Part shown: positions 1 through 64,000 of the stretch, one piece after another | Numbering within the stretch: the first letter of the stretch is position 1 | Layout: each line of letters opens with the position of its first letter | NCBI GenBank assembly: GCA_902785425.1 | Contig: CACZYP010000001.1 | Location: 1 to 64,000, forward strand | DNA length: 64,000 nt | Direction of reading: 5' to 3' | From: an uncultured Ruminococcus sp. | GTDB lineage: Bacteria; Bacillota; Clostridia; Oscillospirales; Acutalibacteraceae | The notes under the pieces: generated by a model | Told to the model about the DNA's origin: nothing | The model's input: the letters and a program-made list of their open reading frames with translations, nothing else | The model's database searches: none | Translations under genes and position numbers: made by a program

Positions 1-99
1 CTTGTGTAATGGTTTTGTTAGCACTTACATTTTACACTATTGATGCTATGTTGTCTATTTTTATTTTACTGTTGCACTTCAAATGATAACCTATCCAGC

Positions 100-146
100 G
101 CCCTTGGCTGCCGGAGGCGAGTTGCGGAATTGTCAATTGTCCATTG
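100..146. repeat. Family A repeat fragment, right-end type: ggcgagtt-gcggaattgtcaattgtccattg.
   Basis: It matches the right-end module of the other copies (…ggcgagttccgaaattttccattttcaatt). Confidence 0.6.
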
Positions 147-147
147 A

Positions 148-176
148 AAAAAGAGGACAACTTTCGCTGTCCTCTT
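148..176 (-). terminator. Rho-independent terminator downstream of the permease gene.
   Basis: The hairpin is gaggaca-actttcgc-tgtcctc, followed by a T-run on the minus strand. Confidence 0.6.
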
Positions 177-204
177 TATTCCTAATAACACATTAAATTG
201 AAAC

Positions 205-1458
205 TTATTCGTATCTGAGTGCGTCTATCGGGTTGAGATTTGCCGCTTTGATCGACGGAACAAGACCGAAGATTATGCCGACGCCCATCGAGAAGCCTAC
301 CGATATCGCAATTGCGCCAACACTTATTACGGTTGTCATTCCGACTATAACGCCGATAAGCTTTGCTATGCCGATCCCTATCAGCACGCCTATAAGTCCG
401 CCGAGACTTGTCAGAACGACCGATTCCGTAAGGAACTGACCGAGTATTACTCTGCGCTTTGCGCCGAGGGCCTTTTTAAGACCTATCTCTCTCGTTCTTT
501 CCGTTACCGAAACGAGCATGATGTTCATAACACCGATGCCGCCTACAAGAAGCGATATGCTTGCAATGCCTACGAGCAGCATGGAGGTTATCTTCATGAT
601 CTCTTTGAGATACTCGGCGTCTTCCGTGAGCGAGCCTGATTTGTATTCGTATTTATCCGGCTCTGTAAGTGTTGCGTTGAGCACTTCCGAAGCTGCCGTT
701 GAAGCCGTAACGATGTTGTCACGATCTTCTATCCTGATAACGAGCGACTGTATGTCATCGTAGCCTGCGGCGTCGTTCCATGAAGTGTACGGTACCATAA
801 CGGATTTATCGCCTATGCCGAGATTTATCATGTAGTCGGAAAGGTTTTCGATCTCGGAATAATCGACAGGCTTTGTAACAACGCCCACTATAGTGAACAG
901 CTCGTTGCCGAACTGCACCGTTTTGCCGATGGGGGATTCGTTGTTGAACAAAGACGAGGCAATGGAATCCGATATGATCATAACGTTGTTGTGATCGTCG
1001 TAATCACGCTGAGTGAAGAATCTGCCCTCGGAAAGAAGCTTTCCGCAAAGTGGCAGATAATCAAGTCCGACGCCGTAAGATGTGCAGTAGGCCGATTGGC
1101 TCAGATATTTCACTTCGAGCGAGTATTCCTTGCAGTAGATAGCGGCAGCTTCACTGATGCCGTCTAATTCCTTAACTTGTTCAACGCATTCCTCGGGGAT
1201 CGTTGTAACACCGGTTATCGGTCCGTTGTTAGATGCGTCGTAAGGCTGATACTTATCGTTTTTGTCAAAAAAGCTGATAGTAACTGTGTTGGTGCTGTCG
1301 CCGACCATTTCTTCTTTGAGCTGTTCGCTTGCGCCGTTTATGATAGAAACGATTATGATGATGGCTGCAATACCGATTATGATACCGAGCATCGTAAGTG
1401 CCGAACGCATTTTGTGCGAGCGTATGCCCCGAAACGAGAGCATTACATTTTCAAACAT
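205..1458 (-). CDS. ABC transporter permease, MacB/FtsX-like, with an N-terminal TM helix, a large extracytoplasmic MacB-like core and C-terminal FtsX TMs. The start is placed at M22 because it has a GGGAGG RBS.
   Basis: The translation shows a MacB_PCD-like region and an FtsX C-terminus (LVGGIGVMNIMLVSVTERTREIGL). The gene is last in an operon with an ATPase and two HlyD adaptors. Confidence 0.85.
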   Translation of the reverse strand: MFENVMLSFRGIRSHKMRSALTMLGIIIGIAAIIIIVSIINGASEQLKEEMVGDSTNTVTISFFDKNDKYQPYDASNNGPITGVTTIPEECVEQVKELDGISEAAAIYCKEYSLEVKYLSQSAYCTSYGVGLDYLPLCGKLLSEGRFFTQRDYDDHNNVMIISDSIASSLFNNESPIGKTVQFGNELFTIVGVVTKPVDYSEIENLSDYMINLGIGDKSVMVPYTSWNDAAGYDDIQSLVIRIEDRDNIVTASTAASEVLNATLTEPDKYEYKSGSLTEDAEYLKEIMKITSMLLVGIASISLLVGGIGVMNIMLVSVTERTREIGLKKALGAKRRVILGQFLTESVVLTSLGGLIGVLIGIGIAKLIGVIVGMTTVISVGAIAISVGFSMGVGIIFGLVPSIKAANLNPIDALRYE

Positions 1459-1471
1459 ATTATACCTCCCA

Positions 1472-3172
1472 TTAGTAGAACAGACCGAAGTCGTAGTACA
1501 TACTGTCGAAATCGGTATCAACTGTTTCGCTGCCTACCTTTGCCTTGCCGTAGGGGAAGCAGATCATGTCGTCGCCTGTGATACCTTCGGTGACGAGCGC
1601 CGTTTCATACTCTTTTTTGCCTACCTTTACGTAGCGCTTTTCAAGCCGGCCGTCTTCGCCTTTGATAAGCACATAAGAGCGGCTGCCCTCTGTTCTGATG
1701 AGTGATGTCGGCATAACGCAGCCTTCCGTGCCGTCGTTGTTCCTGACAACGAGCTGTACTTCACTGTCGGCGCCGATCTCCATATCGTTGTCGAGCGTTA
1801 CTGTGAATTCGTACTGAGATTCAAGGCTGCCGTTGTTCGATTCATCCGAGCCGACCTGTGAGCTCGGTTCGGGATTGATATATGTGACAGTACCGGTGCC
1901 TTCTGTGCCTGTTTCGTAATTGGTGATATCGACAGCCATACCCTCGGCTACCTTGTCGAGAGAGAATTCGCCTACCGTTGCGGTAACGCTCATGCCCGAA
2001 TCATTATTGACCGTCATGTATGCGCCCGATTCGGAGAGATGCTTGATATCCTTTGCAACGAATGTTACCTTGCCGTCGATAGTTGCTACTTCGCCGCCTG
2101 TCTGGGCAAGCTTCTTTGCTTTCTTTACATTAAGCTCTGCCTGACGCTCCTGAAGATCAAGGTCTGCCTTGCTCTTCTCTTTTTCTTTTATCATGTCACG
2201 CAGTTCCTGAGCCGAGAACTTGTAATTGTCGTCAAGCGTTATCTCTGCGGAAACGTTGGCATTGCCTTCCGGAAGTTCCGATAGCTGCGGTATCTCGCTC
2301 ATATCGTAATAATTGTCGGGGAGAGTATAGTCGCCGGGGTTCTGAGGAGCAGCGGCGCTCATCGTAAGGAACGAGGCGAAACCAACGGAGCTGCCGCCGA
2401 AAGCGATCATGCCGTCGGGAGTTACCGTTACGCCGTCCATAAGAGGATAATCCTGTACCGAGGCGGCGTCTATTTTCGAGCCGTCGATAAGCTTTGCAAA
2501 AAGCTGCATGTCGTCTTCGGTGCAAACGTAAAAGACTGCTGTTTTACCGCTGAGTTCCGAAAGAAGTTCCTTTGAAACGACGCTTGTCTGACCTGCTATG
2601 TAAATGAACGGGTCTTCGGCTGTGCCTGTGCCGGCAAGCGGAATGCTCGTTTTTGTTATACGGGCTTCGTACTTTGATTTAGGAGCCTGGTCGGGAGTGG
2701 AGTCGGAATCTGTGTCGCTGTTCTGGGGCTCTTCCTCCTCTTCTTCCTGCGGAGCATTTTCCGAAGGCTGGAGACGTTTTAAAACATCAAGCTCATTGTC
2801 AACGATCTGGATATTGTTTTTGAGCGTTTTAACGAGCAGCTCGGCGTCTTCAACACTGTCCTTGAGCGAGTGTGTATCGTAGCTTATGAGGACATCGCCC
2901 TTCTTGACAATGTCGCCCTTTTTGAAGTTTACGCTTTGTATCTTAAGTTCGGGCGATACCTTTACATTTATAAAGCTGCCCTTTTTGAGTTTTCCGTAAA
3001 ATGTGTCGCCGCTTGATGAAAGATCTGTATAGTATACGTCGGCAGCTGCGGAAACAGGCGCCACCTTTATGATCTTTTCCGAGTTCTTTGCCTTTGTCCA
3101 GCCGAAAATACCGCCGCCTGCAGCCAGCACGATGAGCGGTATCACTATGTAGCGTGCTTTGAATTTACCCAT
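1472..3172 (-). CDS. HlyD-family periplasmic adaptor subunit (membrane fusion protein) with an acidic linker.
   Basis: It has an N-terminal TM, a biotinyl-lipoyl-like motif (NVKVSPELKIQSVNFKKGDIVKKGDVLISYD) and a coiled coil. GGAGG sits 9 nt before the M14 start. Confidence 0.8.
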   Translation of the reverse strand: MGKFKARYIVIPLIVLAAGGGIFGWTKAKNSEKIIKVAPVSAAADVYYTDLSSSGDTFYGKLKKGSFINVKVSPELKIQSVNFKKGDIVKKGDVLISYDTHSLKDSVEDAELLVKTLKNNIQIVDNELDVLKRLQPSENAPQEEEEEEPQNSDTDSDSTPDQAPKSKYEARITKTSIPLAGTGTAEDPFIYIAGQTSVVSKELLSELSGKTAVFYVCTEDDMQLFAKLIDGSKIDAASVQDYPLMDGVTVTPDGMIAFGGSSVGFASFLTMSAAAPQNPGDYTLPDNYYDMSEIPQLSELPEGNANVSAEITLDDNYKFSAQELRDMIKEKEKSKADLDLQERQAELNVKKAKKLAQTGGEVATIDGKVTFVAKDIKHLSESGAYMTVNNDSGMSVTATVGEFSLDKVAEGMAVDITNYETGTEGTGTVTYINPEPSSQVGSDESNNGSLESQYEFTVTLDNDMEIGADSEVQLVVRNNDGTEGCVMPTSLIRTEGSRSYVLIKGEDGRLEKRYVKVGKKEYETALVTEGITGDDMICFPYGKAKVGSETVDTDFDSMYYDFGLFY

Positions 3173-3884
3173 TTGTGTTACCTCCGTGTCTGCGCTTTGA
3201 ACGTGCTTCAAAGTCGGAAAGCGACATCAGCTCGCCGTCGTAGATGACGACGATGTTGTTTGCACATTCTGCTACCGTTTTTTCATGCGTTATCATTACG
3301 ATGGTAACGCCCTCTTTGTTGAGAGATGAAAACAGATCCATTACCTGTTCGCCCGAAGCTGAGTCGAGTGCGCCGGTAGGCTCGTCGGCAAGCAGGATCT
3401 TCGGGGAATTTGCTATTGCTCTTGCGATAGCGACACGCTGCTTCTGTCCGCCCGAAAGCTGAGTGGGGAAGAACTTCATTCTGTCGGCAAGACCTACTTT
3501 TTCAAGAGCGGCTGCGGCGATCTCTCTGCGCTGACGCTTCTTGATGCCTGCGTAAAGCAGGGGAAGCTCCACGTTTGCAAGTGCTGTTTCTCTCGGCATG
3601 AGGTTGAAGTTCTGAAAAACGAAGCCTATGCCCTTGTTTCTTATAGCGGAAAGCGAGCGGTCGTTCTGAACCGAAATGTCTATGCCGTCGAACATATACG
3701 TTCCGCTTGTGGGCTTGTCAAGCAGACCGATAATATTCATCAGCGTACTTTTGCCCGAACCTGAGGGACCCATTATCGAAAGATAGTCGCCCTCTTTTAC
3801 CTGTAGATTTATATTTTTGAGAACGGGTACTTCAAGGTCGCCCGCCTGGTAGTTTTTATAGATTTCCTGAAGATCAAGTATCAT
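3165..3884 (-). CDS. ABC transporter ATP-binding protein, MacB/LolD type.
   Basis: It has Walker A GPSGSGKST, signature LSGGQKQRVAIARA and Walker B ILLADEPT. Confidence 0.9.
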   Translation of the reverse strand: MILDLQEIYKNYQAGDLEVPVLKNINLQVKEGDYLSIMGPSGSGKSTLMNIIGLLDKPTSGTYMFDGIDISVQNDRSLSAIRNKGIGFVFQNFNLMPRETALANVELPLLYAGIKKRQRREIAAAALEKVGLADRMKFFPTQLSGGQKQRVAIARAIANSPKILLADEPTGALDSASGEQVMDLFSSLNKEGVTIVMITHEKTVAECANNIVVIYDGELMSLSDFEARSKRRHGGNTNG

Positions 3885-3896
3885 TTGATTACCCCC

Positions 3897-5108
3897 TTAG
3901 CCTGCAATGTCGTCGGGGATCATTATATCTTCTTCGATGGAATTCCCGGAGATCTCGGCGCTTTCGTCATAGCCTTTTATTGTCTCCATGCCCTCAAAGA
4001 AACGATCTTCGGGGAACGCTACGTAATCATCGTTAGTGAGTCCGGAAATGATCTCGTAACGGAAAAGTTCATTATCATGCTCGCCGAGCTTTACGCTGCG
4101 CTTTGCAAGCTTGCCGTTGTCGTCTGTCCATACGTAAGGTGCCGTAGTGGCGTCGCAAACGAAGCTGTCATCTATATAAACTTTGTCGTCGTCCTCTTTG
4201 TCTGCTGTGCTGTTACCCCTTGCTTCTTCAACTGTAACATGCTGACCGATGAGAAGACCGTCAATGCTGTCAAGAGAAATGTAAACCGGATACTTTGTAG
4301 TGGTTTCCAGACCGTAAACAGGATTGCTGTTTGAAGGCTTTGCCGTGTCGATGGAAACGACGGAGCCTGTCCATGTTTTGGACTCATCTACTCTTGAGCG
4401 GATAAGTATAGGCTCGTCTACGAAAAATTCTCCGATGTGCTCTTCGCTTACGCTTGCCTTAACACGGTAGTCGCCCGATGAAGTGATCGTTATGTACGCT
4501 TCGGCTGTGGGGTCGTCTACGGAGCGGATAATACCGTCGATAGAAGATTTCACAACGGCGTTCTTGATGGAGTTTTCCGATTTTACGATCGTCTTTTCGA
4601 CTGTGCTCTTGTTGTACTCCGCCTTTTTAAGACCAAGCTTTGCGGCTTCGATCTGATTTTCAAGCGTCAGGCGCTGGTTCCTTGTAGCTGTGCTCTGCTC
4701 CTTTTCAAGAGCGGCTATCTGATCGTTGTACGACTTGATCTCGGCTTCTGCCTGCTCACGGTCAAGCTTGTACTGGTCGAGCTGATACTGAAGATCTTCG
4801 ATATCGTATTCAAAAAGCTTGTCGCCTTTTTTGATCGGGTCGCCCTCTTTTACGTATATAGTTTTGATCTTTTTCTCGCTGTCGGAATCGACCGATATGA
4901 CCTCCTGCGATTCGATCACCGCACTGTAGCGGTTAGAGAGGAAGATGATGTTGTCATTAGTGCCGCCGAGACGGTTGACGTATGCAACGTTTTCGTTGAA
5001 GTCGCTGCCGCCTTTGACAAGCGGTACAACAACGAACCACCCTACCGCAAGAACGGTTGCCGCCAATAACAGGATAAAAATGATTTTCAATACCTTTTTC
5101 ATGTTCAT
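3897..5108 (-). CDS. Second HlyD-family periplasmic adaptor subunit, first gene of the efflux operon.
   Basis: It has an N-terminal TM and a lipoyl-like motif (IYVKEGDPIKKGDKLFEYD) with coiled-coil segments. An RBS GGAGG is present, and the alternative ATG at 5102 has better spacing. Confidence 0.8.
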   Translation of the reverse strand: MNMKKVLKIIFILLLAATVLAVGWFVVVPLVKGGSDFNENVAYVNRLGGTNDNIIFLSNRYSAVIESQEVISVDSDSEKKIKTIYVKEGDPIKKGDKLFEYDIEDLQYQLDQYKLDREQAEAEIKSYNDQIAALEKEQSTATRNQRLTLENQIEAAKLGLKKAEYNKSTVEKTIVKSENSIKNAVVKSSIDGIIRSVDDPTAEAYITITSSGDYRVKASVSEEHIGEFFVDEPILIRSRVDESKTWTGSVVSIDTAKPSNSNPVYGLETTTKYPVYISLDSIDGLLIGQHVTVEEARGNSTADKEDDDKVYIDDSFVCDATTAPYVWTDDNGKLAKRSVKLGEHDNELFRYEIISGLTNDDYVAFPEDRFFEGMETIKGYDESAEISGNSIEEDIMIPDDIAG

Positions 5109-5143
5109 ATGCCTCCAATGAATGTTCTATTTGGTATAATACA

Positions 5144-5172
5144 ATTATACACTTCCGCATATGCCGTGTCAA
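5144..5172 (-). promoter_or_regulatory. Sigma-A type promoter for the efflux operon: TTGACA-17-TATAAT on the minus strand.
   Basis: The reverse complement reads ttgacacggcatatgcggaagtgtataat about 30 nt upstream of the RBS. Confidence 0.55.
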
Positions 5173-5211
5173 TACTTAAATTGTTAAATTTCTAACAAAC
5201 CATTATATACC

Positions 5212-6072
5212 GAACCTCGCCTGCGGCGAGGTTCTTAAATTGAAAATGGAAAATTGAAAATGGAAAATTGAAAATGGAAAATTGCAGAGTCGCTGCGCTC
5301 CTGATTTTATATTGGTGTTTTCAAGCCGAATAATTATCACTCGGCGGCGAGTGAAGTATGGATTTATGATGACTAATACAAATTCACCTCGCCCAAGGCG
5401 AGGTTCTTAAATTGAAAATGGAAAATTGAAAATGGAAAATTGCGGAGTCGCTGCGCTCCTGATTTTATATTGGTGTTTTCAAGCCGAATAATTATCACTC
5501 GGCGGCGAGTGAAGTATGGATTTATGATGACTAATACAAATCCAACTCGCCGAAGGAGAGGTTCTTAAATTGAAAATGGAAAATTGAAAATGGAAAATTG
5601 CGGAGTCGCTGCGCTCCTGATTTTATATTGGTGTTTTCAAACCGAATGATTATCACTCGGCGGCGAGTGAAGTGTGGATTTATGATGACTAATACAAATC
5701 CAACTCGCCTGCGGCGAGGTCCTTAAATTGAAAATGGAAAATTGAAAATGGAAAATTGCGGAGTCGCTGCGCTCCTGATTTTATATTGGTGTTTTCAAAC
5801 CGAATAATTATCACTCGGCGGCGAGTGAAGTGTGGATTTATGATGACTAATACAAATCCGACTCGCCGAAGGAGAGGTTCTTAAATTGAAAATGGAAAAT
5901 TGAAAATGGAAAATTGCAGAGTCGCTGCGCTCCTGATTTTATATTGGTGTTTTCAAACCGAATAATTATCACTCGGCAGCGAGTGAAGTATGGATTTATG
6001 ATGACTAATACAAATCCAACTCGGCGAAGCCGAGTTCCATAATTTTCCATTTTCCATTTTCAATTTTCCATT
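5212..6072. repeat. Head-to-tail tandem array of the family A element, about 5.4 copies with a 158 bp period. The first unit carries an extra 14-bp GAAAATGGAAAATT. The array ends with an inverted heptamer block aattttccattttccattttcaattttcc.
   Basis: Unit starts fall at 5229, 5401, 5559, 5717 and 5875. Each unit contains the hairpins CCTCGCC-tgcg-GGCGAGG and TCACTCG-gcg-GCGAGTGA plus the core ttgcggagtcgctgcgctcctgatttta. Confidence 0.95.
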
Positions 6073-6080
6073 AAAAAAAA

Positions 6081-6107
6081 GCCACCCACACAAATGTGTG
6101 GAATGGC
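6081..6107 (-). terminator. Terminator downstream of ackA.
   Basis: The hairpin is gccacccacaca…tgtgtggaatggc, followed by 8 Ts on the minus strand. Confidence 0.55.
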
Positions 6108-6130
6108 TTTGGTTTGTTTGAGATTTGAGA

Positions 6131-7339
6131 TTAAAGTGAACCTTCAACGATCGCTTTTGTGTCTCTTGCGATAACGAGCTCTTCGTTTGTCGGGATAACA
6201 AATACCTCGATCGAAGAATCGTCTGCGGAGATCTTGCCGGCGTTGCCGTGGATCATTGCGTTGTTCTTCTCTTTGTCTACCTTTACACCGAGGCAGGAGA
6301 GGTATTCGCAGATCTTTTCACGGAGAGTTACCTGGTTTTCACCGAGGCCTGCCGTGAATACCATGCCGTCGCAGCCGCCGAGAGCTACATAGTAGCCGCC
6401 GATGAACTTTGCGATCTCATAGTAAAGGATCTCATGAGCGAGGTGTGCTCTTTCGTTGCCTTCTTTTTCTGCCTTGGAAACGTCTCTGTCGTCGCTCGAA
6501 ATACCGGAAATACCGAGAAGACCGGACTTCTTGTTGAGCAGGTCGCTCATCTCGGAGGGAGAGAGGTTCTCTTTCTCTGCGATGAATGTTACAACGGAAG
6601 GATCGAGTGTACCTGTTCTTGAACCCATCATGAAGCCGTCAAGCGGAGTAAGACCCATAGATGTGTCGATTACCTTGCCGCCGTCGATAGCTGTAATGGA
6701 AGAACCGTTGCCGATGTGGCATGTGATGAGCTTGAGGTCTTTGATATCCTTGCCCATCATGTTTGCGCATTCGCCGCTTACATAACGGTGCGATGTGCCG
6801 TGGAAGCCGTAGCGGCGGACCTGGTACTTCTCGTAATACTCATAGGGAACAGGGTAGATGTATGCCTTTTCGGGCATTGTGGAATGGAAAGCTGTATCGA
6901 ATACAACGACCTGCGGAAGAGTCTCGCCGAACACTTCTACGCATGCTCTGAGAGCCTGAACGTGACCCTTGTTGTGGAGCGGTGCAAGCGGGATAAGGCT
7001 TTCGATGCCCTTGATGACCTCTTCGTTAACGAGAACGGACTTGCTGAAGATAGCGCCGCCCTGCACGATTCTGTGACCGATAGCCGAAACTTCGGAAAGA
7101 TCGGAGATAACGCCGTACTCGCTGTCTGTAAGTGCGTTCTTTACCTCCATGAAAGCTGCTCTGTGGTCGGGAAGAGTTACTTCCTTCTTGAACTCTTTGC
7201 CGTCAGCGTTTTTGTAGCCTACAAGACCGTCGATGCCGATCCTTTCGCAATTTCCTTTTGCAAGAACCTTTTCGTCCTCCATGTCGATAAGCTGGAACTT
7301 AAGGGACGAGCTTCCTGCGTTGATAACTAATATTTTCAA
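6131..7339 (-). CDS. ackA: Acetate kinase.
   Basis: The translation has (M)KILVINAGSSSLKFQL and conserved ackA motifs throughout. The start is placed at TTG, preceded by AAGGAGAG. Confidence 0.92.
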   Translation of the reverse strand: MKILVINAGSSSLKFQLIDMEDEKVLAKGNCERIGIDGLVGYKNADGKEFKKEVTLPDHRAAFMEVKNALTDSEYGVISDLSEVSAIGHRIVQGGAIFSKSVLVNEEVIKGIESLIPLAPLHNKGHVQALRACVEVFGETLPQVVVFDTAFHSTMPEKAYIYPVPYEYYEKYQVRRYGFHGTSHRYVSGECANMMGKDIKDLKLITCHIGNGSSITAIDGGKVIDTSMGLTPLDGFMMGSRTGTLDPSVVTFIAEKENLSPSEMSDLLNKKSGLLGISGISSDDRDVSKAEKEGNERAHLAHEILYYEIAKFIGGYYVALGGCDGMVFTAGLGENQVTLREKICEYLSCLGVKVDKEKNNAMIHGNAGKISADDSSIEVFVIPTNEELVIARDTKAIVEGSL

Positions 7340-7382
7340 TGGTATTCTCTCCTTGTGCGTTACCGCCATTATTTCATCTATA

Positions 7383-7411
7383 ATAATAGTACAAAATCAC
7401 AAGGATTTCAA
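7383..7411 (-). promoter_or_regulatory. Candidate promoter TTGAAA-17-TATTAT upstream of ackA.
   Basis: The reverse complement reads ttgaaatccttgtgattttgtactattat. Confidence 0.4.
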
Positions 7412-7463
7412 TATTTTCTTGCAATTTTTTTCAGAGAAGTCGTTTGTGTCGTGCTTTCAGTGA

Positions 7464-9206
7464 TTACAGCGCTTTCGTTCTGATCTCTTCGAGAACGTCC
7501 GAAAGGAACTTCTCAACGCTCATAGCGCCGATGTCGCCCTGCTTTCTCGAACGAACGGAAACAGTATTGGCTTCGATATCCTTGTCGCCGCAAAGGATCA
7601 TGTACGGGATTTTCCGGAGCTGTGCTTCTCTGATCTTGTAGCCGATCTTTTCGCTTCTGTCGTCGATCTCAACACGAAGACCCTTTTCTTCAAGCTTTGC
7701 TTTTACCTCGTTGATGTAGTCAAGGTGTCTGTCTGCGATGGGCAGCAGCTTTACCTGAACGGGAGCAAGCCATGTCGGGAATGCACCTGCGAAATGCTCC
7801 GTGATTACTCCGATAAAACGCTCGATCGAACCGAGAACGACTCTGTGTATCATAGCAGGGCGATGCTTTTCGCCGTCTGCACCGATGTATTCAAGCTCAA
7901 ATCTTTCGGGCAGCTGCATATCGAGCTGTATCGTGCCGCACTGCCATGTTCTGCCAAGTGAATCGGAGAGATGGAAATCAAGCTTAGGTCCGTAGAATGC
8001 GCCGTCGCCTTCATTTATAACGAAAGATTTTCCGAGATCCGTACATGCCTGTTTTAACGTATCCGTAGCAAAATCCCATGTAGCAACGTGACCGAGATGA
8101 TCTTCGGGCATTGTCGATACTTCGATCTGATAGGAAAGTCCGAAAACGGAATAGACCTCGTCAAACAGGTTGATAACATTTTTGATCTCATCTCTCATCT
8201 GCTCCCATGTCATAAATACATGAGCGTCGTCCTGTGTAAAGCAGCGGACACGGAAAAGACCGTGAAGCGCACCCGAAAGCTCATGCCTGTGAACAAGACC
8301 CAATTCGCCGATTCGCAAAGGCAGCTCTTTGTAGGAGTGCGGCTCCGATTTGTAAACGAGCATTCCGCCGGGGCAGTTCATCGGCTTGATGCAGAACTGT
8401 GTGTCGTCTATCATCGTGGAATACATATTCTCGCTATAGTGCGCCCAGTGACCCGATTTTTCCCACAAAGCCTTATCAAGCATTATAGGCGTGGATATTT
8501 CAAGGTAATTGTAGCGCTTATGAACTTCACGCCAGTAATCTATGAGCGTGTTTCTCAACACCATGCCTTTCGGTAGGAAGAACGGAAAACCGGGGCCTTC
8601 GTCCATAAGAACGTACAGACCAAGCTCTTTGCCGAGCTTGCGGTGATCTCTTTTTTTTGCTTCCTCGATCCTTTGCAGGTATTCGTCAAGCTCCGCTTTG
8701 CTCGGATAAGCTACGCCGTATATGCGCTGTAAAGCCGCTTTTGAAGAATCGCCTCTCCAGTAAGCGGAGTTACAGGCTGTAAGCTTTACCGCATTTGCTT
8801 TTACTCTGCCTGTGGAATCAAGGTGCGGTCCTGCGCACAAGTCCGTAAACTCTCCCTGCTTGTAGAAGCTGATAACGGCGTCGTCGGGAAGATCGTTTAT
8901 AAGCTCGATCTTGTACGGCTCGGACTTCATAAGCTCCAAAGCCTCTTCACGGGGCAGCTCAAATCTTTCAAGCTTCAGTTTTTCTTTGCAGATCTTTTTC
9001 ATTTCGGCTTCGATCTTTTCCAGTATCTCCGGCGTGAAGCTGAACGGAGCGTCCATATCGTAATAAAAGCCGTTGTCTATTGAAGGACCTATCGCAAGTT
9101 TTACTTCCGGGTAAAGTCTCTTGACTGCCTGCGCCAGTATATGAGAGCAGGTATGCCAATACGTCCTCCTGTATTCTTCATTTTCAAACGTTGATTTGTT
9201 TTCCAT
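7464..9206 (-). CDS. thrS: Threonine--tRNA ligase paralog 1. It lacks the N-terminal TGS domain and begins at the N2 editing domain (WHTCSH).
   Basis: Class II aaRS motifs and a ThrRS anticodon-binding C-terminus are present. AAGGAGG sits 8 nt before the M18 start. Confidence 0.9.
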   Translation of the reverse strand: MENKSTFENEEYRRTYWHTCSHILAQAVKRLYPEVKLAIGPSIDNGFYYDMDAPFSFTPEILEKIEAEMKKICKEKLKLERFELPREEALELMKSEPYKIELINDLPDDAVISFYKQGEFTDLCAGPHLDSTGRVKANAVKLTACNSAYWRGDSSKAALQRIYGVAYPSKAELDEYLQRIEEAKKRDHRKLGKELGLYVLMDEGPGFPFFLPKGMVLRNTLIDYWREVHKRYNYLEISTPIMLDKALWEKSGHWAHYSENMYSTMIDDTQFCIKPMNCPGGMLVYKSEPHSYKELPLRIGELGLVHRHELSGALHGLFRVRCFTQDDAHVFMTWEQMRDEIKNVINLFDEVYSVFGLSYQIEVSTMPEDHLGHVATWDFATDTLKQACTDLGKSFVINEGDGAFYGPKLDFHLSDSLGRTWQCGTIQLDMQLPERFELEYIGADGEKHRPAMIHRVVLGSIERFIGVITEHFAGAFPTWLAPVQVKLLPIADRHLDYINEVKAKLEEKGLRVEIDDRSEKIGYKIREAQLRKIPYMILCGDKDIEANTVSVRSRKQGDIGAMSVEKFLSDVLEEIRTKAL

Positions 9207-9381
9207 TTTGTTTTCCTCCTTGTCTCCGGCTTGATGTGAAACATAGTTATCAAGCACAGTAATTATAAAAATGTTGATAAAAACTGTTTAGTTTTTATGA
9301 TTTAGGGTAAAAAAATACCGGCAGCAGACAGCGGTGAGATACTCAAAGACCGATCATCGGAAAGCGCAGGGTATTATCGGT

Positions 9382-9508
9382 GTGACGGGTTGTTACGGGT
9401 TTTCAGCGTTTTCTAACTCTTTTTACTAAAAATATAAATGGTAAATAATGGTATATAGAAATAGTAAAAGGTTTTGGAAATTCACAAAAACCCGTCACAA
9501 CCCGTCAC
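9382..9508. repeat. Long inverted repeat with an approximately 22-bp stem, gtgacgggttgttacgggtttt / aaaacccgtcacaacccgtcac, around an 82-nt AT-rich loop between the thrS paralogs.
   Basis: It is directly visible, with one mismatch between the arms. Confidence 0.8.
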
Positions 9509-9602
9509 AGCTCAAAGATCAATGCTTCCGATGTACCGTTCAGGATGAATACCGCATCGTTTTGCTGTCATCTGTGCCGTTAGTAACACATTAAAGAGTA
9601 GC

Positions 9603-11543
9603 TTACAGTGCCTTCGTTCTGATCTCTTCGAGAACGTCTTCAAGGAACTTCTCAACGCTCATAGCGCCGATGTCGCCCTGTTTTCTCGAACGAACGGAAA
9701 CAGTATTGGCTTCGATATCCTTGTCGCCGCAAAGCAGCATGTAAGGAACCTTTTCAAGCTGTGCTTCTCTGATCTTGTAGCCGATCTTTTCGCTTCTGTC
9801 GTCGATCTCGACACGAAGACCCTTTTCTTCGAGCTTTGCTTTTACCTCGTAGATGTAGTCAAGGTGTCTGTCTGCGATGGGCAGGAGCTTTACCTGAACG
9901 GGAGCGAGCCACATCGGGAATGCGCCTGCGTACTTCTCGATAAGAAGCGCAAGTGTTCTCTCGTAGCAGCCGATAGATGTTCTGTGAATGATGTAGGGGT
10001 TCTTTTTTGTACCGTCTTTGTCAACGTATTCCATGCCGAACTTCTCTGCGAGCATCTGGTCGATCTGTATGGTGATGAGCGTATCCTCTTTGCCGTGAAC
10101 GTTCTTGATCTGAATGTCGAGCTTCGGACCGTAGAATGCAGCTTCGCCGATACCGATCTTGTATGTTACACCGAGATCGTCAAGGATAGTCTTCATGATG
10201 CCCTGAGCTTCGTCCCACTGCTCTTCGGTGCCGATGTACTTTTCACGGTCGGTCGGATCCCACTGCGAGAAGCGGTAGGAAACATCGTCCTGAAGACCGA
10301 GCGTTGTGAGCATGAATGTGGTAAGTTCGAGGCACTTCTTGAACTCGTCTGCAAGCTGATCGGGACGGCACATAAGGTGTCCCTCGGAGATGGTGAACTG
10401 ACGAACTCTGATAAGACCGTGCATCTCGCCGCTTGCTTCGTTTCTGAACAGGGTAGAGGTCTCGTTGTAGCGCAGCGGAAGATCTCTGTAAGAGCGCTGC
10501 TTGTTGAGATATGCCTGATACTGGAACGGACATGTCATCGGGCGGAGAGCGTAGACCTCTTTGTCCTTTTCCTCGTCGCCGAGAACGAACATGCCGTCTT
10601 TATAGTGATCCCAGTGACCCGAGATCTTGTAAAGGTCGGACTTTGCCATGAACGGAGTTTTGGTGAGAAGCCAGCCTCTCTTCTGCTCCTCGTCCTCAAC
10701 GAAACGCTGTAAAAGCTGGATAACTCTTGCACCCTTAGGAAGCATGATCGGCAAGCCCTGACCGATATAATCTACGGTCGTGAAAAGCTCCAGCTCACGG
10801 CCGAGCTTGTTGTGATCTCTCTTCTTTGCCTCTTCGAGCATAGTGAGATGCTCTTCAAGCATAGACGCTTTCGGGAAAGCGGTTCCGTAAACTCTGCAAA
10901 GCTGAGCGTTGTTTGCGTCGCCTCTCCAGTAAGCGCCTGTACATGCGGTGAGCTTGAATGCTTTGAGCGGAGAAACGTTCATAAGGTGAGGGCCTGCGCA
11001 AAGATCGGTAAAGTCGCCCTGCTTGTAGAACGAGATTTTCTCGCCCTTATCGGAATGCTCCTTTGCAAGCTCTACCTTGTAAGGTTCGCCCATCTCTTCA
11101 AGAAGCTTTACAGCCTCATCGGGAGCAAGCTCAAAACGCTCAACTTCGATGCCGCTCTTTACGATAGCCTTCATCTCTTTGGTGATAGCTTCAAGGTCTT
11201 CGGGCGAGAATGCCTTTTCTACGTCGAAATCATAGTAAAAGCCGCCGTCGATAGCAGGACCGATAGCAAGCTTTGCGTTCGGGTAAAGATGCTTTACAGC
11301 CTGTGCAAGAACGTGCGAAGCGGTATGCCAGAATACCTTCTTGCCGTCCTCATCGTCAAAGGTTACGAGTTCAAGCTTGCAGTCCTTTGTAAGCGGAGTG
11401 CGGAGATCGCATACAACGTTGTCGATGCGTGCAGCGCAGCAGGACTTGTAAAGACCCATGCTTATAGATTTTGCGATTTCAGCAGCGGTAATGTTTTCTT
11501 CATACTGATTAACAACTCCGCCTTTAAGTTCAACATTGATCAT
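9603..11543 (-). CDS. thrS: Threonine--tRNA ligase paralog 2, full length with TGS, N2 editing, catalytic and anticodon-binding domains.
   Basis: The N-terminus is MINVELKGG…, with HTASHVLAQAV and class II motifs. It has an RBS GAGGTG. Confidence 0.93.
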   Translation of the reverse strand: MINVELKGGVVNQYEENITAAEIAKSISMGLYKSCCAARIDNVVCDLRTPLTKDCKLELVTFDDEDGKKVFWHTASHVLAQAVKHLYPNAKLAIGPAIDGGFYYDFDVEKAFSPEDLEAITKEMKAIVKSGIEVERFELAPDEAVKLLEEMGEPYKVELAKEHSDKGEKISFYKQGDFTDLCAGPHLMNVSPLKAFKLTACTGAYWRGDANNAQLCRVYGTAFPKASMLEEHLTMLEEAKKRDHNKLGRELELFTTVDYIGQGLPIMLPKGARVIQLLQRFVEDEEQKRGWLLTKTPFMAKSDLYKISGHWDHYKDGMFVLGDEEKDKEVYALRPMTCPFQYQAYLNKQRSYRDLPLRYNETSTLFRNEASGEMHGLIRVRQFTISEGHLMCRPDQLADEFKKCLELTTFMLTTLGLQDDVSYRFSQWDPTDREKYIGTEEQWDEAQGIMKTILDDLGVTYKIGIGEAAFYGPKLDIQIKNVHGKEDTLITIQIDQMLAEKFGMEYVDKDGTKKNPYIIHRTSIGCYERTLALLIEKYAGAFPMWLAPVQVKLLPIADRHLDYIYEVKAKLEEKGLRVEIDDRSEKIGYKIREAQLEKVPYMLLCGDKDIEANTVSVRSRKQGDIGAMSVEKFLEDVLEEIRTKAL

Positions 11544-11639
11544 TTAGATACACCTCATTAAAAATTGACAGTTGATAATATACAATTGAAATTGTATAAG
11601 CGAATATCGCTGACGTGGCATACGGCAATAGTTTTTGGA

Positions 11640-11990
11640 AAAAACAAAAACTGCGCCCCTTACAAAAGGGACGCAGTAATACTTTACCCGTGATTCCACC
11701 CAGATTCGGCATTATACAAAAAAGTATAACACCCTCATTGCGACGTTTAACGGAGTCAACCGTTCCGGCTTGTTACTGCCGGACTCTCGGAGGTGGTGTG
11801 CTTATCTGCTGTATTTACAAGCGCTCCCAGCCAATGACGCTTGCTCTCCGGAAATACCTCTGCAAAAAGCCGTCCTCGTCAACGATTTCGATCTATTGAG
11901 TTCATATTATCACAATCGGCAGCGGTTGTCAAGCATAAATAAAAGGATTTTAAGAAAGGTTCAAAAAAAGCGACTAAATGGAGCACTGTT
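11640..11990 (-). promoter_or_regulatory. T-box riboswitch leader of thrS paralog 2.
   Basis: In the minus sense the T-box core AATCTGGGTGGAATCACGGG is immediately followed by the terminator hairpin ctgcgtccc-ttttgtaa-ggggcgcag and a U-run (plus coordinates 11651-11710). Confidence 0.55.
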
Positions 11991-12395
11991 ATTGCGCAGA
12001 TAAAACGGACATCATCACAGATTGTCTGATGCGATCCGTACCGAATTCGATATATGTTAACAGCGCCAAACATTACAATGAAATTTATAGCAAGATGACA
12101 TAAATACAAACAATGCAAGTTTTGTGTTAAAAAAGTATTGCACATTTTGTTTTTACATTGTATAATATATCTAAATTCGCATCGTAAATAAAACGAAAAC
12201 AATGTTACGAACTTTGCAAAAACAGCGTATATCATTACACGTCAAATCAAGGTGAACTCTCGCCAACTATCACTTGGCTGCAAAATTAGCAGTAAAGCGC
12301 CATGCAAAACAAAGCTGCATCGGTACTGCCTGCGACTGCATGAACGCCTGATTTTGCGTGTTTTTTATGACAATTCAAAAACGAGGTGATTATTA

Positions 12396-14555
12396 ATGAA
12401 ACTAAAAAAAATGACGTGTATCATCTGTGCAGCCGCAATGCTTTCGACATTTGCCGCAGCACCCATCGGTCAGGCGAGTGCGTACACCATTGATGTGCAG
12501 GCAAGCACAAATCAGGAAACACCCGATGACGCACCGCACAATGAAGAAACTTTCACAAGCGGCGGCTATGAATATGTGACCGCCGAAAGCGGCGTAAAGA
12601 TCATAAAGTACACCGGCAGCGATAAAAACATTGATGTACCGTCAGAGATCGACGGCAAGAAAGTAACGACGATCGGCAGAGAATGTTTTGCTGACAACAA
12701 CAATGTTGAATCTATAACCATCCCCGAAGGCGTTACATCAATTGAAGATCAAGCTTTCAAGGGGTGTACATCGCTCAAAAACATATCTCTGCCCGATTCG
12801 CTCGTGCATTTTGAAAGCGAGGTATTTCAGGACTGTACTGCTATCGAAGAGGTAACGCTTCCGGACAACATAGACCCAGAGCAAATGGGCATCGGCACTT
12901 TCAGAGGCTGCTCATCGCTCAAAAAGGTAACACGTCCGCAGTACACTGCGTCTATCTATGAGTATTACGGCTGTTCCTCACTTGAATATGCTCCGCTCGA
13001 TGAAAATGCAATAGTGATCCCTCACTGCGTTTTCGAGGGCTGTACAAGTCTTAAAGAAGCTGCTATTCCCAAAGAAACAGAAAAGATTTTTCAGAGCGCA
13101 TTCAAAGACTGCGTAAATCTTGAAAAAGTCGTATTTGAGGGCAATACGGAAATAATAGACGGTGATTCCGAGGGCGACAACCCCGTATTCCACAACTGCC
13201 CGAAACTCACGATCTACGGCCACGACGGCAGCAACGCCGAAAAGTACGCAATAGAGCATGAGATACCGTTCGTTTCGCTCGATGTTTACACAAGCGGCGA
13301 TTATGAATACTGCATCGTTGACGGCACACTGAAAATAATGAAGTACAACGGCAGCACCGAAAATATAGAAGTTCCTGCCGAGCTTGACGGCATCAAGGTA
13401 ACATGGATATCGCTTGAAGTATTCGCAGGACATGAAGAGATCGTTTCCGTAAAGATACCGGAAGGCGTTATGCAGGTCGGTCATCAGGCATTTATGGGAT
13501 GCACGAATCTGAAAGAAGTGCAGTTCCCGAGCACGCTCAAAATACTCGGAAGCGGCGTTTTCAGAGATTGCAGATCTATCGAAGAGGTAACTATCCCCGA
13601 TTCCGTTGAAGATATGGGCATCGGAATGTTCCAGAACTGCAGCTCGCTCAAAAAGGTTACGCTGCCGAACTACAGCGTTTCGCCGTATATGTATTCGGGC
13701 TGTATCGCTCTTGAGTATGCTCCGCTCGACCTGAGCGAAGAAGCAGGCGACGTTATGCCGCTGATACCACACCGTGTATTTGAAAAATGTACAAGCCTAA
13801 GAGAAGTCACTATCCCGGTATACATGGAAAAGATATACGAGGGTGCATTTGCAGACTGCGAAAACCTTGAAAAGGCCGTATTCCTCGGCAACACCGAGAT
13901 AATCGACGGCACCGAGGGCGGCGACGAAGACGTATTCGTTCGCTGCCCGATGCTCACGATCTACGGCCACGACGGCAGCAACGCAGAAAAGTACGCCGCA
14001 GAGCATGAGATACCGTTTGTTTCGCTCGATAAGCCGCAATATAACACCTCCGACGAAGATTTGAACTGGGATTACGGAAAAACAGACGGCATAACATTAT
14101 CCGTAAAGCTCAGCAACGGAGCAAGTGCCGAAAAATTTGAGAGCTTTGAGATCGACGGCAAAACAGTAGATCCTAAGTATTACACCGTTACATCTTCCGA
14201 TGACGGCGTAAATATTACGCTCGATTACGAATACATGCAGACATTCGGCGTAGGTCTTTATAACTTGTGTGCGAAATTCGCCGACGGAGAGGTAACAACA
14301 AACCTCGTTGTTGATGCTGCGCCCGAGCCAAAAGGCATTTACGGCGATATAGATGGCGACGGTTTCATAACCGCAGCCGACGCTCTTGCGGTGCTTCGTG
14401 TCAGCGTAGAATTGGACGAATTCTCTCCCGAAGATCAAAAGAAAGCAGATATAGACAGTGACGGATCGATAACGGCGGCCGATGCGCTTGCTGTATTGAG
14501 ATTCAGTGTAGGAATATCTGACCAGGGTTCGATGATCGGGTCTGAAATAAACTGA
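12396..14555 (+). CDS. Secreted cell-surface protein with a signal peptide, two blocks of BspA-type leucine-rich repeats and a C-terminal type-I dockerin pair.
   Basis: The N-terminus is MKLKKMTCIICAAAMLSTFAAAP. Repeated LRR segments are present (EGVTSIEDQAFKGCTSLK…), along with two dockerin repeats (DIDGDGFITAADALAVLR and DIDSDGSITAADALAVLR). Confidence 0.8.
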   Translation: MKLKKMTCIICAAAMLSTFAAAPIGQASAYTIDVQASTNQETPDDAPHNEETFTSGGYEYVTAESGVKIIKYTGSDKNIDVPSEIDGKKVTTIGRECFADNNNVESITIPEGVTSIEDQAFKGCTSLKNISLPDSLVHFESEVFQDCTAIEEVTLPDNIDPEQMGIGTFRGCSSLKKVTRPQYTASIYEYYGCSSLEYAPLDENAIVIPHCVFEGCTSLKEAAIPKETEKIFQSAFKDCVNLEKVVFEGNTEIIDGDSEGDNPVFHNCPKLTIYGHDGSNAEKYAIEHEIPFVSLDVYTSGDYEYCIVDGTLKIMKYNGSTENIEVPAELDGIKVTWISLEVFAGHEEIVSVKIPEGVMQVGHQAFMGCTNLKEVQFPSTLKILGSGVFRDCRSIEEVTIPDSVEDMGIGMFQNCSSLKKVTLPNYSVSPYMYSGCIALEYAPLDLSEEAGDVMPLIPHRVFEKCTSLREVTIPVYMEKIYEGAFADCENLEKAVFLGNTEIIDGTEGGDEDVFVRCPMLTIYGHDGSNAEKYAAEHEIPFVSLDKPQYNTSDEDLNWDYGKTDGITLSVKLSNGASAEKFESFEIDGKTVDPKYYTVTSSDDGVNITLDYEYMQTFGVGLYNLCAKFADGEVTTNLVVDAAPEPKGIYGDIDGDGFITAADALAVLRVSVELDEFSPEDQKKADIDSDGSITAADALAVLRFSVGISDQGSMIGSEIN

Positions 14556-14621
14556 TAAGATCCGGGGCAGCAACATCACAATCGCTGCCCCGGAATATAA
14601 TTATAAAGGAGGCTGTCACTG

Positions 14622-16487
14622 ATGAGTGAAAGCAAAATAAAACGAGCCGGAAGTATTGCCGCAGCGCTGACTATGCTGCCGCTTGGTATGTTCTTCTCTT
14701 CGCAGACTGCTCTTGCTGCGGACAATTTGTCGGAGGATACAGTTATCCTCTATACTAACGACGTTCACTGCGGCATTGATACCGCCATCGGCTACGACGG
14801 ACTGAAACTCTATAAACGTGAGATGGAAGCAACGCATGAAAATGTGCTTCTTGTAGACGCAGGAGACGCTATCCAGGGCGGCCCGATAGGTACGCTTTCG
14901 GAAGGCGCCGATATCATCGAGTTTATGAACGCAGTCGGCTACGATGCCGTTGTCCCCGGCAACCACGAGTTTGATTACTCGATCCCGACTCTTCTTAAAC
15001 GCTCGCAGGAACTTGAATGTAATTATCTGTGCTGTAATTTCTTCGATACACGTACAAATGAGTCTGTTTTTATGCCGTATGAAATTTTTGATACAGGCGA
15101 CAGCAAGGTGGCATTTGTGGGGATAACGACGCCGGAAACTTTCCTCTCTTCCACCCCGACTTATTTTCAGGACGAAAACAGGAATTTTATCTACAGCTTC
15201 AGCGAAAGCGGTAATGATCTGTACGACGTCACTCAGAAAAGCATAGACAGCGCCCGTAACGACGGCGCAGATTACGTTATTCTGGTGGGGCATCTCGGTG
15301 AAACAGATAACGGCACAAACTGGCTTGCTATGGATGTTGTTGAGCACACAAACGGGGCAGATGCTCTTATCGACGGTCACTCACATCAGGAAACGCCGAT
15401 GCTCATGACAAAAAACAAAGACGGCAAGGAGATACCTGTTTCACAGACGGGAACGAAGCTCAATAACATAGGTAAAATGACCATATCATCGGACGGCAGC
15501 ATATCTACCGAGCTTATAGATACCGTACCGAAGCCATCTGATGATATGGATATATCTTCAGACAGCTATATAGAAAAAGTAGACGGCACGTACGGCGACA
15601 AAGAGATAAATGAAATGATCGCTGCAAAAAACAAAGAACTAAACGATATACTCGGCGAGGTGATAGGTACTGTATCATTTGAGCTTTACGACAGCGATCC
15701 CTCCACAGGTATCCGCAAAGTACGATACGGTGAAACAAATTTAGGCGATTTCATAAGCGACGCTATCAAAAACTACGCAGGAGCAGAGATAGGCTTATTT
15801 AACGGCGGCGGTATAAGAAGCAATATACCGGCAGGCGATATCACATACAATGATATCTGCACAGTGTTTCCGTACCGCAATAAGTTTGCTGCAAGCATGT
15901 TAACGGGACAGCAGATCCTTGATATACTTGAAGTAGGCTCTATGGTCTATCCTTCGGAAAACGGCTCATTTATACAACCCTCGGGTCTTGAATATACGAT
16001 AGACGAGAGTATACCAAGCTCTGTAAAGCTTGACGACCACCTGTGCTTTATCGCCGTTGACGGCGAATACCGTGTGAAAGATGTAAAGGTAAACGGCGAA
16101 CCTCTTGATCTTGACAGAATTTACTCCGTTGCCTCCTGCTCATACATGCTTATAGACGGCGGCGACTCGTCCGTAGTTTCCGGAAAGGTAACTCCCTACA
16201 AAAATTTTGAAGCCGCCGACGCCGATATAATTACGGAGTACATAAAAAACTATCTCAACGGAGTTATTCCCGAAAGCTATAAAGATCCTTCCGGTTCGGA
16301 CCGAATAAAGATCATCAACAGCAAAACAGACAAAACGGAAGAGAGCCAAAACGAAAGTACGCAAAACAGTGCTTCTCAGCCTGTTAAGTCGCCGAACACG
16401 GGAAGAAATACACCTATAGCGGCATCATGTGCGCTAATATTGATTTTCGGTGTATCGGCTGCGGCCGCACGAAAGAAGATAAAGTAA
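14622..16487 (+). CDS. Cell-wall anchored 5'-nucleotidase/metallophosphoesterase with a C-terminal SPNTG sortase motif.
   Basis: It has a signal peptide, a calcineurin-like phosphoesterase domain (GNHEFD), a 5'-nucleotidase C-terminal domain and a KSPNTG motif followed by a hydrophobic stretch and an RKKIK tail. Confidence 0.8.
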   Translation: MSESKIKRAGSIAAALTMLPLGMFFSSQTALAADNLSEDTVILYTNDVHCGIDTAIGYDGLKLYKREMEATHENVLLVDAGDAIQGGPIGTLSEGADIIEFMNAVGYDAVVPGNHEFDYSIPTLLKRSQELECNYLCCNFFDTRTNESVFMPYEIFDTGDSKVAFVGITTPETFLSSTPTYFQDENRNFIYSFSESGNDLYDVTQKSIDSARNDGADYVILVGHLGETDNGTNWLAMDVVEHTNGADALIDGHSHQETPMLMTKNKDGKEIPVSQTGTKLNNIGKMTISSDGSISTELIDTVPKPSDDMDISSDSYIEKVDGTYGDKEINEMIAAKNKELNDILGEVIGTVSFELYDSDPSTGIRKVRYGETNLGDFISDAIKNYAGAEIGLFNGGGIRSNIPAGDITYNDICTVFPYRNKFAASMLTGQQILDILEVGSMVYPSENGSFIQPSGLEYTIDESIPSSVKLDDHLCFIAVDGEYRVKDVKVNGEPLDLDRIYSVASCSYMLIDGGDSSVVSGKVTPYKNFEAADADIITEYIKNYLNGVIPESYKDPSGSDRIKIINSKTDKTEESQNESTQNSASQPVKSPNTGRNTPIAASCALILIFGVSAAAARKKIK

Positions 16488-16493
16488 TAAAGC

Positions 16494-16526
16494 AGCAGCG
16501 ACCTGATGATCGCTGCTGTTTTTATT
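16494..16526 (+). terminator. Rho-independent terminator after the 5'-nucleotidase gene.
   Basis: The hairpin is agcagcga-cctgatga-tcgctgct, followed by gtttttatt. Confidence 0.7.
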
Positions 16527-16558
16527 AAAAAATTTTTTTGAAAATATGTAAAGCACGC

Positions 16559-16587
16559 TTGACATTAAATGTAAAGTGTGCTATACT
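16559..16587 (+). promoter_or_regulatory. Promoter TTGACA-17-TATACT for the XRE regulator.
   Basis: It reads ttgacattaaatgtaaagtgtgctatact. Confidence 0.5.
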
Positions 16588-16634
16588 TTTATTGTAAAGT
16601 TAACTTTACCTTTCACGGAAGGAAGGTGATATTG

Positions 16635-16841
16635 GTGAAAAACAAAATACAAGAGCTTCGCAAGGCACGAAAGGTCACTCAGCAGGAGCTTGCCGATGCG
16701 CTGAACGTTACACGGCAAACTATCATCTCGCTTGAAAACGGGCGCTACAATGCTTCTCTGACGCTTGCGCACAAGGCGGCTCAATTCTTTTCGACTACGA
16801 TCGAAGAATTGTTCATTTTTGAAGACGAAGAAAACATTTAA
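16635..16841 (+). CDS. Small XRE-family helix-turn-helix transcriptional regulator of about 68 aa, with a GTG or TTG start after GGAAGG.
   Basis: It has the HTH region VTQQELADALNVTRQTIISLENGRY. Confidence 0.75.
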   Translation: MKNKIQELRKARKVTQQELADALNVTRQTIISLENGRYNASLTLAHKAAQFFSTTIEELFIFEDEENI

Positions 16842-16870
16842 TCATTGGTTACTTAACGGAGGATATCATT

Positions 16871-17302
16871 ATGGAAGAATTCAGAACAAAACTTCAGAGA
16901 AAAACAACAATAGTTACAGTTTTATGCTGTCTGCTGCCAATCATCACAATAGCGGCAAAAATGTTCTTCAAGCTTGAAAATGATTTTTCAAGCGGCATGA
17001 CGCTCGGCATTTGCTGCGGTTCAATGCTCGTTGTAGTGTATTATCTCGTCAGAAATTTCATGATCCTGCACAATGAAGAAAAGCTGAAAAAGCTTTATAT
17101 CGAGCAGACCGATGAGCGCAACGAAGCCATCTGCAAGGAAGCGATGAAAACATCAAGCTTTATTCTTATAATCGTTTTCGGCATCGCATCCATCATAACG
17201 GGCTTTATAGATCAGACGATCTGCATGACGCTCTGCGCCGTTATTTACACATCTGCTTTTGTAACAGTAGTTGTAAAGAAATACTACAGCTCAAAAATGT
17301 AA
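16871..17302 (+). CDS. Small membrane protein with 3-4 TM helices, partnered with the XRE regulator.
   Basis: It has an RBS ACGGAGG. The pairing of an HTH regulator with a membrane protein is a conserved gene-pair architecture. Confidence 0.6.
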   Translation: MEEFRTKLQRKTTIVTVLCCLLPIITIAAKMFFKLENDFSSGMTLGICCGSMLVVVYYLVRNFMILHNEEKLKKLYIEQTDERNEAICKEAMKTSSFILIIVFGIASIITGFIDQTICMTLCAVIYTSAFVTVVVKKYYSSKM

Positions 17303-17437
17303 AAACATACCGAACAAACAGCACCGGGAACGGCATTATGTAAGCCGTTCCCGGTATTTTTGCTAAATTTGAAACAAAAAGACTTTCTTTACTATATCAT
17401 TCTTTTGACAACCAAACGATTGACTTTATACAATATC

Positions 17438-17483
17438 AAGCGGCAAAGCCGCTTCTGAAATTGTCCATTGTCAATTGTCAATT
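17438..17483. repeat. Family A fragment (hairpin gcggcaaagccgc followed by gaaattgtccattgtcaattgtcaatt). It supplies the last codons and the TGA stop of coaBC.
   Basis: It matches the heptamer end of the family A elements. Confidence 0.6.
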
Positions 17484-18670
17484 CTGTTAAGGATCTCGTC
17501 AAAGATCCTGTTCGCTGCTTCCGTTTTTGTCATAAGGGGCAGAACGGTCGAGCCTGACTGCGTTATCAGTGTGATAACATTCGTATCAACACCAAAGCCT
17601 GCGCCCTCCGTTTTCAGATTATTTGCGGCTACCATGTCGAGATTTTTCTTTTGCAGCTTCTTTGTCGAGTTTTCCACAAGATCTTCCGTTTCCATGGAAA
17701 AACCGCAGAGGAACTGCGTCGTTTTGCGTCTGCCAAGCTCGGCAAGGATATCGGGGGTGCGCTCGAATTCAATGGTAAGAGCGCCGTCGTGCTTCTTTAT
17801 CTTATTGTCTGCCGTTGTTTTCGGGCGGTAATCGGCAACAGCCGCAGCCTTTACAACGATATCCGTATTATCAAACCGCTCTGTAACTGCATCGTACATT
17901 TCCTGCGCAGTAGTAACATTGACAACATTTACAAACATAGGCAGCTTTGCCTCGGTGTGAGCAGCAACAAGCGTTACCTCAGCGCCTCGAAGCATTGCTA
18001 TTTCCGCTAAAGCGATACCCATCTTTCCGGTCGAGTGATTCGTAACAAAGCGCACGGGGTCAAAAGGCTCTCTCGTAGCGCCTGCCGTAATAAGAACTCG
18101 TTTTCCTGTCATATCCTTTTCAAATGCGCACTCACGCAGGATATATTTGAACAGAGTATCTTCATCGGGCATTCTGCCGTCACCCATGTCGCCGTTTGCA
18201 AGCATACCGTGCGCAGGCTCGACTATCTCATAACCGAAGCGCCTGAGCTTTTCGATATTGTCCTGCACGATCGGGTTGTGATACATATTGTGATTCATGG
18301 CAGGGGAGACTATTTTTTTGCATGTGCATGCCATAACGGTAGTTGTCAGCATATCGTCGGCAATGCCGTTTGCGACCTTTCCGATAACGTTTGCGCTTGC
18401 CGGAGCGATCATAACAACATCGGCACGCTTTGCAAGAGCGACGTGCTCAACGCTGTACCTGAAATTCCTGTCAAACGTATCGATAAGGCACTTGTTGCCT
18501 GTGAGTGATTCAAACGTTATCGGGTTGATAAAATTTTCGGCGTTTTTAGTCATGAGCACCTGTACGTCTGCACCTGCTTTTTTGCACATACGTGCAAGAT
18601 TTGCGATCTTATACGCCGCTATGCTGCCCGTAACTCCGAGAACGACCGTTTTGTTTTCAAGCATTTTCAT
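17471..18670 (-). CDS. coaBC: Bifunctional phosphopantothenoylcysteine decarboxylase / phosphopantothenate-cysteine ligase.
   Basis: It has a flavoprotein N-terminal domain (GVTGSIAAYK) and a DFP C-terminal domain. Confidence 0.92.
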   Translation of the reverse strand: MKMLENKTVVLGVTGSIAAYKIANLARMCKKAGADVQVLMTKNAENFINPITFESLTGNKCLIDTFDRNFRYSVEHVALAKRADVVMIAPASANVIGKVANGIADDMLTTTVMACTCKKIVSPAMNHNMYHNPIVQDNIEKLRRFGYEIVEPAHGMLANGDMGDGRMPDEDTLFKYILRECAFEKDMTGKRVLITAGATREPFDPVRFVTNHSTGKMGIALAEIAMLRGAEVTLVAAHTEAKLPMFVNVVNVTTAQEMYDAVTERFDNTDIVVKAAAVADYRPKTTADNKIKKHDGALTIEFERTPDILAELGRRKTTQFLCGFSMETEDLVENSTKKLQKKNLDMVAANNLKTEGAGFGVDTNVITLITQSGSTVLPLMTKTEAANRIFDEILNRIDN

Positions 18671-19067
18671 CGCTGCCGCCGTCCTTTCGCTTTGCGTTTG
18701 TCTTTGACATGAATTTATCGGCGTCCACTATAAAACGCTCGTGAACACCTCTGCCAACTTCACCGCACTCGTCGGAAACTACAGCCTCAAAAACGAGCCT
18801 TCTGCGGTCGATCTCAATAAGCTTCGTTTCGCATGTAACGGTCATGCCCAAAGGCGTTGCGGCAGTATGAGCTATATCAAGCTTTGTCCCTACCGTAGTC
18901 ATGCCATCGTCAAGCTTATCCGAAACGCTTTTCCATGCAGTCTCTTCGATAAGTGCGATCATTGCAGGCGTTGCGAAAACATCAAGCACGCCGCTGCCCA
19001 TTCTTTTGGCGGTAAGCTCTTCTGTTACTGTTTTTGTTATCTTTCCTGTTATACCTGTATCCAACAT
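18657..19067 (-). CDS. Hotdog-fold thioesterase family protein.
   Basis: The roughly 137-aa translation (MLDTGITGKITKTV…) has GGGGG as its RBS. It overlaps the coaBC start by 14 nt. Confidence 0.65.
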   Translation of the reverse strand: MLDTGITGKITKTVTEELTAKRMGSGVLDVFATPAMIALIEETAWKSVSDKLDDGMTTVGTKLDIAHTAATPLGMTVTCETKLIEIDRRRLVFEAVVSDECGEVGRGVHERFIVDADKFMSKTNAKRKDGGSDENA

Positions 19068-19229
19068 GTCATAACCCCCGGATCTGTAATAGTAAATTGT
19101 ACATAGCAAGCAGAATTCCTTCTTGATAAATTCATTTTACCATATTAATACTTCGTTGACAAGCGAATAAAATGTTTGTATGCATTTTTTCTGTCTGTCT
19201 GTAAGAGTAGTCAAATTGAAAGTAAAATC

Positions 19230-19258
19230 TTGACACGCTTTGTTGTCGGTGCTATTAT
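19230..19258 (+). promoter_or_regulatory. Promoter TTGACA-17-TATTAT upstream of aspS.
   Basis: It reads ttgacacgctttgttgtcggtgctattat. Confidence 0.5.
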
Positions 19259-19333
19259 AATAAGAGGCAAAAAAATTCGGTTAAACCGCCGAGATTTGCA
19301 GATTTACAGAATACTCACAGCGGAGGAATATAT

Positions 19334-21124
19334 ATGGCAGAATTTATGACAGGCTTGAAGCGCACCTGCTACTGCGGCGAGCTTCGCCTTTCCGATGTCG
19401 GCAAAGAGGTAACGCTCTTTGGGTGGACAGCTAAACAGAGAGACTTGGGTCAGCTCGTTTTCATCGACCTCAGAGACAGAACAGGTATCGTTCAGCTTTC
19501 TTTTGACGATTCTACAGATAAAGAAGTTTTCGAGAAAGCTCAGAAGGTTCGCAGCGAGTTCGTTCTCGGCGTAGTCGGCACGGTAATGGAGCGCAGCGCA
19601 AAAACAAACAAGATCGCAACAGGTGACGTTGAAGTTAAGGTAACAGAGCTTCGCATTCTCGGCGAAAGCGAGACGCCGCCTTTTGAGATCTCCGATAAAT
19701 GCACGGCAGGCGAGCCGACAAGACTTAAGTACAGATATCTTGACCTTCGCCGCCCCGAGCTTCAGCATAATATCATTCTTCGCCACAAGATCGCAAAGTC
19801 TACAAGAGACTATTTTGATGAGAACGGATTTATCGAGATCGAAACTCCTATGCTCATAAAGTCTACTCCCGAGGGCGCAAGAGACTTCCTCGTTCCTTCA
19901 AGAATACATAAGGGCAGCTTCTATGCTCTTCCGCAGTCGCCGCAGATCTACAAGCAGCTTTGCATGGTTGCTGGCTTTGACAGATATATGCAGCTCGCAC
20001 GCTGCTTCCGTGACGAGGATCTTCGTGCAGACCGTCAGCCCGAATTTACACAGATCGACCTTGAGATGTCGTTCGTTGATATGGACGATGTTCTTAAACT
20101 CGGCGAGGGCTTTATCAAGCGTGTATTCAAGGATGTTCTTGATATCGATATCCCGACACCGTTCCCGAGATATACATATAATGAGGTTATGTCTCGCTTC
20201 GGCTCCGATAAGCCCGACACACGTTTCGGAATGGAGCTTTTTGATCTTACAGAGACAGTAAAGGACTCCGAGTTCGTTGTATTCAAGAACGCTGTTGAAA
20301 ACGGCGGTTCCGTTCGTGGTATTACAGCTAAGAACGCAGTAAAGACATATTCGAGAAAGGTCATCGACAAGCTTATCGAAACGGCAAAGGGTATAGGCGC
20401 AAAGGGCGTTGCATGGATAAGAATGACAGATGACGGCATTGCTTCCTCGTTCTCGAAGTTCATGACAGATGAGCAGATGCAGGCTATCGTTGAGAAAGCA
20501 GGCGCAGAGACAGGCGACGTTGTATTCATCGTAGCAGATGAAAACGATACAAGCGTTATGTCCATTCTCGGCGCACTTCGTCTTGAAGTTGCAAATAAGC
20601 TTGAGATCAAGCGTGAGGGCTTCAACTTCCTTTGGGTAGTAGAGTTCCCGTTCTTCGAGTACGACAAGGAGAGCGGTGAGTGGCTTGCAATGCACCACCC
20701 GTTCACATCGCCGACAGACGAGGCTATGAAGCATCTTGAGGGTGACAAGAGCAAGGTTTACGCAAAGGCTTACGATATGGTGCTCAACGGAATCGAGCTG
20801 TCGAGCGGTTCTATCCGTATCACGAACCCCGATCTTCAGAAGCGCATGTTCAGCATGCTCGGCCTTTCCGATGAAGAGGCTTACAGAAAGTTCGGCTTCC
20901 TTACGGACGCTTTCAAGTACGGCGCACCGCCGCACGGCGGAATGGGCATCGGTCTTGACCGTCTTGTAATGCAGATGATCGGCGCTTCTACGCTTCGTGA
21001 CGTAGTTGCATTCCCGAAGGTACAGAACGCAAGCGAGCTTATGACGAACGCTCCATCGCCCGTAGACGGCGACCAGCTTTCCGAGCTTGGCATCGGCGTG
21101 ACCGTTCCGATGAACGAAGAATAA
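19334..21124 (+). CDS. aspS: Aspartate--tRNA ligase.
   Basis: It has an OB-fold N-terminus and class II motifs (FRDEDLRADRQPEFTQID, GGMGIGLDRLVM). Confidence 0.95.
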   Translation: MAEFMTGLKRTCYCGELRLSDVGKEVTLFGWTAKQRDLGQLVFIDLRDRTGIVQLSFDDSTDKEVFEKAQKVRSEFVLGVVGTVMERSAKTNKIATGDVEVKVTELRILGESETPPFEISDKCTAGEPTRLKYRYLDLRRPELQHNIILRHKIAKSTRDYFDENGFIEIETPMLIKSTPEGARDFLVPSRIHKGSFYALPQSPQIYKQLCMVAGFDRYMQLARCFRDEDLRADRQPEFTQIDLEMSFVDMDDVLKLGEGFIKRVFKDVLDIDIPTPFPRYTYNEVMSRFGSDKPDTRFGMELFDLTETVKDSEFVVFKNAVENGGSVRGITAKNAVKTYSRKVIDKLIETAKGIGAKGVAWIRMTDDGIASSFSKFMTDEQMQAIVEKAGAETGDVVFIVADENDTSVMSILGALRLEVANKLEIKREGFNFLWVVEFPFFEYDKESGEWLAMHHPFTSPTDEAMKHLEGDKSKVYAKAYDMVLNGIELSSGSIRITNPDLQKRMFSMLGLSDEEAYRKFGFLTDAFKYGAPPHGGMGIGLDRLVMQMIGASTLRDVVAFPKVQNASELMTNAPSPVDGDQLSELGIGVTVPMNEE

Positions 21125-21132
21125 TTATTTAT

Positions 21133-21168
21133 GCCGCAGTGTTTTTCGGAAATGCTGCGGCTTTGCCT
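21133..21168 (+). terminator. Terminator after aspS.
   Basis: The hairpin is gccgcag-tgtttttcggaaatg-ctgcggc, followed by tttgcc. Confidence 0.55.
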
Positions 21169-21174
21169 TGCAGT

Positions 21175-21430
21175 GAAAAATCGCATAGTCAAAAGTTTTT
21201 TGCGCAGCTTTTTTTCAAAAAAGCTGCCGGGGTGTGGGGCGAGCAGCCCCACAAAGAAACTACATGATATAGAGTAGTTTGGAGCGAAGCAATAATAAAA
21301 GCGTGCGAAGCACCAAAAATGAAAGAGCCCTTACCGAAAAAACAGGCACGAGGCGAAGCCAATGTGCCGGATGGAAATGCTTAGTGAATGGTTGCTTTTT
21401 GTGCGGTATTGTTTTACGAAAGGAGAGATT
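21175..21430. repeat. Family B hairpin-rich repeat, copy B1, inverted relative to B2.
   Basis: The reverse complement matches 24620-24840, including ccggcacattggcttcgcctcgtgcctgtttt, ggtgcttcgcacgc and ccccggcagcttttttgaaaaaaagctgcgcaaaaaac. Confidence 0.8.
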
Positions 21431-21532
21431 TCACATGTCTGTGGTTTTTAGAACGAGATTCATTTGATGCAAAAACCGATTAAATGGTTTTTGCGTAATC
21501 ACAATTACTATTTAATTTAGGAGATTGTATTA

Positions 21533-22180
21533 ATGAATATCAAAGACAATGTTATTAAGGAATACTTGAAGAACGTTTATTTTATCACGGGGACACCGTG
21601 CGGAGGAAAAACAGTTACGTCAAGAGCACTGGGGGCAAAGTATAATATCCCTGTGTACGATGTTGACGAGCAGTTCCCCGGTCATCAACGGATCTCCGAT
21701 AAAGAACATCAGCCCTGCATGAACAAGTCGTTTAAGAATGCCGATGAGTTTTTCGGACGAACTGTTGAGGAGTATAAGAATTGGCTGATTGATAATACAA
21801 GAGAACAGTTAGAGTATGTAATAATGGATCTGATAAAGCTTTCGCAGAATGGTCCTGTTATATGTGATTGTCACCTTACAATAGATCAGTCGGATGTACT
21901 TACTTCACCGAACAGGATCGTATTCATGCTGAAGGAACCGGTTGATTTAGTGGACGATTATTGCAATAGACCGGATCATCAGGGATTCAGTGATTATATC
22001 CATAGTACAACTGATTTTGAAAAGGCGAAGAAAACATGTAATGAAACGCTTTATAGTCTTAATGCCAATAAGTATCATGATGTTAAAAACAGCAGATACT
22101 ATTGGCTTGAGCGTGATCCCAACAGAAGTGTCGATGAAACGGTTATTCTGGTTGCCAAGCATTTCGGTTTGGAACGATAA
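21533..22180 (+). CDS. Uncharacterized P-loop NTPase, nucleotide/nucleoside kinase-like.
   Basis: It has Walker A GTPCGGKT and an RBS AGGAG. Confidence 0.55.
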   Translation: MNIKDNVIKEYLKNVYFITGTPCGGKTVTSRALGAKYNIPVYDVDEQFPGHQRISDKEHQPCMNKSFKNADEFFGRTVEEYKNWLIDNTREQLEYVIMDLIKLSQNGPVICDCHLTIDQSDVLTSPNRIVFMLKEPVDLVDDYCNRPDHQGFSDYIHSTTDFEKAKKTCNETLYSLNANKYHDVKNSRYYWLERDPNRSVDETVILVAKHFGLER

Positions 22181-22203
22181 AAAAGAATATAGCAGTAAAA
22201 AAA

Positions 22204-22234
22204 GCCCCGAAACGATCGTCTGAATCGTTTTGGG
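22204..22234. terminator. Bidirectional terminator hairpin between convergent genes.
   Basis: The hairpin is ccccgaaacgat-cgtctga-atcgttttgggg. Confidence 0.6.
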
Positions 22235-22242
22235 GCGAATTC

Positions 22243-22425
22243 TTATTTTCTCATATCTTTGTGTTCCCAAGGCTCGTAATCCGAAAAGTCCTTGTTCGAG
22301 TCATCGATGTCGTATTCACTGTTTTTAAAAAGGCCACGGCCTGCCGAATATCCTTCGCCTGTTTTTTTATAGCCTCCCCAGAAGCCTATAAGTACCATTA
22401 CTATTAAAAGAAAGATCCAGAACAT
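22243..22425 (-). CDS. Small membrane protein of 60 aa, downstream of the flotillin gene.
   Basis: AAAGGAG sits 8 nt before the ATG, and there is one TM helix. Confidence 0.5.
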   Translation of the reverse strand: MFWIFLLIVMVLIGFWGGYKKTGEGYSAGRGLFKNSEYDIDDSNKDFSDYEPWEHKDMRK

Positions 22426-22445
22426 AATATTTCTCCTTTCTTAAT

Positions 22446-22497
22446 CCAATTGAAAATTGACAATTTCGGAAGCGCTTCGTGCTTAATTTATATTAGT
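22446..22497. repeat. Family A fragment (left end plus core hairpin ttcggaagcgcttcgtgctt).
   Basis: It matches the family A core. Confidence 0.7.
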
Positions 22498-22643
22498 GTA
22501 TCATATCTTTCGGATTTCTGCAATACTGAACATCCAAAAGTTTTTTAGATCTCTACCGCCGCAGCACAACAGAAATGTTATGCTGCAGCGGTTATCTATA
22601 CCTTTTTCCAAACCGGGTCAATGCTTACCTGTTATAAGCATTC

Positions 22644-24215
22644 TTATTCATTATCGGGCAGTGTTTTCTGCTCCGGGTGTACACATTCGTTGATGGTTGT
22701 GTTGTTTGAGAGAAGTCCCTTTGCAGGCTCTGCGATGCTTGCAACAAGGTTTCTCAGCTCGTCGTTGTACGGTCTGCCGTTGAGAGCCTGATTTTCTACG
22801 TCAAGCTTCTTCATCAGCTCGGGTACGCTTGAAAGTGTGTCGATAAGAACATTGCCCGTGCCGCCGGAAGCTGTGCCGTTTCCGCCGATATTTACGAACT
22901 CTGCATTCTTGCCGATGCTTGCCATGATCTCTGCTGTCTTTGTTGCGATCGTAACTTTAGCTTCCGTTTCGATCTTGATCTTTTCGATCTCGAAGTTGAC
23001 TTTCTCATTGGAAGCACGAGCCTCTGCGAGCGCTCTTTCACCTTCTGCTCTTGCGATCAGCTTTTGCTTTTCGACCTCAGCTTCTGCAAGACCTTTCTGA
23101 CGGATTACCTCTGCGTCTGCAAGACCTTTCTGCTTCGTTACGTCTGCAACAGCCGTACCTTCCTTGCGTGTTTTCTCTGCAGCTGCGTCTGCGGTGATCT
23201 TAACTGCGTTTGCCTCACGCTCTGCTACCTGAACAGATGCGTCTGCGCTTATCATGCGGACATTTGCCTGAGCTTCTGCGTCGATCCTGTTCTTCTGCTT
23301 TGCAGCTTCTGCACGGGTTGCGATAACCTCTTTCTCCTTAACGGCTGCGAGGTTTGCCTGCTCCTGCTCGATTACCTTGATCCTACCTTGCTGCTCGGCA
23401 ACTTCCTGCTGTCTGATCGTGTGCTGGAGTTCGCCTGCGATAGCTGCGTCGGCGTCTGCCTTGTCTGTTTCTGCCTTGAAGCCTGCGATCTTAAGGTTGT
23501 TGTCTCGCTGCTTTTCTGCAACTGCAAGCTGCGAAGAAAGCTCGTTCTGAGAAGCGATCTTCTCGGATTCTGCCTTCTGTGTACGTACAGCCTCATCAAC
23601 TACGCTCTTCTTGTTTTCTGCCTCACGGCGCTTGTCTTCCATATCAAGAGCGGCGATGTTGTCGTAGTAGCGGTTGTTGTCGGTGATGTCCTGGATATTG
23701 AGTGAAACAAGCTCCATGCCCATGTTTACCATCTCGTCGGCAACGATCTTCTTAACGTTCTCGGCAAATACTACCTTGTCTCTGAGAACCTCTTCCGGAG
23801 TCATGGAAGCCACGATATCACGAACTGCGCCTGTAAGTGTAAGGCGAACGTCGTTTTTGATACCTTCCTGGCCTCTCTCCTTGAAGGAAATGATAGCTTT
23901 TTTCAGATTGTTGATATCTTCCGTATCGGGTCTGATCTGAGCTGTCCAGTCAATGATGATCGGAACGGAGGTCTTTGTTTTTACCTCGTCTTTGTCTGCG
24001 GTAACTGTGAGCATGCATAGATCAAAGTACTGCGCTTTGCGGAAGATCGGGATAACGAACGAACCGCCCGAAACTTTGATGATCGGTTCTTTGCCGCCTG
24101 TGATAATGAGAGCCTTGTCGATATCTGCGACTCTGTATATCATACACAGGAACACCACGAGCAGAATAACTGCGATTACTATGGGAATGATGATCGGTAA
24201 TAATGTTGCTAACAT
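22644..24215 (-). CDS. Flotillin-like SPFH/band-7 protein (FloT/YqiK-like).
   Basis: It has an N-terminal TM, an SPFH domain and a long Ala/Glu-rich coiled coil, with an RBS AGGAGG. Confidence 0.85.
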   Translation of the reverse strand: MLATLLPIIIPIVIAVILLVVFLCMIYRVADIDKALIITGGKEPIIKVSGGSFVIPIFRKAQYFDLCMLTVTADKDEVKTKTSVPIIIDWTAQIRPDTEDINNLKKAIISFKERGQEGIKNDVRLTLTGAVRDIVASMTPEEVLRDKVVFAENVKKIVADEMVNMGMELVSLNIQDITDNNRYYDNIAALDMEDKRREAENKKSVVDEAVRTQKAESEKIASQNELSSQLAVAEKQRDNNLKIAGFKAETDKADADAAIAGELQHTIRQQEVAEQQGRIKVIEQEQANLAAVKEKEVIATRAEAAKQKNRIDAEAQANVRMISADASVQVAEREANAVKITADAAAEKTRKEGTAVADVTKQKGLADAEVIRQKGLAEAEVEKQKLIARAEGERALAEARASNEKVNFEIEKIKIETEAKVTIATKTAEIMASIGKNAEFVNIGGNGTASGGTGNVLIDTLSSVPELMKKLDVENQALNGRPYNDELRNLVASIAEPAKGLLSNNTTINECVHPEQKTLPDNE

Positions 24216-24344
24216 AAGAATACCTCCTTATCTTGAAAACCAAGACTACATAAATAAAATAATATTATATCTTATTCGATACAAAATCGAATGATATACA
24301 GAAAAAATTAGTGAAAATCACTCTAAAAAGGGTAAAAAAATAGC

Positions 24345-24483
24345 TGCCAGATTTGACAGACCCCACCAATACTAATTGAAAATTGAAAATGGAAAATTGA
24401 AAATTTTTCGATCTTCGGTTTCAATCAGAAATATTCGATTTTCAATAAAATAAGGGTCTGCCAAATTTGACAGACCCCACCAA
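24345..24483. repeat. Minimal 87-bp family A element (24371-24457) flanked by 26-bp direct repeats ctgcca(g/a)atttgacagaccccaccaa.
   Basis: The element has heptamer inverted ends (attgaaaattgaaaatggaaaattgaaa … tttcaatcagaaatattcgattttcaat). The direct repeats lie at 24345-24370 and 24458-24483. Confidence 0.8.
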
Positions 24484-24597
24484 AATTTCTATTCTGTTTT
24501 GAACCGCCCTTTGGGTCGGATGATTCATTGATACATATATTACACTGTTTGTCGTGTTTTGTCAATAGCTAATTGTGAACAAATTGTAAATTCGGTA

Positions 24598-24900
24598 TTC
24601 GGATGATTTCCGGCATTGTTTTTTATAGTCCGGCACATTGGCTTCGCCTCGTGCCTGTTTTATCCGTAACGCCGGTTATGTTTTTGTGCTTCGCACGCTG
24701 TGTCTCCGACGGGCAGGGGTTCCGTCTCGGCTGCCGCCTCGGTCGGTGCTTCTGCTGCGCAGAGGTCTCCACCGGAGACCCGCACCCCTGCACCCCGGCA
24801 GCTTTTTTGAAAAAAAGCTGCGCAAAAAACTTCCTGCTGCGCTTTTCTTATGAACAAACCAACGCCCTGCGAATCTCTTCACAGGGCGTGTTTTCAACAT
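24598..24900. repeat. Family B repeat, copy B2.
   Basis: See B1. It contains the hairpin ggtctccaccggagacc and the palindrome gcttttttgaaaaaaagc. Confidence 0.8.
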
Positions 24901-24923
24901 TATGTTTGTTTATTGTGGAAAAC

Positions 24924-27320
24924 TCACTCTACCGGCTTGAGTCCCCAGATATCGTCTGCATAGTCTCTGATCGAGCGGTCTGCTGCGAAGATACCTGCAT
25001 TTGCGATGTTGATGAGCGAGGACTTGTTCCAATCCTTCTTGTTGAGATACATCTCGGATGCTCTCTTCTGAGCCTGAGCGTAATCTGCGAAGTCTGCAAG
25101 AACCATGTAAGGATCGTTCTCTGTGAGGTTCTTTGCAATATGGTTGAAGCCTGTGGAGTTAAGCTCGTCGATAGCCTTCTTGATCGTCGGGTTGTTTACG
25201 TAGTAATCCATCGGGTTGTAGCCGTTGGCTTTAAGTCTGCCTACCTCGGGTGTTGTAAGACCGAAGAGGAACATGTTGTCGCTGCCTACTGCGTCGTGGA
25301 TCTCAACGTTAGCGCCGTCGAGTGTGCCGAGTGTAAGTGCGCCGTTGATCATGAACTTCATGTTTGAAGTACCGGAAGCCTCTGTGCCGGCAAGAGAGAT
25401 CTGTTCGCTGATCTCGGAAGCGGGCATGAGCTTTTCTGCAACTGTTACACGGTAATCCTCAAGATAGATGACCTTGAGCTTCTCGTTAAGAAGCGGATCG
25501 TTGTTGATGCGCTCTGTCATCTTTACGATGAACTGAATGATCTCCTTTGCGAAATAGTAGCCCGGAGCTGCCTTAGCGCCGAAGATGTATGTTTTCGGAA
25601 CGAACGGTGCGTTCGGATTCTCACGCAGATACTGTGCGACCGAAAGGATATGAAGAGCGTTCATGAGCTGACGCTTGTATTCGTGCAGACGCTTTACCTG
25701 TACGTCAAAGATCGAATCGGGATCAACGATAACGCCGTTGTGCTCTTTGATGTACTCTGCCATAACGATCTTGTTTGCACGCTTGATCTTTGCAAGCTTA
25801 TCGAGTACGGCGGAATCGTCCTTGTACTTCATAAGATCGGTGAGTTTCGATGCGTCTGACTTGAAGCCGTCGCCGATAAGGTCTGTGATGAGCTCCGAAA
25901 GCTTCGGATTCGACTGACACAGCCAGCGGCGGTGAGCGATACCGTTTGTAACGTTTGTGAACTTCTCGGGAGTTACCTTGTAGAAGTCGTTGAATACTGT
26001 ATCTTTAAGGATCTGGCTGTGCAGCGCAGATACACCGTTTACCTTGTAGCTTGCCATAACAGCGAGGTTAGCCATCTTAACAACGCCGTCGTTGATGATA
26101 GCCATTCTGCCGACCTGATAGCCGTCGATGCCCTGAGCATGGAGCGACTCGCAGTAGCGGCGGTTGAGCTCTGCAACGATCTGATAGATTCTCGGGAGCT
26201 TGTTGCGGAACATATCCTCGCCCCAGCACTCGAGAGCCTCACGCATAACTGTGTGGTTCGTGTATGCGATAGTCTTGGATACGATATCCCATGCCTCGTC
26301 CCAGCCGTAGCCGTAGTCGTCCATGATGATTCTCATAAGCTCCGGAACTGCAAGAACGGGGTGAGTGTCGTTCATGTGGATAGTTACCCAATCGGGGAGA
26401 GTTGTCATATCACTGCCATGATAAAGAATGTGGCGGCGAACGATATCCTGGATAGTTGCAGATACAAGGAAGTACTGCTGGTTAAGTCTGAGGCTCTTAC
26501 CCTCTGCGTGATTGTCTCCCGGATAAAGTACCTGAGTGATAGCAGAAGCCATAGCCTTCTGCTCCATAGCACGCATGATGTGACCCTCGTTGAAGAGGTT
26601 CATGTCGATGTTGTCAGCCTGAGCTGCCCAAAGACGAAGTCTGCTCGTGCCCTTGCCGTCTGCGCCGGAAATGTACATATCGTAAGGAACAGCCATAACC
26701 GTAACGGGGTTAACGAGCTTTACTGTACATTTACCGTCGCCCCATGTTTCTTCAACGCTGCCGTTGAAACGAACGGGCATAGCCTTGTCGGGATGAGACT
26801 GGAGCCAAACGCTGCCGCCGGGGAGCCAGTTATCGGGAAGCTCCGTCTGCCAGCCGTCAACAAGGCTCTGACGGAAGATACCCATTTCATATCTGAGTGA
26901 ATAGCCCATCGAAGAGTAGCCCTGTGAAGCAAGACCGTCAAGGAAGCATGCTGCAAGTCTGCCCAGACCGCCGTTGCCGAGGCCTGCGTCGGGCTCTTGT
27001 TCGTAAATGTTGTCAATAGATGTTCCGAAGCTCTTGAGAGCCTTTGCGAAAGTGTCCTCAAGGCCGAGGTTGCAGACGTTGTTTTTGAGAGAACGTCCGA
27101 GCAGGAACTCCATGCAAAGATAGTAAACGGTCTTTCTCTGCTGAGCAAGAGCGTTGTCTTTGAACTCCTTGTAGCCCTTTCCCATAAGGTCACGCATAAC
27201 GAGTGCAGTCGCCTTGTAGAAGTGCTCGTCTGTGGCGTCCTTTGCCGAAACGCCCATGTTGTGAGAAAGCTTTGCCGAGATCAATTCCTTTGCCTGATCG
27301 ACAGTTAAATTATAGTTCAT
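24924..27320 (-). CDS. glgP: Alpha-glucan (glycogen/maltodextrin) phosphorylase.
   Basis: It has the PLP site EASGTSNMKFMINGALTLGTLDGANVEI. The start is at MNYNL, with GGAGG 7 nt upstream. Confidence 0.93.
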   Translation of the reverse strand: MNYNLTVDQAKELISAKLSHNMGVSAKDATDEHFYKATALVMRDLMGKGYKEFKDNALAQQRKTVYYLCMEFLLGRSLKNNVCNLGLEDTFAKALKSFGTSIDNIYEQEPDAGLGNGGLGRLAACFLDGLASQGYSSMGYSLRYEMGIFRQSLVDGWQTELPDNWLPGGSVWLQSHPDKAMPVRFNGSVEETWGDGKCTVKLVNPVTVMAVPYDMYISGADGKGTSRLRLWAAQADNIDMNLFNEGHIMRAMEQKAMASAITQVLYPGDNHAEGKSLRLNQQYFLVSATIQDIVRRHILYHGSDMTTLPDWVTIHMNDTHPVLAVPELMRIIMDDYGYGWDEAWDIVSKTIAYTNHTVMREALECWGEDMFRNKLPRIYQIVAELNRRYCESLHAQGIDGYQVGRMAIINDGVVKMANLAVMASYKVNGVSALHSQILKDTVFNDFYKVTPEKFTNVTNGIAHRRWLCQSNPKLSELITDLIGDGFKSDASKLTDLMKYKDDSAVLDKLAKIKRANKIVMAEYIKEHNGVIVDPDSIFDVQVKRLHEYKRQLMNALHILSVAQYLRENPNAPFVPKTYIFGAKAAPGYYFAKEIIQFIVKMTERINNDPLLNEKLKVIYLEDYRVTVAEKLMPASEISEQISLAGTEASGTSNMKFMINGALTLGTLDGANVEIHDAVGSDNMFLFGLTTPEVGRLKANGYNPMDYYVNNPTIKKAIDELNSTGFNHIAKNLTENDPYMVLADFADYAQAQKRASEMYLNKKDWNKSSLINIANAGIFAADRSIRDYADDIWGLKPVE

Positions 27321-27663
27321 GGTAAATGCCTCCGTTTTTCGGGGCGGCTTGCTGCAAGCCGTGCCCGTTATTTTTATGACACACACAGCAGATGACCATT
27401 ATATCTGCATAGTATAAATCCATTATACTACAACAGTAAACAAAAAACAATAGCTATCCTGTTTTTTTATATGGCATTTGTTGCGAAATGTGGGGGATAA
27501 TTTTTTTATAAAGAAATTTTGCATTTGCCGGCGGTCAGACAAGCATGTGAAACAAAGTTTTGCTGCCATGAGCAAAATTTACTTGTAATTATTTGTTTTG
27601 TGATGTATAATGAAAACATAGTTTCAAAATTCTACAAAAATTTTTGAAAGGAATGTGGATATT

Positions 27664-28293
27664 ATGGCAAAGCACGCTGTACGCATTATGAATTACAACC
27701 TTACTCTGACCTCGGATGACGATAAAACGTATATTGAGAGCGTTGCAGAGAGGGTCGAGCGCAACGTAAAGGCTCTTTCGACCGCTATGCCGACACGAAA
27801 TATGACAGAGGTAGCTCTGTTTGTAGCTATGGACTACTGCGACCGTTATATGAAGTCTATCGGCGACGGTACTTCTATGAGAGGCCAGATAAAGGATTAC
27901 CTTAAAGACTCCGGCGCTGCACGTCAGCAGCTTGAAGAGACAAAAAAGGAAAACGAGCTTCTCCGTGCGGAAAATGAGAAGCTCAGAGCAAGAATAAACG
28001 GTACCGCCGAGGCTGAGACGAAGAAAGAAGAAGCAGAGAAGGAGCCTGAGATCGAGACGCCTGCACCTATAGAAGAGGCGCCCGCTGCTGCCACACCGGT
28101 TTCGGCAACGTTAAAGACAGATGTAACCGACCAGCTTTTCTCACGCAAGAAAAACAAGGGCAAAAAAAAAGAAAATAAGCAGGCGGCTCCCGTAAGAGGA
28201 ATATGGGGTGCAGACGCATTCTCCGAAAGCGCAGACTCCGCCGACGATATCATGAGCTTTTTTGAAGAAAAATCATTCTCGGACGAAGACTGA
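27664..28293 (+). CDS. zapA: ZapA-like cell division protein with a long charged C-terminal extension.
   Basis: It has a ZapA N-domain (AVRIMNYNLTLTSDDDKTYIESVAERV…ALFVAMDYC) and a coiled coil. It is followed by a U32 peptidase, as in other Firmicutes. Confidence 0.7.
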   Translation: MAKHAVRIMNYNLTLTSDDDKTYIESVAERVERNVKALSTAMPTRNMTEVALFVAMDYCDRYMKSIGDGTSMRGQIKDYLKDSGAARQQLEETKKENELLRAENEKLRARINGTAEAETKKEEAEKEPEIETPAPIEEAPAAATPVSATLKTDVTDQLFSRKKNKGKKKENKQAAPVRGIWGADAFSESADSADDIMSFFEEKSFSDED

Positions 28294-28298
28294 CTTTA

Positions 28299-28424
28299 AA
28301 TGGAAAATGGAAAATTGCGGAAGCACTTCGTGCTTGTTTTATTAACCTTGTACTATAAAAACAGGAGCGAAGCGACTCCGCAATTGTCCATTATCAATGG
28401 TCAACTGTCAATTGATAGTTGATT
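28299..28424. repeat. Complete small family A element of 126 bp. The left end is GGAAAAT-type plus hairpin aagcac-ttc-gtgctt. The right end is an inverted GACAATT-type plus core gcggagtcgcttcgctcctg.
   Basis: It is directly visible. Confidence 0.85.
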
Positions 28425-28469
28425 GCAGTTCCCCCAAATGCGTAATCTTCTAAAGAAGGGTGTTTTGTA

Positions 28470-30536
28470 TTGAAAGCGAATAATAAGATCGAAGTGCTTG
28501 CTCCGTGCGGGTCTTTCGATGCGTTGACGGCGGCGGTACGTTCGGGTGCCGACGCCGTTTATATTGGTCTGCAAAGTTTCAGCGCACGGGCGTATGCCGA
28601 TAATTTCGGCGGCGAAACACTTAAAGAAGCGGTGCGCTATTGCAGACTGCACGGCGTAAAGGTGCATACGGCAGTGAATACGCTCGTTTCAGATGATGAG
28701 ATAGAAAAAGCGTTGGCTGCTGCACAGGAAGCATACTCGGCAGGCGTTGACGCATTTATCGTTCAGGACTGGGGCTTAGCCAGGCTTATAAAAAAAGCCT
28801 GCCCCGATGCGGAGCTTCACGCTTCAACTCAGATGACGGTACACACTCCGTTTGCGGCACGTTTTCTGTATGAGAACGGTTTTGACAGAGTTGTGCTCGC
28901 AAGAGAGATGAGTAAAAAAGAGATCGAAGAGGTCGTTAAAAGCAGCCCTGTGGAAACGGAGGTTTTCGTTCACGGGGCTTTGTGCATGTGTGTTTCCGGT
29001 CAGTGCTATTTGTCCGCTATGCTCGGCGGCAGAAGCGGCAATCGTGGGCGCTGCGCTCAGCCGTGCAGACTGCCTTTTTCGGTAAAGGGCGGCACGGGTC
29101 ATGACCTGAGTTTAAAGGATAACTGCACGATAGGCAAGCTTTCGGAGTTGTCAAATATCGGTGTTTCAAGCGCAAAGATCGAGGGCAGAATGAAGCGCCC
29201 CGAATACGTTGCGGCGGCTGTAAGCGCTTGCAGAACGGCTGTGGATACAGGCAACGCCGATAAAAAGGAGATAGACCGCCTACGTTCGGTCTTTTCACGA
29301 AGCGGCTTTACAGACGGATACTATACGGCAAATTTAGGACGTGATATGTTCGGCACACGCTCAAAGGACGACGTTACATCGGCTACAGACAAGCTTTTGT
29401 CTCAGATCAGAACGGAATATAAGGACGAAAGAAGAGATCGTGCTGCGGATATAACTCTTACCGTAAAAAGGGGAGAGGCGGTACATATTACGGTGTCGTG
29501 CGGCGATGTTTTTGCGGAAGCTTTCGGCAGCGAGCCGGAAGAAGCGCTGAAAGTTGCTTTGACGAGCGAGAAAGCTGAGCAGCAGCTTTGCAAAACGGGC
29601 GGTACGGCATTCTATCCGCAGAATGTTAAAGCAGAGATAGATGACGGACTTACACTGCCCATGTCGGCTATAAATGCGCTCAGAAGAGAAGCGTTTGACA
29701 AGCTTTCGGAAAAACTCAGCGAGCCGCCGAAAAGAGAACAGGTGAGCGTAACGCTTGAAAAACCTGTGCCGCACAGAAGAAGCGGCAGCCTGTCTATTCG
29801 TGCAAGCTTTTCAGACTGCGATATCCCCGATGTTTTTCGTGAATGCGAGCTTGTGTTTGTACCTCTTTTTTCTGAGCTGGAAGATATTATCGGTCTGAAA
29901 GAAAAAAGATTTAATGTAGGCGTGAAAGTTCCGAGAGTTATTTTCGGCAGGGAAGAAGCGGTAAAGGAGCGTCTTTCAAATCTGAAAGATGCAGGAATTA
30001 CAGATGTTTGGTGCGGCAACATAGGCACGGCTGCGCTTGCTGTTTCTCTGGGGATGTCTGTTCACGGCGGTTTTTCGCTCAATGTGTTCAATACGCATTC
30101 GCTCAGCTTCCTGCAAAAGTCGGGGCTTGCCGACTGTGAAGTATCGATGGAACTGACGGCAGGAAAGATCAATTCTCTCGGCGGAACAATAAAAAGAGGT
30201 ATGATCGGTTACGGTCATCTTCCTTTGATGATAATGCGCAATTGTCCGAACAAAAACGGACACGGCTGCAAAGCCTGCGGCGGAAAAAGCGTTATCACCG
30301 ACAGAAAGGGAAATAACTTTACTCTCATGTGCGACGGCGGCTGTACCGAACTGTTAAACGGAGATGTTCTTATCATGTCCGATAAGCTTGACGATCTTTC
30401 GGGAGCGGATTTTATTACGCTTTCGTTTACATATGAATCACACTCCGAACGTGAACGGATATTCGGGATGTATAAAAACCGTGAAAAGCCTTCCGGCAAA
30501 CTTACGAGAGGATTGTATTACAGGGGCGTTGAGTGA
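28470..30536 (+). CDS. Peptidase U32 family protein (collagenase-like PrtC) with a TTG start.
   Basis: It has the U32 N-terminal signature (IEVLAPCGSFDALTAAVRSGADAVYIG), and AGAAGGG sits 9 nt upstream. Confidence 0.85.
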   Translation: MKANNKIEVLAPCGSFDALTAAVRSGADAVYIGLQSFSARAYADNFGGETLKEAVRYCRLHGVKVHTAVNTLVSDDEIEKALAAAQEAYSAGVDAFIVQDWGLARLIKKACPDAELHASTQMTVHTPFAARFLYENGFDRVVLAREMSKKEIEEVVKSSPVETEVFVHGALCMCVSGQCYLSAMLGGRSGNRGRCAQPCRLPFSVKGGTGHDLSLKDNCTIGKLSELSNIGVSSAKIEGRMKRPEYVAAAVSACRTAVDTGNADKKEIDRLRSVFSRSGFTDGYYTANLGRDMFGTRSKDDVTSATDKLLSQIRTEYKDERRDRAADITLTVKRGEAVHITVSCGDVFAEAFGSEPEEALKVALTSEKAEQQLCKTGGTAFYPQNVKAEIDDGLTLPMSAINALRREAFDKLSEKLSEPPKREQVSVTLEKPVPHRRSGSLSIRASFSDCDIPDVFRECELVFVPLFSELEDIIGLKEKRFNVGVKVPRVIFGREEAVKERLSNLKDAGITDVWCGNIGTAALAVSLGMSVHGGFSLNVFNTHSLSFLQKSGLADCEVSMELTAGKINSLGGTIKRGMIGYGHLPLMIMRNCPNKNGHGCKACGGKSVITDRKGNNFTLMCDGGCTELLNGDVLIMSDKLDDLSGADFITLSFTYESHSERERIFGMYKNREKPSGKLTRGLYYRGVE

Positions 30537-30550
30537 GCAGAGAACAGGAA

Positions 30551-30595
30551 ATAGTGGATAGTGGATAGTGGATAGTGTCGGAGTCGCTGCTGATT
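30551..30595. repeat. Family A fragment: 4x GTGGATA heptamers followed by gtcggagtcgctgctgatt.
   Basis: It is visible. Confidence 0.75.
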
Positions 30596-30618
30596 AAAGT
30601 ATTATAGAACAAAAGAAA

Positions 30619-30644
30619 AACGGCGGTGCAAAAGCATCGCCGTT
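30619..30644. terminator. Bidirectional terminator hairpin.
   Basis: The hairpin is acggcg-gtgcaaaagcat-cgccgt with flanking A/T runs. Confidence 0.55.
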
Positions 30645-30657
30645 CACTTGTTTAGTT

Positions 30658-31047
30658 TTACTTGTCTTCGTCAGCAGGGATCTCTTCGTAGATATACTGG
30701 TTGCCGTCTTCGTCTTCGTAGATGTACTCATACGAATTCTTGCCTCTGCCCTTTGCCTTCAATGTCTTGATGTCATGATGCTCGGACTTGTTCTCGTTGA
30801 CTGCTTTCTTAGTGAACCACCACTGGAGTCCGAAATAAAGAAGCTCAGCCGTGAAGATGAGAGCGATGATAACAAATGTTGCGGTAAAGTCGGTCTTTCC
30901 GTCAGAAGCGTTGATCGCATGGAGGATAGCCCAGCCCAGCAGGAAGATCATAACATATGCCCATGCTATTCTGATCGACTGGATCGTGACTTTCATTTCC
31001 ATCTCATCGGAAGCTCTGAAGCCCAGCTTTCTGATATACTTGTTCAT
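30658..31047 (-). CDS. Hypothetical small membrane protein with an acidic C-terminus.
   Basis: It has two TM helices and no recognized family. Confidence 0.45.
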   Translation of the reverse strand: MNKYIRKLGFRASDEMEMKVTIQSIRIAWAYVMIFLLGWAILHAINASDGKTDFTATFVIIALIFTAELLYFGLQWWFTKKAVNENKSEHHDIKTLKAKGRGKNSYEYIYEDEDGNQYIYEEIPADEDK

Positions 31048-31531
31048 AACTACTGCCCCTCTCGGATAAATAAACTTACACTTCTATTATATCAATTTTT
31101 TGCAAAATTTCAAGTAAAAAGTAAAAGTTTTTATACTGAATTTATATAAAATCGTAATTTAGTGAAAATTCACCAAACGAAACAAACAATTGCACAAGAA
31201 TAAATGCAAGAAATTGGCAAAGGTGAACAACACCTGAAAATTTTGCAAGTGCGGGTAAGTTTAAGGAAGCACTGATTAAATCGAGTGCCCATATTGTGCC
31301 GTCAGATTTGCGGACAGTGTCCGCAGACAGATATGCATTATACACTTTGATTTATGATAGCTTGCTCCGTACGCAAAAAAGCTTTCAATTATGATTCTTT
31401 AAGTGCGTTCTGCAAGCGGGTGCATACCCGCCTGACGTATTTCAAGGGAGTTGAGTGTAATATGACAAAAATATGCAAGCAAGATAGGTGCTCAGCCCGT
31501 AGGGCGTGATTTATTCAGTGGTTCCTTAAAT

Positions 31532-32371
31532 CTATCTGTATAGATAATCCTCGAACGGAGCGATAAGGTTTTCTATCCCGTCGATTATCTCTTTGCCGTC
31601 TGCGCCGCATACTTCAAACATCGTTTCCGAAAGGATCCCGAAGCAAACGAGCGAAAAGCACAACGGCACCTGAAATCCGTCAAGGCTGCCGCTTGAGGGA
31701 ATGCTTGTCTCGTCGAGTATCGTTCCGAAGCGGACAGCATTGCCCACAACGCCGGAGTGCGCCCTGTAGCAGGAAAGTACGTAGAGGATTTTTAAGTTTT
31801 CAAGAGTCATCTCGTTCTGGATAGCGCCGAAATTTCTTGTCGGCAGGATATCGCCGATCCACCAGTAGTCGTGAAGATAGTTGCTTTGTCTGTTGTATGA
31901 CAGAAAATCGGAGTATTTCTTTTTGAGCTTGTTGTGCTCCTTGCGTGCGGCTGATTTATTGCGCTGCGCTTCTTCACGTTCCTCCTCGTCCTGCGAGTAT
32001 TCGAGGATATAGCTGTAGTATTTTATTCTGTCACGGGATACTTTTACGTAGAAATCATCGGTGTAGCGCTGGAGAAGATCTTCGTTGTCACGGTGAGCAT
32101 ATAAAAAGCGCATTACGACCATAGATTCATACAAAATTCGTGAAAGGGCCATTGCCCCCTCGGGGTAGCCGTTGTAAAGCAGGATCAGTATTTCTTTAGT
32201 TGTGATGATAGCCTTGGAGTATGCCTCGCTCATTATGCGTGCGAAGGCGTCATGTGATTTTGATTGTTCGTTTTCTTTCCAGAGCTGTTCGCAGTCTTTG
32301 ACGAGCGATACAGCACCGTCATAATTCCATACAGCAGCATTTTTTTTCAGCTGCTCAGGTGTAAAGTCCAT
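31532..32371 (-). CDS. Hypothetical protein of 279 aa, monocistronic in an AT-rich island.
   Basis: It has no recognizable motifs and is flanked by 415-480 bp AT-rich spacers. Confidence 0.5.
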   Translation of the reverse strand: MDFTPEQLKKNAAVWNYDGAVSLVKDCEQLWKENEQSKSHDAFARIMSEAYSKAIITTKEILILLYNGYPEGAMALSRILYESMVVMRFLYAHRDNEDLLQRYTDDFYVKVSRDRIKYYSYILEYSQDEEEREEAQRNKSAARKEHNKLKKKYSDFLSYNRQSNYLHDYWWIGDILPTRNFGAIQNEMTLENLKILYVLSCYRAHSGVVGNAVRFGTILDETSIPSSGSLDGFQVPLCFSLVCFGILSETMFEVCGADGKEIIDGIENLIAPFEDYLYR

Positions 32372-32768
32372 GTCATCACCCCGATATCGAATTTCTGTTA
32401 AGTCTTGTTATAATTTGCAAAAAAAGAATTATATTTGTCTTTATATAATAATTATAGCAGTGTTGGATTTGAAATAATACGTTTTATTAGAAAAAAGGTA
32501 TACAAATTTTTTGGAATTTTCCATAAGTTTTTTTACGTCTGAGTAAACGCTGATTTGCTCCAAAAAGTACCGCCTTGAGGCTTTACACGACAGCGTCGTT
32601 TGTCGCTATTTACGCTTTCGCTTTATAGATACACGACATATTGAGATGCGACAAACGCAGTGCGACAGATTGCTTTGGCAGTTCGATGTACAATAACAAT
32701 TGCTTTAGTGCATATTTTAAGGAGTCACTGAATAAATCACGTCCTGCGGACTGAGTGCCTTCTTGATT

Positions 32769-32798
32769 CTCCATTATCCATTGTCAATTGTCCATTAA
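32769..32798. repeat. Family A fragment (inverted heptamers ccattatccattgtcaattgtccatt) directly upstream of the spoIIE RBS.
   Basis: It is visible. Confidence 0.6.
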
Positions 32799-32814
32799 CA
32801 ACGGGGGGATTGTT

Positions 32815-35136
32815 ATGAGAGCTGTTCAAAGGAGTATGCCGGCGATATCGGAGATCGTTTCGGCGGTGTCGGATAAGTCGCTGTTGATGAGAGCCTTGTA
32901 TTTTTTCAGCGGTCTGCTTGTATCAAGGGGAGCAATGTTCGGAGACTTTGTTCCGTTCGGAGTGTCGTTTGCGGCGGCTGTGCCGTATGAGAATGTTATC
33001 GAAGCGTCGATAGGTTCGCTCTTGGGCTACATACTGCTGCTAAAGGGCGCAAGCTTTCGCTGTGCGGCTTCGGTCATTACCGTGTTTGCGCTGCGGTGGC
33101 TTTTCAGCGATCTGCCGAAAATAAACGGCAGCCGTGCATTTGCACCGCTTATATCGTCCATGCCTTTGCTCTGCACGGGCTTTGTGATGATTATAGCAAC
33201 GAGCAAAGGAAGCAGCGCCGTTGTGATGTGTGTGCTTGAAGCTATGTTTGCGGCAGTGGGAGCGTATTTTCTCAATGAGACAGTTATCGTATCATCGGGA
33301 CGTTCCGGGATCAGAACGTTCGATCAGCAGGAGATCGCCTGCATTTTTATGACGGGGTGTATTTTTCTGCTTTCGGTAAGCTCACTGACGATAGGCGGGA
33401 TCTCGGCAGGCAGGATAATTGCAGTTACAGCCGTGCTTTTTTGTGCGTATTACGGTTCTGTTGCAGGCGGCTGCGTCGGCGGAACTGCGGCAGGCGTTGT
33501 GTTCGGGCTGAGCGGTGAGAAGTATTCGTTTCTTACACTGAGCTATGCTTTCGGCGGCCTTATGTCAGGACTATTTTCTTATGCCGGGCGAATAGGTTCG
33601 GCAGCGGCTTTTCTGCTGTGCAGCGCTGCTTTGTCGATCAAAGACGGCGTAACGAAAGAGTCGGCTGCCGTGTTTTACGAAACTGTAATAGCGCTGCTGC
33701 TGTTTCTGTTTATACCTAAAGAAACGGGTGTAAGGATCGCCGAGGTGTTTACGCCGAAAAGAAAAAATGCCGACACCGAAAGCTTACGGCGTGGCGTTAT
33801 AATGAGGCTTGATCTTGCGTCGAGAGCTATAAAGGGGATAAACGAAGCTGTTAATTCCGTTGCAAGGCGGCTCGGGGAGTTTTATTCAAACGAGATAAAC
33901 GGCGTGTTCAGCAGAAGCGTTGACGAAAACTGTACACGCTGCGGCCTCAGACAGTTTTGTATGAGTGAGGGTGAAGAGACTCATATAAATTCTCTTGCAG
34001 CAGTAGCGCCGATACTTGAAAAGACAGGCAGCGTAGATGAGGACGATCTCGGCAAGGTTTTCAATAAGCGCTGCTGCAAAAAGTCCGAAATGGCGGAGTC
34101 GGTAAACGCAAACTATGAAACGTATGTAGGCTTTCTTGCGGCGCAGGCGAGAGCATCGCAGGTCAGGGGCGTTGTGGCAGGTCAGTTTTCGGGATTGGCG
34201 GAGATACTTTCCGGATTAAAAGATGAATTCGAGAGGTACGAAAGCTTTGATGAGGCGGCTGCCGACAGGATAACGGCAGCGCTCAGAGTGAAAGGCTTTT
34301 TTGCGCTCGGCTGCAGCGTAAGAACAGATACATTCGGCAGGCTTACCGTAGAGCTTGAACTTGCCGACGAGAACAGAAGGCTTTTAAAAAGCGGCGATCT
34401 TTCACGGGAGATATCTTCTCTTTGCGGCAGACGTCTTTCACCGCCCGTGATATCGCCTGCCGGAAATCGGGTAAGAGTTACACTGAGCGAACGTCCTATG
34501 CTTGACGTTCAGATAGGTTCGGCACAGCATGTTTGCTCGGACGGCAGACTGTGCGGCGACAGCTTCAATTATTTCCGTGACGGTCAGGGCAGGTTCATCG
34601 TTGTTATAAGCGACGGCATGGGTACGGGAGGACGAGCCGCTGTAGACGGCAGCATGGCGGTGAGCATCATATCTCGTCTTGTAAAATCGGGCTTGGGGTT
34701 TGACGCCTCGCTCGGCGCTGCAAATGCCGCCCTTATGTGCAAATCTGACGATGAATCGCTTGCTACCGCAGATATCCTGAGCCTTGATCTCTTTTCGGGA
34801 GAAGCGGAGATAATGAAAGCCGGAGCGCCTGTTACATTCTTCCGGAAAAGCGGCAAGGTGTGCCGGATAGAGCCTGCAAGTCTGCCTGCCGGTATTCTTA
34901 CTGATATACGCCTTACGCACGACGAAATGGAACTTTCCGACGGCGACCTGATAGTTATGGTGTCTGACGGTGCGATAGCGCTCAGCGACGAGTGGATAGG
35001 CGCAATGATGCGTGATTTTGAGGGCGACGATGTTCAGGAGCTTGTAAACGACATCATAGACGAAGCGACGATAGGTTCGTCATTCGGCAGAGACGACGAT
35101 ATCACGGTGATAGGCATTCGGGTGATGGACGACTGA
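32815..35136 (+). CDS. spoIIE: Stage II sporulation protein E, a membrane PP2C phosphatase.
   Basis: It has about 10 N-terminal TMs and a C-terminal PP2C domain (GDSFNYF…VISDGMGTGG…MVSDG), with an RBS GGGGGG. Confidence 0.88.
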   Translation: MRAVQRSMPAISEIVSAVSDKSLLMRALYFFSGLLVSRGAMFGDFVPFGVSFAAAVPYENVIEASIGSLLGYILLLKGASFRCAASVITVFALRWLFSDLPKINGSRAFAPLISSMPLLCTGFVMIIATSKGSSAVVMCVLEAMFAAVGAYFLNETVIVSSGRSGIRTFDQQEIACIFMTGCIFLLSVSSLTIGGISAGRIIAVTAVLFCAYYGSVAGGCVGGTAAGVVFGLSGEKYSFLTLSYAFGGLMSGLFSYAGRIGSAAAFLLCSAALSIKDGVTKESAAVFYETVIALLLFLFIPKETGVRIAEVFTPKRKNADTESLRRGVIMRLDLASRAIKGINEAVNSVARRLGEFYSNEINGVFSRSVDENCTRCGLRQFCMSEGEETHINSLAAVAPILEKTGSVDEDDLGKVFNKRCCKKSEMAESVNANYETYVGFLAAQARASQVRGVVAGQFSGLAEILSGLKDEFERYESFDEAAADRITAALRVKGFFALGCSVRTDTFGRLTVELELADENRRLLKSGDLSREISSLCGRRLSPPVISPAGNRVRVTLSERPMLDVQIGSAQHVCSDGRLCGDSFNYFRDGQGRFIVVISDGMGTGGRAAVDGSMAVSIISRLVKSGLGFDASLGAANAALMCKSDDESLATADILSLDLFSGEAEIMKAGAPVTFFRKSGKVCRIEPASLPAGILTDIRLTHDEMELSDGDLIVMVSDGAIALSDEWIGAMMRDFEGDDVQELVNDIIDEATIGSSFGRDDDITVIGIRVMDD

Positions 35137-35138
35137 AT

Positions 35139-35206
35139 AAATGGAAAATTGAAAATGGAAAATGGAAAATTGCGGTCAGGCTCGCTGCGCTCGCCTTTTT
35201 TAATAA
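35139..35206. repeat. Family A fragment (left heptamers plus core gcggtcaggctcgctgcgctcgcc followed by a T-run).
   Basis: It is visible and may serve as the spoIIE terminator. Confidence 0.7.
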
Positions 35207-35261
35207 TAGAGGAGTCAATTTTTTAGGACGGTAAAAAAACGCATATTCGAAAGTGTTTGCC

Positions 35262-35342
35262 AAGCCCTTTTAGGGGTGAATTTCCAAAACAGTCAGGCGG
35301 ACTGTTTTGGAAAGAAGGGCATTCTGGCAGGAATGCCCCTAA
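35262..35342. repeat. Family B repeat, copy B3.
   Basis: Hairpins ccaaaacagtcaggcggactgttttgg and gggcattctggcaggaatgccc match B4 in inverted orientation. Confidence 0.75.
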
Positions 35343-35405
35343 GCTGTTGCTTACATTTGTTTTCTCGCCGCTCCAAGGCGACAAAAAACTATTTCGATAT
35401 ACTAT

Positions 35406-35440
35406 ATCGGCAGCCGAAATGTCCGGCTGCCGATTTTTTG
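35406..35440 (+). terminator. Strong intrinsic terminator with an 11-bp perfect stem and 6 Ts, sitting 270 bp after spoIIE and just after B3.
   Basis: It reads atcggcagccg-aaatgtc-cggctgccgat-tttttg. Confidence 0.7.
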
Positions 35441-35535
35441 AGTTATGATCGTAAATCGCAGAAGAAATATTGTCAACCCGTTTATAATATGATATAATTC
35501 TTTCGGACACAATTATTTAAAGTGAGGTGCGGTAT

Positions 35536-36312
35536 ATGAAAGAAATTCTGAAAGTCGATAGCGTTACAAAAACGTTTCGGCTGACATCTAAACAGCAGCG
35601 GCAGCGAAAACTTGATCAAAAGGTGCTTACGGCTGTCGATAACCTTTCCTTTACGGCGTATGAGGGCGAGATTTTCGGTCTGCTCGGGCCGAACGGTGCA
35701 GGAAAAACAACAACTCTGCGAATGCTTTCCACTCTCATCAAGCCCGACAGCGGCGACGCTCTTATAAACGGTCTGAGCATCGTAAAACAGCCGGCAGAGG
35801 TTCGCAGGAATATAGGATTCCTGACAAGTGACGTTAAGCTTGAGGATTTCTTTACTCCCGATTATCTTTTTGACTTCTTCTCCGATATGCACTCGGTTCC
35901 CGATGATGTGAGAAAAGAGCGCAAGGAAACTTTGTTCAAGAGGTTTGGTATCGATAAATTCTCGCAGGTGAAGGTTGCCGATCTTTCAACGGGCATGAAG
36001 CAGAAAACGTCTCTTGTTGTATCGCTTGCTCACGATCCCGATATAATTATCTTCGACGAGCCGACAAACGGTCTTGACGTTATCACGGCGAAAGTAGTTA
36101 CCGACTTCCTCGGCGAGCTTCGTCAGAGCGGCAAAACTGTAATCATATCTACTCACATTTTCAGCCTTATTGAAAAAGTCTGCGACAGGGTGGGCATCAT
36201 CATTGACGGCAAGATGATAAAATGCTCTTCGCTCGATGAGATCACCGCCGAAAAATCGCTTGAAGACGTGTTCTTTGAGCTTTATCGTGAAAGGAAAGGT
36301 GACGAGATATGA
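35536..36312 (+). CDS. ABC transporter ATP-binding protein.
   Basis: It has Walker A GPNGAGKTT, signature LSTGMKQK and Walker B IIFDEPT, with an RBS GTGAGGTG. Confidence 0.9.
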   Translation: MKEILKVDSVTKTFRLTSKQQRQRKLDQKVLTAVDNLSFTAYEGEIFGLLGPNGAGKTTTLRMLSTLIKPDSGDALINGLSIVKQPAEVRRNIGFLTSDVKLEDFFTPDYLFDFFSDMHSVPDDVRKERKETLFKRFGIDKFSQVKVADLSTGMKQKTSLVVSLAHDPDIIIFDEPTNGLDVITAKVVTDFLGELRQSGKTVIISTHIFSLIEKVCDRVGIIIDGKMIKCSSLDEITAEKSLEDVFFELYRERKGDEI

Positions 36313-37502
36313 AAAACGGTGCATTGATCGTCTTTAAAAAGGAGCTTGCCAGGTTCTTCGGCGACAGAAGACTTTTGATAACCTCGGTCATAATGCCGGG
36401 CTTGCTGATATATCTGATCTACTCTTTCATCGGAAGCAGCATGAATACTCTTGTGGAGGACAGCACAGCCTCCTACAAAGCGGCGGCTGTAAATATGCCT
36501 GCCGTTATAGCGGCTCAGCTTGAACAGATGAATTTTGAAATTGAAACAATAACGCCGGATCAGACGGAACAATACAAAGAAAAAGTAAGGTCAAAGGACA
36601 TATCGCTTTGCGTTGTCTTTCCCGATGATTTTGAGAGCGTTATGGCAAATTACAATTCAAAAACGCCTTCTTCCGATGTGCCTAATGTCAGCGTGTTCTA
36701 CAATTCATCTGACATCAATTCTTCAAACGCATATCCTCTTATGATAACTACGCTCGATTCGGTCGAGAAGGAACTCAGCAACGTATTCGATGTTAACGCT
36801 TTGACAGATGATATCTCATACGACGTTGCAACGGAAGAGGACACAACGGGAACGCTGATGGCGATGATACTTCCCGTAGTTATAATGACGCTTTTGTATT
36901 CGTCTTGCGTGGCTCTTGCTCCCGAAAGCATAGCAGGCGAAAAGGAAAGAGGCACGATAGCTTCGCTGCTTATAACACCTGTTCCGAGATCGCAGATAAT
37001 TCTCGGTAAGGTGTGTGCGCTTTCTGTGATGTCGCTGCTTGGCGGTATGTCAAGCTTTTTGGGAACATTTCTTTCGATACCTAAGCTTATGCAGGGAATG
37101 GATGGTGAAAGCGGCTCTATAAAGACCGACGTATACGGGGCAAAGGAGTATATTTGCCTGATAGTTCTTATACTCAGCACGGTATTGCTGCTCATCACGG
37201 TCATATCGATCATATCAACGCTTGCAAAGAGCGTTAAGGAAGCAGGCACGATGGTAATGCCTCTTATGATGGTAGTAATGCTCGTGAGCTTTTTGACAAT
37301 GTATCAGACGGAAGTAAAAACAGAGTTTTTCTGGTATTGTATTCCTCTGTACAACACGGTAGAGTGTATGAAAAACGTATTCTCGTTCTCGATAGTTTCG
37401 CAGAATATCGCCGTAACATGCGCAGCGAACATATTGTATTCCGGTGCAGGAATATTCGTGCTTACAAAACTGTTCAATAATGAGCGTGTGATGTTTGGGT
37501 AA
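36309..37502 (+). CDS. ABC-2 family transporter permease.
   Basis: It has 6 TMs and overlaps the ATPase stop. Confidence 0.8.
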   Translation: MKNGALIVFKKELARFFGDRRLLITSVIMPGLLIYLIYSFIGSSMNTLVEDSTASYKAAAVNMPAVIAAQLEQMNFEIETITPDQTEQYKEKVRSKDISLCVVFPDDFESVMANYNSKTPSSDVPNVSVFYNSSDINSSNAYPLMITTLDSVEKELSNVFDVNALTDDISYDVATEEDTTGTLMAMILPVVIMTLLYSSCVALAPESIAGEKERGTIASLLITPVPRSQIILGKVCALSVMSLLGGMSSFLGTFLSIPKLMQGMDGESGSIKTDVYGAKEYICLIVLILSTVLLLITVISIISTLAKSVKEAGTMVMPLMMVVMLVSFLTMYQTEVKTEFFWYCIPLYNTVECMKNVFSFSIVSQNIAVTCAANILYSGAGIFVLTKLFNNERVMFG

Positions 37503-37584
37503 AAACAGTTCAATAATAAACAATAAGCCCCGAAGTGATTTGATCATCGCTTCGGGGTGTTGTGTTTATAAATTTTTCACTTGT

Positions 37585-38823
37585 TCACGCCAGCGTAAGC
37601 TCTGCCGTAAACGTTATCATCTCGTCGGCGGAGTATGCAGCGTAAAGCCTGCCTTTGTGGTTCCTTATTATCATAAGCGCCATTGAAAGCCCTATCCCGT
37701 AGCCGCCCGTCTGCGTGCTTCGTGAGCTGTCGCCTCTGTAGAAGCGGTCGAAAAACTTCGGGACGCTTTCTTTGTCAAGCCCCGTGCAGGAGTTCGTTAT
37801 CTTCAGCACTGCTTTTTTTGAGCGTGTGTAAAGCTTTACCGAAAGCTTTTTTCTGTCGTCGGTGTACTTTATCGCATTGTCAAGCAGTATTCCGGTTACT
37901 CTTATGATGTCTTCAAGGTCGCCCATAACGGCAATGTCGGGAGCAATATCGGCTTCGATGGCAATGCCTTTGCTCTCCGCCGGAACGGCGAAAGATTCCA
38001 CTGAATTTGCAACTATTTCGGAAAGAATGATACGCTGCTTTTCTTTTTCGGAAAGAGTCTGTTCGTCCATCTTTGAAAGCTCCACAAGACCTTTGACGAG
38101 CTTGCTCATGCGCTCTGTCTGCTGCTTGATGTTTGTGAGCCATTTGCTTTCGCCGTCGATCATTTCAAGCACTTCTGTGTTAGATTGTATAATGGCGATA
38201 GGAGTTTTCAGTTCGTGTCCTGCGTCCGTTATGAATCTGCGCTGCTTTTCACGGTTTTCCTCAAACGGGCGAAGTACCCTGCCCGAAAATACAAGCAGCA
38301 GTGTGAGAACTATCACGATACACGTCAAGATCGTAATGAGCGTGATAGCACCGAGAAGATCGACTGTGGTAAGATCATCTGTGCAGTCAACGCCGATGAT
38401 CATTGAGCCGTCGCCGTAATCGAACCGCCCGAAGCGATATAAGCCGTTGTAGCCTTTTTCCTTGCCGGATAAGGCGATATCGTTTATCTGTGTTGTAATA
38501 CTTTCAATGTTTGAAAGTGCAATGTGGCTGAAATCGGCTCTCACAAGAGTTCCGTCGCTGCTTATATATGCGGCGTAGTAACGTGTTTTGTACGGCGTTT
38601 CGGAATGCAGGAGCTTCGGCTTTTCTTCATCAAGGTTTTCCTCTGCATAATTGAAAAGAGGGAATTGGCCGCCGTTTTCGTAAAGAGTTTCGATTATCTC
38701 ATCGGTGCTGCGTGATATCTGACAGCGAAGCGTTATGTTTACCGCCGCAAATGCGATTATAAGAGTTGCTGTCATGGATATCATAGCAAGCAGGATAAAG
38801 CGGAATTTCAGCTTTTTAAGCAT
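37585..38823 (-). CDS. Sensor histidine kinase with 2 TMs and an extracytoplasmic sensor domain.
   Basis: It has an H-box (AGHELKTPIAI) and a HATPase_c G-box (GGYGIGLS). Confidence 0.88.
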   Translation of the reverse strand: MLKKLKFRFILLAMISMTATLIIAFAAVNITLRCQISRSTDEIIETLYENGGQFPLFNYAEENLDEEKPKLLHSETPYKTRYYAAYISSDGTLVRADFSHIALSNIESITTQINDIALSGKEKGYNGLYRFGRFDYGDGSMIIGVDCTDDLTTVDLLGAITLITILTCIVIVLTLLLVFSGRVLRPFEENREKQRRFITDAGHELKTPIAIIQSNTEVLEMIDGESKWLTNIKQQTERMSKLVKGLVELSKMDEQTLSEKEKQRIILSEIVANSVESFAVPAESKGIAIEADIAPDIAVMGDLEDIIRVTGILLDNAIKYTDDRKKLSVKLYTRSKKAVLKITNSCTGLDKESVPKFFDRFYRGDSSRSTQTGGYGIGLSMALMIIRNHKGRLYAAYSADEMITFTAELTLA

Positions 38824-39502
38824 TTTTATCCACCTCTAAGATGTAGCCTCTGCCTCGAAGAGCGGAGATCTGAACGTTTGCGTCAAGCGCCGCAAGCTTC
38901 TTTCGCAGATACGAGATATATACCCATACAACGTTTATCTCGGCTTCGCTGTCGTAGCCCCAGATGCGTGTCATGAATGCATCGGTAGAGATAGGCTGCG
39001 ACGGGCTTTTCATGAGCATTTCCATCATCAGAAATTCTTTGCGTGAAAGTCTGATGCCGCCGTTTTTTGTTGAAAGCTCAAAGCTTGTGCGTGAAAGCGT
39101 TACGTTGCCTGCCGTAAGATCGTCGGGTAAGAGCGTTCCCTTGCGGCGTGTGAGCGCACCGACTCGTGCTACAAGCTCGGGCATTGCAAACGGCTTTGCA
39201 AGGTAATCATCGGCGCCCGAATCAAGTCCTTCTACCTTGTCGGAAATTTCCGATTTTGCTGTAAGAAGCAATACAGGCGTATCGATACCCTGACTGCGAA
39301 TTTCTTTCAGAACATCGATACCGTTTTTCTTTGGCATCATCACATCGAGGATTATACCATCGTAAACATTGCCGTCGGCAAGGATAAAATCAAGAGCCTC
39401 CTGCCCGTCGTAAACTGCGTCTACGATATAGTTTTTACGTTTAAGTATTTCCGAAACCGCCTCGCTCATAGCAAGCTCGTCCTCGGCATAAAGTATTTTC
39501 AT
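38816..39502 (-). CDS. OmpR-family response regulator.
   Basis: It has a receiver domain (ILDVMMP) and a winged-helix C-terminus. Confidence 0.9.
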   Translation of the reverse strand: MKILYAEDELAMSEAVSEILKRKNYIVDAVYDGQEALDFILADGNVYDGIILDVMMPKKNGIDVLKEIRSQGIDTPVLLLTAKSEISDKVEGLDSGADDYLAKPFAMPELVARVGALTRRKGTLLPDDLTAGNVTLSRTSFELSTKNGGIRLSRKEFLMMEMLMKSPSQPISTDAFMTRIWGYDSEAEINVVWVYISYLRKKLAALDANVQISALRGRGYILEVDKNA

Positions 39503-39522
39503 GAGTTTTTGTCACCCCGATC

Positions 39523-39652
39523 ATAATTGACAATTGACAGTTGACAATGGACAATTAATGGAGCACTGCGTGCTTGTTTTATAATAATATGGATCAACTC
39601 GCCGAAGGCGAGTTCCTTAATTGTCAATTATCCATTGTCAATTGTCCATTGA
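39523..39652. repeat. Complete family A element with GACAATT-type heptamers at both ends.
   Basis: It reads attgacaattgacagttgacaatggacaatt … aactcgccgaaggcgagttcc ttaattgtcaattatccattgtcaattgtccattg. Confidence 0.85.
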
Positions 39653-39655
39653 AAT

Positions 39656-40324
39656 TCATCTCATCGCTCTTAGCAGATCGAGTGCCCAGACGTCGTCTAT
39701 AATGAAAACTCTGTCCTCGGCGTAGCTTGCTTTTCCGCCGTATTTGTCTTCGATCTCTTCGTATATTTTCTTTGAAACGGGGGAGACGAACGCTTTGCCT
39801 TTTTCGGTGTACATCTCGATGTGCTTTTCACCGTTGCGGTTTGAAAAGAAAGCGGCGGCTATGTTGTCGTCACGAAGCGTCCGCTGTGCTTCCTTTGCGT
39901 AGGCAAGCTTCAGTATCTCGATCATCTTGTCGTCAAGACCGCTGTCGAATATCATGATCTTTTCTCTGAGCGATTCGGGCGACATAACTATCCTGCGGCG
40001 GCAGTTTTCATCTACCTCTTCACCGTTTTCGTCGTCTACTATGTCGTTCTTGCTCGATTTGAAATAGTCGATCGTGTTTTTTACTGACTCATCATCGTAA
40101 ACGAGCCAGATCATATAGCCCTGCTTCGTGTCGTTGTAGAGCAGGGGATAGCCGATCTTTGTTTCTTTGCCGCACTTGGGGCATTTTGCCTTGAAGAGAG
40201 TTCCTTCAAGTATCTTGAGCTTTTGCTGCGGATTCTTTTCGCCGTTTACGGCGGTCCATTGCTCCGCTTCAACGTTTGCATTACATTCGGGACATTTGAA
40301 GTTGACCTTTGAACGCATTGCCAT
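39656..40324 (-). CDS. CpXC domain protein.
   Basis: It has two CPxC motifs (CPECNANV and CPKCGKET) at the N-terminus. Confidence 0.65.
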   Translation of the reverse strand: MAMRSKVNFKCPECNANVEAEQWTAVNGEKNPQQKLKILEGTLFKAKCPKCGKETKIGYPLLYNDTKQGYMIWLVYDDESVKNTIDYFKSSKNDIVDDENGEEVDENCRRRIVMSPESLREKIMIFDSGLDDKMIEILKLAYAKEAQRTLRDDNIAAAFFSNRNGEKHIEMYTEKGKAFVSPVSKKIYEEIEDKYGGKASYAEDRVFIIDDVWALDLLRAMR

Positions 40325-40450
40325 GATATCACCTTCCGATTAAAATCTTATATATATTATAGAATTAAAAGCTTCGGCGGTCAAGAAAAAGTTCTTCATA
40401 AAACAGGGAAAAGCTGCCGATAGACTTTTTTTCTATCAGCAGCTTTTATA

Positions 40451-41593
40451 TCACTCTCCAAAAAGCTCTTTAAGCTTGTTGAAGAAGCCTTTTCTGTCTG
40501 TGTAATTCTTTTCGCTCGACTGTCCGTCGAATTCCTGCAAAAGCTCCTTCTGACGCTTTGAAAGATTCTTCGGAACTTCGATGGTTACTCTTACGTATTC
40601 GTCGCCCTTGCCACGTCCGTTGAGACTCTGTATTCCTCTGCCTTTAAGACGGAATGTGTCGCCGGGCTGTGTGCCTTCTTTAACGGAATACTTAACCTTA
40701 CCGTCAAGCGTGGGCACAACTACCTCTGCACCGAGGCACGCCTGGATAAATGTAAGGGGCAGCGTGCAGTAAACGTCGTTTCCTTTGCGCTCGAAGATGG
40801 GGTGAGGGCGAACTGTGATGTCTATGTAGAGATCGCCCGCAGGACCGTGATTTATGCCTGCATTGCCCTTGCCGCTTACGGAAAGTCTCTGACCCTCGTC
40901 AACGCCTGCCGGAATGTTGAACTCTTCTTCAAGCGTATGGCGGATACGTCCCTTGCCGTCGCATTTCGGGCAGGGGCTTTCAACCGTCTTGCCCTTGCCG
41001 CCGCAGGCGTCGCACGCCTTTGAAGTCTGAACAACGCCGAACGGTGTTCTTGAATTTATCGTAACACGTCCCGTGCCGCCGCAGGAAGAACACGTTTTCG
41101 GAGATGTGCCCTTTCTTGCACCCGAACCGCCGCATTCGTCACAGTTGTCGATGCGCTGGAACGATACTTTCTTCCGGCAGCCTTTTGCAGCTTCTTCAAA
41201 CGAAATGCTGCATATAGTCTCAACATCGGAGCCTCTTCTCGGTGCGTTCGGGTTCGACTGTCTTCTGCCGCCGAAGCCGCCGAAGAAGCTTGAAAAGATA
41301 TCGTCAACGTCAAAGCCGCCCGGATATCCGCCGTAGCCGCCGGCACCGCCTGCGCCGTAGTTCGGGTCAACGCCTGCATGACCGAACTGATCGTAGCGTG
41401 CTTTTTTGTCTTTATCGGAAAGCACCTCGTAAGCTTCGTTTACTTCCTTGAAGCTTTTTTCTGCTTCCTTATCATCGGGGTGCAGATCGGGGTGATACAT
41501 TTTTGCTTTTTTTCTGTATGCTTTTTTTATCTCATCATCGGACGCCGATTTCTCAACGCCCAATACTTCGTAGTAATCTCTCTTGTCAGCCAA
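40451..41593 (-). CDS. dnaJ: Molecular chaperone DnaJ.
   Basis: It has a J-domain with HPD, a G/F region and 4x CxxCxGxG. Confidence 0.95.
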
Positions 41594-41725
41594 GATAATT
41601 CCCTCCCGTATGTAATGCGGTACATTTCTTTACTTTAAAACTAAAAAGAATTATTAGTTTCAGTCTGTCAATAAAATTTTTTCATGGCCTTGGAGCGGCG
41701 ATGAAAACTAATGCGTTTGGTAACT

Positions 41726-41890
41726 TAGGGGCATTTTCTGCCAAAATGCCCCTCTTTCCAAAACAGTCCGCCGGACTGTTTTGGAAATTCACCCCTAAAA
41801 GGGCGTGAACATGCCTCCGGCGGGCAAGGGCGCTGCCCTTGCAACCAGCCCGCTTTTTGAAAAAAGCGGGGCAAAAACTTTACGCTATAA
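41726..41890. repeat. Family B repeat, copy B4, between dnaK and dnaJ.
   Basis: It contains gggcattttctgccaaaatgcccc, ccaaaacagtccgccggactgttttgg and gctttttgaaaaaagcggggcaaaaac. Confidence 0.75.
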
Positions 41891-42037
41891 TCTTTCTTTG
41901 CTTTTTCGACAAACTGAAAATGATTATTCCTTTATATTTACACTCAATAAGATATTCTAAACGATTTTAGCATGAAATGCAAGTGCCTTGAATGCAAATA
42001 TAAAAAAATAATTTCCGATCTCTTTTTCTGCATTCAC

Positions 42038-42065
42038 AGGGGACGCTTTTATACAAGCGTCCCCT
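42038..42065. other. Hairpin aggggacgc-ttttatacaa-gcgtcccct just downstream of dnaK with no U-tract. It may be a processing or attenuation site.
   Basis: It is visible. Confidence 0.35.
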
Positions 42066-42088
42066 GCGGACAAAATGTCAATTATTTA

Positions 42089-43933
42089 TCAGTCAACGTC
42101 CTTAAAATCTGCGTCGTAAACGTTGCCGCCGTCTTCTGCTGCTGCGCCTGCTGCACCGGGAGCGCCTGCGGGCTGTGCGTCGTTAGCCTGAGCTGCTGCT
42201 GCGCCTGCCTGATAGAGCTTTGTGGAAACGCCCTGAACTGTCTTTTCGAGGTCTTCTCTTGCAGCCTTGATCTTGTCGATATCATCGGACTTGATAGCGT
42301 CTCTTACGTTAGCTGCCTTTGTCTCCATCTCTGTCTTATCGGAAGCGTCGATCTTGTCGCCGTTCTCCTTGATGAGCTTTTCTGCAGCGTAAGCCATGTT
42401 CTCTGCTGCGTTCTTCTCGTCAACAGTCTCTCTGCGCTTCTTGTCTTCTGCTGCGTACTTCTCAGCCTCTGCGACAGCCTTGTCGATGTCGTCCTTGCTC
42501 ATGTGTGTGTCGGACTTGATAGTAACCTTCTGCTCCTTGCCTGTGCCGAGATCCTTAGCGGATACGTTAACGATACCGTTGGAGTCGATGTCGAATGTTA
42601 CTTCGATCTGCGGGATTCCTCTCGGAGCCGGAGCAATACCGGAGAGAATGAAGTCGCCGAGCTTCTTGTTGTCTCTTGCGAACTCACGCTCACCCTGGAG
42701 CACGTTAATCTCAACCTGCGGCTGATTGTCTGCTGCTGTGGAGAAGATCTGGCTCTTCTTTGTCGGGATAGTTGTATTTCTCTCGATGATCTTTGTCATG
42801 ATGCCGCCCATTGTCTCAACGCCGAGTGAAAGCGGAGTTACGTCGAGAAGGAGAAGACCCTCAACTTCACCGCCGAGAACGCCTGCCTGGATAGCTGCGC
42901 CGATAGCAACGCACTCATCGGGGTTGATGCCCTTGAACGGCTCTTTGCCGATGAAGTTCTTTACAGCGTTGATAACTGCGGGGATTCTTGAAGAACCGCC
43001 TACCATGAGGACTTTGTCGATGTCGTTGATGGAAAGCTTACTGTCGTTGAGTGCGCTCTTAACGGGACCCATCGTCTTCTCAACGAGGTCAGCTGTAAGC
43101 TCGTCAAACTTAGCTCTTGTGAGTGTGAGGTCAAGGTGCATCGGGCCGTTTTCGTCCTGCCAGATGAACGGAATGTTGATAGATGTGCTTGTAACGCCGG
43201 AAAGGTCGATTTTTGCCTTCTCTGCGGACTCTTTAAGGCGCTGCATAGTTGTCTTGTCCTTGCTGAGGTCAACGCCGTTCTCTTTCTTGAACTCTGCGAT
43301 CATCCAGTCGATGATCCTCTGGTCGAAGTCGTCGCCGCCGAGACGGTTGTTACCTGCTGTTGCAAGAACTTCCTGAACGCCGTCGCCCATCTCGATGATA
43401 GATACGTCGAACGTACCGCCGCCGAGGTCATATACCATTACCTTCTGATCGTCTTCCTTGTCGATACCGTAGGAAAGAGCTGCTGCCGTAGGCTCGTTGA
43501 TGATTCTCTTTACATCAAGGCCTGCGATCTGACCTGCGTTCTTTGTAGCCTGACGCTGTGAGTCTGTGAAGTATGCGGGAACTGTGATAACAGCCTGAGT
43601 AACAGTCTCGCCGAGGTAAGCCTCTGCGTCTGCCTTGAGCTTCTGAAGGATCATTGCGGAGATCTGCTCCGGAGTGTAGCTCTTGTCGTCGATAGTTACT
43701 TTGTAGCTTGTGCCCATCTCTCTTTTGATGGAGCTTACCGTCTTTGCGGGGTTGGAAACTGCCTGACGCTTAGCGATCTGACCTACAAGGCGCTCGCCTG
43801 TCTTGGAAAAGCCTACTACGGACGGAGTTGTTCTTGCACCCTCTGCGTTAGCGATAACGACCGGCTCGCCGCCTTCGATTACTGCTACGCATGAATTTGT
43901 TGTACCAAGATCTATACCTATTGTCTTTGCCAT
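42089..43933 (-). CDS. dnaK: Molecular chaperone DnaK.
   Basis: It has Hsp70 signatures ([16 protein letters not shown]). Confidence 0.97.
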
Positions 43934-44013
43934 GATAAATTTCTCCTTTTTCTTTAATCGTATTGTTTATATTATTTTTAATTTGTTTTCATGTATCGAA
44001 TTTCAATCTTCAA

Positions 44014-44616
44014 TTAGTTGACTGTCTGAACCATTGCGTGGCGAATGATCTTATCGCCGACTTTGTAGCCTTTCTGATAGACCATAGCGATCGTATCGGA
44101 TTCAAGCTCGTCATTGTCAACGCTTGAGATAGCATTGTGGAACTCCGGATCAAACGGCTCGCCGACCTCACCGAAGCTCTCGATGTTGAGCTTCTCGAAT
44201 GACTTTGCAAGCTGCGAAGCGATCATTTCAAGACCCTTGCGGAACTCTTCGGGAGCGTTCTTTGAAGCTTCCAAAGCTCTGTCGATATTGTCTGCGATCG
44301 GAATGATCTCGTTTATCGTATCGGAAACGGCGTTTGCATAAATGCCTGCCTTTTCACGCTCGGAGCGTGCTCTGAAATTTGCGTACTCGGCAGCTGTTCT
44401 CAGAAGCTTATCCTTTTCTGCGGCAAGTGCTTTTTCAAGCTCAGCCGTTTTGTCGTCGGCTTTTTCTTCCGCTTTCTCTTCTGTTTTCTCTTCTGCTTTC
44501 TCTTCTGCGGGAGCTTCTTTAACTTCCGCTTCCTCGGCAGCTTCTTCTGCTTTTTCCTCTGCTGCCTCGGCTGTCTTTACTTCTTCTTCCGTTTTCTTTT
44601 CTTTGTTCTTACCCAT
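44014..44616 (-). CDS. grpE: Nucleotide exchange factor GrpE.
   Basis: It has a GrpE C-terminal domain, and its N-terminus is rich in Glu, Lys and Ala. Confidence 0.9.
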   Translation of the reverse strand: MGKNKEKKTEEEVKTAEAAEEKAEEAAEEAEVKEAPAEEKAEEKTEEKAEEKADDKTAELEKALAAEKDKLLRTAAEYANFRARSEREKAGIYANAVSDTINEIIPIADNIDRALEASKNAPEEFRKGLEMIASQLAKSFEKLNIESFGEVGEPFDPEFHNAISSVDNDELESDTIAMVYQKGYKVGDKIIRHAMVQTVN

Positions 44617-44632
44617 CTATATCGATCCTTTC

Positions 44633-45661
44633 CTATTCGATCATCAGTATCTCTCTGAGCAGCCTGCCGGAGCATTCCGCAACGTATTGAAGCACCGCCG
44701 AAGCGTAAGCGTAGTCATATCTCATCGGAACTATCGCCGTTATGAATCCGCCGCTCGTCGGTTCGATCGTGTACGGTTCTGCTATGAAGCTGTGGTCTGC
44801 AAGAGCTTCGTTTCCCGTTTCGCTGCCTATCAGGATATTCTTTCCCGTGCGCAGCCTCAGCAAAAGTGTTTCGAGCTGTTCGTCCGAATGAAGAAGCTGA
44901 GTTAATGCTCTCATCCCCAAAACATCATCTTCACGGTCAAGCAGCGCCGTTCTTCCCGTTACCGTCATGCTGAATCCGCCGACCTCTCTGCAGGCGTCCA
45001 TTATGGCTGAAAGAACGCTCGGAACGAGCATTGCGATCTCACCTAAGCTGACAGCCTGAGTCTGAATGTAAGCCGGAGTTACGCTTTTAACGGGTAAACC
45101 TTCCATTTCTCGGTTGAATATCGTTTCATATATATTCACGATATCGGGCGTTATTACATAGTCGCACTTGAACAGCTTCGTTTTTATTAACCCCGTAGAC
45201 GTTATCAGAACCACCATGCACGTCTGTCTGCCTGTCTGAACGAAGCGCAGCGTTCGTATCCTGGCGTTTTCCGAAAACGGTGTAGTGGTCACACAGACCG
45301 TTTCAAGAAGCTCCGAGGCGACCTCGCCTGCTGCGGATAAAAGCTTTTCGGGATCGTCGCCCTTTGAACTCAGCTCGTTTAAGATCAGCGCTTTAGTGCT
45401 GCCCGAGAGCGTTTTTTTGTCCATAAGATGTTCAACGTAATACCGAAAGCCGTCTTCCGAAGGCTGTCTGCCTGCCGAGGTGTGAGGCTGTGTGAGAAGA
45501 CCCATCTCCGAAAGCTCCGCCATTTCATTTCGTATCGTTGCGGAAGAAACGGGAAAGCCGAGAGTGTTTACAAGCAGTTTTGAGCCAACAGGCTCGCCGC
45601 TTTTTACATATTCTTCGACGATCGCCTTGAGGATCTTGCGTTTCCTCTCTTTCGTCTGCAT
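44633..45661 (-). CDS. hrcA: Heat-inducible transcription repressor HrcA.
   Basis: It has an HrcA winged-helix N-terminus (ILKAIVEEYV), and AGGTGAG serves as its RBS. Confidence 0.9.
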   Translation of the reverse strand: MQTKERKRKILKAIVEEYVKSGEPVGSKLLVNTLGFPVSSATIRNEMAELSEMGLLTQPHTSAGRQPSEDGFRYYVEHLMDKKTLSGSTKALILNELSSKGDDPEKLLSAAGEVASELLETVCVTTTPFSENARIRTLRFVQTGRQTCMVVLITSTGLIKTKLFKCDYVITPDIVNIYETIFNREMEGLPVKSVTPAYIQTQAVSLGEIAMLVPSVLSAIMDACREVGGFSMTVTGRTALLDREDDVLGMRALTQLLHSDEQLETLLLRLRTGKNILIGSETGNEALADHSFIAEPYTIEPTSGGFITAIVPMRYDYAYASAVLQYVAECSGRLLREILMIE

Positions 45662-45681
45662 CTGCTCACCTCGCTTTTGAA

Positions 45682-45708
45682 TTAGCACTCTGTTGCGCTG
45701 AGTGCTAA
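45682..45708. promoter_or_regulatory. CIRCE operator with a perfect TTAGCACTC-N9-GAGTGCTAA, placed between the promoter and the hrcA start.
   Basis: It reads ttagcactctgttgcgctgagtgctaa. Confidence 0.92.
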
Positions 45709-45718
45709 TCTACTTTTA

Positions 45719-45746
45719 ATTATACATTTATACTGCGATTTGTCAA
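45719..45746 (-). promoter_or_regulatory. hrcA operon promoter TTGACA-16-TATAAT.
   Basis: The reverse complement reads ttgacaaatcgcagtataaatgtataat. Confidence 0.65.
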
Positions 45747-45782
45747 GGGATTTATTCAAGAAATTTATTAATTATTTGTAAA

Positions 45783-45809
45783 AAAGCACTTAGCGCCGGT
45801 AAGTGCTAA
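45783..45809. promoter_or_regulatory. Second, degenerate CIRCE-like palindrome upstream of the -35.
   Basis: It reads aaagcactt-agcgccggt-aagtgctaa. Confidence 0.5.
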
Positions 45810-45821
45810 GCCCTTATAAAT

Positions 45822-45972
45822 AAATGGAAAATTGAAAATGGAAAATGGAAAATTGCAGAGTCGCTCCGCTTCTGATTTTATAAGTGTGGAGTGTGGATCT
45901 TAGATAGCTAATACAAATCAACTCGGCTAAGCCTGTTCCTCAATTTTCTATTTTCCACTTTCAATTTTATTT
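45822..45972. repeat. Complete family A element with GAAAAT-type heptamers at both ends.
   Basis: It reads aaatggaaaattgaaaatggaaaatggaaaattgcagagtcgctccgcttctg … caattttctattttccactttcaatttt. Confidence 0.85.
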
Positions 45973-46109
45973 TGTCGTTGGTTCATTAAATTTATGTTGA
46001 TTCGGAATGTTTTTGTGTTTATGTGCGTATTGAAAACACCGGACGGGAGTAGTATAATAGTTTTGCTTGAAGGAAAAGCATATATAAAAAAGAAAAGAGA
46101 TTGTGTAAA

Positions 46110-47414
46110 ATGGATTTTGAAGTTATGAGGATCGTTTATTATCTGGCGATCATTCTGTTTGCAACGAAGCTGCTCGGCATGGGTACACGAAAGCTCGGTC
46201 TGCCGCAGGTAGTGGGCATGGTCATAGCAGGATTGCTTATAGGCCCTGCGATATTTTCACAGCTTCCCGGAAGCTTTAACGGCATTATTGCGCCTACGGA
46301 AGTGGAAATGGACGTGCTTAAAACGTTTTCGCAGATCGGCGTTATACTTATCCTGTTTTCAAGCGGACTTGAAACAGATCTCAAAGACCTCAAAACAAGC
46401 GGCTTTGCTTCAACGATGATCGCTTTGTGCGGTGTGGTTGTTCCGCTTGCTTTAGGAACGCTTATGGCTGCGCTGTTTATGGGCGGTATCTCCGAAACAT
46501 TCAACAATACCGATAAACTGATGAACGCTCTCTTTATCGGCTGCATACTGACTGCAACGAGCGTCGGCATCACGGTCGAAACGCTCAGGGAACTTGGAAA
46601 GCTTAACACAAAACTCGGAACAACAATACTCAGCGCCGCTATCATCGACGATGTTATGGGCATTATCGTTCTGAGCCTTATCACTTCGCTCAAAGGCGGC
46701 GGAAACCCGGCGTTCACTCTGCTGAAAGCTGCATTGTTCTTCCTGTTCTCCATAGGTCTTGGCGTTGTGCTTCGTATCATATTCAAATGGATAGAGGCAA
46801 AATATCCCCACAAGAGAAGAACAGGCATATTCGCTCTTTCCATGTGTTTTATCTACGCTTTCTGTGCCGAAACATTCTTCGGTATCGCCGCTATCACGGG
46901 TGCATATATGGCAGGCGTTATGCTCAGCGGACTGAGTGATACGAAATTCGTCGATAAAAAAGTCCTTGTCAACGGCTATATGATCTTCTCGCCGATATTC
47001 TTTGCATTTATCGGTATAAGCGCAGATTTCAGCAACTTCAAGCCCGATGATTTTATTTTTGCGGCAGCTTTTGCGATCGTCGGTATTGCGGCTAAGATCA
47101 TCGGCTGCGGCGGTATCGCAAGGATACTCGGTTTCAAGGGCAAGGAAGCGGCTGCTGTCGGCTGCGGAATGATAGCAAGAGGCGAGGTCGCACTTGCCGT
47201 TTACTCAACTGCGGCATGGCTCATCTGCTTTGAAAACGGCAAGCTTACGGGTATTGATCCTCTTTTTGCAACGATCGTTCTGATAATCTCAACGTCGATA
47301 CTCTGCCCCGTTTTCCTGAAAATACTTCTCAAAGATCACTCCGACACCGAACACGGCAGTACCGTCAAAGCCGAAGACTACGTTTCGGTTAGTGCGGCAA
47401 TGAGCGAGAACTGA
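46110..47414 (+). CDS. Cation:proton antiporter (CPA2 / Na+/H+ exchanger family).
   Basis: It is a roughly 12-TM protein with an N-terminus typical of Na_H_Exchanger proteins. Confidence 0.8.
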   Translation: MDFEVMRIVYYLAIILFATKLLGMGTRKLGLPQVVGMVIAGLLIGPAIFSQLPGSFNGIIAPTEVEMDVLKTFSQIGVILILFSSGLETDLKDLKTSGFASTMIALCGVVVPLALGTLMAALFMGGISETFNNTDKLMNALFIGCILTATSVGITVETLRELGKLNTKLGTTILSAAIIDDVMGIIVLSLITSLKGGGNPAFTLLKAALFFLFSIGLGVVLRIIFKWIEAKYPHKRRTGIFALSMCFIYAFCAETFFGIAAITGAYMAGVMLSGLSDTKFVDKKVLVNGYMIFSPIFFAFIGISADFSNFKPDDFIFAAAFAIVGIAAKIIGCGGIARILGFKGKEAAAVGCGMIARGEVALAVYSTAAWLICFENGKLTGIDPLFATIVLIISTSILCPVFLKILLKDHSDTEHGSTVKAEDYVSVSAAMSEN

Positions 47415-47420
47415 TCTTTT

Positions 47421-47582
47421 AATGTGGAAAGTGGAGTGTGGAATGAAGAAGTCGCTTCGCTCTTAGATTATTAAAACTGACTGCATATTTCTCGGCAGAA
47501 AATTGGTTGTAGTTTTTCAAGAACTGATATAGATTCAACTCGCCGCAGGCGAGTTCCGAAATTTTCCATTTTCAATTTTCCT
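47421..47582. repeat. Complete family A element. Its left end is GTGGAAA-type and its right end is an inverted GAAAAT-type.
   Basis: It reads aatgtggaaagtggagtgtggaatgaagaagtcgcttcgctc … caactcgccgcaggcgagttccgaaattttccattttcaattttcc. Confidence 0.85.
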
Positions 47583-47693
47583 CGTTCTGCATTTAATGAA
47601 AATCTATTGCAAATAAAAATTTTTGTGCTATAATAAATTTCGTACTGTATTGTATCCGGCGCTGATGCCGGAATGATAACAAGGAGGATAAAA

Positions 47694-48365
47694 ATGAATA
47701 GTAAGAAGAAAGATATCCGTTGGATGGTAAGTGTTGCACTTATGGCGGCGATCATCGTGCTTTTGGCTAATACGCCTCTCGGTATGATACAGCTGCCTGT
47801 GATCAAGGCGACAACCGTACACATTCCCGTGATCATCGGCGCAGTGCTTCTCGGACCTCTTGCAGGTGCGATCCTCGGCGCAACGTTCGGCATCTGCTCC
47901 ATCGTGAGCAATACGATGACGCCTACACTGCTGTCGTTCGCATTTTCTCCGTTCCTCAGCACAACAGGTCCCGTAGGAGCTTTAAAGGCTCTGTGGATCG
48001 CTGTAGGCTGCCGTATCCTTATCGGTGTTGCAGCAGGCTGGCTGTGGATCCTTCTCAAAAAGGTAAAGGTCCCTGCTCCCGTAGGTCTTGCAATAACAGG
48101 CTTTGCAGGCTCTATGGTGAACACAATTTGCGTTATGGGAAGCATATACTTCCTGTTCGCTCAGCAGTATGCAGAGGCTAAGGAAGTAGCTCTTTCAGCT
48201 GTTTTCGGCCTTGTAATGACTACTGTTACGGCGTCGGGTATCCCCGAGGCGATAGCTGCTGCTGTTCTTGTGGACGTTATCGGTTTTGCACTTCTTAAGG
48301 CAATGCCTCAGATAATGCCCGAAAAGAAGAGCGACAGCGAGATCGTTCAGGCAGAAGCGAAATAA
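47694..48365 (+). CDS. ECF transporter S component, likely for pantothenate given the adjacent coaX.
   Basis: It is a 6-TM small integral membrane protein with an RBS AAGGAGG. Confidence 0.6.
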   Translation: MNSKKKDIRWMVSVALMAAIIVLLANTPLGMIQLPVIKATTVHIPVIIGAVLLGPLAGAILGATFGICSIVSNTMTPTLLSFAFSPFLSTTGPVGALKALWIAVGCRILIGVAAGWLWILLKKVKVPAPVGLAITGFAGSMVNTICVMGSIYFLFAQQYAEAKEVALSAVFGLVMTTVTASGIPEAIAAAVLVDVIGFALLKAMPQIMPEKKSDSEIVQAEAK

Positions 48366-48382
48366 AACGGGAGCATTCGGAT

Positions 48383-49150
48383 ATGGTCATAGCGGTTGAT
48401 ATAGGAAATTCAAACATAGTGATAGGCTGCTTTGAAGATGAAAAGGTTCTTTTTATCGAGCGCCTTTCGACAAATCAGCAGTGTACGTCGCTTGAATATG
48501 TTATCTCTGTCAAGAATATCATGGAGATAAACGGCATTGAGCTGTCTGCGATAGAGGGCTGCATAATCTCGTCCGTTGTGCCGAGCGTTACCGAAACGGT
48601 AAAGACGGCGCTCGAAAGGCTTACTCATACAAAAGTAATGATCGTAGGCCCCGGTATAAAGACGGGTCTAAAGATAATGCTCGATAATCCCGTTCAGCTC
48701 GGAAGCGACAGAGTTGCAGACGCTGTGGCGGCAGTGAACCTTTATCCCACGCCGCTTATTATAATAGATATGGGAACAGCTACGACCGTTTCCGTTATCG
48801 ACAAGGATAAGAACTACCTCGGCGGAATGATAATCCCCGGTCTTCGTGTGTCGCTCGATTCGCTTACGATGAGAACGTCGCAGCTTCCCAAGATAGGCAT
48901 CGAGCCGCCGAAAAGAGTTATCGGCGCCAATACTATAGACTGTATGAAGAGCGGTATCGTTTACTATTCCGCAGCAGGCATAGACGGCGTTATCGACCGT
49001 ATCGAAGAAACTCTTCAAAGCAAGTGCACCGTAGTTTCAACAGGCGGCCTTGCAAACAAGATCATACCCCACTGCAGGCGTGAGATCACAATTGACGAAC
49101 AGCTTTTGCTAAAGGGTCTGATGATAATTTACAATAAGAATAAAAGATAA
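48383..49150 (+). CDS. coaX: Type III pantothenate kinase.
   Basis: Its N-terminus reads MVIAVDIGNSNIV, with a second motif GGMIIPG. Confidence 0.92.
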   Translation: MVIAVDIGNSNIVIGCFEDEKVLFIERLSTNQQCTSLEYVISVKNIMEINGIELSAIEGCIISSVVPSVTETVKTALERLTHTKVMIVGPGIKTGLKIMLDNPVQLGSDRVADAVAAVNLYPTPLIIIDMGTATTVSVIDKDKNYLGGMIIPGLRVSLDSLTMRTSQLPKIGIEPPKRVIGANTIDCMKSGIVYYSAAGIDGVIDRIEETLQSKCTVVSTGGLANKIIPHCRREITIDEQLLLKGLMIIYNKNKR

Positions 49151-49583
49151 TTCATCATAAAACAAAACAGTACAGATAAATATATTATTTCAAAGAAAAA
49201 GCGCTTGTGATATCCGAAATCATGAGCGCTTTGTTGTCATTTTTAGGGCGGTTTATTGCCGGTTGAGCAATATGACAAAATCGCACAACGCTTATTGGTC
49301 AAAATGACAGATAAAGTTACAATGCACATTAATGGACAAAAACGGTAAAATGTGTACAAAATCAATTAAAATGCTATTACAGAAATAACATTGTTTTTAT
49401 TTTTTGAAAGATATAGCCCCGTGAAAATAACAGCGAGATTACCTGTGGTGAAACTTTTGTCATATTTAGCAATATGCTTTTATTATTGCACTTTTTATGT
49501 TATAATTAACCGTATCTAAATTAGTATGGTGTATTATGCAAAGTGCGTACAGGTGAAATCCTGGGGCACAAGATGGGGTTATT

Positions 49584-50360
49584 TTGTTTATGGAAAAACA
49601 CACTGAAGAAAAAAACAGACGCCAGAGCGATGTTATCTTTGGCAGAAATCCTGTTTTTGAGGCCGTCAAAAGCGGCAGACCGATCGAATCGATCCTTATA
49701 GCGGCAGGCTCAAAGGGAGGCACCGTTTCGGTGATACTCGCCAAGGCAAAGCAGCAGGGGATCGTAATCAAAGAAGTAAATCCGAAAAAGCTCGACTTTA
49801 TGTGCGGCAGCACGGCGCATCAGGGCATAGCGGCTATCGCTGCGGTGAAAGAGTATTCCACCGTTGAGGATATCCTTGACTATGCGAATGAAAAGGGCGA
49901 AGATCCTTTCATCATTATCCTTGATGAGCTTGAAGATCCGCACAATCTCGGCGCAATTATCAGAACGGCGGAATGCGTCGGCGCTCACGGTGTTATCGTT
50001 TCACAGCGCAGAAGCGCAGGCCTTACGTTCGCCGCAGGCAAAGCGTCTGCAGGTGCTGTGGAATATCAGCGTGTTGCGAGAGTCGTCAATATGGCGAATA
50101 CGATCGAGCAGCTTAAGAAAAAAGGCGTGTGGGTATATGCCGCCGATATGGACGGCTCGCTTTATACGTCTACCGATCTGACAGGCCCTGTGGCTATCGT
50201 CATCGGCAATGAGGGCAAAGGCGTAAGTCCTCTCGTTGCGAAAAAGTGCGATGCAGTCATTTCGCTGCCTATGGTCGGGAAGATCAATTCACTGAATGCA
50301 TCAGTTGCGGCAGGCGTGCTTGCCTACGAGGTGTTCAGACAAAGATCTTCAAAAAAATAA
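49584..50360 (+). CDS. rlmB: 23S rRNA (guanosine-2'-O)-methyltransferase RlmB (SpoU/TrmH family).
   Basis: It has SpoU_sub_bind and SpoU methylase motifs (IILDELEDPHNLGAIIRTAE, GNEGKGVS). The start is either TTG at 49584 or ATG at 49590. Confidence 0.88.
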   Translation: MFMEKHTEEKNRRQSDVIFGRNPVFEAVKSGRPIESILIAAGSKGGTVSVILAKAKQQGIVIKEVNPKKLDFMCGSTAHQGIAAIAAVKEYSTVEDILDYANEKGEDPFIIILDELEDPHNLGAIIRTAECVGAHGVIVSQRRSAGLTFAAGKASAGAVEYQRVARVVNMANTIEQLKKKGVWVYAADMDGSLYTSTDLTGPVAIVIGNEGKGVSPLVAKKCDAVISLPMVGKINSLNASVAAGVLAYEVFRQRSSKK

Positions 50361-50412
50361 ATTGAAATTAAGATAAGTTTACGTAATAAACGTTATAAAA
50401 ATAACGAAAGGG

Positions 50413-53400
50413 GTGAAGTGTGTGTCTGATCGTGACGATATTGATGTAGTTAAAACAGCGGAGAAAAACTCCGCCGACGATACAATACGTCAGAATTACC
50501 CCATAGATGATACCGAAAACGGTACGAAAAAGAAGCTCGGTTTTCTCAACATGGTAAAAAAGATGCTTTCGACGGACGAAGATCCCGAAGCCGAAAGCAG
50601 TGAGTCCGTAAGCGAGGACGACAATATGTTCGGCTCTCTTATCGGGCGTCTGAAAAAGCCGTCGGAGAAAAGCGGGGAAGCACCATCTTCCGAGAGCTTC
50701 GATTCCGATACACCAAACGATAAACAGACATTCGATAATATAGCGGCAGAAAACAGCAAGCCAAAGCAAGCTGAAAAGCCGCAGCCCGAAAAGGAGAACG
50801 ACTCCGCCGAAGAGGAAGAGCTTCTTATGATAGATGCTTTCTTAAGCGGCGAGGAATATACTCCGGAGAAAAAAGAAGAACCCGACTTGAGCGGCGCTTT
50901 TGAAGAGGAAGAGGTCGTATTCGTTGATTTTGACACCGACGATGATGCGCAAGAGGTGAGCGGTGATGATACGCCTGAAAGCAAGGACGAAACTGAACCT
51001 GCTGAAACAAGCGGCGAGGCTGACTCTGCCGCTGAGGATAGTGTGCTCACTGAAAAGACCCGGCTCGCCGAACAGACTGATAATAGCGAGGGTGAAGCTG
51101 CCGAAGTCTCTGATGAAGAAAAATCAGATCCCGAAGCTGCGCTCGAAAAACAAGTCGAGAGTGAAGATATTGAAAACGCTGATGCTTCCGAAAAGCCGAA
51201 CGATGCTGATAGCAGTAAGAGTGACGGGGAAGCGGCAGAAATAGAAGAGGACGAAGAGTTCGTTCTTGAAGAAGAAAAGCCCTTCGACGAGGAAGACGAT
51301 CTTTCGGCGCACGCAGAGGAATCCGATGATTTCAGCGACCTTTCCACAATTTTTGAAGACGATGAGGAAAAGTCGGAGAAGAAAGAAAAAGAGCCCGATA
51401 CGAAGGAATACGAAGCCGAGCCGATCGACATAGACAACGGCGAAAGCGGCGAAGATCCCGAAAGCGATATAGCCGAGGACGATTCCGACAAAGCAGAAGA
51501 AACCGAAAAATCCGAAGAAACATCGGATAATAAGGCAGAGGATAAGACGGAAGAAAAAACCGAGGACAAGACCGAAGAGAAGTCCGATGAAAAATCCGAG
51601 GAGAGATCCGAAGAGCCTTCTGCCGAAAAAGAAGAAAAAGAGGAAGAACAAGGCAAGTCCGAGGGAAAAACTGAAGAAAAGCCCGAAGACAAGCCGCAGG
51701 AAAAGCTTGAAGAGCCTGCTTCCGAAGAGGCAAAGACCGATAATGAATCGGCTGACGATAAGGCGTCGGAAGAAAAAGAGCCGGAGAAGAATCCCGCAAA
51801 CGGAGCAAAGGTCTTTTTCGGACGTGTGAAGTCTAAGCTTGCAGAGCTTTGGAACGCCAAGAACGAGCAGGAAAAGGCTGCCGATAATAATACGGAAGAC
51901 CCGTTCGTATCGGAGCTTATTTCCGACACAAATACGGAAGAAAAAACCGAAACGGCTTCCGAAGATACTGCGCAGGCAAATTCCGAGGAGAAATCGGAAG
52001 AAAAGCCTGCGGAAGCTTCCGAAGAGAAGCCTTCCGAGGAAAAGCCGGAAGAAAACACCGATAAAAAACCGGAAGAGCAGCAAAAAGCCGAAGCCGATGA
52101 GCAGAAGCTGTCGGAAGGTTCAGCTGTAGACGCACCGTCTGAGAAAACTCAAAAGGATACGGAAACAGACGCTTCCGAAGAAACAAAGTCCGAAGCAGCG
52201 ACCGAAAACGACGTCGCCGAGGACGAAAAGGACGATAAGACAGAAGAAGATCAGACGGAGCGCAAAGTTCCGATGATCTCCGTTATCAAGAACGAAAACG
52301 TTACAAAGACGGAGTTTGACGAAGAAAAGCTCAGAGGCAGCCTTAACGTTATCGAACGCAAGGCTACCGATGTTCTTACAGACGAGCAGCGCCGTGAGAT
52401 CGAGCAGAGCAAGCGTGAGCTTGAAAAAGTGAGCGAGCTTGAAGAAAAAGCAACCGCCGAGCGTGAGGAGCTTCGCCGTGAGAAAGAGCTTCGCAAGGCT
52501 AAAGAAGCGGAAGCTGCAAGGTCGATCGTCACAGAGCTTGATGTTGGCGGATATCGTCCCGAAGACAGGAAAAACTCCATCAAGTTCCCGACAGGTAAGT
52601 TCAGCGATTCGGTAAGAGCCGAATATGAATGTATCGTCAACTACAACCGCATGATAAGCGTTTCGACCGACGAAAACCTCATCAAAGAGATCAAAAAGGT
52701 CGAAGCCGAGAGCAGCACTCCCGCAGAGCAGCCGAAAAAAGAAGCTGAGGCTGTTGCCGAGTCGGGAGAAAGCAGTGCAAACGAGATACTTAAAGAAGCC
52801 CGTGATTACGAAAGAAATCACGATAAGGTAGAAAGCCTGGGCAACAAGCTCGATTATCAGGATAAGAAAAATCCCGAGCCTGTTGAGTACAGAACTGAAA
52901 CGGATGACGCCGAGGTAAAGAGTTATCTGACTAACAGACGTAAATCCGATTTCCTTACGTTCGGCATCACGGCAGGACTTACGGCCGCAGCGTTTATCTT
53001 CTCGCTGTTTGCAGCTAAGTTCACGGTAGGCGCAGGCACGTCTGCTGCTGCCGGTCCGCAGAGAATATTTGCGCTGATAAATCTTCTGCTGTACGCAGGC
53101 GCTGTATTCTTCTGCAAGGATATGATAATAAGCGGTCTTATGCCGCTCAAAAAGTTCAAGGCTACTCCCGACACGGGCGTTGCACTGGCGAGTGCGGCGG
53201 CGGCGCTGCAGTCTTTGCTTGCGCTCATAACGCCGAAGCCTTTCATGACGCAGGGACTTAACGTGTATACGCTTGTTGTTATGCTTGCACTTACACTGTT
53301 CACTGCGGGCAGATACTTAAATTCCGACAGAGCTTTGTCGAACTTCCGTTTCGTTTCCGATTCGGAGCAGAAATATGCAGGTAAGTTCTTTACCGACGCA

Positions 53401-54633
53401 AGAACTGTAGCAAAGCTTCTGAGCGGTACAAAGAACGAGAAAACAGAGTTCTCGTTCCAGAAGAAAACAGCATTTCTTTCTCACTTTGTGAGACTTTCCA
53501 ATGCCGAAGATCCCGGCGACAAGCTTGCCGCATCGTTCTCGCTTGCGGCTCTCATAGCAGCTGTATTCGCCGCATTGATCGCAGGCATTATGTCAAAAAG
53601 TTTCTTTGACGCAATATCGGTTATTTGCATCATGCTTTGCGCAGGCATACCGATAAGCTCAAGAACGCTCGGCTCATGGCCGCTGAGAAAGCTCGCAAAG
53701 CGTGCTCTTGTCAACAAGTCGATGGTTGTAGGTTATCCTGCAGTTGAGACGTTCTCCGAGAGCGCAGCTGTAATGATCGACGCCAAGGATCTTTATCCGG
53801 CAGGCTCGATCGAGATAACACGCTCCATCAAATATGACAGCATTCATTGGCAGAACGGCATATACGCTGCGGCAGCTGTTACACTCGCTGCAGGCGGAGC
53901 TGTTTCGGGCGTATTCGAGCAGCTTGTCAAGGATAACGGCCAGTTCAGCATACCTACCGCCGAGGGCGTAATGTATGAAGACAACAAGGGTCTTCTCGGC
54001 TGGGTAAACGGCGTACGTGTTCTTGTGGGCAACAGACAGCTTCTTCTGAGCCATGTCGTTCCGGTTGTTTCCGAGGGTCAGGACGATGAATATAAAGCAA
54101 ACGGCGACGAACCGCTTTATATCGCATACGGTCAGAAACTCGTTGCGGTAATCACGGTTCGATACTCGGCAAGCCGACGTGTTTCCGATACGCTCAAGCG
54201 CATGGAAGCAAGCGGAATGAGCCTGCTTGTCCGCACAACGGACGCAAATATCACAGCCGAGCGCATCTCGAAAGATTTCGGCGTGAGAAATCAGAACATA
54301 AAAGTTCTTGAACAAAAGGTATTTAACTACATTCGTGACGAGATGGTCGGCAAGGAGCGCACATCGCCTGCGTATATCGCAACAAAGGGCGGCGTTACTT
54401 CGTTCGGGCTTGCGGTCAGCGAATGCGTTCAGACGAAGCGTGATATCTCGCTCTCAACCGCAGTGGAGATAGCAGGCACGCTTATCAAGATGCTCATAAT
54501 CTGTGCGATCGTTCTCTTTGCGGGAATACATCAGATCGGCGCAGTACAGCTCTTCATCTTCTCGCTTATGTGGGCAGCCGTAGTTCTCTGCGCTCCCGCA
54601 CTTGTTCAGAAGGTACAGGGAGCGAAACACTGA
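50413..54633 (+). CDS. Giant two-part protein of 1406 aa. The N-terminus is an approximately 820-aa polyacidic low-complexity region, and the C-terminus is a membrane domain resembling a catalytically degenerate P1B-type (heavy-metal) P-type ATPase.
   Basis: The tail aligns by eye to CopA-type signatures, but every catalytic motif is altered. CPC in the TM6 equivalent becomes CAG (MLCAGIPISS), DKTGT becomes DAKDL (VETFSESAAVMIDAKDLY), TGDN becomes TDAN (LLVRTTDANITAERISKDFGV), and the A-domain is shortened with no TGES. The alternative GTG start at 50422 follows AAAGGGG. Confidence 0.7.
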   Translation: MKCVSDRDDIDVVKTAEKNSADDTIRQNYPIDDTENGTKKKLGFLNMVKKMLSTDEDPEAESSESVSEDDNMFGSLIGRLKKPSEKSGEAPSSESFDSDTPNDKQTFDNIAAENSKPKQAEKPQPEKENDSAEEEELLMIDAFLSGEEYTPEKKEEPDLSGAFEEEEVVFVDFDTDDDAQEVSGDDTPESKDETEPAETSGEADSAAEDSVLTEKTRLAEQTDNSEGEAAEVSDEEKSDPEAALEKQVESEDIENADASEKPNDADSSKSDGEAAEIEEDEEFVLEEEKPFDEEDDLSAHAEESDDFSDLSTIFEDDEEKSEKKEKEPDTKEYEAEPIDIDNGESGEDPESDIAEDDSDKAEETEKSEETSDNKAEDKTEEKTEDKTEEKSDEKSEERSEEPSAEKEEKEEEQGKSEGKTEEKPEDKPQEKLEEPASEEAKTDNESADDKASEEKEPEKNPANGAKVFFGRVKSKLAELWNAKNEQEKAADNNTEDPFVSELISDTNTEEKTETASEDTAQANSEEKSEEKPAEASEEKPSEEKPEENTDKKPEEQQKAEADEQKLSEGSAVDAPSEKTQKDTETDASEETKSEAATENDVAEDEKDDKTEEDQTERKVPMISVIKNENVTKTEFDEEKLRGSLNVIERKATDVLTDEQRREIEQSKRELEKVSELEEKATAEREELRREKELRKAKEAEAARSIVTELDVGGYRPEDRKNSIKFPTGKFSDSVRAEYECIVNYNRMISVSTDENLIKEIKKVEAESSTPAEQPKKEAEAVAESGESSANEILKEARDYERNHDKVESLGNKLDYQDKKNPEPVEYRTETDDAEVKSYLTNRRKSDFLTFGITAGLTAAAFIFSLFAAKFTVGAGTSAAAGPQRIFALINLLLYAGAVFFCKDMIISGLMPLKKFKATPDTGVALASAAAALQSLLALITPKPFMTQGLNVYTLVVMLALTLFTAGRYLNSDRALSNFRFVSDSEQKYAGKFFTDARTVAKLLSGTKNEKTEFSFQKKTAFLSHFVRLSNAEDPGDKLAASFSLAALIAAVFAALIAGIMSKSFFDAISVICIMLCAGIPISSRTLGSWPLRKLAKRALVNKSMVVGYPAVETFSESAAVMIDAKDLYPAGSIEITRSIKYDSIHWQNGIYAAAAVTLAAGGAVSGVFEQLVKDNGQFSIPTAEGVMYEDNKGLLGWVNGVRVLVGNRQLLLSHVVPVVSEGQDDEYKANGDEPLYIAYGQKLVAVITVRYSASRRVSDTLKRMEASGMSLLVRTTDANITAERISKDFGVRNQNIKVLEQKVFNYIRDEMVGKERTSPAYIATKGGVTSFGLAVSECVQTKRDISLSTAVEIAGTLIKMLIICAIVLFAGIHQIGAVQLFIFSLMWAAVVLCAPALVQKVQGAKH

Positions 54634-54652
54634 CAAAAAGTGCGGCGTTATA

Positions 54653-54683
54653 TAAAAGTGCGGTCTTATGACCGCACTTTTAT
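54653..54683 (+). terminator. Terminator after the giant gene.
   Basis: The hairpin is aagtgcggtc-ttat-gaccgcactt, followed by ttatc. Confidence 0.6.
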
Positions 54684-54685
54684 CA

Positions 54686-54925
54686 ATGGAAAATGGAAAA
54701 TTGAAAATTGAAAATTGCGGAGTCGCTGCGCTCCTGATTTTATATCAGTGGTTCCTTAGTTTATTCAGACTAAATAGTTATCTCACGGCAGTGAATAAAG
54801 TATGGTATTAGGAGGACTAATACAGATTCAACTTTCCACACTTCACATTCCACATTAAAAAACAGGAGCTAAGCGACTCCGAAATTGTCCATTATCAATT
54901 GTCAACTGTCAATTGCCAATGGTAC
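54686..54925. repeat. Long compound family A element of about 240 bp. It includes the internal module ttattcagactaaatagttatctcacggcagtgaataaagtatgg and a second inverted end module.
   Basis: It is visible, and the same long form occurs at 60888-61073 and 63742-64000. Confidence 0.85.
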
Positions 54926-54992
54926 AAGTACGTTCAAAAATGCGCTTTATTTTAGAGTTTTAAAGAGATATTTTAAAGGGAGGATCTTATTC

Positions 54993-55643
54993 ATGAAAAT
55001 TGCACCGTCATTTTTATCGTGTGACTTTTCAAAGCTCGGTGAGGAGCTTGTAAGGATGGACAAGGCAGGGGCGGATCTTATCCACCTCGACGTTATGGAC
55101 GGACATTTTGTTCCGAATATCACATTCGGTGCGCCCGTTATCAAGTGGGGCAGACCGTACACAAAACTGCCGTTCGACGTTCACCTTATGATAAGCGAGC
55201 CGCACAGATACATCAAGGATTTTGCGGAAGCAGGTGCGGATATCATTACTATCCATGTTGAGTGCGACAGCGATATCGGCGAGACGCTTGACCTTATAAA
55301 CAGCTATGGCATCAAGGCTGCTCTTTCCGTAAAGCCTAATACGCCTGCAAGCGCAGTGTTCCCGTATATCGACAAGCTTTATATGGTGCTTGTTATGACG
55401 GTAGAGCCGGGTTTCGGCGGTCAGTCGTTCATGGCTGATATGCTTCCGAAAGTAAAAGAGATAAAGGATTACGCAAAGAGCGTGGGACATGATATCGTTA
55501 TCGAAGCGGACGGCGGCATAAACGAGGCAACTATTGCTCAGTGCAGCGAAGCCGGCATCGACATCAGCGTGTCCGGTACAGGCGTATTCAAAGCAGACGA
55601 CGCAGCGGCGGCTATCGCTGATCTTAAGAAATTAAGCAAATGA
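54993..55643 (+). CDS. rpe: Ribulose-phosphate 3-epimerase.
   Basis: The start reads MKIAPSFLSCDFSKLGEEL. Motifs HLDVMDGHFVPN and GGQSF are present, and GGGAGG serves as its RBS. Confidence 0.92.
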   Translation: MKIAPSFLSCDFSKLGEELVRMDKAGADLIHLDVMDGHFVPNITFGAPVIKWGRPYTKLPFDVHLMISEPHRYIKDFAEAGADIITIHVECDSDIGETLDLINSYGIKAALSVKPNTPASAVFPYIDKLYMVLVMTVEPGFGGQSFMADMLPKVKEIKDYAKSVGHDIVIEADGGINEATIAQCSEAGIDISVSGTGVFKADDAAAAIADLKKLSK

Positions 55644-56437
55644 AGAACGGTTCAGTAAAGCTTGACAATACGGAAATGTACTACGTTTCTTTCGGCAGCG
55701 GCGAAAAAACGCTTATTGTTCTGCCCGGCCTTTCAGACGGGCTTATGACAGTCAAGGGCAAAGCACTGCTTCTTTCAAAGCCGTATAAGCCGTTTTTTAA
55801 AGAGTACACCGTATATATGTTCAGCAGAAAAAACGATATGCCGAGCGGCTATTCCATAAAGGATATGGCGGCGGATCAGGCGAAAGCCCTGAAAACTCTC
55901 GGAATTGAAAAGACTTCTGTGCTCGGAGTATCGCAGGGCGGTATGATATCACAGTGCTTTGCGATAGACTATCCCGAGCTTGTCGAAAAGCTTGTTGTGG
56001 CAGTGTCTGCTCCGTATGCAAACAAGACTGTTACGGAAAACGTCAGCAGGTGGATAGAGTACGCCAAAGACGGAGATCATAAGAACCTTATGATAGACAC
56101 CGCCGAAAAGGGCTACTCGCCGCAGTATCTTAAAAAATACCGCAAGTTCTATCCGTTTATAGGCTTGTTTGCAAAACCGTCCGATTACGGCAGATTTTTG
56201 AAAAACGCCGAGGCTATACTTCGCTTCGATGCTTTATCCGAACTTGAAAACATCAAATGTCCGACACTGATAATAGGCGGAGATATTGATGCAACAGTCA
56301 CCGCCGAGGCTTCATATGAGATGCATGAGCATATTAAGGGCAGTGAGCTGTATATGTATGAAGGACTCGGTCATGCGGCTTACGAAGAGGCGAAGGACTT
56401 TTATGATAGAGTGTTCGGCTTTATAATTGACAATTGA
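55640..56437 (+). CDS. Alpha/beta hydrolase fold protein.
   Basis: It has the nucleophile elbow GVSQGG. The last codons (…IIDN) and the TGA stop are supplied by a family A heptamer block. Confidence 0.75.
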   Translation: MKNGSVKLDNTEMYYVSFGSGEKTLIVLPGLSDGLMTVKGKALLLSKPYKPFFKEYTVYMFSRKNDMPSGYSIKDMAADQAKALKTLGIEKTSVLGVSQGGMISQCFAIDYPELVEKLVVAVSAPYANKTVTENVSRWIEYAKDGDHKNLMIDTAEKGYSPQYLKKYRKFYPFIGLFAKPSDYGRFLKNAEAILRFDALSELENIKCPTLIIGGDIDATVTAEASYEMHEHIKGSELYMYEGLGHAAYEEAKDFYDRVFGFIIDN

Positions 56438-56462
56438 CAATTGCGGAAGCACTTTGTGCTTG
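56423..56462. repeat. Family A fragment (left end gacaattgacaattgcggaagcactttgtgcttg).
   Basis: It is visible. Confidence 0.75.
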
Positions 56463-56508
56463 ATATAATAAGACCCGAAAGCATACAGCTTTCGGGTCTT
56501 ATTATATC
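56462..56508. terminator. Long palindromic bidirectional terminator.
   Basis: It reads ataataagacccgaaagc-atac-gctttcgggtcttattat. Confidence 0.65.
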
Positions 56509-56926
56509 AGTATTTACCTTTAACCAATAATCCGATAGGGAAAAAGATAACTAAAACGCCGATCCCGATAAACACAAAACCGATTATCGAAAAGATCTTT
56601 GTCATCAGCTGCTCTTCAACGGGAACGCTGATGTGCGTCGGGTCGTCGGGTTCAACCATGACCTTGTTTTCCGTTCCGAGAGCAGGCGGCTTGTTAGCGT
56701 ATACAGCCGAATGAGCCGTGTATTTTTTGCCGTCCATCTCAAACTCGTAAACGGGAGCGAAGTTTTCATTTTCATCATCGGGAACGTAATCTATAACAAC
56801 GCCCGTTGTTTCGTATGTGCAGTCCGCATTCAGCTTGCTTATAAGACCTGAAACGCCAAACGCAAACAGCGAACCGATAGAAATAAAAATTACCGCCAGA
56901 AGTGCTTTTACACCACGTGCTGTCAT
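56507..56926 (-). CDS. DUF3592-family membrane protein.
   Basis: It has two TMs and a central beta-rich domain, matching the DUF3592 architecture. Confidence 0.6.
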   Translation of the reverse strand: MTARGVKALLAVIFISIGSLFAFGVSGLISKLNADCTYETTGVVIDYVPDDENENFAPVYEFEMDGKKYTAHSAVYANKPPALGTENKVMVEPDDPTHISVPVEEQLMTKIFSIIGFVFIGIGVLVIFFPIGLLVKGKY

Positions 56927-56942
56927 ATCATAATACCTCCTG

Positions 56943-57767
56943 TCAGTCGAGTGTCAGGTCTATCCTGTTGTATCTTGCCACGCTCAGAACGAGGCTTGTC
57001 ACAGTTATAAGAAGTCCTGCCGCAATGCCGACAAGATACATTCTGCTTTCGCCTGCGATTATGCCGAACACGCTGATATATGTGTACGGCGAAAGGACCT
57101 TCAGAACGCTGAGCGCTTTTGAAAGCGAACCGAGAAGACCGAACAGCACCGTAACGGTAACGACTACAGCCGAAATGCTCGAAGCCTGCGAGCCGCTGTT
57201 CATGAATGTTGCGAGCAGAAACGATATCGCAAGATAGATTATCTCAATGAGCATAAATGCACCGACTGCCAGAAATACCTTGCCGATAAAGCTCATCTTG
57301 TTGTTTGCATAAAGAACGCCTGCCGAAACCACAGCAACGACGATGTTGTAGCAGAACAGCACCGCAAGCTGCGAAACGAAGCTTGTAAGCACGGCGCATA
57401 CTCTTGAAACAGGCAGTGAGTAAACGAATGTTATGTCGCTGTCGCCTCTGCCGTTGGTGTTTGCGGACGCCCCGAGATAGCTTGCATAAACGCAGCCGAC
57501 TATGAGCATAAGCTGCATACATACGCCGAAGTTTACGCCGAAATCCTTAAAGTCGGGCGTTGCTGTGCCTGCACTGCCCGAAACGGAACCGGGAATGCTT
57601 GCGAGCATGTCGCTCACAAAATCGGGAAGTCCTGCGCTCAGAAGATTCGAGAACATTACGACTATCAGAATGAACAGGCACAGTGAGATCGTAGACCACA
57701 CAATAAAATTCTTTGTTCTGCCTTTCAGCTTATAGCCGAGCAGCGGCACGGAAAAATACTCGTTCAT
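56943..57767 (-). CDS. ABC-2 type transporter permease.
   Basis: It has 6 TMs and is coupled to an upstream ATPase. Confidence 0.75.
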   Translation of the reverse strand: MNEYFSVPLLGYKLKGRTKNFIVWSTISLCLFILIVVMFSNLLSAGLPDFVSDMLASIPGSVSGSAGTATPDFKDFGVNFGVCMQLMLIVGCVYASYLGASANTNGRGDSDITFVYSLPVSRVCAVLTSFVSQLAVLFCYNIVVAVVSAGVLYANNKMSFIGKVFLAVGAFMLIEIIYLAISFLLATFMNSGSQASSISAVVVTVTVLFGLLGSLSKALSVLKVLSPYTYISVFGIIAGESRMYLVGIAAGLLITVTSLVLSVARYNRIDLTLD

Positions 57768-58672
57768 TATCTGTCACCTCCGTTTTCCTGCTCCATCTTT
57801 TTCTCGTAGTAGCGCACAAGCGCATCGCCGAGCGACGGCAGCGTTATTTGCAGGTCGTCAAGGTGATATTTTGTAAGTGCGCTTACAAGATCGTTGATGT
57901 CCTTTTTGTAAAGGAACGAGATGTAGCCGTTGTCCTCTGTTACCTCCGTTATGTGGAAGTAGGTGTAGAGTGCCGAAAGATCATCGCTCGTCTTTACGCT
58001 TACTCTTCTTGTGTCGCTCTTCAGCAGCACCTTCTTTTCCGATATCTCAAGCAGCGAGCCTTTTCTCATTATGGCGATACGGGAGCATATCTGCTGCAGA
58101 AGGTCAATGTTTCTGTCACTTATGATGACCGTAACGCCCTCTTTGTTGAGATCGAGAAGATAATGAGCAAGCTTGTTCTTCGTGTCTTTGTCGAGCGCCA
58201 CGAATGCGTTATCCATGATAACGAGCTTCGGGTTTCCCATCAGCGCAATTACGATAGCGATCTTCTTTCTGTTTGAAAGCGGCAGGCTGCCGATTCGCTT
58301 GTTTTTGTCAACGCTGAAATGCTTGCACAGCGACATTACCGATTCGTTGTCGGTTATGCCCTTGATCTTCGCCGCCGTTTTTACAACGTCGATAGCTTTC
58401 ATCGTTTCGCTGTACGTCGGGTTTGACGGCATGTAGCCGATGTTTCTTTTTCTGTCTGTCGAAAGTGAGGTCGAGCGCTGACCCATCACGGTGATATTTC
58501 CGCCCGTCGGTCGGATAAAGTCCATCATCAGGTTTATCATGGTGGACTTGCCGCTCTTCTTCGGGCCTGCTATGCCGAAGAAGTCGCCCTTGTTGACGAC
58601 AAAGGTCGTGTCGCCGAGAGCGGGGCGCTTGGTGTAATATTTAGAGACCTTGTCAAAGGTTATCATTTCCAA
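57767..58672 (-). CDS. ABC transporter ATP-binding protein.
   Basis: It has Walker A GPKKSGKST and Walker B VIMDNAF. Confidence 0.85.
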   Translation of the reverse strand: MEMITFDKVSKYYTKRPALGDTTFVVNKGDFFGIAGPKKSGKSTMINLMMDFIRPTGGNITVMGQRSTSLSTDRKRNIGYMPSNPTYSETMKAIDVVKTAAKIKGITDNESVMSLCKHFSVDKNKRIGSLPLSNRKKIAIVIALMGNPKLVIMDNAFVALDKDTKNKLAHYLLDLNKEGVTVIISDRNIDLLQQICSRIAIMRKGSLLEISEKKVLLKSDTRRVSVKTSDDLSALYTYFHITEVTEDNGYISFLYKKDINDLVSALTKYHLDDLQITLPSLGDALVRYYEKKMEQENGGDR

Positions 58673-59075
58673 CTTATTTAAACGCTCCTTTTCTATAGAT
58701 TCTTTTCATTTCTTAAGAAATTGTAATTTCTTTCCATATTAGATTATACTTAATTTTTGAAAACATTTCAACATATATTTTCGGATTTTCAAATTTTATT
58801 TTTTCCGGAGTTACAAAAAGAACCGAAAAATCGCACAAATAAAGGCTTTTTTGCAGTGGCTTCTTTAAAAATTCCGTAAGGAGTGCAGTTCGCACAAATT
58901 ATTATATGAAACAGGGGGATAATATCTATATGCAAACCGCTATTGTTACAAAGTTGTAATCGTCTGAAATCTTTACAAAGCTGCAATAATAGGGTATTAT
59001 TAGTATGTGTCCGAATATCGACATAAAATGACAAGTATATGAAATATCAGACGTTTTGAAGAAGAAGGAAAGAGA

Positions 59076-60815
59076 ATGAATAAGGAGATATCAAAAAAAG
59101 ACGCTGCTTTGGAAAACAGCGCCGAAGCTCCGTCGAAAGAAGCCGGCAAGAGCAAAAAGGCTAAAAGTCCTTTGCTGCGTATTGCGGCTCCGATCGGTAT
59201 CGCCGCAGTTGTTCTGGCGGCAGGTATCATTGCTTCCGGTGTAAGCATGGGGTTGTTTTCGGGTAAAACGTATGACGCATTTATTGCAACGCCGCAGAGC
59301 GACGTTGAGCTTGCAGCACCGCAGGGCATATTCCTTGAGGGTATATCCGTAGCGGGCGTAGACCTCGGCGGTCAGACAATGAAAGCCGCACGGGATCTGC
59401 TTATGGTGCAGGAGTCGCAGCTCATCCCTTCGATGAACTACACGCTCAGCTGCAACGACAAGATAATCTATCTCAGCGAGGACGATTTTGAATTCAGCTT
59501 CGACACCGTTCTGAGGCTCAATGAGGCTTACGAGTACAGCGAGTATATGCGCAGCATACTCAACGAGAGCGGAAGAGCGACATTAAAGAATTCGGAAAAA
59601 AAGGATTATCCGATCAGCATGACGTTTGACGAAGATTCCGTCAGGAAAGCATGCGAGGGCGTAGCCGAAAAGGTAAATGTTCCGATGCAGGACGCTCACG
59701 TTACGAACATCGACGTAACTAAAGAAGATGTTGCAGATATGTTCACCTTTGCAGAGGGCGTAACAGGCTCGACTCTCAATGTGGACGATCTTGTAAATCA
59801 GATAAATACGCTTCGGAGCAATCAGCAGTACACTGCCGATATCATAGGCGAGATGGAGAACTTAGAGCCTTCAATAAGCCTTGAAGATCTTAAAAAGAAT
59901 CTTGTTCTTATCTCTCAGTACGTTACCTATTCGGGCAACACATGGGCAGGCAACATGAACATGATGACTGCAATGGAGAGTATGAACGGCACTATCATAA
60001 AGCCGGGCGAGGTGTTCTCGTTCAACGAAAAGACGGGCAACTCGAACCTTGCCGAAAACGGTTACTATGCGGCAGGCGTTATCGTGAACGGACGTTCCGC
60101 AGACGGCATCGGCGGCGGTATCTGTCAGGCGGCGACTACTATCTACAATGCGGCTATCAGAGCAGATATGACGGTAGTAGAGCGTGAGCCTCACACATGG
60201 CCGTCTGTTTATGTTCCGATAGGCATAGACTCCGCTATCGACTATGGCAACATTGACATGAAGTTCCGCAACGACACGGAGCATGAGATATATCTCATCT
60301 GCTATATGGACGGCGCAGCACTCAATGCGTTCATTTACGGCTATAAGCCGACGACATATGATGAGATCTGCATTTCATCGTGGTTTACAGGCTACAGCGG
60401 AAACGGCTTCGGCGCAGTTGCGGAAAGAAACTACTACAAGGGCGGCAAGGTCGTCAAGACGGAAGATCTTCCTGCTTCCTACTACTCCAACGGCGGCGGT
60501 ACGAGCTACAGCCACGAGGAGATGCCGAGCGGCTACGTGTTCAAGCGTGTTTACACCGATAAGCAGGCATCCGACGCTAGCGTAGGCGCACCGACAGACA
60601 CCGATACCGATAAGTCCGAAACAGAGGATAGTGTAGAGTCGAAGACCGAGGAAGACGGCGAAGCTGCGGAAGAAGTTTCCGAGCAGGCTGCCGAAGAGTA
60701 TACTGAAGCGCCTGCGGCAGAAGCTGTTGAAGAGGCTGTAGAAGAAGCTGCCGAGGAACTTGCCGAAGAGCCTGTCGAAGATGCGGCCGCAGAAGAGGAC
60801 GTTATAGAAGAATAA
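59076..60815 (+). CDS. VanW-family protein with an N-terminal TM anchor and a C-terminal polyacidic tail.
   Basis: It has the VanW core (GVIVNGRSADGIGGGICQAATTIYNAAIRA). Confidence 0.75.
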   Translation: MNKEISKKDAALENSAEAPSKEAGKSKKAKSPLLRIAAPIGIAAVVLAAGIIASGVSMGLFSGKTYDAFIATPQSDVELAAPQGIFLEGISVAGVDLGGQTMKAARDLLMVQESQLIPSMNYTLSCNDKIIYLSEDDFEFSFDTVLRLNEAYEYSEYMRSILNESGRATLKNSEKKDYPISMTFDEDSVRKACEGVAEKVNVPMQDAHVTNIDVTKEDVADMFTFAEGVTGSTLNVDDLVNQINTLRSNQQYTADIIGEMENLEPSISLEDLKKNLVLISQYVTYSGNTWAGNMNMMTAMESMNGTIIKPGEVFSFNEKTGNSNLAENGYYAAGVIVNGRSADGIGGGICQAATTIYNAAIRADMTVVEREPHTWPSVYVPIGIDSAIDYGNIDMKFRNDTEHEIYLICYMDGAALNAFIYGYKPTTYDEICISSWFTGYSGNGFGAVAERNYYKGGKVVKTEDLPASYYSNGGGTSYSHEEMPSGYVFKRVYTDKQASDASVGAPTDTDTDKSETEDSVESKTEEDGEAAEEVSEQAAEEYTEAPAAEAVEEAVEEAAEELAEEPVEDAAAEEDVIEE

Positions 60816-60887
60816 CAATTATTCGCAAGCCGTTCCGCATTGACTGCGGAACGGTTGATTTTTTCATATTTATCTGCTATCATTAAT

Positions 60888-61073
60888 AATGGAAAATTGA
60901 CAATTGACAATGGACAATTGCGGAAGCGGCTGCGCCGCTTGATTTTATATTAGTTTATTCAGAACTTAATAGTTATCTCATGGCTGTGAATTTGGGATAG
61001 CTAATATAATCCAACTCGGCGAAGCCGAGTTCCATAATTGTCAATTATCAATTGTCAATTGTCAATTGATGAA
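60888..61073. repeat. Long family A element. Its end runs into the tmcAL start region.
   Basis: It reads ggaaaattgacaattgacaatggacaattgcggaagcggctgcgccgcttg … aactcggcgaagccgagttccataattgtcaattatcaattgtcaattgtcaattg. Confidence 0.85.
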
Positions 61074-62306
61074 ATGGGGGTCGGCGCATTGAAAACGGCG
61101 GGTATTGTTGCAGAGTTTGATCCGTTTCATAACGGGCATAAATATCTTGTCAAACGCGCCCGTGAAAACGGCGCACAGTTTGTTGTGTCCGTTATGAGCG
61201 GTAGCTTTCTCCAGCGCGGCAGCTGCGCTGTTCTCGGAAAGTATGAGCGGGCGGAGGCGGCTGTCCTCGGCGGAGTAGACCTCGTTCTGGAGCTGCCGCA
61301 GGTTTTCGCCTGCGCGAGCGCAGAAACGTTCGCAAGGGGCGGTGTGGGTGTGCTTAAAGCGTGCGGATGCGTCGATACGCTTTGCTGCGGCGCTGAGTAC
61401 CTTGACGGAAGGGTGAGATGGCGCGCGCTTGATATTCTCGAAGGTGCGGACGTGCGCCAATTTCTCATTAAGGGATACAGCTATCCCCGCGCCGTCTTCG
61501 CGGCAGTCGAAAGGTCGGGCGACCTTGAGGCGGCAAAGCTTTTTCGCTCCCCGAATGACGTTCTCGCGCTTGAATATCTGAAGGCGGGCAGAGATGACTT
61601 CGACTTTCTGACCGTTCGCCGCACGGCTCCACACGACGGGGATATCCCTGCGGAAAACGGCGTATATCCCGCGTGTTTCGGGGTGGACGATAGATTTATT
61701 TCCGCTTCGGCTATCCGTAAAATGATGATATCCGGCGATGATACATACAAGGAATATGTTCCCGAAACGACTGCTCGTATTATTGAAAAAGCGCTTGAAG
61801 GCGGGTGCTGCCCCGTGAGCTTTGAAAACAACGAGCGAGGCGTTCTGTCCGTTCTGCGCCGAATGACGGCTGACGAACTGAGAGAATTGCCCGACGTATC
61901 CGAAGGCCTTGAAAACAGGCTCTATAAAGCTGTACGAAGTGAGAATACAGTTTCGGACATTATAATGAATGTCAAGTGCAAGAGATATACGTATGCACGC
62001 CTTGCAAGGATCGTAGCGTGCGCATATCTCGGTATAAAAAAGAGCGATATCACAAAGCCTATGTATATCAGAGTGCTTGCGTTCAACGACAAAGGCGCAA
62101 GGCTCCTTAAAGAGATGAAAACGAAAGCGTCACTTCCCGTTGTGATGAGCGCACGGGATATAAAAACTCTTAACAGTGACGCAAGACGAATGATAGATAT
62201 TGACATCAGAGCGAACGACCTTTTCGGATTGTGTACGCCGGCGGCCATGCCGTGCGGTGAAGACTATTACACGGGCGCTTTGAAGATCGATGATAACGGG
62301 AGGTAA
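61074..62306 (+). CDS. tmcAL: tRNA(Met) cytidine acetate ligase (TmcAL/YlbM, UPF0348).
   Basis: It has the signature GIVAEFDPFHNGHKYL. The start is uncertain between ATG at 61074 and TTG at 61089. Confidence 0.8.
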   Translation: MGVGALKTAGIVAEFDPFHNGHKYLVKRARENGAQFVVSVMSGSFLQRGSCAVLGKYERAEAAVLGGVDLVLELPQVFACASAETFARGGVGVLKACGCVDTLCCGAEYLDGRVRWRALDILEGADVRQFLIKGYSYPRAVFAAVERSGDLEAAKLFRSPNDVLALEYLKAGRDDFDFLTVRRTAPHDGDIPAENGVYPACFGVDDRFISASAIRKMMISGDDTYKEYVPETTARIIEKALEGGCCPVSFENNERGVLSVLRRMTADELRELPDVSEGLENRLYKAVRSENTVSDIIMNVKCKRYTYARLARIVACAYLGIKKSDITKPMYIRVLAFNDKGARLLKEMKTKASLPVVMSARDIKTLNSDARRMIDIDIRANDLFGLCTPAAMPCGEDYYTGALKIDDNGR

Positions 62307-62308
62307 AT

Positions 62309-63559
62309 ATGGAACTTTACGAGAATGAACAGAAGCCCCAGAGAGCGCTGCTCATAAGCGTTGATTACGGCGCATTTGACGCAGAAGCTTCGATGGAGGA
62401 ACTATATGCGCTCGCCGAAAGCGCAGGCGCAGAGGTAGTCGGCTCGATGATACAGAAGCTTGATAAGCCTATCGGTGCAAGTTATGTCGGCAGCGGCAGA
62501 CTTGAGGAGATAGCCGAGCTTTGCAAAACGCAGGAGATAGATCTTATAATCGCCGATGACGAGCTTACTCCTGTACAGATAAGAACGATTGAAGATACGG
62601 CAGACGTTCGTGTTATCGACAGAACTATGCTGATACTCGATATTTTTGCGCTAAGGGCAAACTCAAAAGAGGGCAAGCTGCAGGTAGAAACGGCGCAGCT
62701 TCGCTATATGCTCCCAAGACTTACCGGTAAAGGCATACAGATGTCTAAGCAGGGCGGCGGTATCGGCACAAGAGGTCCCGGCGAGACGAAGCTTGAAACA
62801 GACCGCCGCCATATAAGGCGCAGGCTCGACGCTCTCGGCGAAAAGCTTGACGAGATAGAAAAGCGCCGTGAGCAGCTTCGCCAAAGAAGAAAAAAGGACG
62901 GAGTTATCACCGCCGCTATAGTCGGCTATACTAATGCAGGAAAGTCTACGCTTATGAATTTCCTGACCGATGCAGGAGTGCTTGAAAAGGATCAGCTTTT
63001 TGCAACGCTCGATCCCACTTCCCGTGCGTTGAAGCTTCCGAACGGCGTGAGCGTTATGCTCATAGATACGGTCGGCTTCGTCCGCAGACTGCCGCACCAG
63101 CTTGTAAAGGCTTTCCGTTCAACTCTTGAAGAAGCCGCAAGCGCCGACATCATCATAAACGTGTGCGATGCATCGAACGAAGAGGCTTTGCTGCATCTTG
63201 ATGTTACGCAAAAGCTTCTTGAAGAACTCGGCTGTGCCGATACGCCCGTTATCACGGTGTTCAATAAAAGCGATCTGATAGAAGACCCGTCGATCATTCC
63301 GAATATTTCAAAAGGCGTTCGCATAAGCGCCAAAAAGGGAACGGGCATAGATGCGCTGCTTACGGCTATTGAGGATAATCTCCCCGTAAGAATGCACCGT
63401 GTAAAGCTTATGCTGCCGTTTGCAAAGGCAGGCATTTCCGCCGAGATACGCAAAAGCGGAACGCTGTTTTCGGAAGAATACACGGCGGACGGCATTGAAG
63501 TCGATGCGCTCGTTGACGATATACTATATGCCAAAGTCAAGGAGTTTGCGGAGGAATAA
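62309..63559 (+). CDS. hflX: GTPase HflX.
   Basis: It has an HflX N-domain and a G-domain (GYTNAGKST, DTVGF, NKSD). Confidence 0.93.
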   Translation: MELYENEQKPQRALLISVDYGAFDAEASMEELYALAESAGAEVVGSMIQKLDKPIGASYVGSGRLEEIAELCKTQEIDLIIADDELTPVQIRTIEDTADVRVIDRTMLILDIFALRANSKEGKLQVETAQLRYMLPRLTGKGIQMSKQGGGIGTRGPGETKLETDRRHIRRRLDALGEKLDEIEKRREQLRQRRKKDGVITAAIVGYTNAGKSTLMNFLTDAGVLEKDQLFATLDPTSRALKLPNGVSVMLIDTVGFVRRLPHQLVKAFRSTLEEAASADIIINVCDASNEEALLHLDVTQKLLEELGCADTPVITVFNKSDLIEDPSIIPNISKGVRISAKKGTGIDALLTAIEDNLPVRMHRVKLMLPFAKAGISAEIRKSGTLFSEEYTADGIEVDALVDDILYAKVKEFAEE

Positions 63560-63561
63560 CT

Positions 63562-63744
63562 ATGGATATTCGTGTAGGCGATATTCTTACGCTTAAAAAG
63601 CCGCACCCGTGCGGAGGGAAAGATTTCCTCGTCACCCGTGTAGGCATGGATTTTAAGATACAATGCAAAAGCTGCGGCAGAGAAGTAATGGTGCCGAGAG
63701 CGAAGATAGAAAAGAACATTAAATCAGTCCAAAGGGCGGATTAA
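63562..63744 (+). CDS. DUF951 family small protein.
   Basis: It contains GDILTLKKPHPCGG…CKSCGREV. The stop TAA is the first triplet of the following family A element. Confidence 0.7.
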   Translation: MDIRVGDILTLKKPHPCGGKDFLVTRVGMDFKIQCKSCGREVMVPRAKIEKNIKSVQRAD

Positions 63745-64000
63745 TTGACAATGGATAATTGACAATTGACAATTGCGGAGTCGCTTCGCTCCTTTCTTTT
63801 AATGTGGAATTTGGAAAGTGGAAAGTGGAATGTCGGAAGCACTTCGTGCTTGATTATATTAGTGTTTTCGGACTTAATAGTTATCTCACGGCAGTAAATA
63901 AAGTGTGGTTTTTGAGATAACTAATACAATCCAACTCGCCGCAGGCGAGTTCCGCCATTCGCCATTCCACTATCCACATTTCACATTCATAAAAAGGGCG
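63742..64000. repeat. Long compound family A element (GACAATT-type left end, a second GTGGAAA block with hairpin aagcac-ttc-gtgctt, and an inverted GTGGATA/GTGGAAT right end). It may continue past the window edge.
   Basis: It is visible. Confidence 0.85.

Follow-up and report, generated by a model that had tools for sequence, protein, structure and literature searches.

What are the short repeats that occupy so many gaps between genes in this genome, and did they spread as mobile elements or for their use to the host? The window, a 64-kb stretch of DNA from an uncultured rumen bacterium (Ruminococcus sp.), was included in the 68.5 kb over which repeats were analyzed. A preliminary description had listed 16 loci of one repeat family, here called family A. 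All of them were present at their coordinates, but 32769-32798 is a bare array beside the truncated end of another MITE, and 100-146 and 24371-24457 are degenerate. The loci are as follows, with the supporting analyses in parentheses.

100-146, minus strand: degenerate solo module, AATGGAC AATTGAC with CCGC and a broken AACTCGCC hairpin (profile match), beginning directly past the T-run of the macB-like gene's own terminator (147-181); also in strains L117, L119 and L120.
5212-6072, plus strand: five tandem 158-bp units (TRF period 158, 5.0 copies at 5251-6034, 95%; nhmmer E 1e-42 to 1e-52), each ordered as heptamer array, TTGCRG-GAGTCGC hairpin, TGATTTTATATT, middle hairpin and AACYTCGCC hairpin; an inverted heptamer array (6041-6072) closes the cluster and abuts the ackA terminator T-run.
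17438-17483, minus strand: solo module with AATTGAC twice, AATGGAC, TCAG, AAGCGGC-TTT-GCCGCTT and GATATTGTATA (profile match; RNA fold z -2.9), with the coaBC stop codon (17471-17473) within its array.
22446-22497, plus strand: solo module with an AAGCGC-TTC-GTGCTT hairpin that includes a G-T pair, and the tail AATTTATATTAGTG (profile match), flanked by convergent genes.
24371-24457, plus strand: decayed element with four heptamers and no GC hairpin, with a 26-bp direct repeat on both sides (24344-24369 and 24458-24483).
28299-28424, no single strand: convergent module pair with an A/T-rich centre (profile match; RNA fold -50.5 kcal/mol, z -8.7), composed of a plus module (28299-28347, AAGCAC hairpin) and a minus module (28361-28424, GGAGTCGCTTCGCTCC), beginning 5 nt past the stop of a zapA-like gene.
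30551-30595, plus strand: solo module of the G dialect (ATAGTGG four times) with a truncated GAGTCGC core (TRF, profile match), 14 nt past the U32 peptidase gene stop.
32769-32798, minus strand: heptamer array alone (AATGGAC AATTGAC AATGGAT AATGGAG), immediately upstream of the spoIIE ribosome-binding site and adjoining the truncated end of an unrelated family-B MITE.
35139-35206, plus strand: solo module with a weak hairpin and then TTTTTT (profile match), beginning 2 nt past the spoIIE stop codon.
39523-39652, plus strand: short foldback of two inverted modules, middle part absent (nhmmer E 9e-25; RNA fold z -6.7 and -8.7 for the two strands), interrupting the co-directional pair of CpXC and response-regulator (RR) genes.
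45822-45972, plus strand: foldback with a shortened middle part (profile match), in the divergent gap between hrcA and the Na-H exchanger gene.
47421-47582, plus strand: full foldback with a different dialect at each end, AATGTGG-type on the left and AATTGAA/AATGGAA on the right (profile match), beginning 6 nt past the exchanger gene stop codon.
54686-54925, no single strand: composite (profile match, terminator scan) of a plus-strand element (54686-54857; hairpin B absent, right array in the G dialect) and an inverted solo module (54858-54925), beginning directly behind a native terminator (54650-54685).
56423-56462, plus strand: solo module AAGCAC-TTT-GTGCTT; a hydrolase gene ending in ..IIDN* has its TGA (56435-56437) within the array.
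60888-61073, plus strand: full foldback (nhmmer E 2e-44; ssDNA fold -39.6 kcal/mol, z -8.65) with a 4-unit C-dialect array at each end, an AAGCGGC hairpin, a middle hairpin and a AACTCGGC hairpin; the following gene starts at 61074.
63742-64000, plus strand: nested composite (profile match) of an outer C-dialect module (63742-63801), whose array start is the DUF951 stop codon, and a complete G-dialect foldback (63802-63990) inserted behind the T-run of that module; the inverted outer end falls a little beyond the window, reaching about 64050.

Seven full copies were used to make an nhmmer profile, which matched only these loci in the window and no coding region, and TRF identified period-7 arrays at each locus. 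Using a strict criterion (21 nt with at most one mismatch at period 7), we found 17 clusters of period-7 arrays in the 68.5 kb. No such arrays were obtained in 30 Markov simulations, at periods 5 and 8-11, or in 114 kb from related genomes of the sister lineages. The string TTGCGGRR was observed 25 times, as compared to 10.2 expected. Family A was present in 17 of 34 intergenic gaps and accounted for 31% of the intergenic bases and 4.8% of all bases. A profile search of the kind that had been proposed, here within the window, bore out the module order, and in an alignment all ends, whether left or right, fitted a single module. We conclude that family A is real and modular. The 158-bp units, of which there are five here and four in the assembly of another sample (L104), are repeated whole and without unique spacers, unlike a CRISPR array, in which identical direct repeats of 24-48 nt alternate with unique spacers of about the same length. 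Family B is a classical MITE family in the same genome, with terminal inverted repeats (TIRs) and TTAA/CTAA flanks. One family A copy carries the insertion of a different MITE.

The building block is a single end module of about 60 bp. It opens with approximately four heptamers in AAT phase, either AAT[T/G]GA[A/C] or AATGTGG-type. An NNGG junction links these to a GC hairpin of 6-9 bp, whose loop is 3 nt long, and the T-rich tail (T/G)GATTTTATATTAG follows. The last heptamer-like word of the array ends in G and is followed by G-A, the junction taking the form NNGG-A (TTGCGG-A, ATGG-A, TCGG-A). The arrays are very uniform, with about four units each in phase with the hairpin, and AAT occupies heptamer positions 1-3 in approximately 95% of 131 units; it is all that the three dialects have in common. 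About ten kinds of stem sequence were found across 29 distinct modules, with pairing preserved in all, and they include a two-sided swap (AACTCGCC/GGCGAGTT versus AACTCGGC/GCCGAGTT). The heptamer array said to end each element is indeed inverted, but an alignment of all ends showed that the right end (CTAATACAAATCC, the AACTCGCC hairpin and inverted heptamers) is the left-end module turned round and nothing separate.

A foldback of 130-190 bp consists of two facing modules and may have a 60-nt middle hairpin between them. Also found were solo modules (17438, 22446, 30551, 35139 and 56423), the convergent pair at 28299-28424, the short foldback at 39523, nested composites (54686-54925 and 63742-64000 and beyond), the 5 x 158 bp tandem cluster, and decayed copies (24371, 30551 and 100). 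The modular order is real, but the full set of parts that had been attributed to every copy is not present in all of them. The foldbacks folded far better than shuffled sequences (z -6.7 to -8.7). Weak hairpins were seen in the RNA folds of two solo modules, 56423 (z -1.5) and 35139, which folded no better than its shuffles (z +0.9). Family A shows the terminal inverted repeats, small size (50-500 bp in MITEs), lack of coding capacity and multiple copies that are typical of MITEs.

Copies are placed directly behind stop codons or behind T-runs, which belong either to a terminator or, for the nested copies, to another module. All seven G-dialect arrays begin after a hairpin and T-run or, at 47421, after a bare TTTT behind a stop codon, and solo modules have the same orientation as the preceding gene in all 9-10 cases. 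Contrary to the earlier suggestion, placement is not strictly intergenic, since the stop codons of four genes lie within arrays (56435-56437, 17471-17473, 63742-63744 and one just beyond the window end). The module tails have 4-7 T within the first 10 nt. A scan for consensus terminators (a GC-rich stem of 5 bp or more, a 3-8 nt loop, and five or more T among the 8 nt that follow the stem) listed module hairpins at 54719, 54880 (minus), 60924, 61031 (minus), 63777, 63837 and 63951 (minus). In these sequence features the element ends resemble bidirectional terminators. Since module hairpins pass the scan and sit at gene 3' ends, the terminator or insulator role proposed earlier is plausible, although the hairpins of several solo modules are weak. 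About half of the forward heptamer words contain TGA or TAG, and each end, read from outside, would offer stop codons in three frames, then a hairpin and a U-rich tail. For this reason, insertion at a gene 3' end would be harmless, and the inserted copy would probably terminate or insulate weakly in both directions. Full copies transcribed inside operons would give stems of about 28-70 bp.

In sister lineages with DnaK 89-96% identical, no family copies were found in 114 kb of non-redundant sequence, which covers the dnaK neighbourhood only. The CpXC/RR gap is 18 bp at the orthologous site in one of them (L086), as compared to 153 bp here. No presence/absence polymorphism was observed among strains of the species (98.5-100% identity). 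The proposed check for insertion polymorphism yielded an orthologous site without the element in a sister lineage, but in same-species strains all examined sites were occupied. In a second Clostridia MAG (L015) the architecture was the same, but the heptamers (ATTAGGA/ATGAGGA) and the stems were different. The heptamer words and their grammar, together with the core TCGCTKCGCTC, recurred in an unrelated contig of Gram-negative origin (L093), which could mean that a recognition function is conserved and that the element is not purely selfish.

The family had been presented as novel. Rfam covariance models gave no matches at gathering score, and no occurrence of the core and array strings was found in the literature searched, but the heptamer words are already known elsewhere. 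At E values up to 1, the sole Rfam overlap with any element was a chance sRNA match. The vocabulary belongs to the heptamer direct-repeat class (MacGregor 2015, PMC4679880; Rehm 2015, PMC4692102), known from cyanobacteria, Beggiatoaceae and Bacteroidetes (STRR; TAACTGA repeats; PMC4679880) and, as inverted pairs of GGGAATC arrays, from Xanthomonas (PMC4692102). Family A shares with this class tandem 7-nt words in sets of at least two (2-6 per set), far above chance, that are mostly intergenic and beside start or stop codons. It also shares the patchy distribution of the same or near-identical words across phyla, and the absence from the same sites in close relatives (dnaK region). AATTGAT is the same repeat as TAATTGA and one base off TAACTGA (PMC4679880). 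Intergenic arrays of the same words were found in a gut scaffold, rumen Treponema, Parabacteroides and cyanobacteria (including plasmids). Those built from AATTGAC/AATTGAT and from AATTGAA/AATGGAA were present in Planktothrix, Sphaerospermopsis, Annamia, Parabacteroides and Treponema records. They adjoin stop and start codons in Parabacteroides, the gut scaffold and cyanobacteria, and inverted array pairs are present in the gut scaffold (MT839237). However, the published arrays stand alone, whereas here they keep a fixed phase with the conserved junction, GC hairpin and tail to which they are linked, as foldback ends, and the host is a Firmicute, a group not among the published hosts in the literature searched. 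The attachment of heptamer arrays to conserved hairpin modules, and their presence in a Firmicute, appear to be new. Since its words also build arrays in cyanobacteria and Bacteroidetes, family A may show how arrays of this kind spread.

The closest likeness in organization is to the REP/BIME/REPIN repeats of Proteobacteria (Bertels & Rainey 2011, PMC3116915). Both have a short, extragenic, imperfect palindrome as basic unit (20-40 nt in REPs), arranged as singlets, inverted hairpin-forming doublets (REPINs) and tandem clusters of mosaic type (BIME-like, as in the 5 x 158 bp cluster here). Both lack target duplications, occupy the 3' ends of genes and have been connected with terminator or mRNA-stabilizing effects (PMC3116915). 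They differ in host and share no sequence similarity; family A modules have no GTAG-like 5' tetranucleotide head next to the palindromes, and here about four tandem heptamers precede each palindrome and a conserved T-rich tail follows. Correia/NEMIS elements of Neisseria, and RUP and BOX of Streptococcus pneumoniae (Delihas 2011, PMC3184786), are likewise dense intergenic foldbacks of 100-200 bp with subtypes and modular deletions, and BOX has internal tandem units of variable number. None of them has heptamer-array ends or sequence similarity to family A, and Correia elements differ further in having TA duplications and fixed 26-bp TIRs. Correia elements are substrates of RNase III and function as terminators or promoters. 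The small dispersed repeats (SDR) of Nostoc punctiforme, reportedly described by Elhai in 2008 (cited in PMC5861425 and PMC3116915), are very small, form hairpins and insert into other repeats. By this description only, they resemble family A as tiny hairpin repeats nesting in repeats, in genomes rich in heptamer arrays, but belong to a different organism and phylum.

We favour, with a probability of roughly 0.6, the reading that family A is a lineage-specific, recently expanded set of non-coding, non-autonomous mobile repeats in the style of REPINs, BIMEs and MITEs, with terminator-like ends and mobilization in trans. The nested and decayed copies, the change in unit number, the high density, the preserved stem pairing, the absence from sister lineages (dnaK region), the 18-bp orthologous gap and the second Clostridia MAG were counted in its favour, and the occupied sites in all same-species strains examined against it. 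The earlier suggestion of a MITE family agrees with the real, modular, MITE-like elements and their heptamer-built inverted ends, but no transposase and no target-site duplication were identified in the 68.5 kb. We infer the mechanism of mobilization, since neither of these nor a repeat-reading protein was identified. The 68.5 kb contain no transposase or other mobilizing gene, and the window has no RAYT (Y1 HUH) gene and no candidate for a repeat-reading protein. Fixed-length target duplications were seen at none of the 19 copies examined; at 18 of these the longest shared flank words were 5-7 nt, with no common length or position, the exception being the 26-bp repeat at 24371. Full copies lie on the plus strand in eight of nine cases (one contig). 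The unit being copied is the end module of about 60 bp, and the heptamer words of the cross-phylum class move along within it; the mobilizing enzyme would be encoded elsewhere in the genome. A single-strand (HUH/RAYT-like) route would fit better than DDE cut-and-paste, given the lack of target duplications, the hairpin-centred ends and the strand bias.

A broader proposal, which we put forward tentatively and consider rather unlikely, is that the hairpin module is the vehicle of heptamer direct repeats, in a cross-phylum mobile system found in Clostridia, the Gram-negative L093 and possibly cyanobacteria and Bacteroidetes. Under this proposal, the AAT-phased heptamers would be recognized, in register with the conserved core (GG-A..TCGCTKCGCTC..T-run), by a dedicated protein that places new copies of the module immediately behind stop codons or terminators. 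If true, this would explain both the spread of heptamer arrays between phyla and their position at gene boundaries.

Alternatively, the period-7 arrays could be sites for an oligomeric RNA- or DNA-binding protein of a host or cross-phylum regulatory device, which would modulate termination, read-through, mRNA decay or how the following gene is translated, and would have spread because it is useful. Its logic would resemble that of HutP, which reads UAG-N4 repeats beside a terminator. The uniformity of the arrays (unit number, AAT and hairpin phase), the same words beside stop and start codons in Parabacteroides, the gut scaffold and cyanobacteria, and the shared grammar and core of L093 are consistent with this, as are array ends that often lie 10-20 nt ahead of a start codon. 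A binding protein for heptamer repeats has also been proposed (MacGregor 2015, PMC4679880; Nostoc recF/recO preprint). We nevertheless regard this alternative as unlikely. Sister lineages with DnaK 96% identical manage the same genes without the elements, the flanking genes have no function in common, the dialects agree in AAT alone, and the window has no candidate protein. Decay, nesting and copy-number change look selfish. Functional integration as a regulatory code, as raised in the preliminary description, is therefore not favoured, the family being wholly absent from sister lineages (DnaK 89-96% identical; dnaK region).

Distinctly improbable, in our view, is an ordinary MITE moved by the DDE transposase of an IS elsewhere in the genome, with the arrays as multiple subterminal transposase-binding sites. 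The long terminal inverted repeats, small size, non-coding content, copy number and stable foldback would all suit such an element. The family-B MITE implies that active IS elements exist in this genome, and the left edge of the window carries a probable IS end. However, none of the 19 copies has fixed-length direct repeats in its flanks, and no IS with family A ends was seen in the 68.5 kb. Moreover, the ends vary in word and number even inside one copy (47421, 54686), and solo ends are frequent and oriented consistently with the upstream gene.

We give little credence to an origin without transposition, in which the arrays arise from replication slippage by stalling hairpins or terminators and the modules are spread and homogenized as terminators recombine or undergo gene conversion with one another. 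In many bacteria no unit is more prone to slippage than the heptamer, according to Mrazek 2007 as cited in PMC4679880. Indels in 7-nt steps and unit-number changes are known, arrays abut terminators, and the 24371 copy lies between 26-bp direct repeats. Slippage nevertheless leaves unexplained the conserved non-repetitive parts (junction, tail and 60-nt middle module) at 19 unlinked sites, the nested complete copies and the near-constant array length of about four units. The chance of a metagenome-contig assembly artefact is negligible: the count of 158-bp tandem units differs among assemblies, but the same elements recur at identical sites in assemblies produced independently, with different assemblers, from different samples (ENA ERZ28613972, ERZ27280357, ERZ1029115 and several Logan runs). 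Short-read contigs from other samples terminate inside the arrays, as expected of a high-copy repeat.

Family A was found at all 16 loci of the window, where the sequences match those of the preliminary description. Seven full copies were aligned by MAFFT in one module order, and a profile of this alignment matched only the 16 loci and no gene interior; both the shared order and the family call were thus borne out. TRF reported period-7 arrays at each locus and, at 5251-6034, 5.0 copies of a 158-bp unit. A strict array rule (21 nt with at most 1 mismatch at period 7) gave 17 array clusters in 68.5 kb; no such cluster arose in 30 Markov simulations, at periods 5 and 8-11, or in 114 kb of related genomes. 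Three further loci lie just past the window end, on a sequence that reaches beyond it (L100). Family A elements are present in 17 of 34 intergenic gaps and account for 31% of intergenic sequence and 4.8% of the total. No Rfam family fits the elements, neither at the gathering score nor at E values up to 1, as had been proposed for a check of novelty. Two sequence patterns gave 0 matches in viral contigs, and literature string searches with the array and core strings gave no match.

The window is contained in a 68.5-kb rumen metagenome contig (ENA ERZ28613972, STEW19-1 scaffold_954) with a GC content of approximately 47%. The organism is a spore former of the Clostridia; its contig encodes SpoIIE, an hrcA-grpE-dnaK-dnaJ operon and dockerin proteins, and the named relatives of its DnaK are Acutalibacteraceae, Ruminococcaceae or Clostridia. 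The gene content of the window is ordinary housekeeping throughout, with no transposase or recombinase gene among its genes, and the cumulative GC skew climbs along its whole length.

The main correction to the preliminary description concerns the two ends of an element, which are one and the same: the right end is the left-end module inverted. All left ends and reverse-complemented right ends, read heptamers first, align as one module (alignment A1). Its parts are, in order, approximately four heptamers, a final word of heptamer type whose last base is G (AATTGCG, AATTATG, AATGGCG or AATGTCG), G-A, a GC hairpin whose loop is 3 nt long, and a tail of the form (T/G)GATT(T)TATATTAG. Among 131 heptamer units, positions 1-3 read AAT in about 95%, the main words being AATGGAA (27 units), AATTGAC (27), AATTGAA (21) and AATGGAC (11). 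A second word set, or dialect, uses AATGTGG, AAAGTGG, ATAGTGG and AATGGCG, and dialect and hairpin type combine freely. The stems vary in sequence, yet pairing is preserved in all of the following types.

GGAG(T)CG/CGCTCC
AAGCAC/GTGCTT
AAGCGGC/GCCGCTT
AACTCGCC/GGCGAGTT, with a two-sided variant AACTCGGC/GCCGAGTT
AACCTCGCC/GGCGAGGTT

Alignment of the copies identified the middle module as a further hairpin with compensated changes (TTATCTCA/TGAGATAA, GTTATC/GATAGC and TTATCA/TGATGA). Full and short foldbacks form far better folds than shuffled sequences, with a z-score of -8.65 for single-stranded DNA and of -6.7 to -8.7 for RNA on either strand, while solo hairpins were modest or weak (+0.9 to -2.9). 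The arrays are nearly constant at four units and keep their phase to the hairpin, which suggests recognition by some protein, possibly the mobilising enzyme or a host factor.

Several candidate identities were rejected. Peptide coding in the middle module showed no conservation between copies. In a promoter reading (TTGCGG as -35, TATATT as -10), the spacer of 17-22 nt tracks stem length; matches to a TTGACA-17-GACAAT scan arise because the word AATTGAC yields them automatically. The likenesses to CsrA GGA sites, HutP UAG-N4 sites, DnaA boxes (TATCCAC in the G dialect, that of the AATGTGG-like words) and Spo0A boxes each suit one dialect only, and therefore none was adopted.

The modules occur in the following arrangements.

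17438 (minus strand), 22446, 30551, 35139, 56423 and 63742: solo modules
28299-28424: convergent pair
39523: short foldback
45822, 47421, 60888 and 63802, and beyond the window L100 14976-15165: full foldbacks
5212-6072: tandem cluster of five units
63742-64050: nested composite, a complete G-dialect foldback between the halves of a C-dialect (AATTGAC-like) pair
54686-54925 and L100 12806-13262: nested composites of the same pattern

At 63742-64050, the inner foldback directly follows the T-run of the outer module, and all seven G-dialect arrays begin right past a hairpin plus T-run or past a bare TTTT. One family A copy is interrupted, at CTAA, by a 268-bp MITE of a separate repeat family (B). 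The tandem cluster holds five 158-bp units here as compared to four in the assembly of another sample (L104 9137-10000), a difference that reflects either copy-number variation or assembly collapse.

Insertion polymorphism among strains was looked for and not found. Independent assemblies from other samples (99.4-100% identity) carry the same copies at the same sites, the unit number of the tandem cluster being the sole difference seen, and short-read contigs of strains (98.5-99.7% identity) break within the arrays. Thus, at 98.5-100% identity every site seen was either occupied or lost to a contig break in the array, with no empty site. Around dnaK, neither a profile match nor a heptamer array was detected in lineages with DnaK identities of 96% (the two lineages L086/L087 and L105-L108, and also L110 and L111), 93% (L088, L109) or 89% (L089-L091); these lineages do share two unrelated repeat families, B and C. 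A single junction is cleanly orthologous, that between the CpXC and response regulator genes, and it has a gap of 18 bp in L086 as compared to 153 bp here, 130 bp of which are a family A element. The simplest reading of this sequence comparison is that the element was gained in the present lineage. More widely, the pattern AATTGCGGAN{12,18}TGATTTTATA was scanned against 185,579 species representatives. Of the 84 matches listed, 83 had neither arrays nor hairpins and arose by chance, and the only real one was a Clostridia MAG (L015) with the same architecture, the same AATTGCGG junction and the same TGATTTTATA tail, but differing heptamers (ATTAGGA/ATGAGGA) and stems.

The placement of the copies is close to gene ends and, contrary to the preliminary description, not strictly intergenic, since the stop codons of four genes lie within arrays.

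28299, 30551, 35139, 39652 (minus strand), 47421 and 63742: array start 0-14 nt past a stop codon
146 (minus strand), 6072 (minus strand) and 54686: array start at the end of a native terminator T-run
56435-37, 17471-73, 63742-44, and prfA just past the window: stop codon within the array

The C-termini of the genes with an array-borne stop read ..(I)DN*. TGA or TAG is present in 68 of 131 forward words versus 4 of 131 on the other strand; since each 7-nt word shifts the reading frame, three stop-bearing words place stops in all frames. Solo modules share the orientation of the preceding gene in every case (9-10 of 10), and eight of nine full copies lie on the plus strand irrespective of the direction of the neighbouring gene. 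The terminator role proposed initially is plausible: a consensus scan listed the module hairpins as terminator-like in either direction, but the solo hairpins fold only modestly or weakly relative to shuffles. With stops in three frames, a hairpin and a U-rich tail, a module entered from either strand would end translation and would also weakly end transcription, which may be why copies are tolerated flush against or overlapping gene ends.

Taken together, the pattern of copies favours a non-autonomous mobile repeat over a regulatory code of the host. The mobile reading rests on the conserved non-repetitive parts at unlinked sites, the nesting, the decay, the change in unit number, the high density and the absence from sister lineages. 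The suggestion of a MITE family holds as far as the non-autonomous mobile pattern is concerned, but family A lacks the target duplication of classical MITEs: no consistent flanking direct repeats or target duplications were found around the copies, the exception being a 26-bp direct repeat around the decayed copy at 24371. Nearest in organization are REP/BIME/REPIN elements, with their singlets, hairpin-forming inverted doublets, tandem clusters and lack of target duplication, although family A is without their GTAG-like head. Because duplications are absent, the ends are centred on hairpins and the strands are biased, we lean towards movement of the mobile repeat by a single-strand route.

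The heptamer vocabulary proved not to be private to family A. When whole elements and the core were compared by BLAST with plasmid and phage records, all matches were to arrays and none to the core. With the arrays as queries, (AATTGAC/AATTGAT)n was found in plasmids of Sphaerospermopsis, Annamia and Planktothrix. (AATTGAA/AATGGAA)n was found in the rumen spirochaete Treponema saccharophilum and in Parabacteroides distasonis, where it lies directly between the priA stop and the start that follows; a human-gut scaffold reads stop-(AATTGAC)4-21 nt-(AATTGTC)5-start. A JGI metagenome scan with AATTGCRGAGTCGCTNCGCT gave 8 matches, most of which, including L096, were chance matches in coding sequence. 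Two of the records (L092/L093) represent an organism with the same module grammar. L093 is a Gram-negative contig dense in heptamer arrays, and its modules share the core [AATnnnG]n-G-..TCGCT(G/T)CGCTC..-T-run. The same contig (JGI Ga0209743_1000159) also has very long arrays of AGGCTGGG (x34), CCTCTGT (x28) and CCTGAAC (x21), and GTAG-headed REP-type palindromes (TGTAGGGTGGGCTGCGCCCACC...) beside the heptamer-plus-core modules.

L093 760-1200, 2340-2552, 5310-5430 and 5711-5858: array and palindrome regions

In another phase AATTGAT reads TAATTGA, one base from TAACTGA. PMC4679880 records TAACTGA direct repeats in Beggiatoaceae, in 15 cyanobacteria and in 5 Bacteroidetes; they often lie at start codons, close relatives lack them at these sites, and "no mechanism evident" is stated for the spread. 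PMC4692102 describes GGGAATC arrays in Xanthomonas, often as inverted pairs, and neither paper, in the sections covered, names a Firmicute host of heptamer arrays. Heptamers also precede recF and recO in Nostoc.

Cyanobacterial heptamer direct repeats have been on record for decades; giant sulfur bacteria, Bacteroidetes and Xanthomonas were added afterwards as hosts, and there is no accepted function (PMC4679880). Small intergenic foldback repeats and heptamer arrays are both known already. What appears undescribed in our searches is the combination: heptamer arrays fused in phase to a conserved hairpin and tail, as the ends of a mobile-looking element that makes up about 5% of sequence in a Firmicute. 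Family A offers a handle on the old heptamer-repeat puzzle: related words are physically coupled, in fixed phase, to a conserved hairpin and tail, they act like the ends of a small element, and in one species this element has expanded to about 5% of the sequenced region, with no copies in the sister species. A testable model is that heptamer arrays travel on a mobile module, and species with and without family A provide a natural contrast for finding the enzyme or binding protein. Family A also shows that a selfish repeat is able to bear its own three-frame stops and a putative terminator. For assembling and annotating rumen MAGs it matters that contigs break at the arrays and that four genes end in an array-encoded ..DN*.

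Two other repeat families were recorded. Family B is a classical MITE of approximately 268 bp with TIRs GGAAGCACTGATTAAATC / GATTTATTCAGTGGTTCC and TTAA or CTAA flanks, also present in a sister lineage without family A. Family C consists of several GC-rich palindromes (GGGGCATTTTCTGCCAAAATGCCCC, AAACAGTCCGCCGGACTGTTT) and is common to sister lineages.

31262-31529, L100 12895-13160 and the end of L105: family B
32718-32762: family B, truncated end
35261-35388 and 41677-41804, mutually inverted, and the end of L107: family C

Relative to L086 7343-15429 (96% DnaK identity), the hrcA-grpE-dnaK-dnaJ operon and a Na/H exchanger gene at 39656-47694 are each inverted, with the family A copies 45822 and 47421 at two of the three breakpoints; the L086 lineage has an additional SMI1/SUKH gene between dnaK and dnaJ. 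A gene at 50413-54633 encodes a 1406-aa protein with long acidic/lysine-rich repeats of 12-nt period, no Pfam hit on record and a 1419-aa counterpart in a sister lineage. Its native terminator (54650-54685) consists of two inverted copies of AAGTGCGGT, a 9-mer identical to the Haemophilus uptake signal core; as this is seen a single time, the match is probably a coincidence. Two threonyl-tRNA synthetase genes lie in tandem (region coordinates 7464-9257, 9603-11543, 11664-11891 on the minus strand, and 9381-9509). The first is preceded by a T-box leader (70 bits versus a gathering score of 93), and between the two, in place of a recognisable T-box, doubled 10-mers (TGTGACGGGTTGTTACGGGT ... ACCCGTCACAACCCGTCACA) form an inverted repeat of 129 bp. 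At the left edge, L117, L119 and L120 (99.4-99.7% identity) part from the window exactly past CCAAGGGCGC and continue into whiA, and the window and the ENA contigs stop at this same edge. Positions 1-98 are probably the end of a strain-specific insertion, possibly an IS.

Follow-up and report, generated by a model that had tools for sequence, protein, structure and literature searches.

The window, meaning the whole 64-kb stretch of DNA that was analysed, contains an 860-bp tandem array (5212-6072) located between the acetate kinase gene ackA and an efflux operon. The upstream neighbour ackA (6131-7369, minus strand; PF00871) is followed by an intrinsic terminator (6077-6102, minus strand; match at 6102-6085), the T-run of which borders immediately on the array at its right end. 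On the other side, 40 bp beyond the left end, lies the promoter-like sequence TTGACA-17-TATAAT of the efflux operon (5144-5172, minus strand), which matches at 12 of 12 positions. The first gene of this operon, assigned by a protein-family match, encodes a YknX/MacA-like adaptor (3897-5108, minus strand) and is followed by the gene of an ABC ATPase (ABC_tran) and then by MacB_PCD/FtsX permease genes. A first-pass annotation of this DNA had placed the array between the promoter of the efflux operon and the ackA terminator, and both signals were recovered here on either side of it. Since a terminator precedes the array and the next promoter comes only after it, it is predicted that strong transcription of the array is unlikely. 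Beyond ackA, two adjacent genes for threonyl-tRNA synthetase paralogues (597 aa and 646 aa) have 300 nt in common at their 3′ ends (7464-7763 and 9603-9902; 93% identity), which suggests that gene conversion has taken place between them.

Architecture of the array

Tandem Repeats Finder delimited a repeat at 5251-6034 with a period of 158, 5.0 copies, 95% matches and 0 indels (score 1428), and a repeat search of the window likewise yielded five in-register copies at a spacing of 158 bp. The whole array is made of five head-to-tail units of about 95% identity, the first of which comprises 172 bp and the others 158 bp. With boundaries set by splitting at the junction motif, the units, all on the plus strand, start at 5232 (unit 1, 5232-5403), 5404 (unit 2, 5404-5561), 5562 (unit 3, 5562-5719), 5720 (unit 4, 5720-5877) and 5878 (unit 5, 5878-6073), with unit 5 being the sole complete element according to sequence, repeat search and fold. 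The head-to-tail arrangement and the degree of identity are as the first-pass annotation had described them, apart from a register shifted by 3 nt. The 14-bp extra that it had ascribed to the first unit was found again as an additional GAAAATGGAAAATT, a 14-mer occurring 3.4 times in unit 1 vs. 2.4 times in the other units and located in the left heptamer block of unit 1 (5237-5284).

Each unit carries such a left block of tandem GAAAATG/GAAAATT heptamers on the plus strand, which in unit 2 (5409-5442) amounts to 4.6 heptamers and in units 3 to 5 is found at 5567-5600, 5725-5758 and 5883-5916. Next to it lies a hairpin, termed L hairpin here, composed of GGAGTCGCTGCGCTCC and then TGATTTTATA (5444-5469 in unit 2), which is terminator-like on the plus strand and present in every unit. 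Hairpin A (TCACTCG-GCGG-CGAGTGA), apparent from the sequence and from a scan for terminator-like hairpins, occurs once per unit at 5337-5354, 5495-5512, 5653-5670, 5811-5828 and 5969-5986. In unit 5, the left heptamers are followed by the L hairpin, hairpin A, a further hairpin called hairpin B (6018-6036) and finally the only right-hand block of inverted heptamers (6040-6073, minus strand), which was identified by an inverted-repeat search. This block is 84-87% complementary to every left heptamer block of the array, in agreement with the earlier description of the array end as an inverted heptamer block, while its complementarity to the left blocks of other family members (35140-35171 and 45823-45854) is 100%.

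A different arrangement was observed at the internal junctions, where hairpin B is followed by TTC, TTAAATTG and the left heptamers of the next unit, with no right-hand heptamers in between. An extra copy of hairpin B (ACCTCGCC-TGC-GGCGAGGT; 5214-5234, plus strand) lies outside the first left heptamer block and represents the tail of a truncated unit, so that the array can be written as (hairpin B + left end + body) x5, hairpin B, right heptamers. The array had been taken to be bounded like a single element, which is not exactly the case on account of this leading hairpin. Because of the extra leading hairpin and of the internal units devoid of right-hand heptamers, we read the array as four truncated copies plus one complete copy, and not as a single element that was expanded internally.

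The six copies of hairpin B are not equivalent. Four of them are intact, namely the leading one, those of junctions 1 and 3 (the latter with one A.G mismatch) and the terminal one, whereas at junctions 2 and 4 the hairpin is broken (ACTCGCC-GAAG-GAGAGG). The leading copy shares its stem and loop (CTCGCC-TGC-GGCGAG) with the copy of junction 3, from which it differs by the outermost stem base alone (ACCTCGCC vs. AACTCGCC), and it is distinct from the terminal hairpin (AACTCGGC...GCCGAGTT). The hairpins of junctions 2, 3 and 4 are mosaics of the leading and the terminal type, by which pairing has been broken in two of them. Of the two perfect hairpins per unit that had been noticed before, hairpin A is thus present throughout and the junction hairpin is not, while the L hairpin, a third one found in every unit, had been missed.

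When unit 5 is folded as RNA, its terminal heptamers are predicted to pair into a stem of about 27 bp, with a minimum free energy of -66.4 kcal/mol (z = -7.1). The predicted fold of the whole array is also far better than that of shuffled sequences (z = -16), and 14 terminator-like hairpins were counted in 1.5 kb vs. 1.7 expected.

The heptamer family in the window and its gene-bearing relatives

The array belongs to a repeat family that is present at about 15 loci of the window, all of them intergenic, with 24 heptamer blocks in 64 kb (0.375 per kb); the view that a family also found as single copies was amplified in tandem at 5212-6072 is borne out. The building block of this family is an end module of four to five tandem heptamers (GAAAATK, GACAATK, GGATAGT or GGAAAGT, depending on the copy), GCGG or ATGG, a GC hairpin whose sequence varies between copies by compensating changes, and GATTT(T/G)ATA. 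Two end modules facing each other make up a complete element, e.g., the one at 60888-61070. Single elements are predicted to fold as RNA with a terminal stem (z = -7 to -8.5), which is long in the case of 60888-61070 (z = -8.5). Solo modules occur directly after stop codons, oriented with the gene.

For two genes the repeat reaches into the coding sequence. Heptamer blocks (17471-17483 and 56420-56437) enclose the stop codons of one gene that ends at 17471 on the minus strand and of another that ends at 56437 on the plus strand, and both codons are supplied by the heptamers (17471-17473 and 56435-56437). The family hairpins with their T-runs that come after these genes look like the terminators of the genes, in which case repeat DNA would provide gene ends. 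In genome annotation, such repeats explain broken contigs as well as stop codons and terminators supplied by repeat DNA.

No transposase was found by Pfam on 10 window ORFs in segments bounded by inverted repeats, nor inside the pairs of inverted heptamer blocks inspected in related loci (L022, L046, L060), where ordinary genes or a PF05635 gene were located instead. The flanks of six complete copies, compared with one another, have no direct repeat in common that would indicate a target-site duplication. The AckA relatives that might have supplied an empty site, those of 62-76% identity from a metagenome scan as well as those of 92-94% identity, are not syntenic. Searches for a PF05635 gene or a remnant of it in the window (jackhmmer on all ORFs of at least 70 aa; tblastn at E <= 10) yielded none. 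The window contains no match to Rfam at gathering score and no rRNA, and among 18 related loci an SRP RNA beside a cassette was the only Rfam match.

In ~34 kb of non-redundant sequence from congeners with a 92-94% identical AckA not a single heptamer block was present, and the background in 939 kb of DNA from more distant AckA relatives was three. As 24 blocks in 64 kb compare with none in congeners and three in distant relatives, the family has multiplied recently in the lineage of the window, an uncultured gut Clostridia.

The nature of the family becomes apparent from relatives that carry a gene. The terminal 38 nt of the array's right end are 100% identical to the terminal repeat of a locus in a Ruminococcus MAG (L060), the ends of which enclose a 126-aa ORF encoding a PF05635 "23S rRNA-intervening sequence protein" (E = 1e-28). 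A compact cassette from Faecousia (L046) is composed of heptamers, GCGGAGGagaatATG, the ORF, TAA and inverted heptamers. In another cassette (L147), the left module of the array units aligns with the 5′ non-coding end up to the start codon, with ATTTT(A)TATTGGTG in common, and the right module aligns with the 3′ end, consisting of a hairpin, CC and ATAATTTTCCATTTTCCATTTTCAATTTTC; the L hairpin of the units falls on the 5′ untranslated end when aligned to gene-bearing cassettes. A full cassette measures about 430-700 bp and contains four to five heptamers, a short leader, a gene of ~115 aa for a four-helix-bundle protein, one or two hairpins and the same heptamers in inverted orientation. Its protein matches TIGR02436 (E = 1e-31) and the structure PDB 2RLD with five chains (E = 4e-44), and it is distantly similar to the Avd protein of diversity-generating retroelements (DGR; NF033474, E = 2.5e-4; PF22296, weak).

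All these alignments argue that the window family, not identified in the first-pass annotation, is a gene-less derivative of a heptamer-bounded S23p/IVS-type cassette (PF05635/TIGR02436, Avd-like). What is left in the window copies is the left end (heptamers, GCGG, hairpin, GATTTTATATTGGTG), a body of ~70 bp that includes hairpin A, then hairpin B and the right heptamers, and a unit would correspond to a cassette minus ~350 bp of gene, since its ends align with those of L147 and no PF05635 remnant is present in the window. The array accordingly shares the inverted heptamer ends and the end homology with such cassettes, but not the PF05635 gene. The same holds for stand-alone TIGR02436/PF05635 four-helix-bundle genes (PDB 2RLD): the window modules align with the non-coding ends of such cassettes from Ruminococcus and Oscillospiraceae MAGs, whereas the window copies have lost the gene. 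A scan of the genome collection with the 19-mer GAMAATKGAMAATTGCGGA returned 62 loci, where about 35 are expected by chance; only hits with extra heptamers were kept. About half of the 62 loci have further heptamers and an inverted partner; the loci with extra heptamers belong to Clostridia, Bacteroidota, Planctomycetota, Victivallis, Acidobacteriota, Gemmatimonadota and a CPR bacterium.

Further repeats were noted in the window and near ackA in related genomes. A 73-nt inverted repeat pair (35261-35333 and 41735-41807; 93% complementary) with internal hairpins represents a repeat family distinct from the heptamer elements and brackets 6.4 kb containing an ABC-2 transporter, a two-component system, a CpXC gene and dnaJ. 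Inverted repeats of ~180 bp (21193-21371 and 24629-24832; 84-96% complementary) bracket a 3.3-kb segment with an AAA-domain gene, an SPFH/Band 7 gene and, inside it, heptamer fragments at 22443-22495 and 24373-24406. A 45-nt inverted pair (31486-31530 and 32716-32760; 84% complementary) flanks a gene for a 279-aa DUF5677 protein (31532-32371, minus strand), and directly after this pair, just upstream of a SpoIIE-like gene, lies a heptamer block (32762-32796). In a distant relative with a 62% identical AckA (L143), a block of five GGATAGT heptamers (2258-2297) starts 27 bp after ackA; it is a second, independent heptamer insertion downstream of this gene. In human-gut relatives (L075-L146), tandem repeats of 231-243 bp, with 1.8-3.7 copies of ~80-89% identity, are located ~600 bp downstream of ackA in the gene that comes after it (e.g., L096, 11783-12685). 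They look like coding domain repeats of variable copy number, unrelated to the heptamer family.

Origin of the array and alternative explanations

We consider it likely that the array arose when a gene-less, MITE-like derivative of a small and widespread selfish cassette was amplified locally in tandem. Judging from the junction sequences alone, the first duplication could have occurred between two copies of hairpin B in direct repeat, either by replication slippage or by unequal homologous recombination, after which unequal exchange and gene conversion would have expanded and shuffled the units. The chimeric junction hairpins are what unequal crossing-over or conversion within a directly repeated hairpin would leave behind, and this suggests host recombination between direct repeats, as opposed to an amplifying activity that the element would possess itself. 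The idea that the element can amplify locally stands in part: tandem duplications recur in other loci (141 bp x2 at 100% identity in L060; 93 bp x2.2 in L019) and one assembly is a unit short, whereas the chimeric junctions point to the host. [quoted passage not shown] With its many GC hairpins and their T-rich tails, the array would amount to a series of terminator-like structures in the interval from ackA to the efflux operon.

How variable the array is can be judged from three other metagenome contigs that carry an identical AckA or YknX protein. In one independent assembly (L004), exactly unit 2 (5404-5561) is missing and the other 9,108 bp match the window with 0 mismatches. Another one (L001) has the same length and differs at seven positions (5384, 5387, 5394, 5399, 5648, 5978 and 5990), all of which are in the array and all of which correspond to variants present in other units; another part of its contig matches the window over 21,845 bp at 100% identity. 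The array is the sole variable site in more than 30 kb between these assemblies. The differences fit a rapid gain, loss and conversion of units, and they also fit short-read mis-phasing, as all assemblies are short-read metagenomic and 158-bp units of 95-97% identity leave copy number and phasing open to mis-assembly. The array is a real feature, with its exact copy number being provisional on short-read assemblies. Given that tandem arrays of this type look unstable, they might offer a simple length marker for strain typing.

An assembly artefact, i.e., a true unit number that differs and is possibly only one or two, with array and variants arising from short-read repeat resolution, is the first alternative to be considered. 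It would explain why otherwise identical metagenome assemblies, three in number, deviate in the array only, by swaps of unit variants or by a whole unit, and why two contigs (L002, k87; L003, Logan) break in or at the array. Nevertheless, we regard it as unlikely, because three assemblies made with different assemblers or k recovered at least four units with the same order of unit-specific variants, and the 14-bp extra of unit 1 and the leading hairpin were reproduced in three out of three. In addition, the unit-specific sites are closer to each other than k = 141, so that paths through the array are resolvable.

Equally improbable in our opinion is that the array is a host-selected module, either a terminator bank shielding the efflux operon from read-through out of ackA or, as in part suggested by the first-pass annotation with its transcribed RNA array and protein-binding platform, a set of repeated binding sites or a structured regulatory RNA. 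The number of terminator-like hairpins and the stability of the array fold described above would be in line with it, as would the position exactly between terminator and promoter and the solo left modules elsewhere that directly follow stop codons in gene orientation. However, the same features are found in every family copy wherever it is located, ackA has a strong terminator of its own, the copy number appears to vary without any other change, the congeners are entirely devoid of the family (~34 kb) and no matching Rfam family exists for the window or the 18 related loci. Because the hairpin and fold traits belong to every copy and a strong terminator already precedes the array, it is probably neutral or selfish DNA that is tolerated in the gap between terminator and promoter. 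A side effect as insulator is possible within such a model.

Very unlikely is a classical MITE moved by a heptamer-binding DDE transposase, with the array resulting from repeated insertion beside itself: the small size, the terminal inverted repeats, the intergenic location and the many copies would agree with it, and insertion beside T-rich terminator tails suggests a target preference, but neither the Pfam-scanned ORFs of inverted-repeat-bounded window segments nor the inspected heptamer pairs hold a transposase, PF05635 is the only gene found between such ends, the heptamers differ between copies in one genome while matching between the ends of one copy, the right-hand heptamers that serial insertion would leave at internal junctions are lacking and no target-site duplication is visible.

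These points also delimit the family from known bacterial repeats. Like bacterial MITEs, the window elements are short, non-coding, intergenic and multicopy, have terminal inverted repeats and show a lineage-specific burst. Unlike them, their heptamer ends drift between copies and their full-length relative has no recognisable transposase; ends common to a transposase-encoding element, as expected for a MITE, were absent from the window ORFs tested and the loci inspected. REP/BIME sequences, in particular BIME-2 arrays, resemble the array as abundant extragenic hairpin repeats that form composite clusters of variable copy number after genes, but successive BIME units are oriented alternately and are associated with RAYT tyrosine transposases (PMC2817692). 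The units of the array are all head-to-tail, 158 bp long and heptamer-bounded.

Three other candidates were rejected. A CRISPR-like array does not apply, with whole 158-bp units repeating at 95% identity and no unique spacers. A sponge for CsrA based on GGA motifs was discarded as many copies use GACAATT. Rolling-circle cDNA concatemers were dismissed on the basis of the junctions, where excision by RNase III should have left inner right-hand heptamers and none are present.

Heptamer-bounded PF05635 cassettes across phyla

IVS elements were first described in the 1990s, and the S23p family has been called selfish since then. The best comparison is offered by the IVS of Coxiella burnetii, a 428-nt sequence with an S23p ORF and a 28-bp terminal stem within which RNase III cuts, and in which two to three tandem GACAGAT heptamers are present depending on the strain (PMC4990558). 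It is one published example of a heptamer-bounded PF05635 cassette. The IVS of Coxiella and Leptospira, the only ones for which transcript excision by RNase III is known, share with the window family the small size, the inverted tandem-heptamer ends, the stem of ~28 bp, the PF05635 partner gene and the status as elements regarded as selfish (PMC4990558). In contrast to these IVS, which are located in helix 45 of the 23S rRNA, the array is intergenic and without ORF, its heptamer is GAAAATK instead of GACAGAT, and the window element occupies ~15 loci in 64 kb, at one of which it forms the tandem array of five units. In the strict sense, an IVS is an insertion in a 23S rRNA helix, and the array, lying between ackA and yknX, is not one.

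Loci chosen by protein homology alone, about 24 in total, were inspected for their ends: three Clostridia proteins, seven plasmid-borne genes (Monoglobus, Treponema, Euhalothece, Bernardetia, Nostoc, Planktothrix and Chlorohelix) and 14 viral-contig loci, the latter obtained from an alignment-based scan, as a single-protein scan of viral contigs gave none. The sample spans Clostridia, cyanobacteria, Bacteroidota, Spirochaetota, Chloroflexota and viral contigs. Inverted heptamer arrays flank the PF05635 gene in all three Clostridia sets, in all seven plasmid taxa and in 11 out of 14 viral-contig loci, with one detected array in each of the remaining three. The heptamer sequence is lineage-specific, yet the same at both ends of each cassette, e.g., GATTAGT x9 in Bernardetia, GTCGGAG/GTCGGAA in Nostoc punctiforme, ACTGGTC x12 in Euhalothece and AATTCGT in an IMG/VR contig. 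Upstream flanks pair preferentially with the downstream flank of the same locus and vice versa, the true partner having ranked first in 13 of 22 loci and among the first three in 19. In the loci inspected, PF05635 was the sole gene found between such heptamer ends. A hairpin as class-wide feature was dropped: the hairpins beside GCGG-ended heptamer blocks have a mean of -5.9 vs. -4.7 kcal/mol for shuffles, which is a weak signal, and hairpins beside heptamers are not found in every lineage.

Tandem heptamers in non-coding DNA are also known from cyanobacteria as STRR. To our knowledge, STRR have been described as a repeat class and not as the ends of a cassette. The heptamers that flank PF05635 genes on plasmids of Nostoc, Planktothrix and Euhalothece look like classical STRR; the window, in contrast, originates from Clostridia. 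In the present sample, the occurrence of inverted heptamer ends with PF05635 across phyla ties together rRNA IVS, cyanobacterial STRR-like repeats and Clostridia repeats. Our literature search found no description of the heptamer family of the window, with the paper on the Coxiella IVS (PMC4990558) as the only relevant one, and no paper stating a general rule that links PF05635 genes to heptamers.

As the cassette ends, even when the gene is gone, can be maintained and can multiply to a very high density, a mobilising function would be able to act in trans or be supplied by the host. It is tempting, though on balance rather doubtful, to go one step further and to regard heptamer-bounded cassettes, their gene-less derivatives and the arrays as one pan-bacterial mobile class. 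Such a class would spread without a recognisable transposase via the heptamer stem, as RNA or fold-back DNA, possibly aided by the pentameric Avd-like protein and, in trans, by a reverse transcriptase or an enzyme of the host. The Avd protein of DGR is a distant relative of the cassette protein (PMC10053308), but unlike in DGR, no reverse transcriptase, template repeat or variable repeat was found near the cassettes inspected. If this proposal were true, the burst in this Clostridia lineage would be a natural system for finding the mobilising activity.

The PF05635 family is very large, with at least 7,997 relatives at E <= 1e-5 among 8,000 scored candidates, and as a wider pattern a very large class of cassettes with matched heptamer ends deserves follow-up. 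Many close PF05635 homologues were seen solely on contigs of 500-1,000 bp, as expected if heptamer ends break short-read assemblies. Several cassettes lie between restriction-modification or BREX genes, namely between hsdS and hsdR, beside pglX and between helicase and N6-methylase genes (L158, Monoglobus; L163, Planktothrix; L164, Chlorohelix). In an Oscillospiraceae locus (L150, 875-1600), the SRP RNA gene (Rfam RF01854, 183 bits) is separated from dnaX by an inserted compact PF05635 cassette.

Follow-up and report, generated by a model that had tools for sequence, protein, structure and literature searches.

In Bacillus subtilis, the two threonyl-tRNA synthetase (ThrRS) genes thrS and thrZ are unlinked, each having its own leader, and thrZ is an example of a second ThrRS copy serving as a backup. 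A starvation backup of the thrZ type carries its own T-box leader and stays silent unless the first enzyme becomes limiting. To our knowledge, no shared converted domain has been described for this pair. Another second copy, ObaO, is encoded inside the obafluorin biosynthetic cluster. Concerted evolution by gene conversion is known from tufA/tufB of Salmonella and from rRNA operons, where it involves whole genes that are true duplicates. B. subtilis thrS and thrZ are both named among the T-box genes (PMC2494555). In Anabaena sp. PCC 7120, the duplicated enzymes T1 and T2 are documented to form heterodimers; T2 is editing-defective, and it is controlled by Zur and induced when zinc is low (PMC4787780). 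In ObaO, the determinant of obafluorin and borrelidin resistance is Gly463Ser, and an enzyme of this type would carry Ser or another rigid residue at that position (PMC11252418). Finally, the LeuRS of Natrialba magadii is described as a natural chimera, its tRNA-binding domains being of another type (PMC4005665).

The window analysed here, a stretch of 64,000 nucleotides from an uncultured Ruminococcus sp., carries two complete thrS genes, head-to-tail on the minus strand. The upstream gene, thrS-L (L; 9603-11543), encodes a full-length ThrRS of 646 aa with a TGS domain, an N2 editing domain, a class II core of the Ruminococcus/Staphylococcus type with the motif TISEGH, and an anticodon-binding domain (Pfam: TGS, tRNA_SAD, tRNA-synt_2b and HGTP_anticodon). 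The downstream gene, thrS-S (S; 7464-9206), encodes 580 aa consisting of an N2 editing domain, an E. coli-like core with the motif TQDDAH and an L-type anticodon-binding domain (Pfam: tRNA_SAD, tRNA-synt_2b and HGTP_anticodon). No PF02824 (TGS) match was found in S by Pfam, a departure from the canonical bacterial architecture of TGS, N2, core and anticodon-binding domain, and the 396-nt spacer between the genes holds no TGS remnant. The longest ORF for S spans 7464-9257 on the minus strand, but the ATG at 9206 is the supported start, since a Shine-Dalgarno AGGAGG (9215-9220) lies 8 nt upstream and orthologues start at the same MEN/MES residues. Both proteins score above the curated whole-protein cut-off of 383.65 bits for the TIGR00418 thrS equivalog, with 712.8 bits for S and 652.2 bits for L. 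The ORFs, Pfam and TIGR00418 thus agree with an earlier note on this DNA regarding number, order, strand and position of the genes. Like B. subtilis, this Firmicute has two complete ThrRS genes, at least one of them under a Thr T-box; unlike thrS and thrZ, they are adjacent here, only the upstream gene has a T-box, one enzyme is without TGS and the two tails have been homogenised. The locus is most probably a tandem of two old, functional ThrRS lineages of which the tails alone are kept alike by repeated conversion. As such, it would be a case of domain-limited concerted evolution and not an antibiotic-resistance gene.

The catalytic cores of L and S share 36% amino-acid identity; the divergence that had been estimated by eye at roughly half of the residues is therefore real, and larger than estimated. 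Core identity between the two types is 0.33-0.40 in every genome pair compared, a core tree splits cleanly into S-type and L-type, and the nearest solved structure is E. coli ThrRS 1qf6 for S and S. aureus 1nyq for L. L orthologues at 82-88% identity carry the names Ruminococcus, Acutalibacteraceae or Oscillospiraceae. These sequence comparisons place S and L in two old, widespread ThrRS lineages and not among recent duplicates, which contradicts the view of the genes as paralogs of which one copy has diverged. Nor is the upstream copy the canonical one and the downstream copy the diverged one, as had been proposed: S has the canonical active-site motif TQDDAH and the higher TIGR00418 score, while the non-canonical TISEGH, with Glu at E. 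coli Asp383 and Ile at Gln381 throughout the clade, is found in L. The zinc ligands Cys334, His385 and His511 (E. coli numbering), the motif 2 Arg363 and the motif 3 Arg520 are kept in both S and L, with no inactivating change at these positions; their roles we take from E. coli ThrRS structures. At the sequence level, the N2 editing residues His73, His77, Lys156, Asp180, Cys182 and His186 are likewise conserved in both. Between sister species, dN/dS is 0.024 (S) and 0.040 (L), which puts both genes under strong purifying selection. S and L are thus apparently both functional threonyl-tRNA synthetases, as judged from their sequences.

In a codon alignment of L and S, nucleotide identity stays at 0.28-0.73 for the ~475 leading codons of S, then rises to 0.89-0.97 for the final ~108. 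This identity cliff is real, and the uniform divergence along the pair that would argue against conversion is not seen. The tract starts at GAFP-WLAP, runs through the anticodon-binding domain and ends at the stop codon; it lies at 9603-9931 in L (the donor lineage) and 7464-7792 in S (the recipient), both on the minus strand. The two 329-nt tails are in frame and 93% identical with 24 mismatches, in line with the claim that the last 110 or so codons are more than 90% identical at the DNA level. BLASTN gave 330 nt at 93.0%, and an independent repeat search returned 7464-7763 and 9603-9902 at 93%. The 5' edge lies inside the conserved GAFP-WLAP motif and the 3' edge exactly at the stop codon, beyond which the flanks of the two tracts are unrelated. 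Such sharp boundaries against divergent flanks are as expected from gene conversion or concerted evolution, although edges at a stop codon and a conserved motif could equally reflect selection on surviving chimeras. The S tract contains a small divergent patch around 7597-7618 (RKIPYMI versus EKVPYML). The longest exact match between L and S is 53 nt inside the tract and 18 nt outside; elsewhere in the genes exact matches would be too short for recombination, which would keep conversion to the tail.

The origin of the shared tail can be read from the relatives of S. Butyricicoccus, Onthomonas, Intestinimonas and other groups have orthologues of 580-584 aa with ~80% identity, and the closest orthologues also lack TGS. 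By sequence, S is orthologous to the ordinary, usually T-box-regulated, TGS-less ThrRS of many Oscillospiraceae. The missing TGS, pointed out for the downstream copy in the earlier note, is hence not special to it but the normal form of this enzyme in Oscillospiraceae and Butyricicoccaceae. A T-box motif lies upstream of at least 51 of the 75 stand-alone S-type genes (chance expectation below 1). The closest stand-alone orthologue of S has none, so that S is not uniformly a T-box-regulated housekeeping gene in its sub-clade. Compared with S, stand-alone orthologues are 84-93% identical over N2 and core and 52-66% (mostly about 55-60%) over the tail, while the tails of L orthologues are 66-86% identical. 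In a tree of the anticodon-binding domain, the S tail of the window is sister to its L tail, both within the L-type clade. Based on these comparisons, the shared tail is assigned to the L type and the transfer to the direction from L-type into S. Native L-type and S-type tails are only ~57% identical as protein, and the first replacement cannot therefore have proceeded via long homology. As in the N. magadii LeuRS, the tRNA-binding module has another origin than the catalytic body and a second copy coexists. That LeuRS belongs to a different enzyme class and domain of life, and the abstract of its report mentions no ongoing conversion between the two copies.

The same pattern, with homogenised editing and anticodon domains and distinct cores, is found in another lineage, namely Ca. 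Fimivicinus with two near-identical contigs of a related species, and in one further MAG. In the L050 and L107/L112 tandems, nucleotide identity reaches 100% in TGS and N2 and 97% in the tail, against 33-65% in the core, and in L066 the identity of N2 is 0.80 versus a baseline of 0.58. Gene order and converted domains vary among the lineage of the window and its sister-species contig L085, the L050/L107 lineage and L066. This recurrence of one mosaic under differing gene orders and converted domains fits an adaptive pair, in which selection keeps the cores different and favours identical tRNA-binding and editing modules. We regard this reading as possible yet doubtful. The strong purifying selection on both cores and the clade-wide changes at Asp383 and Gln381 in the L active site also speak for it. 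The cores might, just as tentatively, differ for instance in their kinetics, in their need for zinc or in how sensitive they are to oxidation or inhibitors, with the partners possibly cooperating or heterodimerising. Here the Anabaena heterodimers (PMC4787780) are a precedent: there too, a cell holds two divergent ThrRSs, and their trans-oligomerisation shows that duplicated ThrRSs can cooperate. Unlike in that pair, of which T2 is editing-defective, both enzymes here keep all editing residues, the predicted regulation is of the T-box type and nothing points to zinc. Against an adaptive pair, the missing long exact matches in the cores explain the pattern without selection. In addition, N2 of the window pair is not converted (0.56 versus the baseline of 0.58), which shows that identical editing modules are not required, and most genomes with either ThrRS type have no second copy within 6-7 kb. 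That two to three lineages show conversion only outside the core may nevertheless reflect selection for distinct cores and not mere missing homology. More speculatively still, several Clostridia lineages would deliberately keep two ancient cores as a two-enzyme module, with the tRNA-binding (in some lineages also the editing) modules held identical by conversion and TQDDAH versus TISEGH underlying specialisation. If true, this would mean two catalytically different, possibly heterodimerising enzymes with indistinguishable tRNA recognition, and the difference between the two motifs at the threonine/zinc site would be the basis for a physiological specialisation, related for instance to fidelity, to the supply of metal or to an inhibitor found in the gut.

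It was also proposed earlier that S arose by duplication and divergence as an isoform for stress backup or for self-resistance, the latter through insensitivity to an inhibitor. Such roles are known for other second copies of ThrRS, namely ObaO (PMC11252418) and T2 (PMC4787780), and the cores of S and L are very different. Like ObaO and borrelidin-resistant ThrRS, S is a second copy with conserved fold and substrate-binding residues. Unlike ObaO, which has Ser at the Gly463 position, S and L both keep Tyr462-Gly463 and Leu489 (Tyr-Gly is kept in 239 of 240 relatives), and no cluster is evident nearby. The pair is surrounded by acetate kinase, an efflux/ABC system, an LRR-dockerin protein and a 5'-nucleotidase, and the Pfam annotation of these neighbours (on an identical contig) reports no family typical of natural-product biosynthesis. 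Moreover, the active site of S is canonical, and many Clostridia use an orthologue of S as their ordinary ThrRS. Its editing residues are intact, unlike those of Anabaena T2, and it has no T-box of its own, which fits a thrZ-like stress backup poorly. Self-resistance or backup is thus a very unlikely role for S.

The time course of conversion becomes visible in a sister species, of which contig L085 carries the same L-then-S tandem. The two tails of L085 are 93% identical to each other and 80-84% identical to those of the window. Within the two genomes, tail dS is 0.245 and 0.293; between orthologous tails of the two species it is 0.72-0.87, and outside the tract the orthologue dS is 1.4. Tails within a genome are thus closer than orthologous tails, synonymous sites included, as expected under concerted evolution. 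The copies of tufA/tufB and of rRNA operons are likewise more alike within a genome than between orthologues, but here the effect is limited to one domain (two in other lineages) of anciently diverged enzymes and follows a domain replacement. Many substitutions occur in the two tails of one species but in neither tail of the other, and the extent of the RKIPYMI patch differs between the species. All these comparisons of sequence indicate that conversion took place after speciation, in both sister lineages. The proposal of a conversion that makes the anticodon-binding domains alike and leaves the cores distinct is borne out by dS and trees; its being 'recent' holds only in a relative sense, with a tract dS of ~0.25. 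A single ancient domain swap, giving a chimeric S without continuing conversion and tails that stay alike through slow evolution, would account for a tract with edges at the stop codon and at a domain boundary, and the dS within genomes is not negligible. Such a swap predicts, however, that tails diverge within a genome at least as much as between orthologues, the reverse of the values above, and it leaves the species-specific substitutions and the differing patch unaccounted for, which makes it very unlikely. That two organisms' thrS genes were joined, or a 3' end collapsed and duplicated, by a metagenome assembler is hardly credible. All tandem loci and closest relatives analysed are indeed metagenome assemblies or MAGs, evident chimeras stand among the database proteins (P0003, P0004), and the contigs of three close L orthologues stop 43-85 bp past the L stop codon, so that the repeat does disturb assemblies. 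But two ENA metagenome analyses, ERZ28613972 and ERZ1029115, contain the 4.7-kb region at 100% identity, the in-frame tails differ at 24 sites, the tandem recurs in the sister species with tails that co-vary there, and codon usage of both L and S is host-like.

Under repeated conversion between two old ThrRS lineages, the anticodon-binding domain of S would have been replaced by an L-type domain in an ancestor shared with the sister species. This replacement would have created a direct repeat of ~330 bp with copies 2.1 kb apart, and homologous recombination between the repeats, as non-reciprocal gene conversion, is inferred to have re-homogenised the tails at least once per species. Swapping the anticodon-binding module presumably costs nothing, since both enzymes must read the same tRNA-Thr anticodons.

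As to expression, a T-box leader predicted to control L was found at 11664-11891 on the minus strand (Rfam RF00230, full model 1-219, E 4.6e-14). Its score of 70.2 bits is below the RF00230 gathering score of 93, with orthologous leaders at 72-82 bits. The leader has the Thr specifier ACC, the conserved T-box sequence GGGTGGAA and a terminator with a U-run. In an alignment of four leaders (three from L-type genes, one from an S-type gene), ACC and the A after it do not vary. The intrinsic terminator (11650-11677, minus strand), detected by a terminator scan, overlaps the 3' end of the RF00230 match and consists of a 12-bp stem with 7 G-C pairs followed by TTTTTGTTTTT. Upstream, at 11904-11932 (minus strand), lies a promoter-like TG-extended TTGACA-17-TAATAT, put forward on its consensus match (10/12). 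L is therefore likely to be induced by uncharged tRNA-Thr through the T-box. This leader is the only T-box at the locus, the L-S spacer having no RF00230 match at E <= 1. Downstream of S lies the acetate kinase gene (6131-7369, minus strand), and a terminator scan between the two detected none. S was probably co-transcribed with L originally, as suggested by the spacer of 43 bp in the sister species. In the window, the spacer contains an imperfect palindrome of ~260 nt (9320-9578, minus strand), which has a core inverted repeat at 9381-9509 with tandem TGTGACGGGT decamers and is followed by a U-run at 9309-9319. The palindrome is unique in the window and absent from the sister species, and the RNA fold of the spacer reaches -114 kcal/mol (z = -7.4). 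From its sequence, it is possibly an insertion acting as a terminator for L. Together with a putative promoter just upstream of S (9262-9290, minus strand; TAAACA-17-TATAAT, 10/12 consensus matches), this terminator-like hairpin and U-run may have uncoupled S from L here, and a division of labour between the two enzymes can be conjectured.

Two complete threonyl-tRNA synthetase (ThrRS) genes lie head-to-tail on the minus strand of the window. Based on Pfam, the upstream gene thrS-L (L; 9603-11543; 646 aa) encodes a TGS domain, tRNA_SAD, a class II core and an HGTP anticodon-binding domain, and the downstream gene thrS-S (S; 7464-9206; 580 aa) encodes the same domains without TGS. The longest S ORF opens further upstream, at a GTG (9257); an AGGAGG lies 8 nt ahead of the ATG at 9206, which agrees with the starts of the orthologues. 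A TGS remnant was looked for in the L-S spacer and is absent there. Both proteins exceed the curated thrS equivalog cut-off, S with a higher score (712.8 bits) than L (652.2 bits).

In a codon-based sliding window, nucleotide identity between L and S is 0.28-0.73 across most of the genes and rises to 0.89-0.97 in the last ~108 codons. This tract covers 329 nt with 24 mismatches (S 7464-7792, L 9603-9931, minus strand). It opens within the conserved GAFP-WLAP motif and closes exactly at the stop codon, with unrelated 3' flanks. The same repeat was recovered at 93% identity by a repeat search and by BLASTN, and the 4.7-kb region is identical throughout in two ENA metagenome analyses. The gene pair described in the earlier note is thus borne out by the ORFs, the Pfam domains, the tract at base resolution and the two identical ENA analyses. 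Gene conversion, also proposed there, is upheld and extended by the origin of the S tail (the C-terminal anticodon-binding domain) and by dS within and between species.

Over N2 and core, stand-alone S orthologues match the window S at 84-93% identity, and over the tail at only about 52-66%, while L orthologues share 66-86% identity with both window tails. When the anticodon-binding domain is placed in a tree, the window S tail falls within the L clade as sister to the window L tail; in the N2 and core trees, S and L stay apart. Together, the tail identities and the anticodon-binding-domain tree show that the S tail is of L origin. The first replacement is bracketed by the database proteins P0005 and P0006, the nearest relatives to have kept a native S tail (core 91.5-92.8%).

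A sister-species contig, L085, carries the identical L-then-S order with a spacer of just 43 bp. It shares 93.6% identity with the window in the S core, and about 93% in the portion of L that the contig covers (core region). Its tails are 93% identical to each other and 80-84% identical to the window tails. Calculated by Nei-Gojobori, dS of the tract is 0.245 within the window genome and 0.293 within L085, compared to 0.72-0.87 between the two species and about 1.4 for orthologues outside the tract. As tract dS is lower within each genome than between the species, a lone swap before speciation could not have yielded this pattern, and at least one conversion took place in each lineage after the split. 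The conversion is ‘recent’ only in a relative sense, a dS of 0.25 not being young.

Among 80 S-type loci (different species), 2 have a second ThrRS within 7 kb, and among 80 metagenome loci of the L type, 3 have one nearby. Ca. Fimivicinus intestinavium (L050) and a related species (L107/L112) carry a pair of full-length genes separated by 2-16 bp, with the order of the window reversed and the E. coli-like core first. Here, nucleotide identity reaches up to 100% in TGS plus N2 and up to 97% in the tail, with 33-65% in the core. For N2 of L050, identity within the genome (0.95-1.00) exceeds that between orthologues (0.80-0.88). In a further locus, L066, the copies are 4.6 kb apart, and N2 (0.80 vs a baseline of 0.58) and tail (0.64 vs 0.57) are raised; N2 in the window is at baseline (0.56). 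Peripheral domains are thus homogenised in two to three lineages, and cores never. In L050, an AraC-family regulator gene (HTH_18/HTH_AraC; 5818-6789) separates the T-box leader (5355-5593) from the tandem thrS genes, an odd position for a T-box. A low-coverage human-gut contig, L142, carries an E. coli-like-core copy upstream of an L-type gene, split over three frames (2593-3448); this reflects either sequencing errors or a decaying copy.

RecA-dependent recombination requires some tens of identical bases. Since exact L/S runs reach 53 nt inside the tract and at most 18 nt outside it, the tract would be self-sustaining by recombination, and the other parts of the genes would be unable to recombine. 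Such a homology limit would explain the sparing of the cores. The exchanged tail is also likely to be functionally neutral between L and S, because both enzymes have to read identical tRNA-Thr anticodons. Core sparing might also stem from selection for two distinct cores; should these prove specialised in function, gut Clostridia would become a new model of dual ThrRS retention. Native S and L tails, the starting point of the first replacement, are just ~57% identical as protein, so that this replacement cannot have relied on long homology.

The earlier note regarded the two genes as paralogs. The cores of L and S are 36% identical, which equals the identity of any S-type to any L-type core from different genomes (0.33-0.40), so they are not a recently duplicated pair. 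The best solved match of S is the E. coli ThrRS (1qf6), and that of L the S. aureus ThrRS (1nyq). TGS-less S-type proteins of 580-584 aa with ~80% identity are abundant in Butyricicoccus, Onthomonas, other Oscillospiraceae and ‘Clostridiales’. Counting one genome per species, TGS is missing from most S relatives above ~70% identity and present in most of the more distant ones (Lachnospiraceae and others), and at least 51 of 75 stand-alone S-type genes have a T-box core motif upstream. By this abundance and these T-boxes, the TGS-less enzyme is an ordinary ThrRS in this part of the Clostridia; no report of a TGS-less ThrRS in Clostridia was found in the literature searched. L-type proteins (647 aa) are just as common in MAGs of Ruminococcus and Acutalibacteraceae.

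As to the active site, the labels of a canonical upstream and a diverged downstream copy have to be reversed. S has TQDDAH, canonical by the E. coli standard, and the L clade is uniformly TISEGH, in which Asp383 is replaced by Glu and Gln381 by Ile (Glu387 and Ile385 in L numbering). The E. coli aspartate, which contacts the threonine hydroxyl, is thus a glutamate in the L clade. The same motif reads TLNDSH in the S. aureus ThrRS. The locus is also a caution for annotation: when a second copy is shorter, it need not be the derived one.

The locus is a variant of known phenomena, combining duplicated synthetases with concerted evolution, of which conversion-driven examples are familiar from tuf and rRNA genes. 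In the literature searched, no report was found of gene conversion between synthetase paralogues of bacteria, or of conversion confined to one domain of non-duplicate genes. Duplicated aminoacyl-tRNA synthetases are common, and few are understood (PMC4787780). As explained in the same work, Anabaena T2 is editing-defective and zinc-regulated (PMC4787780), whereas the editing residues of L and S are intact; by analogy with Anabaena T1/T2, L-S heterodimerisation is possible. A backup isoform, as suggested earlier, would carry its own T-box if it were thrZ-like, and S has none. Inhibitor resistance finds no signature either: ObaO-type resistance depends on Gly463Ser (PMC11252418), whereas Tyr462, Gly463 and Leu489 are unchanged in both proteins. 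The Tyr-Gly pair is kept in L, S and 239 of 240 relatives, and no natural-product biosynthesis Pfam families were reported among the neighbouring genes. Neither a resistant nor a backup role is supported for S. The pseudo-enzyme reading is rejected by the catalytic and editing residues, since L and S both retain the zinc ligands, the arginines of motifs 2 and 3 and 6/6 editing-site residues checked. It is also rejected by dN/dS between sister species, which is 0.024 in S (N2 plus core), 0.040 in the L core and about 0.14 in the S tail. Recent foreign acquisition of one copy finds no support, GC3 and codon usage of both genes being within the range of other window genes. Neither gene is a pseudogene or a fresh import, and purifying selection has maintained the S chimera in two species or more.

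As a natural experiment in synthetase modularity, the locus is a clean one: a core of E. coli type would work with an anticodon-binding domain from a different ThrRS lineage. It also shows that gene conversion can be limited to one domain of two genes that are not duplicates, as it is in two to three lineages, with the core always spared.

A T-box leader with a 12-bp terminator precedes L (11664-11891; 70 bits, below the Rfam gathering score; E 5e-14 over the full model). Its ACC-A specifier is invariant across the aligned leaders of L and S orthologues. When the L-S spacer was searched with Rfam for a T-box or other known RNA, only a chance-level match to a plant miRNA family was obtained, caused by a long palindrome. 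This imperfect palindrome of ~260 nt (9320-9578; core inverted repeat 9381-9509; RNA fold z-score -7.4) bears tandem TGTGACGGGT decamers at either end of the core. No second copy occurs in the window, where the spacer measures 396 nt, and none in the 43-bp spacer of L085, a length that suggests co-transcription of L and S in the sister species. The palindrome looks like a small inserted element or operator. With the U-run at 9309-9319 and the promoter-like TAAACA-17-TATAAT at 9262-9290, the insertion may terminate L transcripts and supply S with its own promoter. The closest stand-alone S orthologue (L084) has a consensus-like promoter and no T-box. Beside it, at L084 5535-5639 (minus strand), a ZMP/ZTP riboswitch whose 57.7 bits exceed the gathering score precedes a pyruvate formate-lyase-like gene and its activase. 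When an L gene was sought in the assembly of this orthologue (GCA_054266075.1), the candidates came from other assemblies.

Repeats of this kind break metagenome assemblies. The contigs of the three closest L orthologues end just past the L stop (85 nt in L087, 43 nt in L088, 48 nt in L169), which suggests that the repeated tail, and hence a tandem S copy, breaks assemblies in these genomes too. Two database proteins, P0003 (689 aa; L083 6001-8070) and P0004 (802 aa), were considered as L-S fusions and rejected, as stretches of the S-type core are duplicated within them; they probably arose as assembly chimeras from a mixture of strains and were left out of the analysis. A protein database search with the 108-aa tail alone, meant to count chimeric S proteins, matched almost exclusively short contig-end fragments and gave no usable count. 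On the plus strand of the window, 12396-14555 encodes a secreted protein of 719 aa that combines LRR_5 repeats with a dockerin at its C terminus, suggesting a cellulosome-bearing, Ruminococcus-like organism of the rumen or gut.
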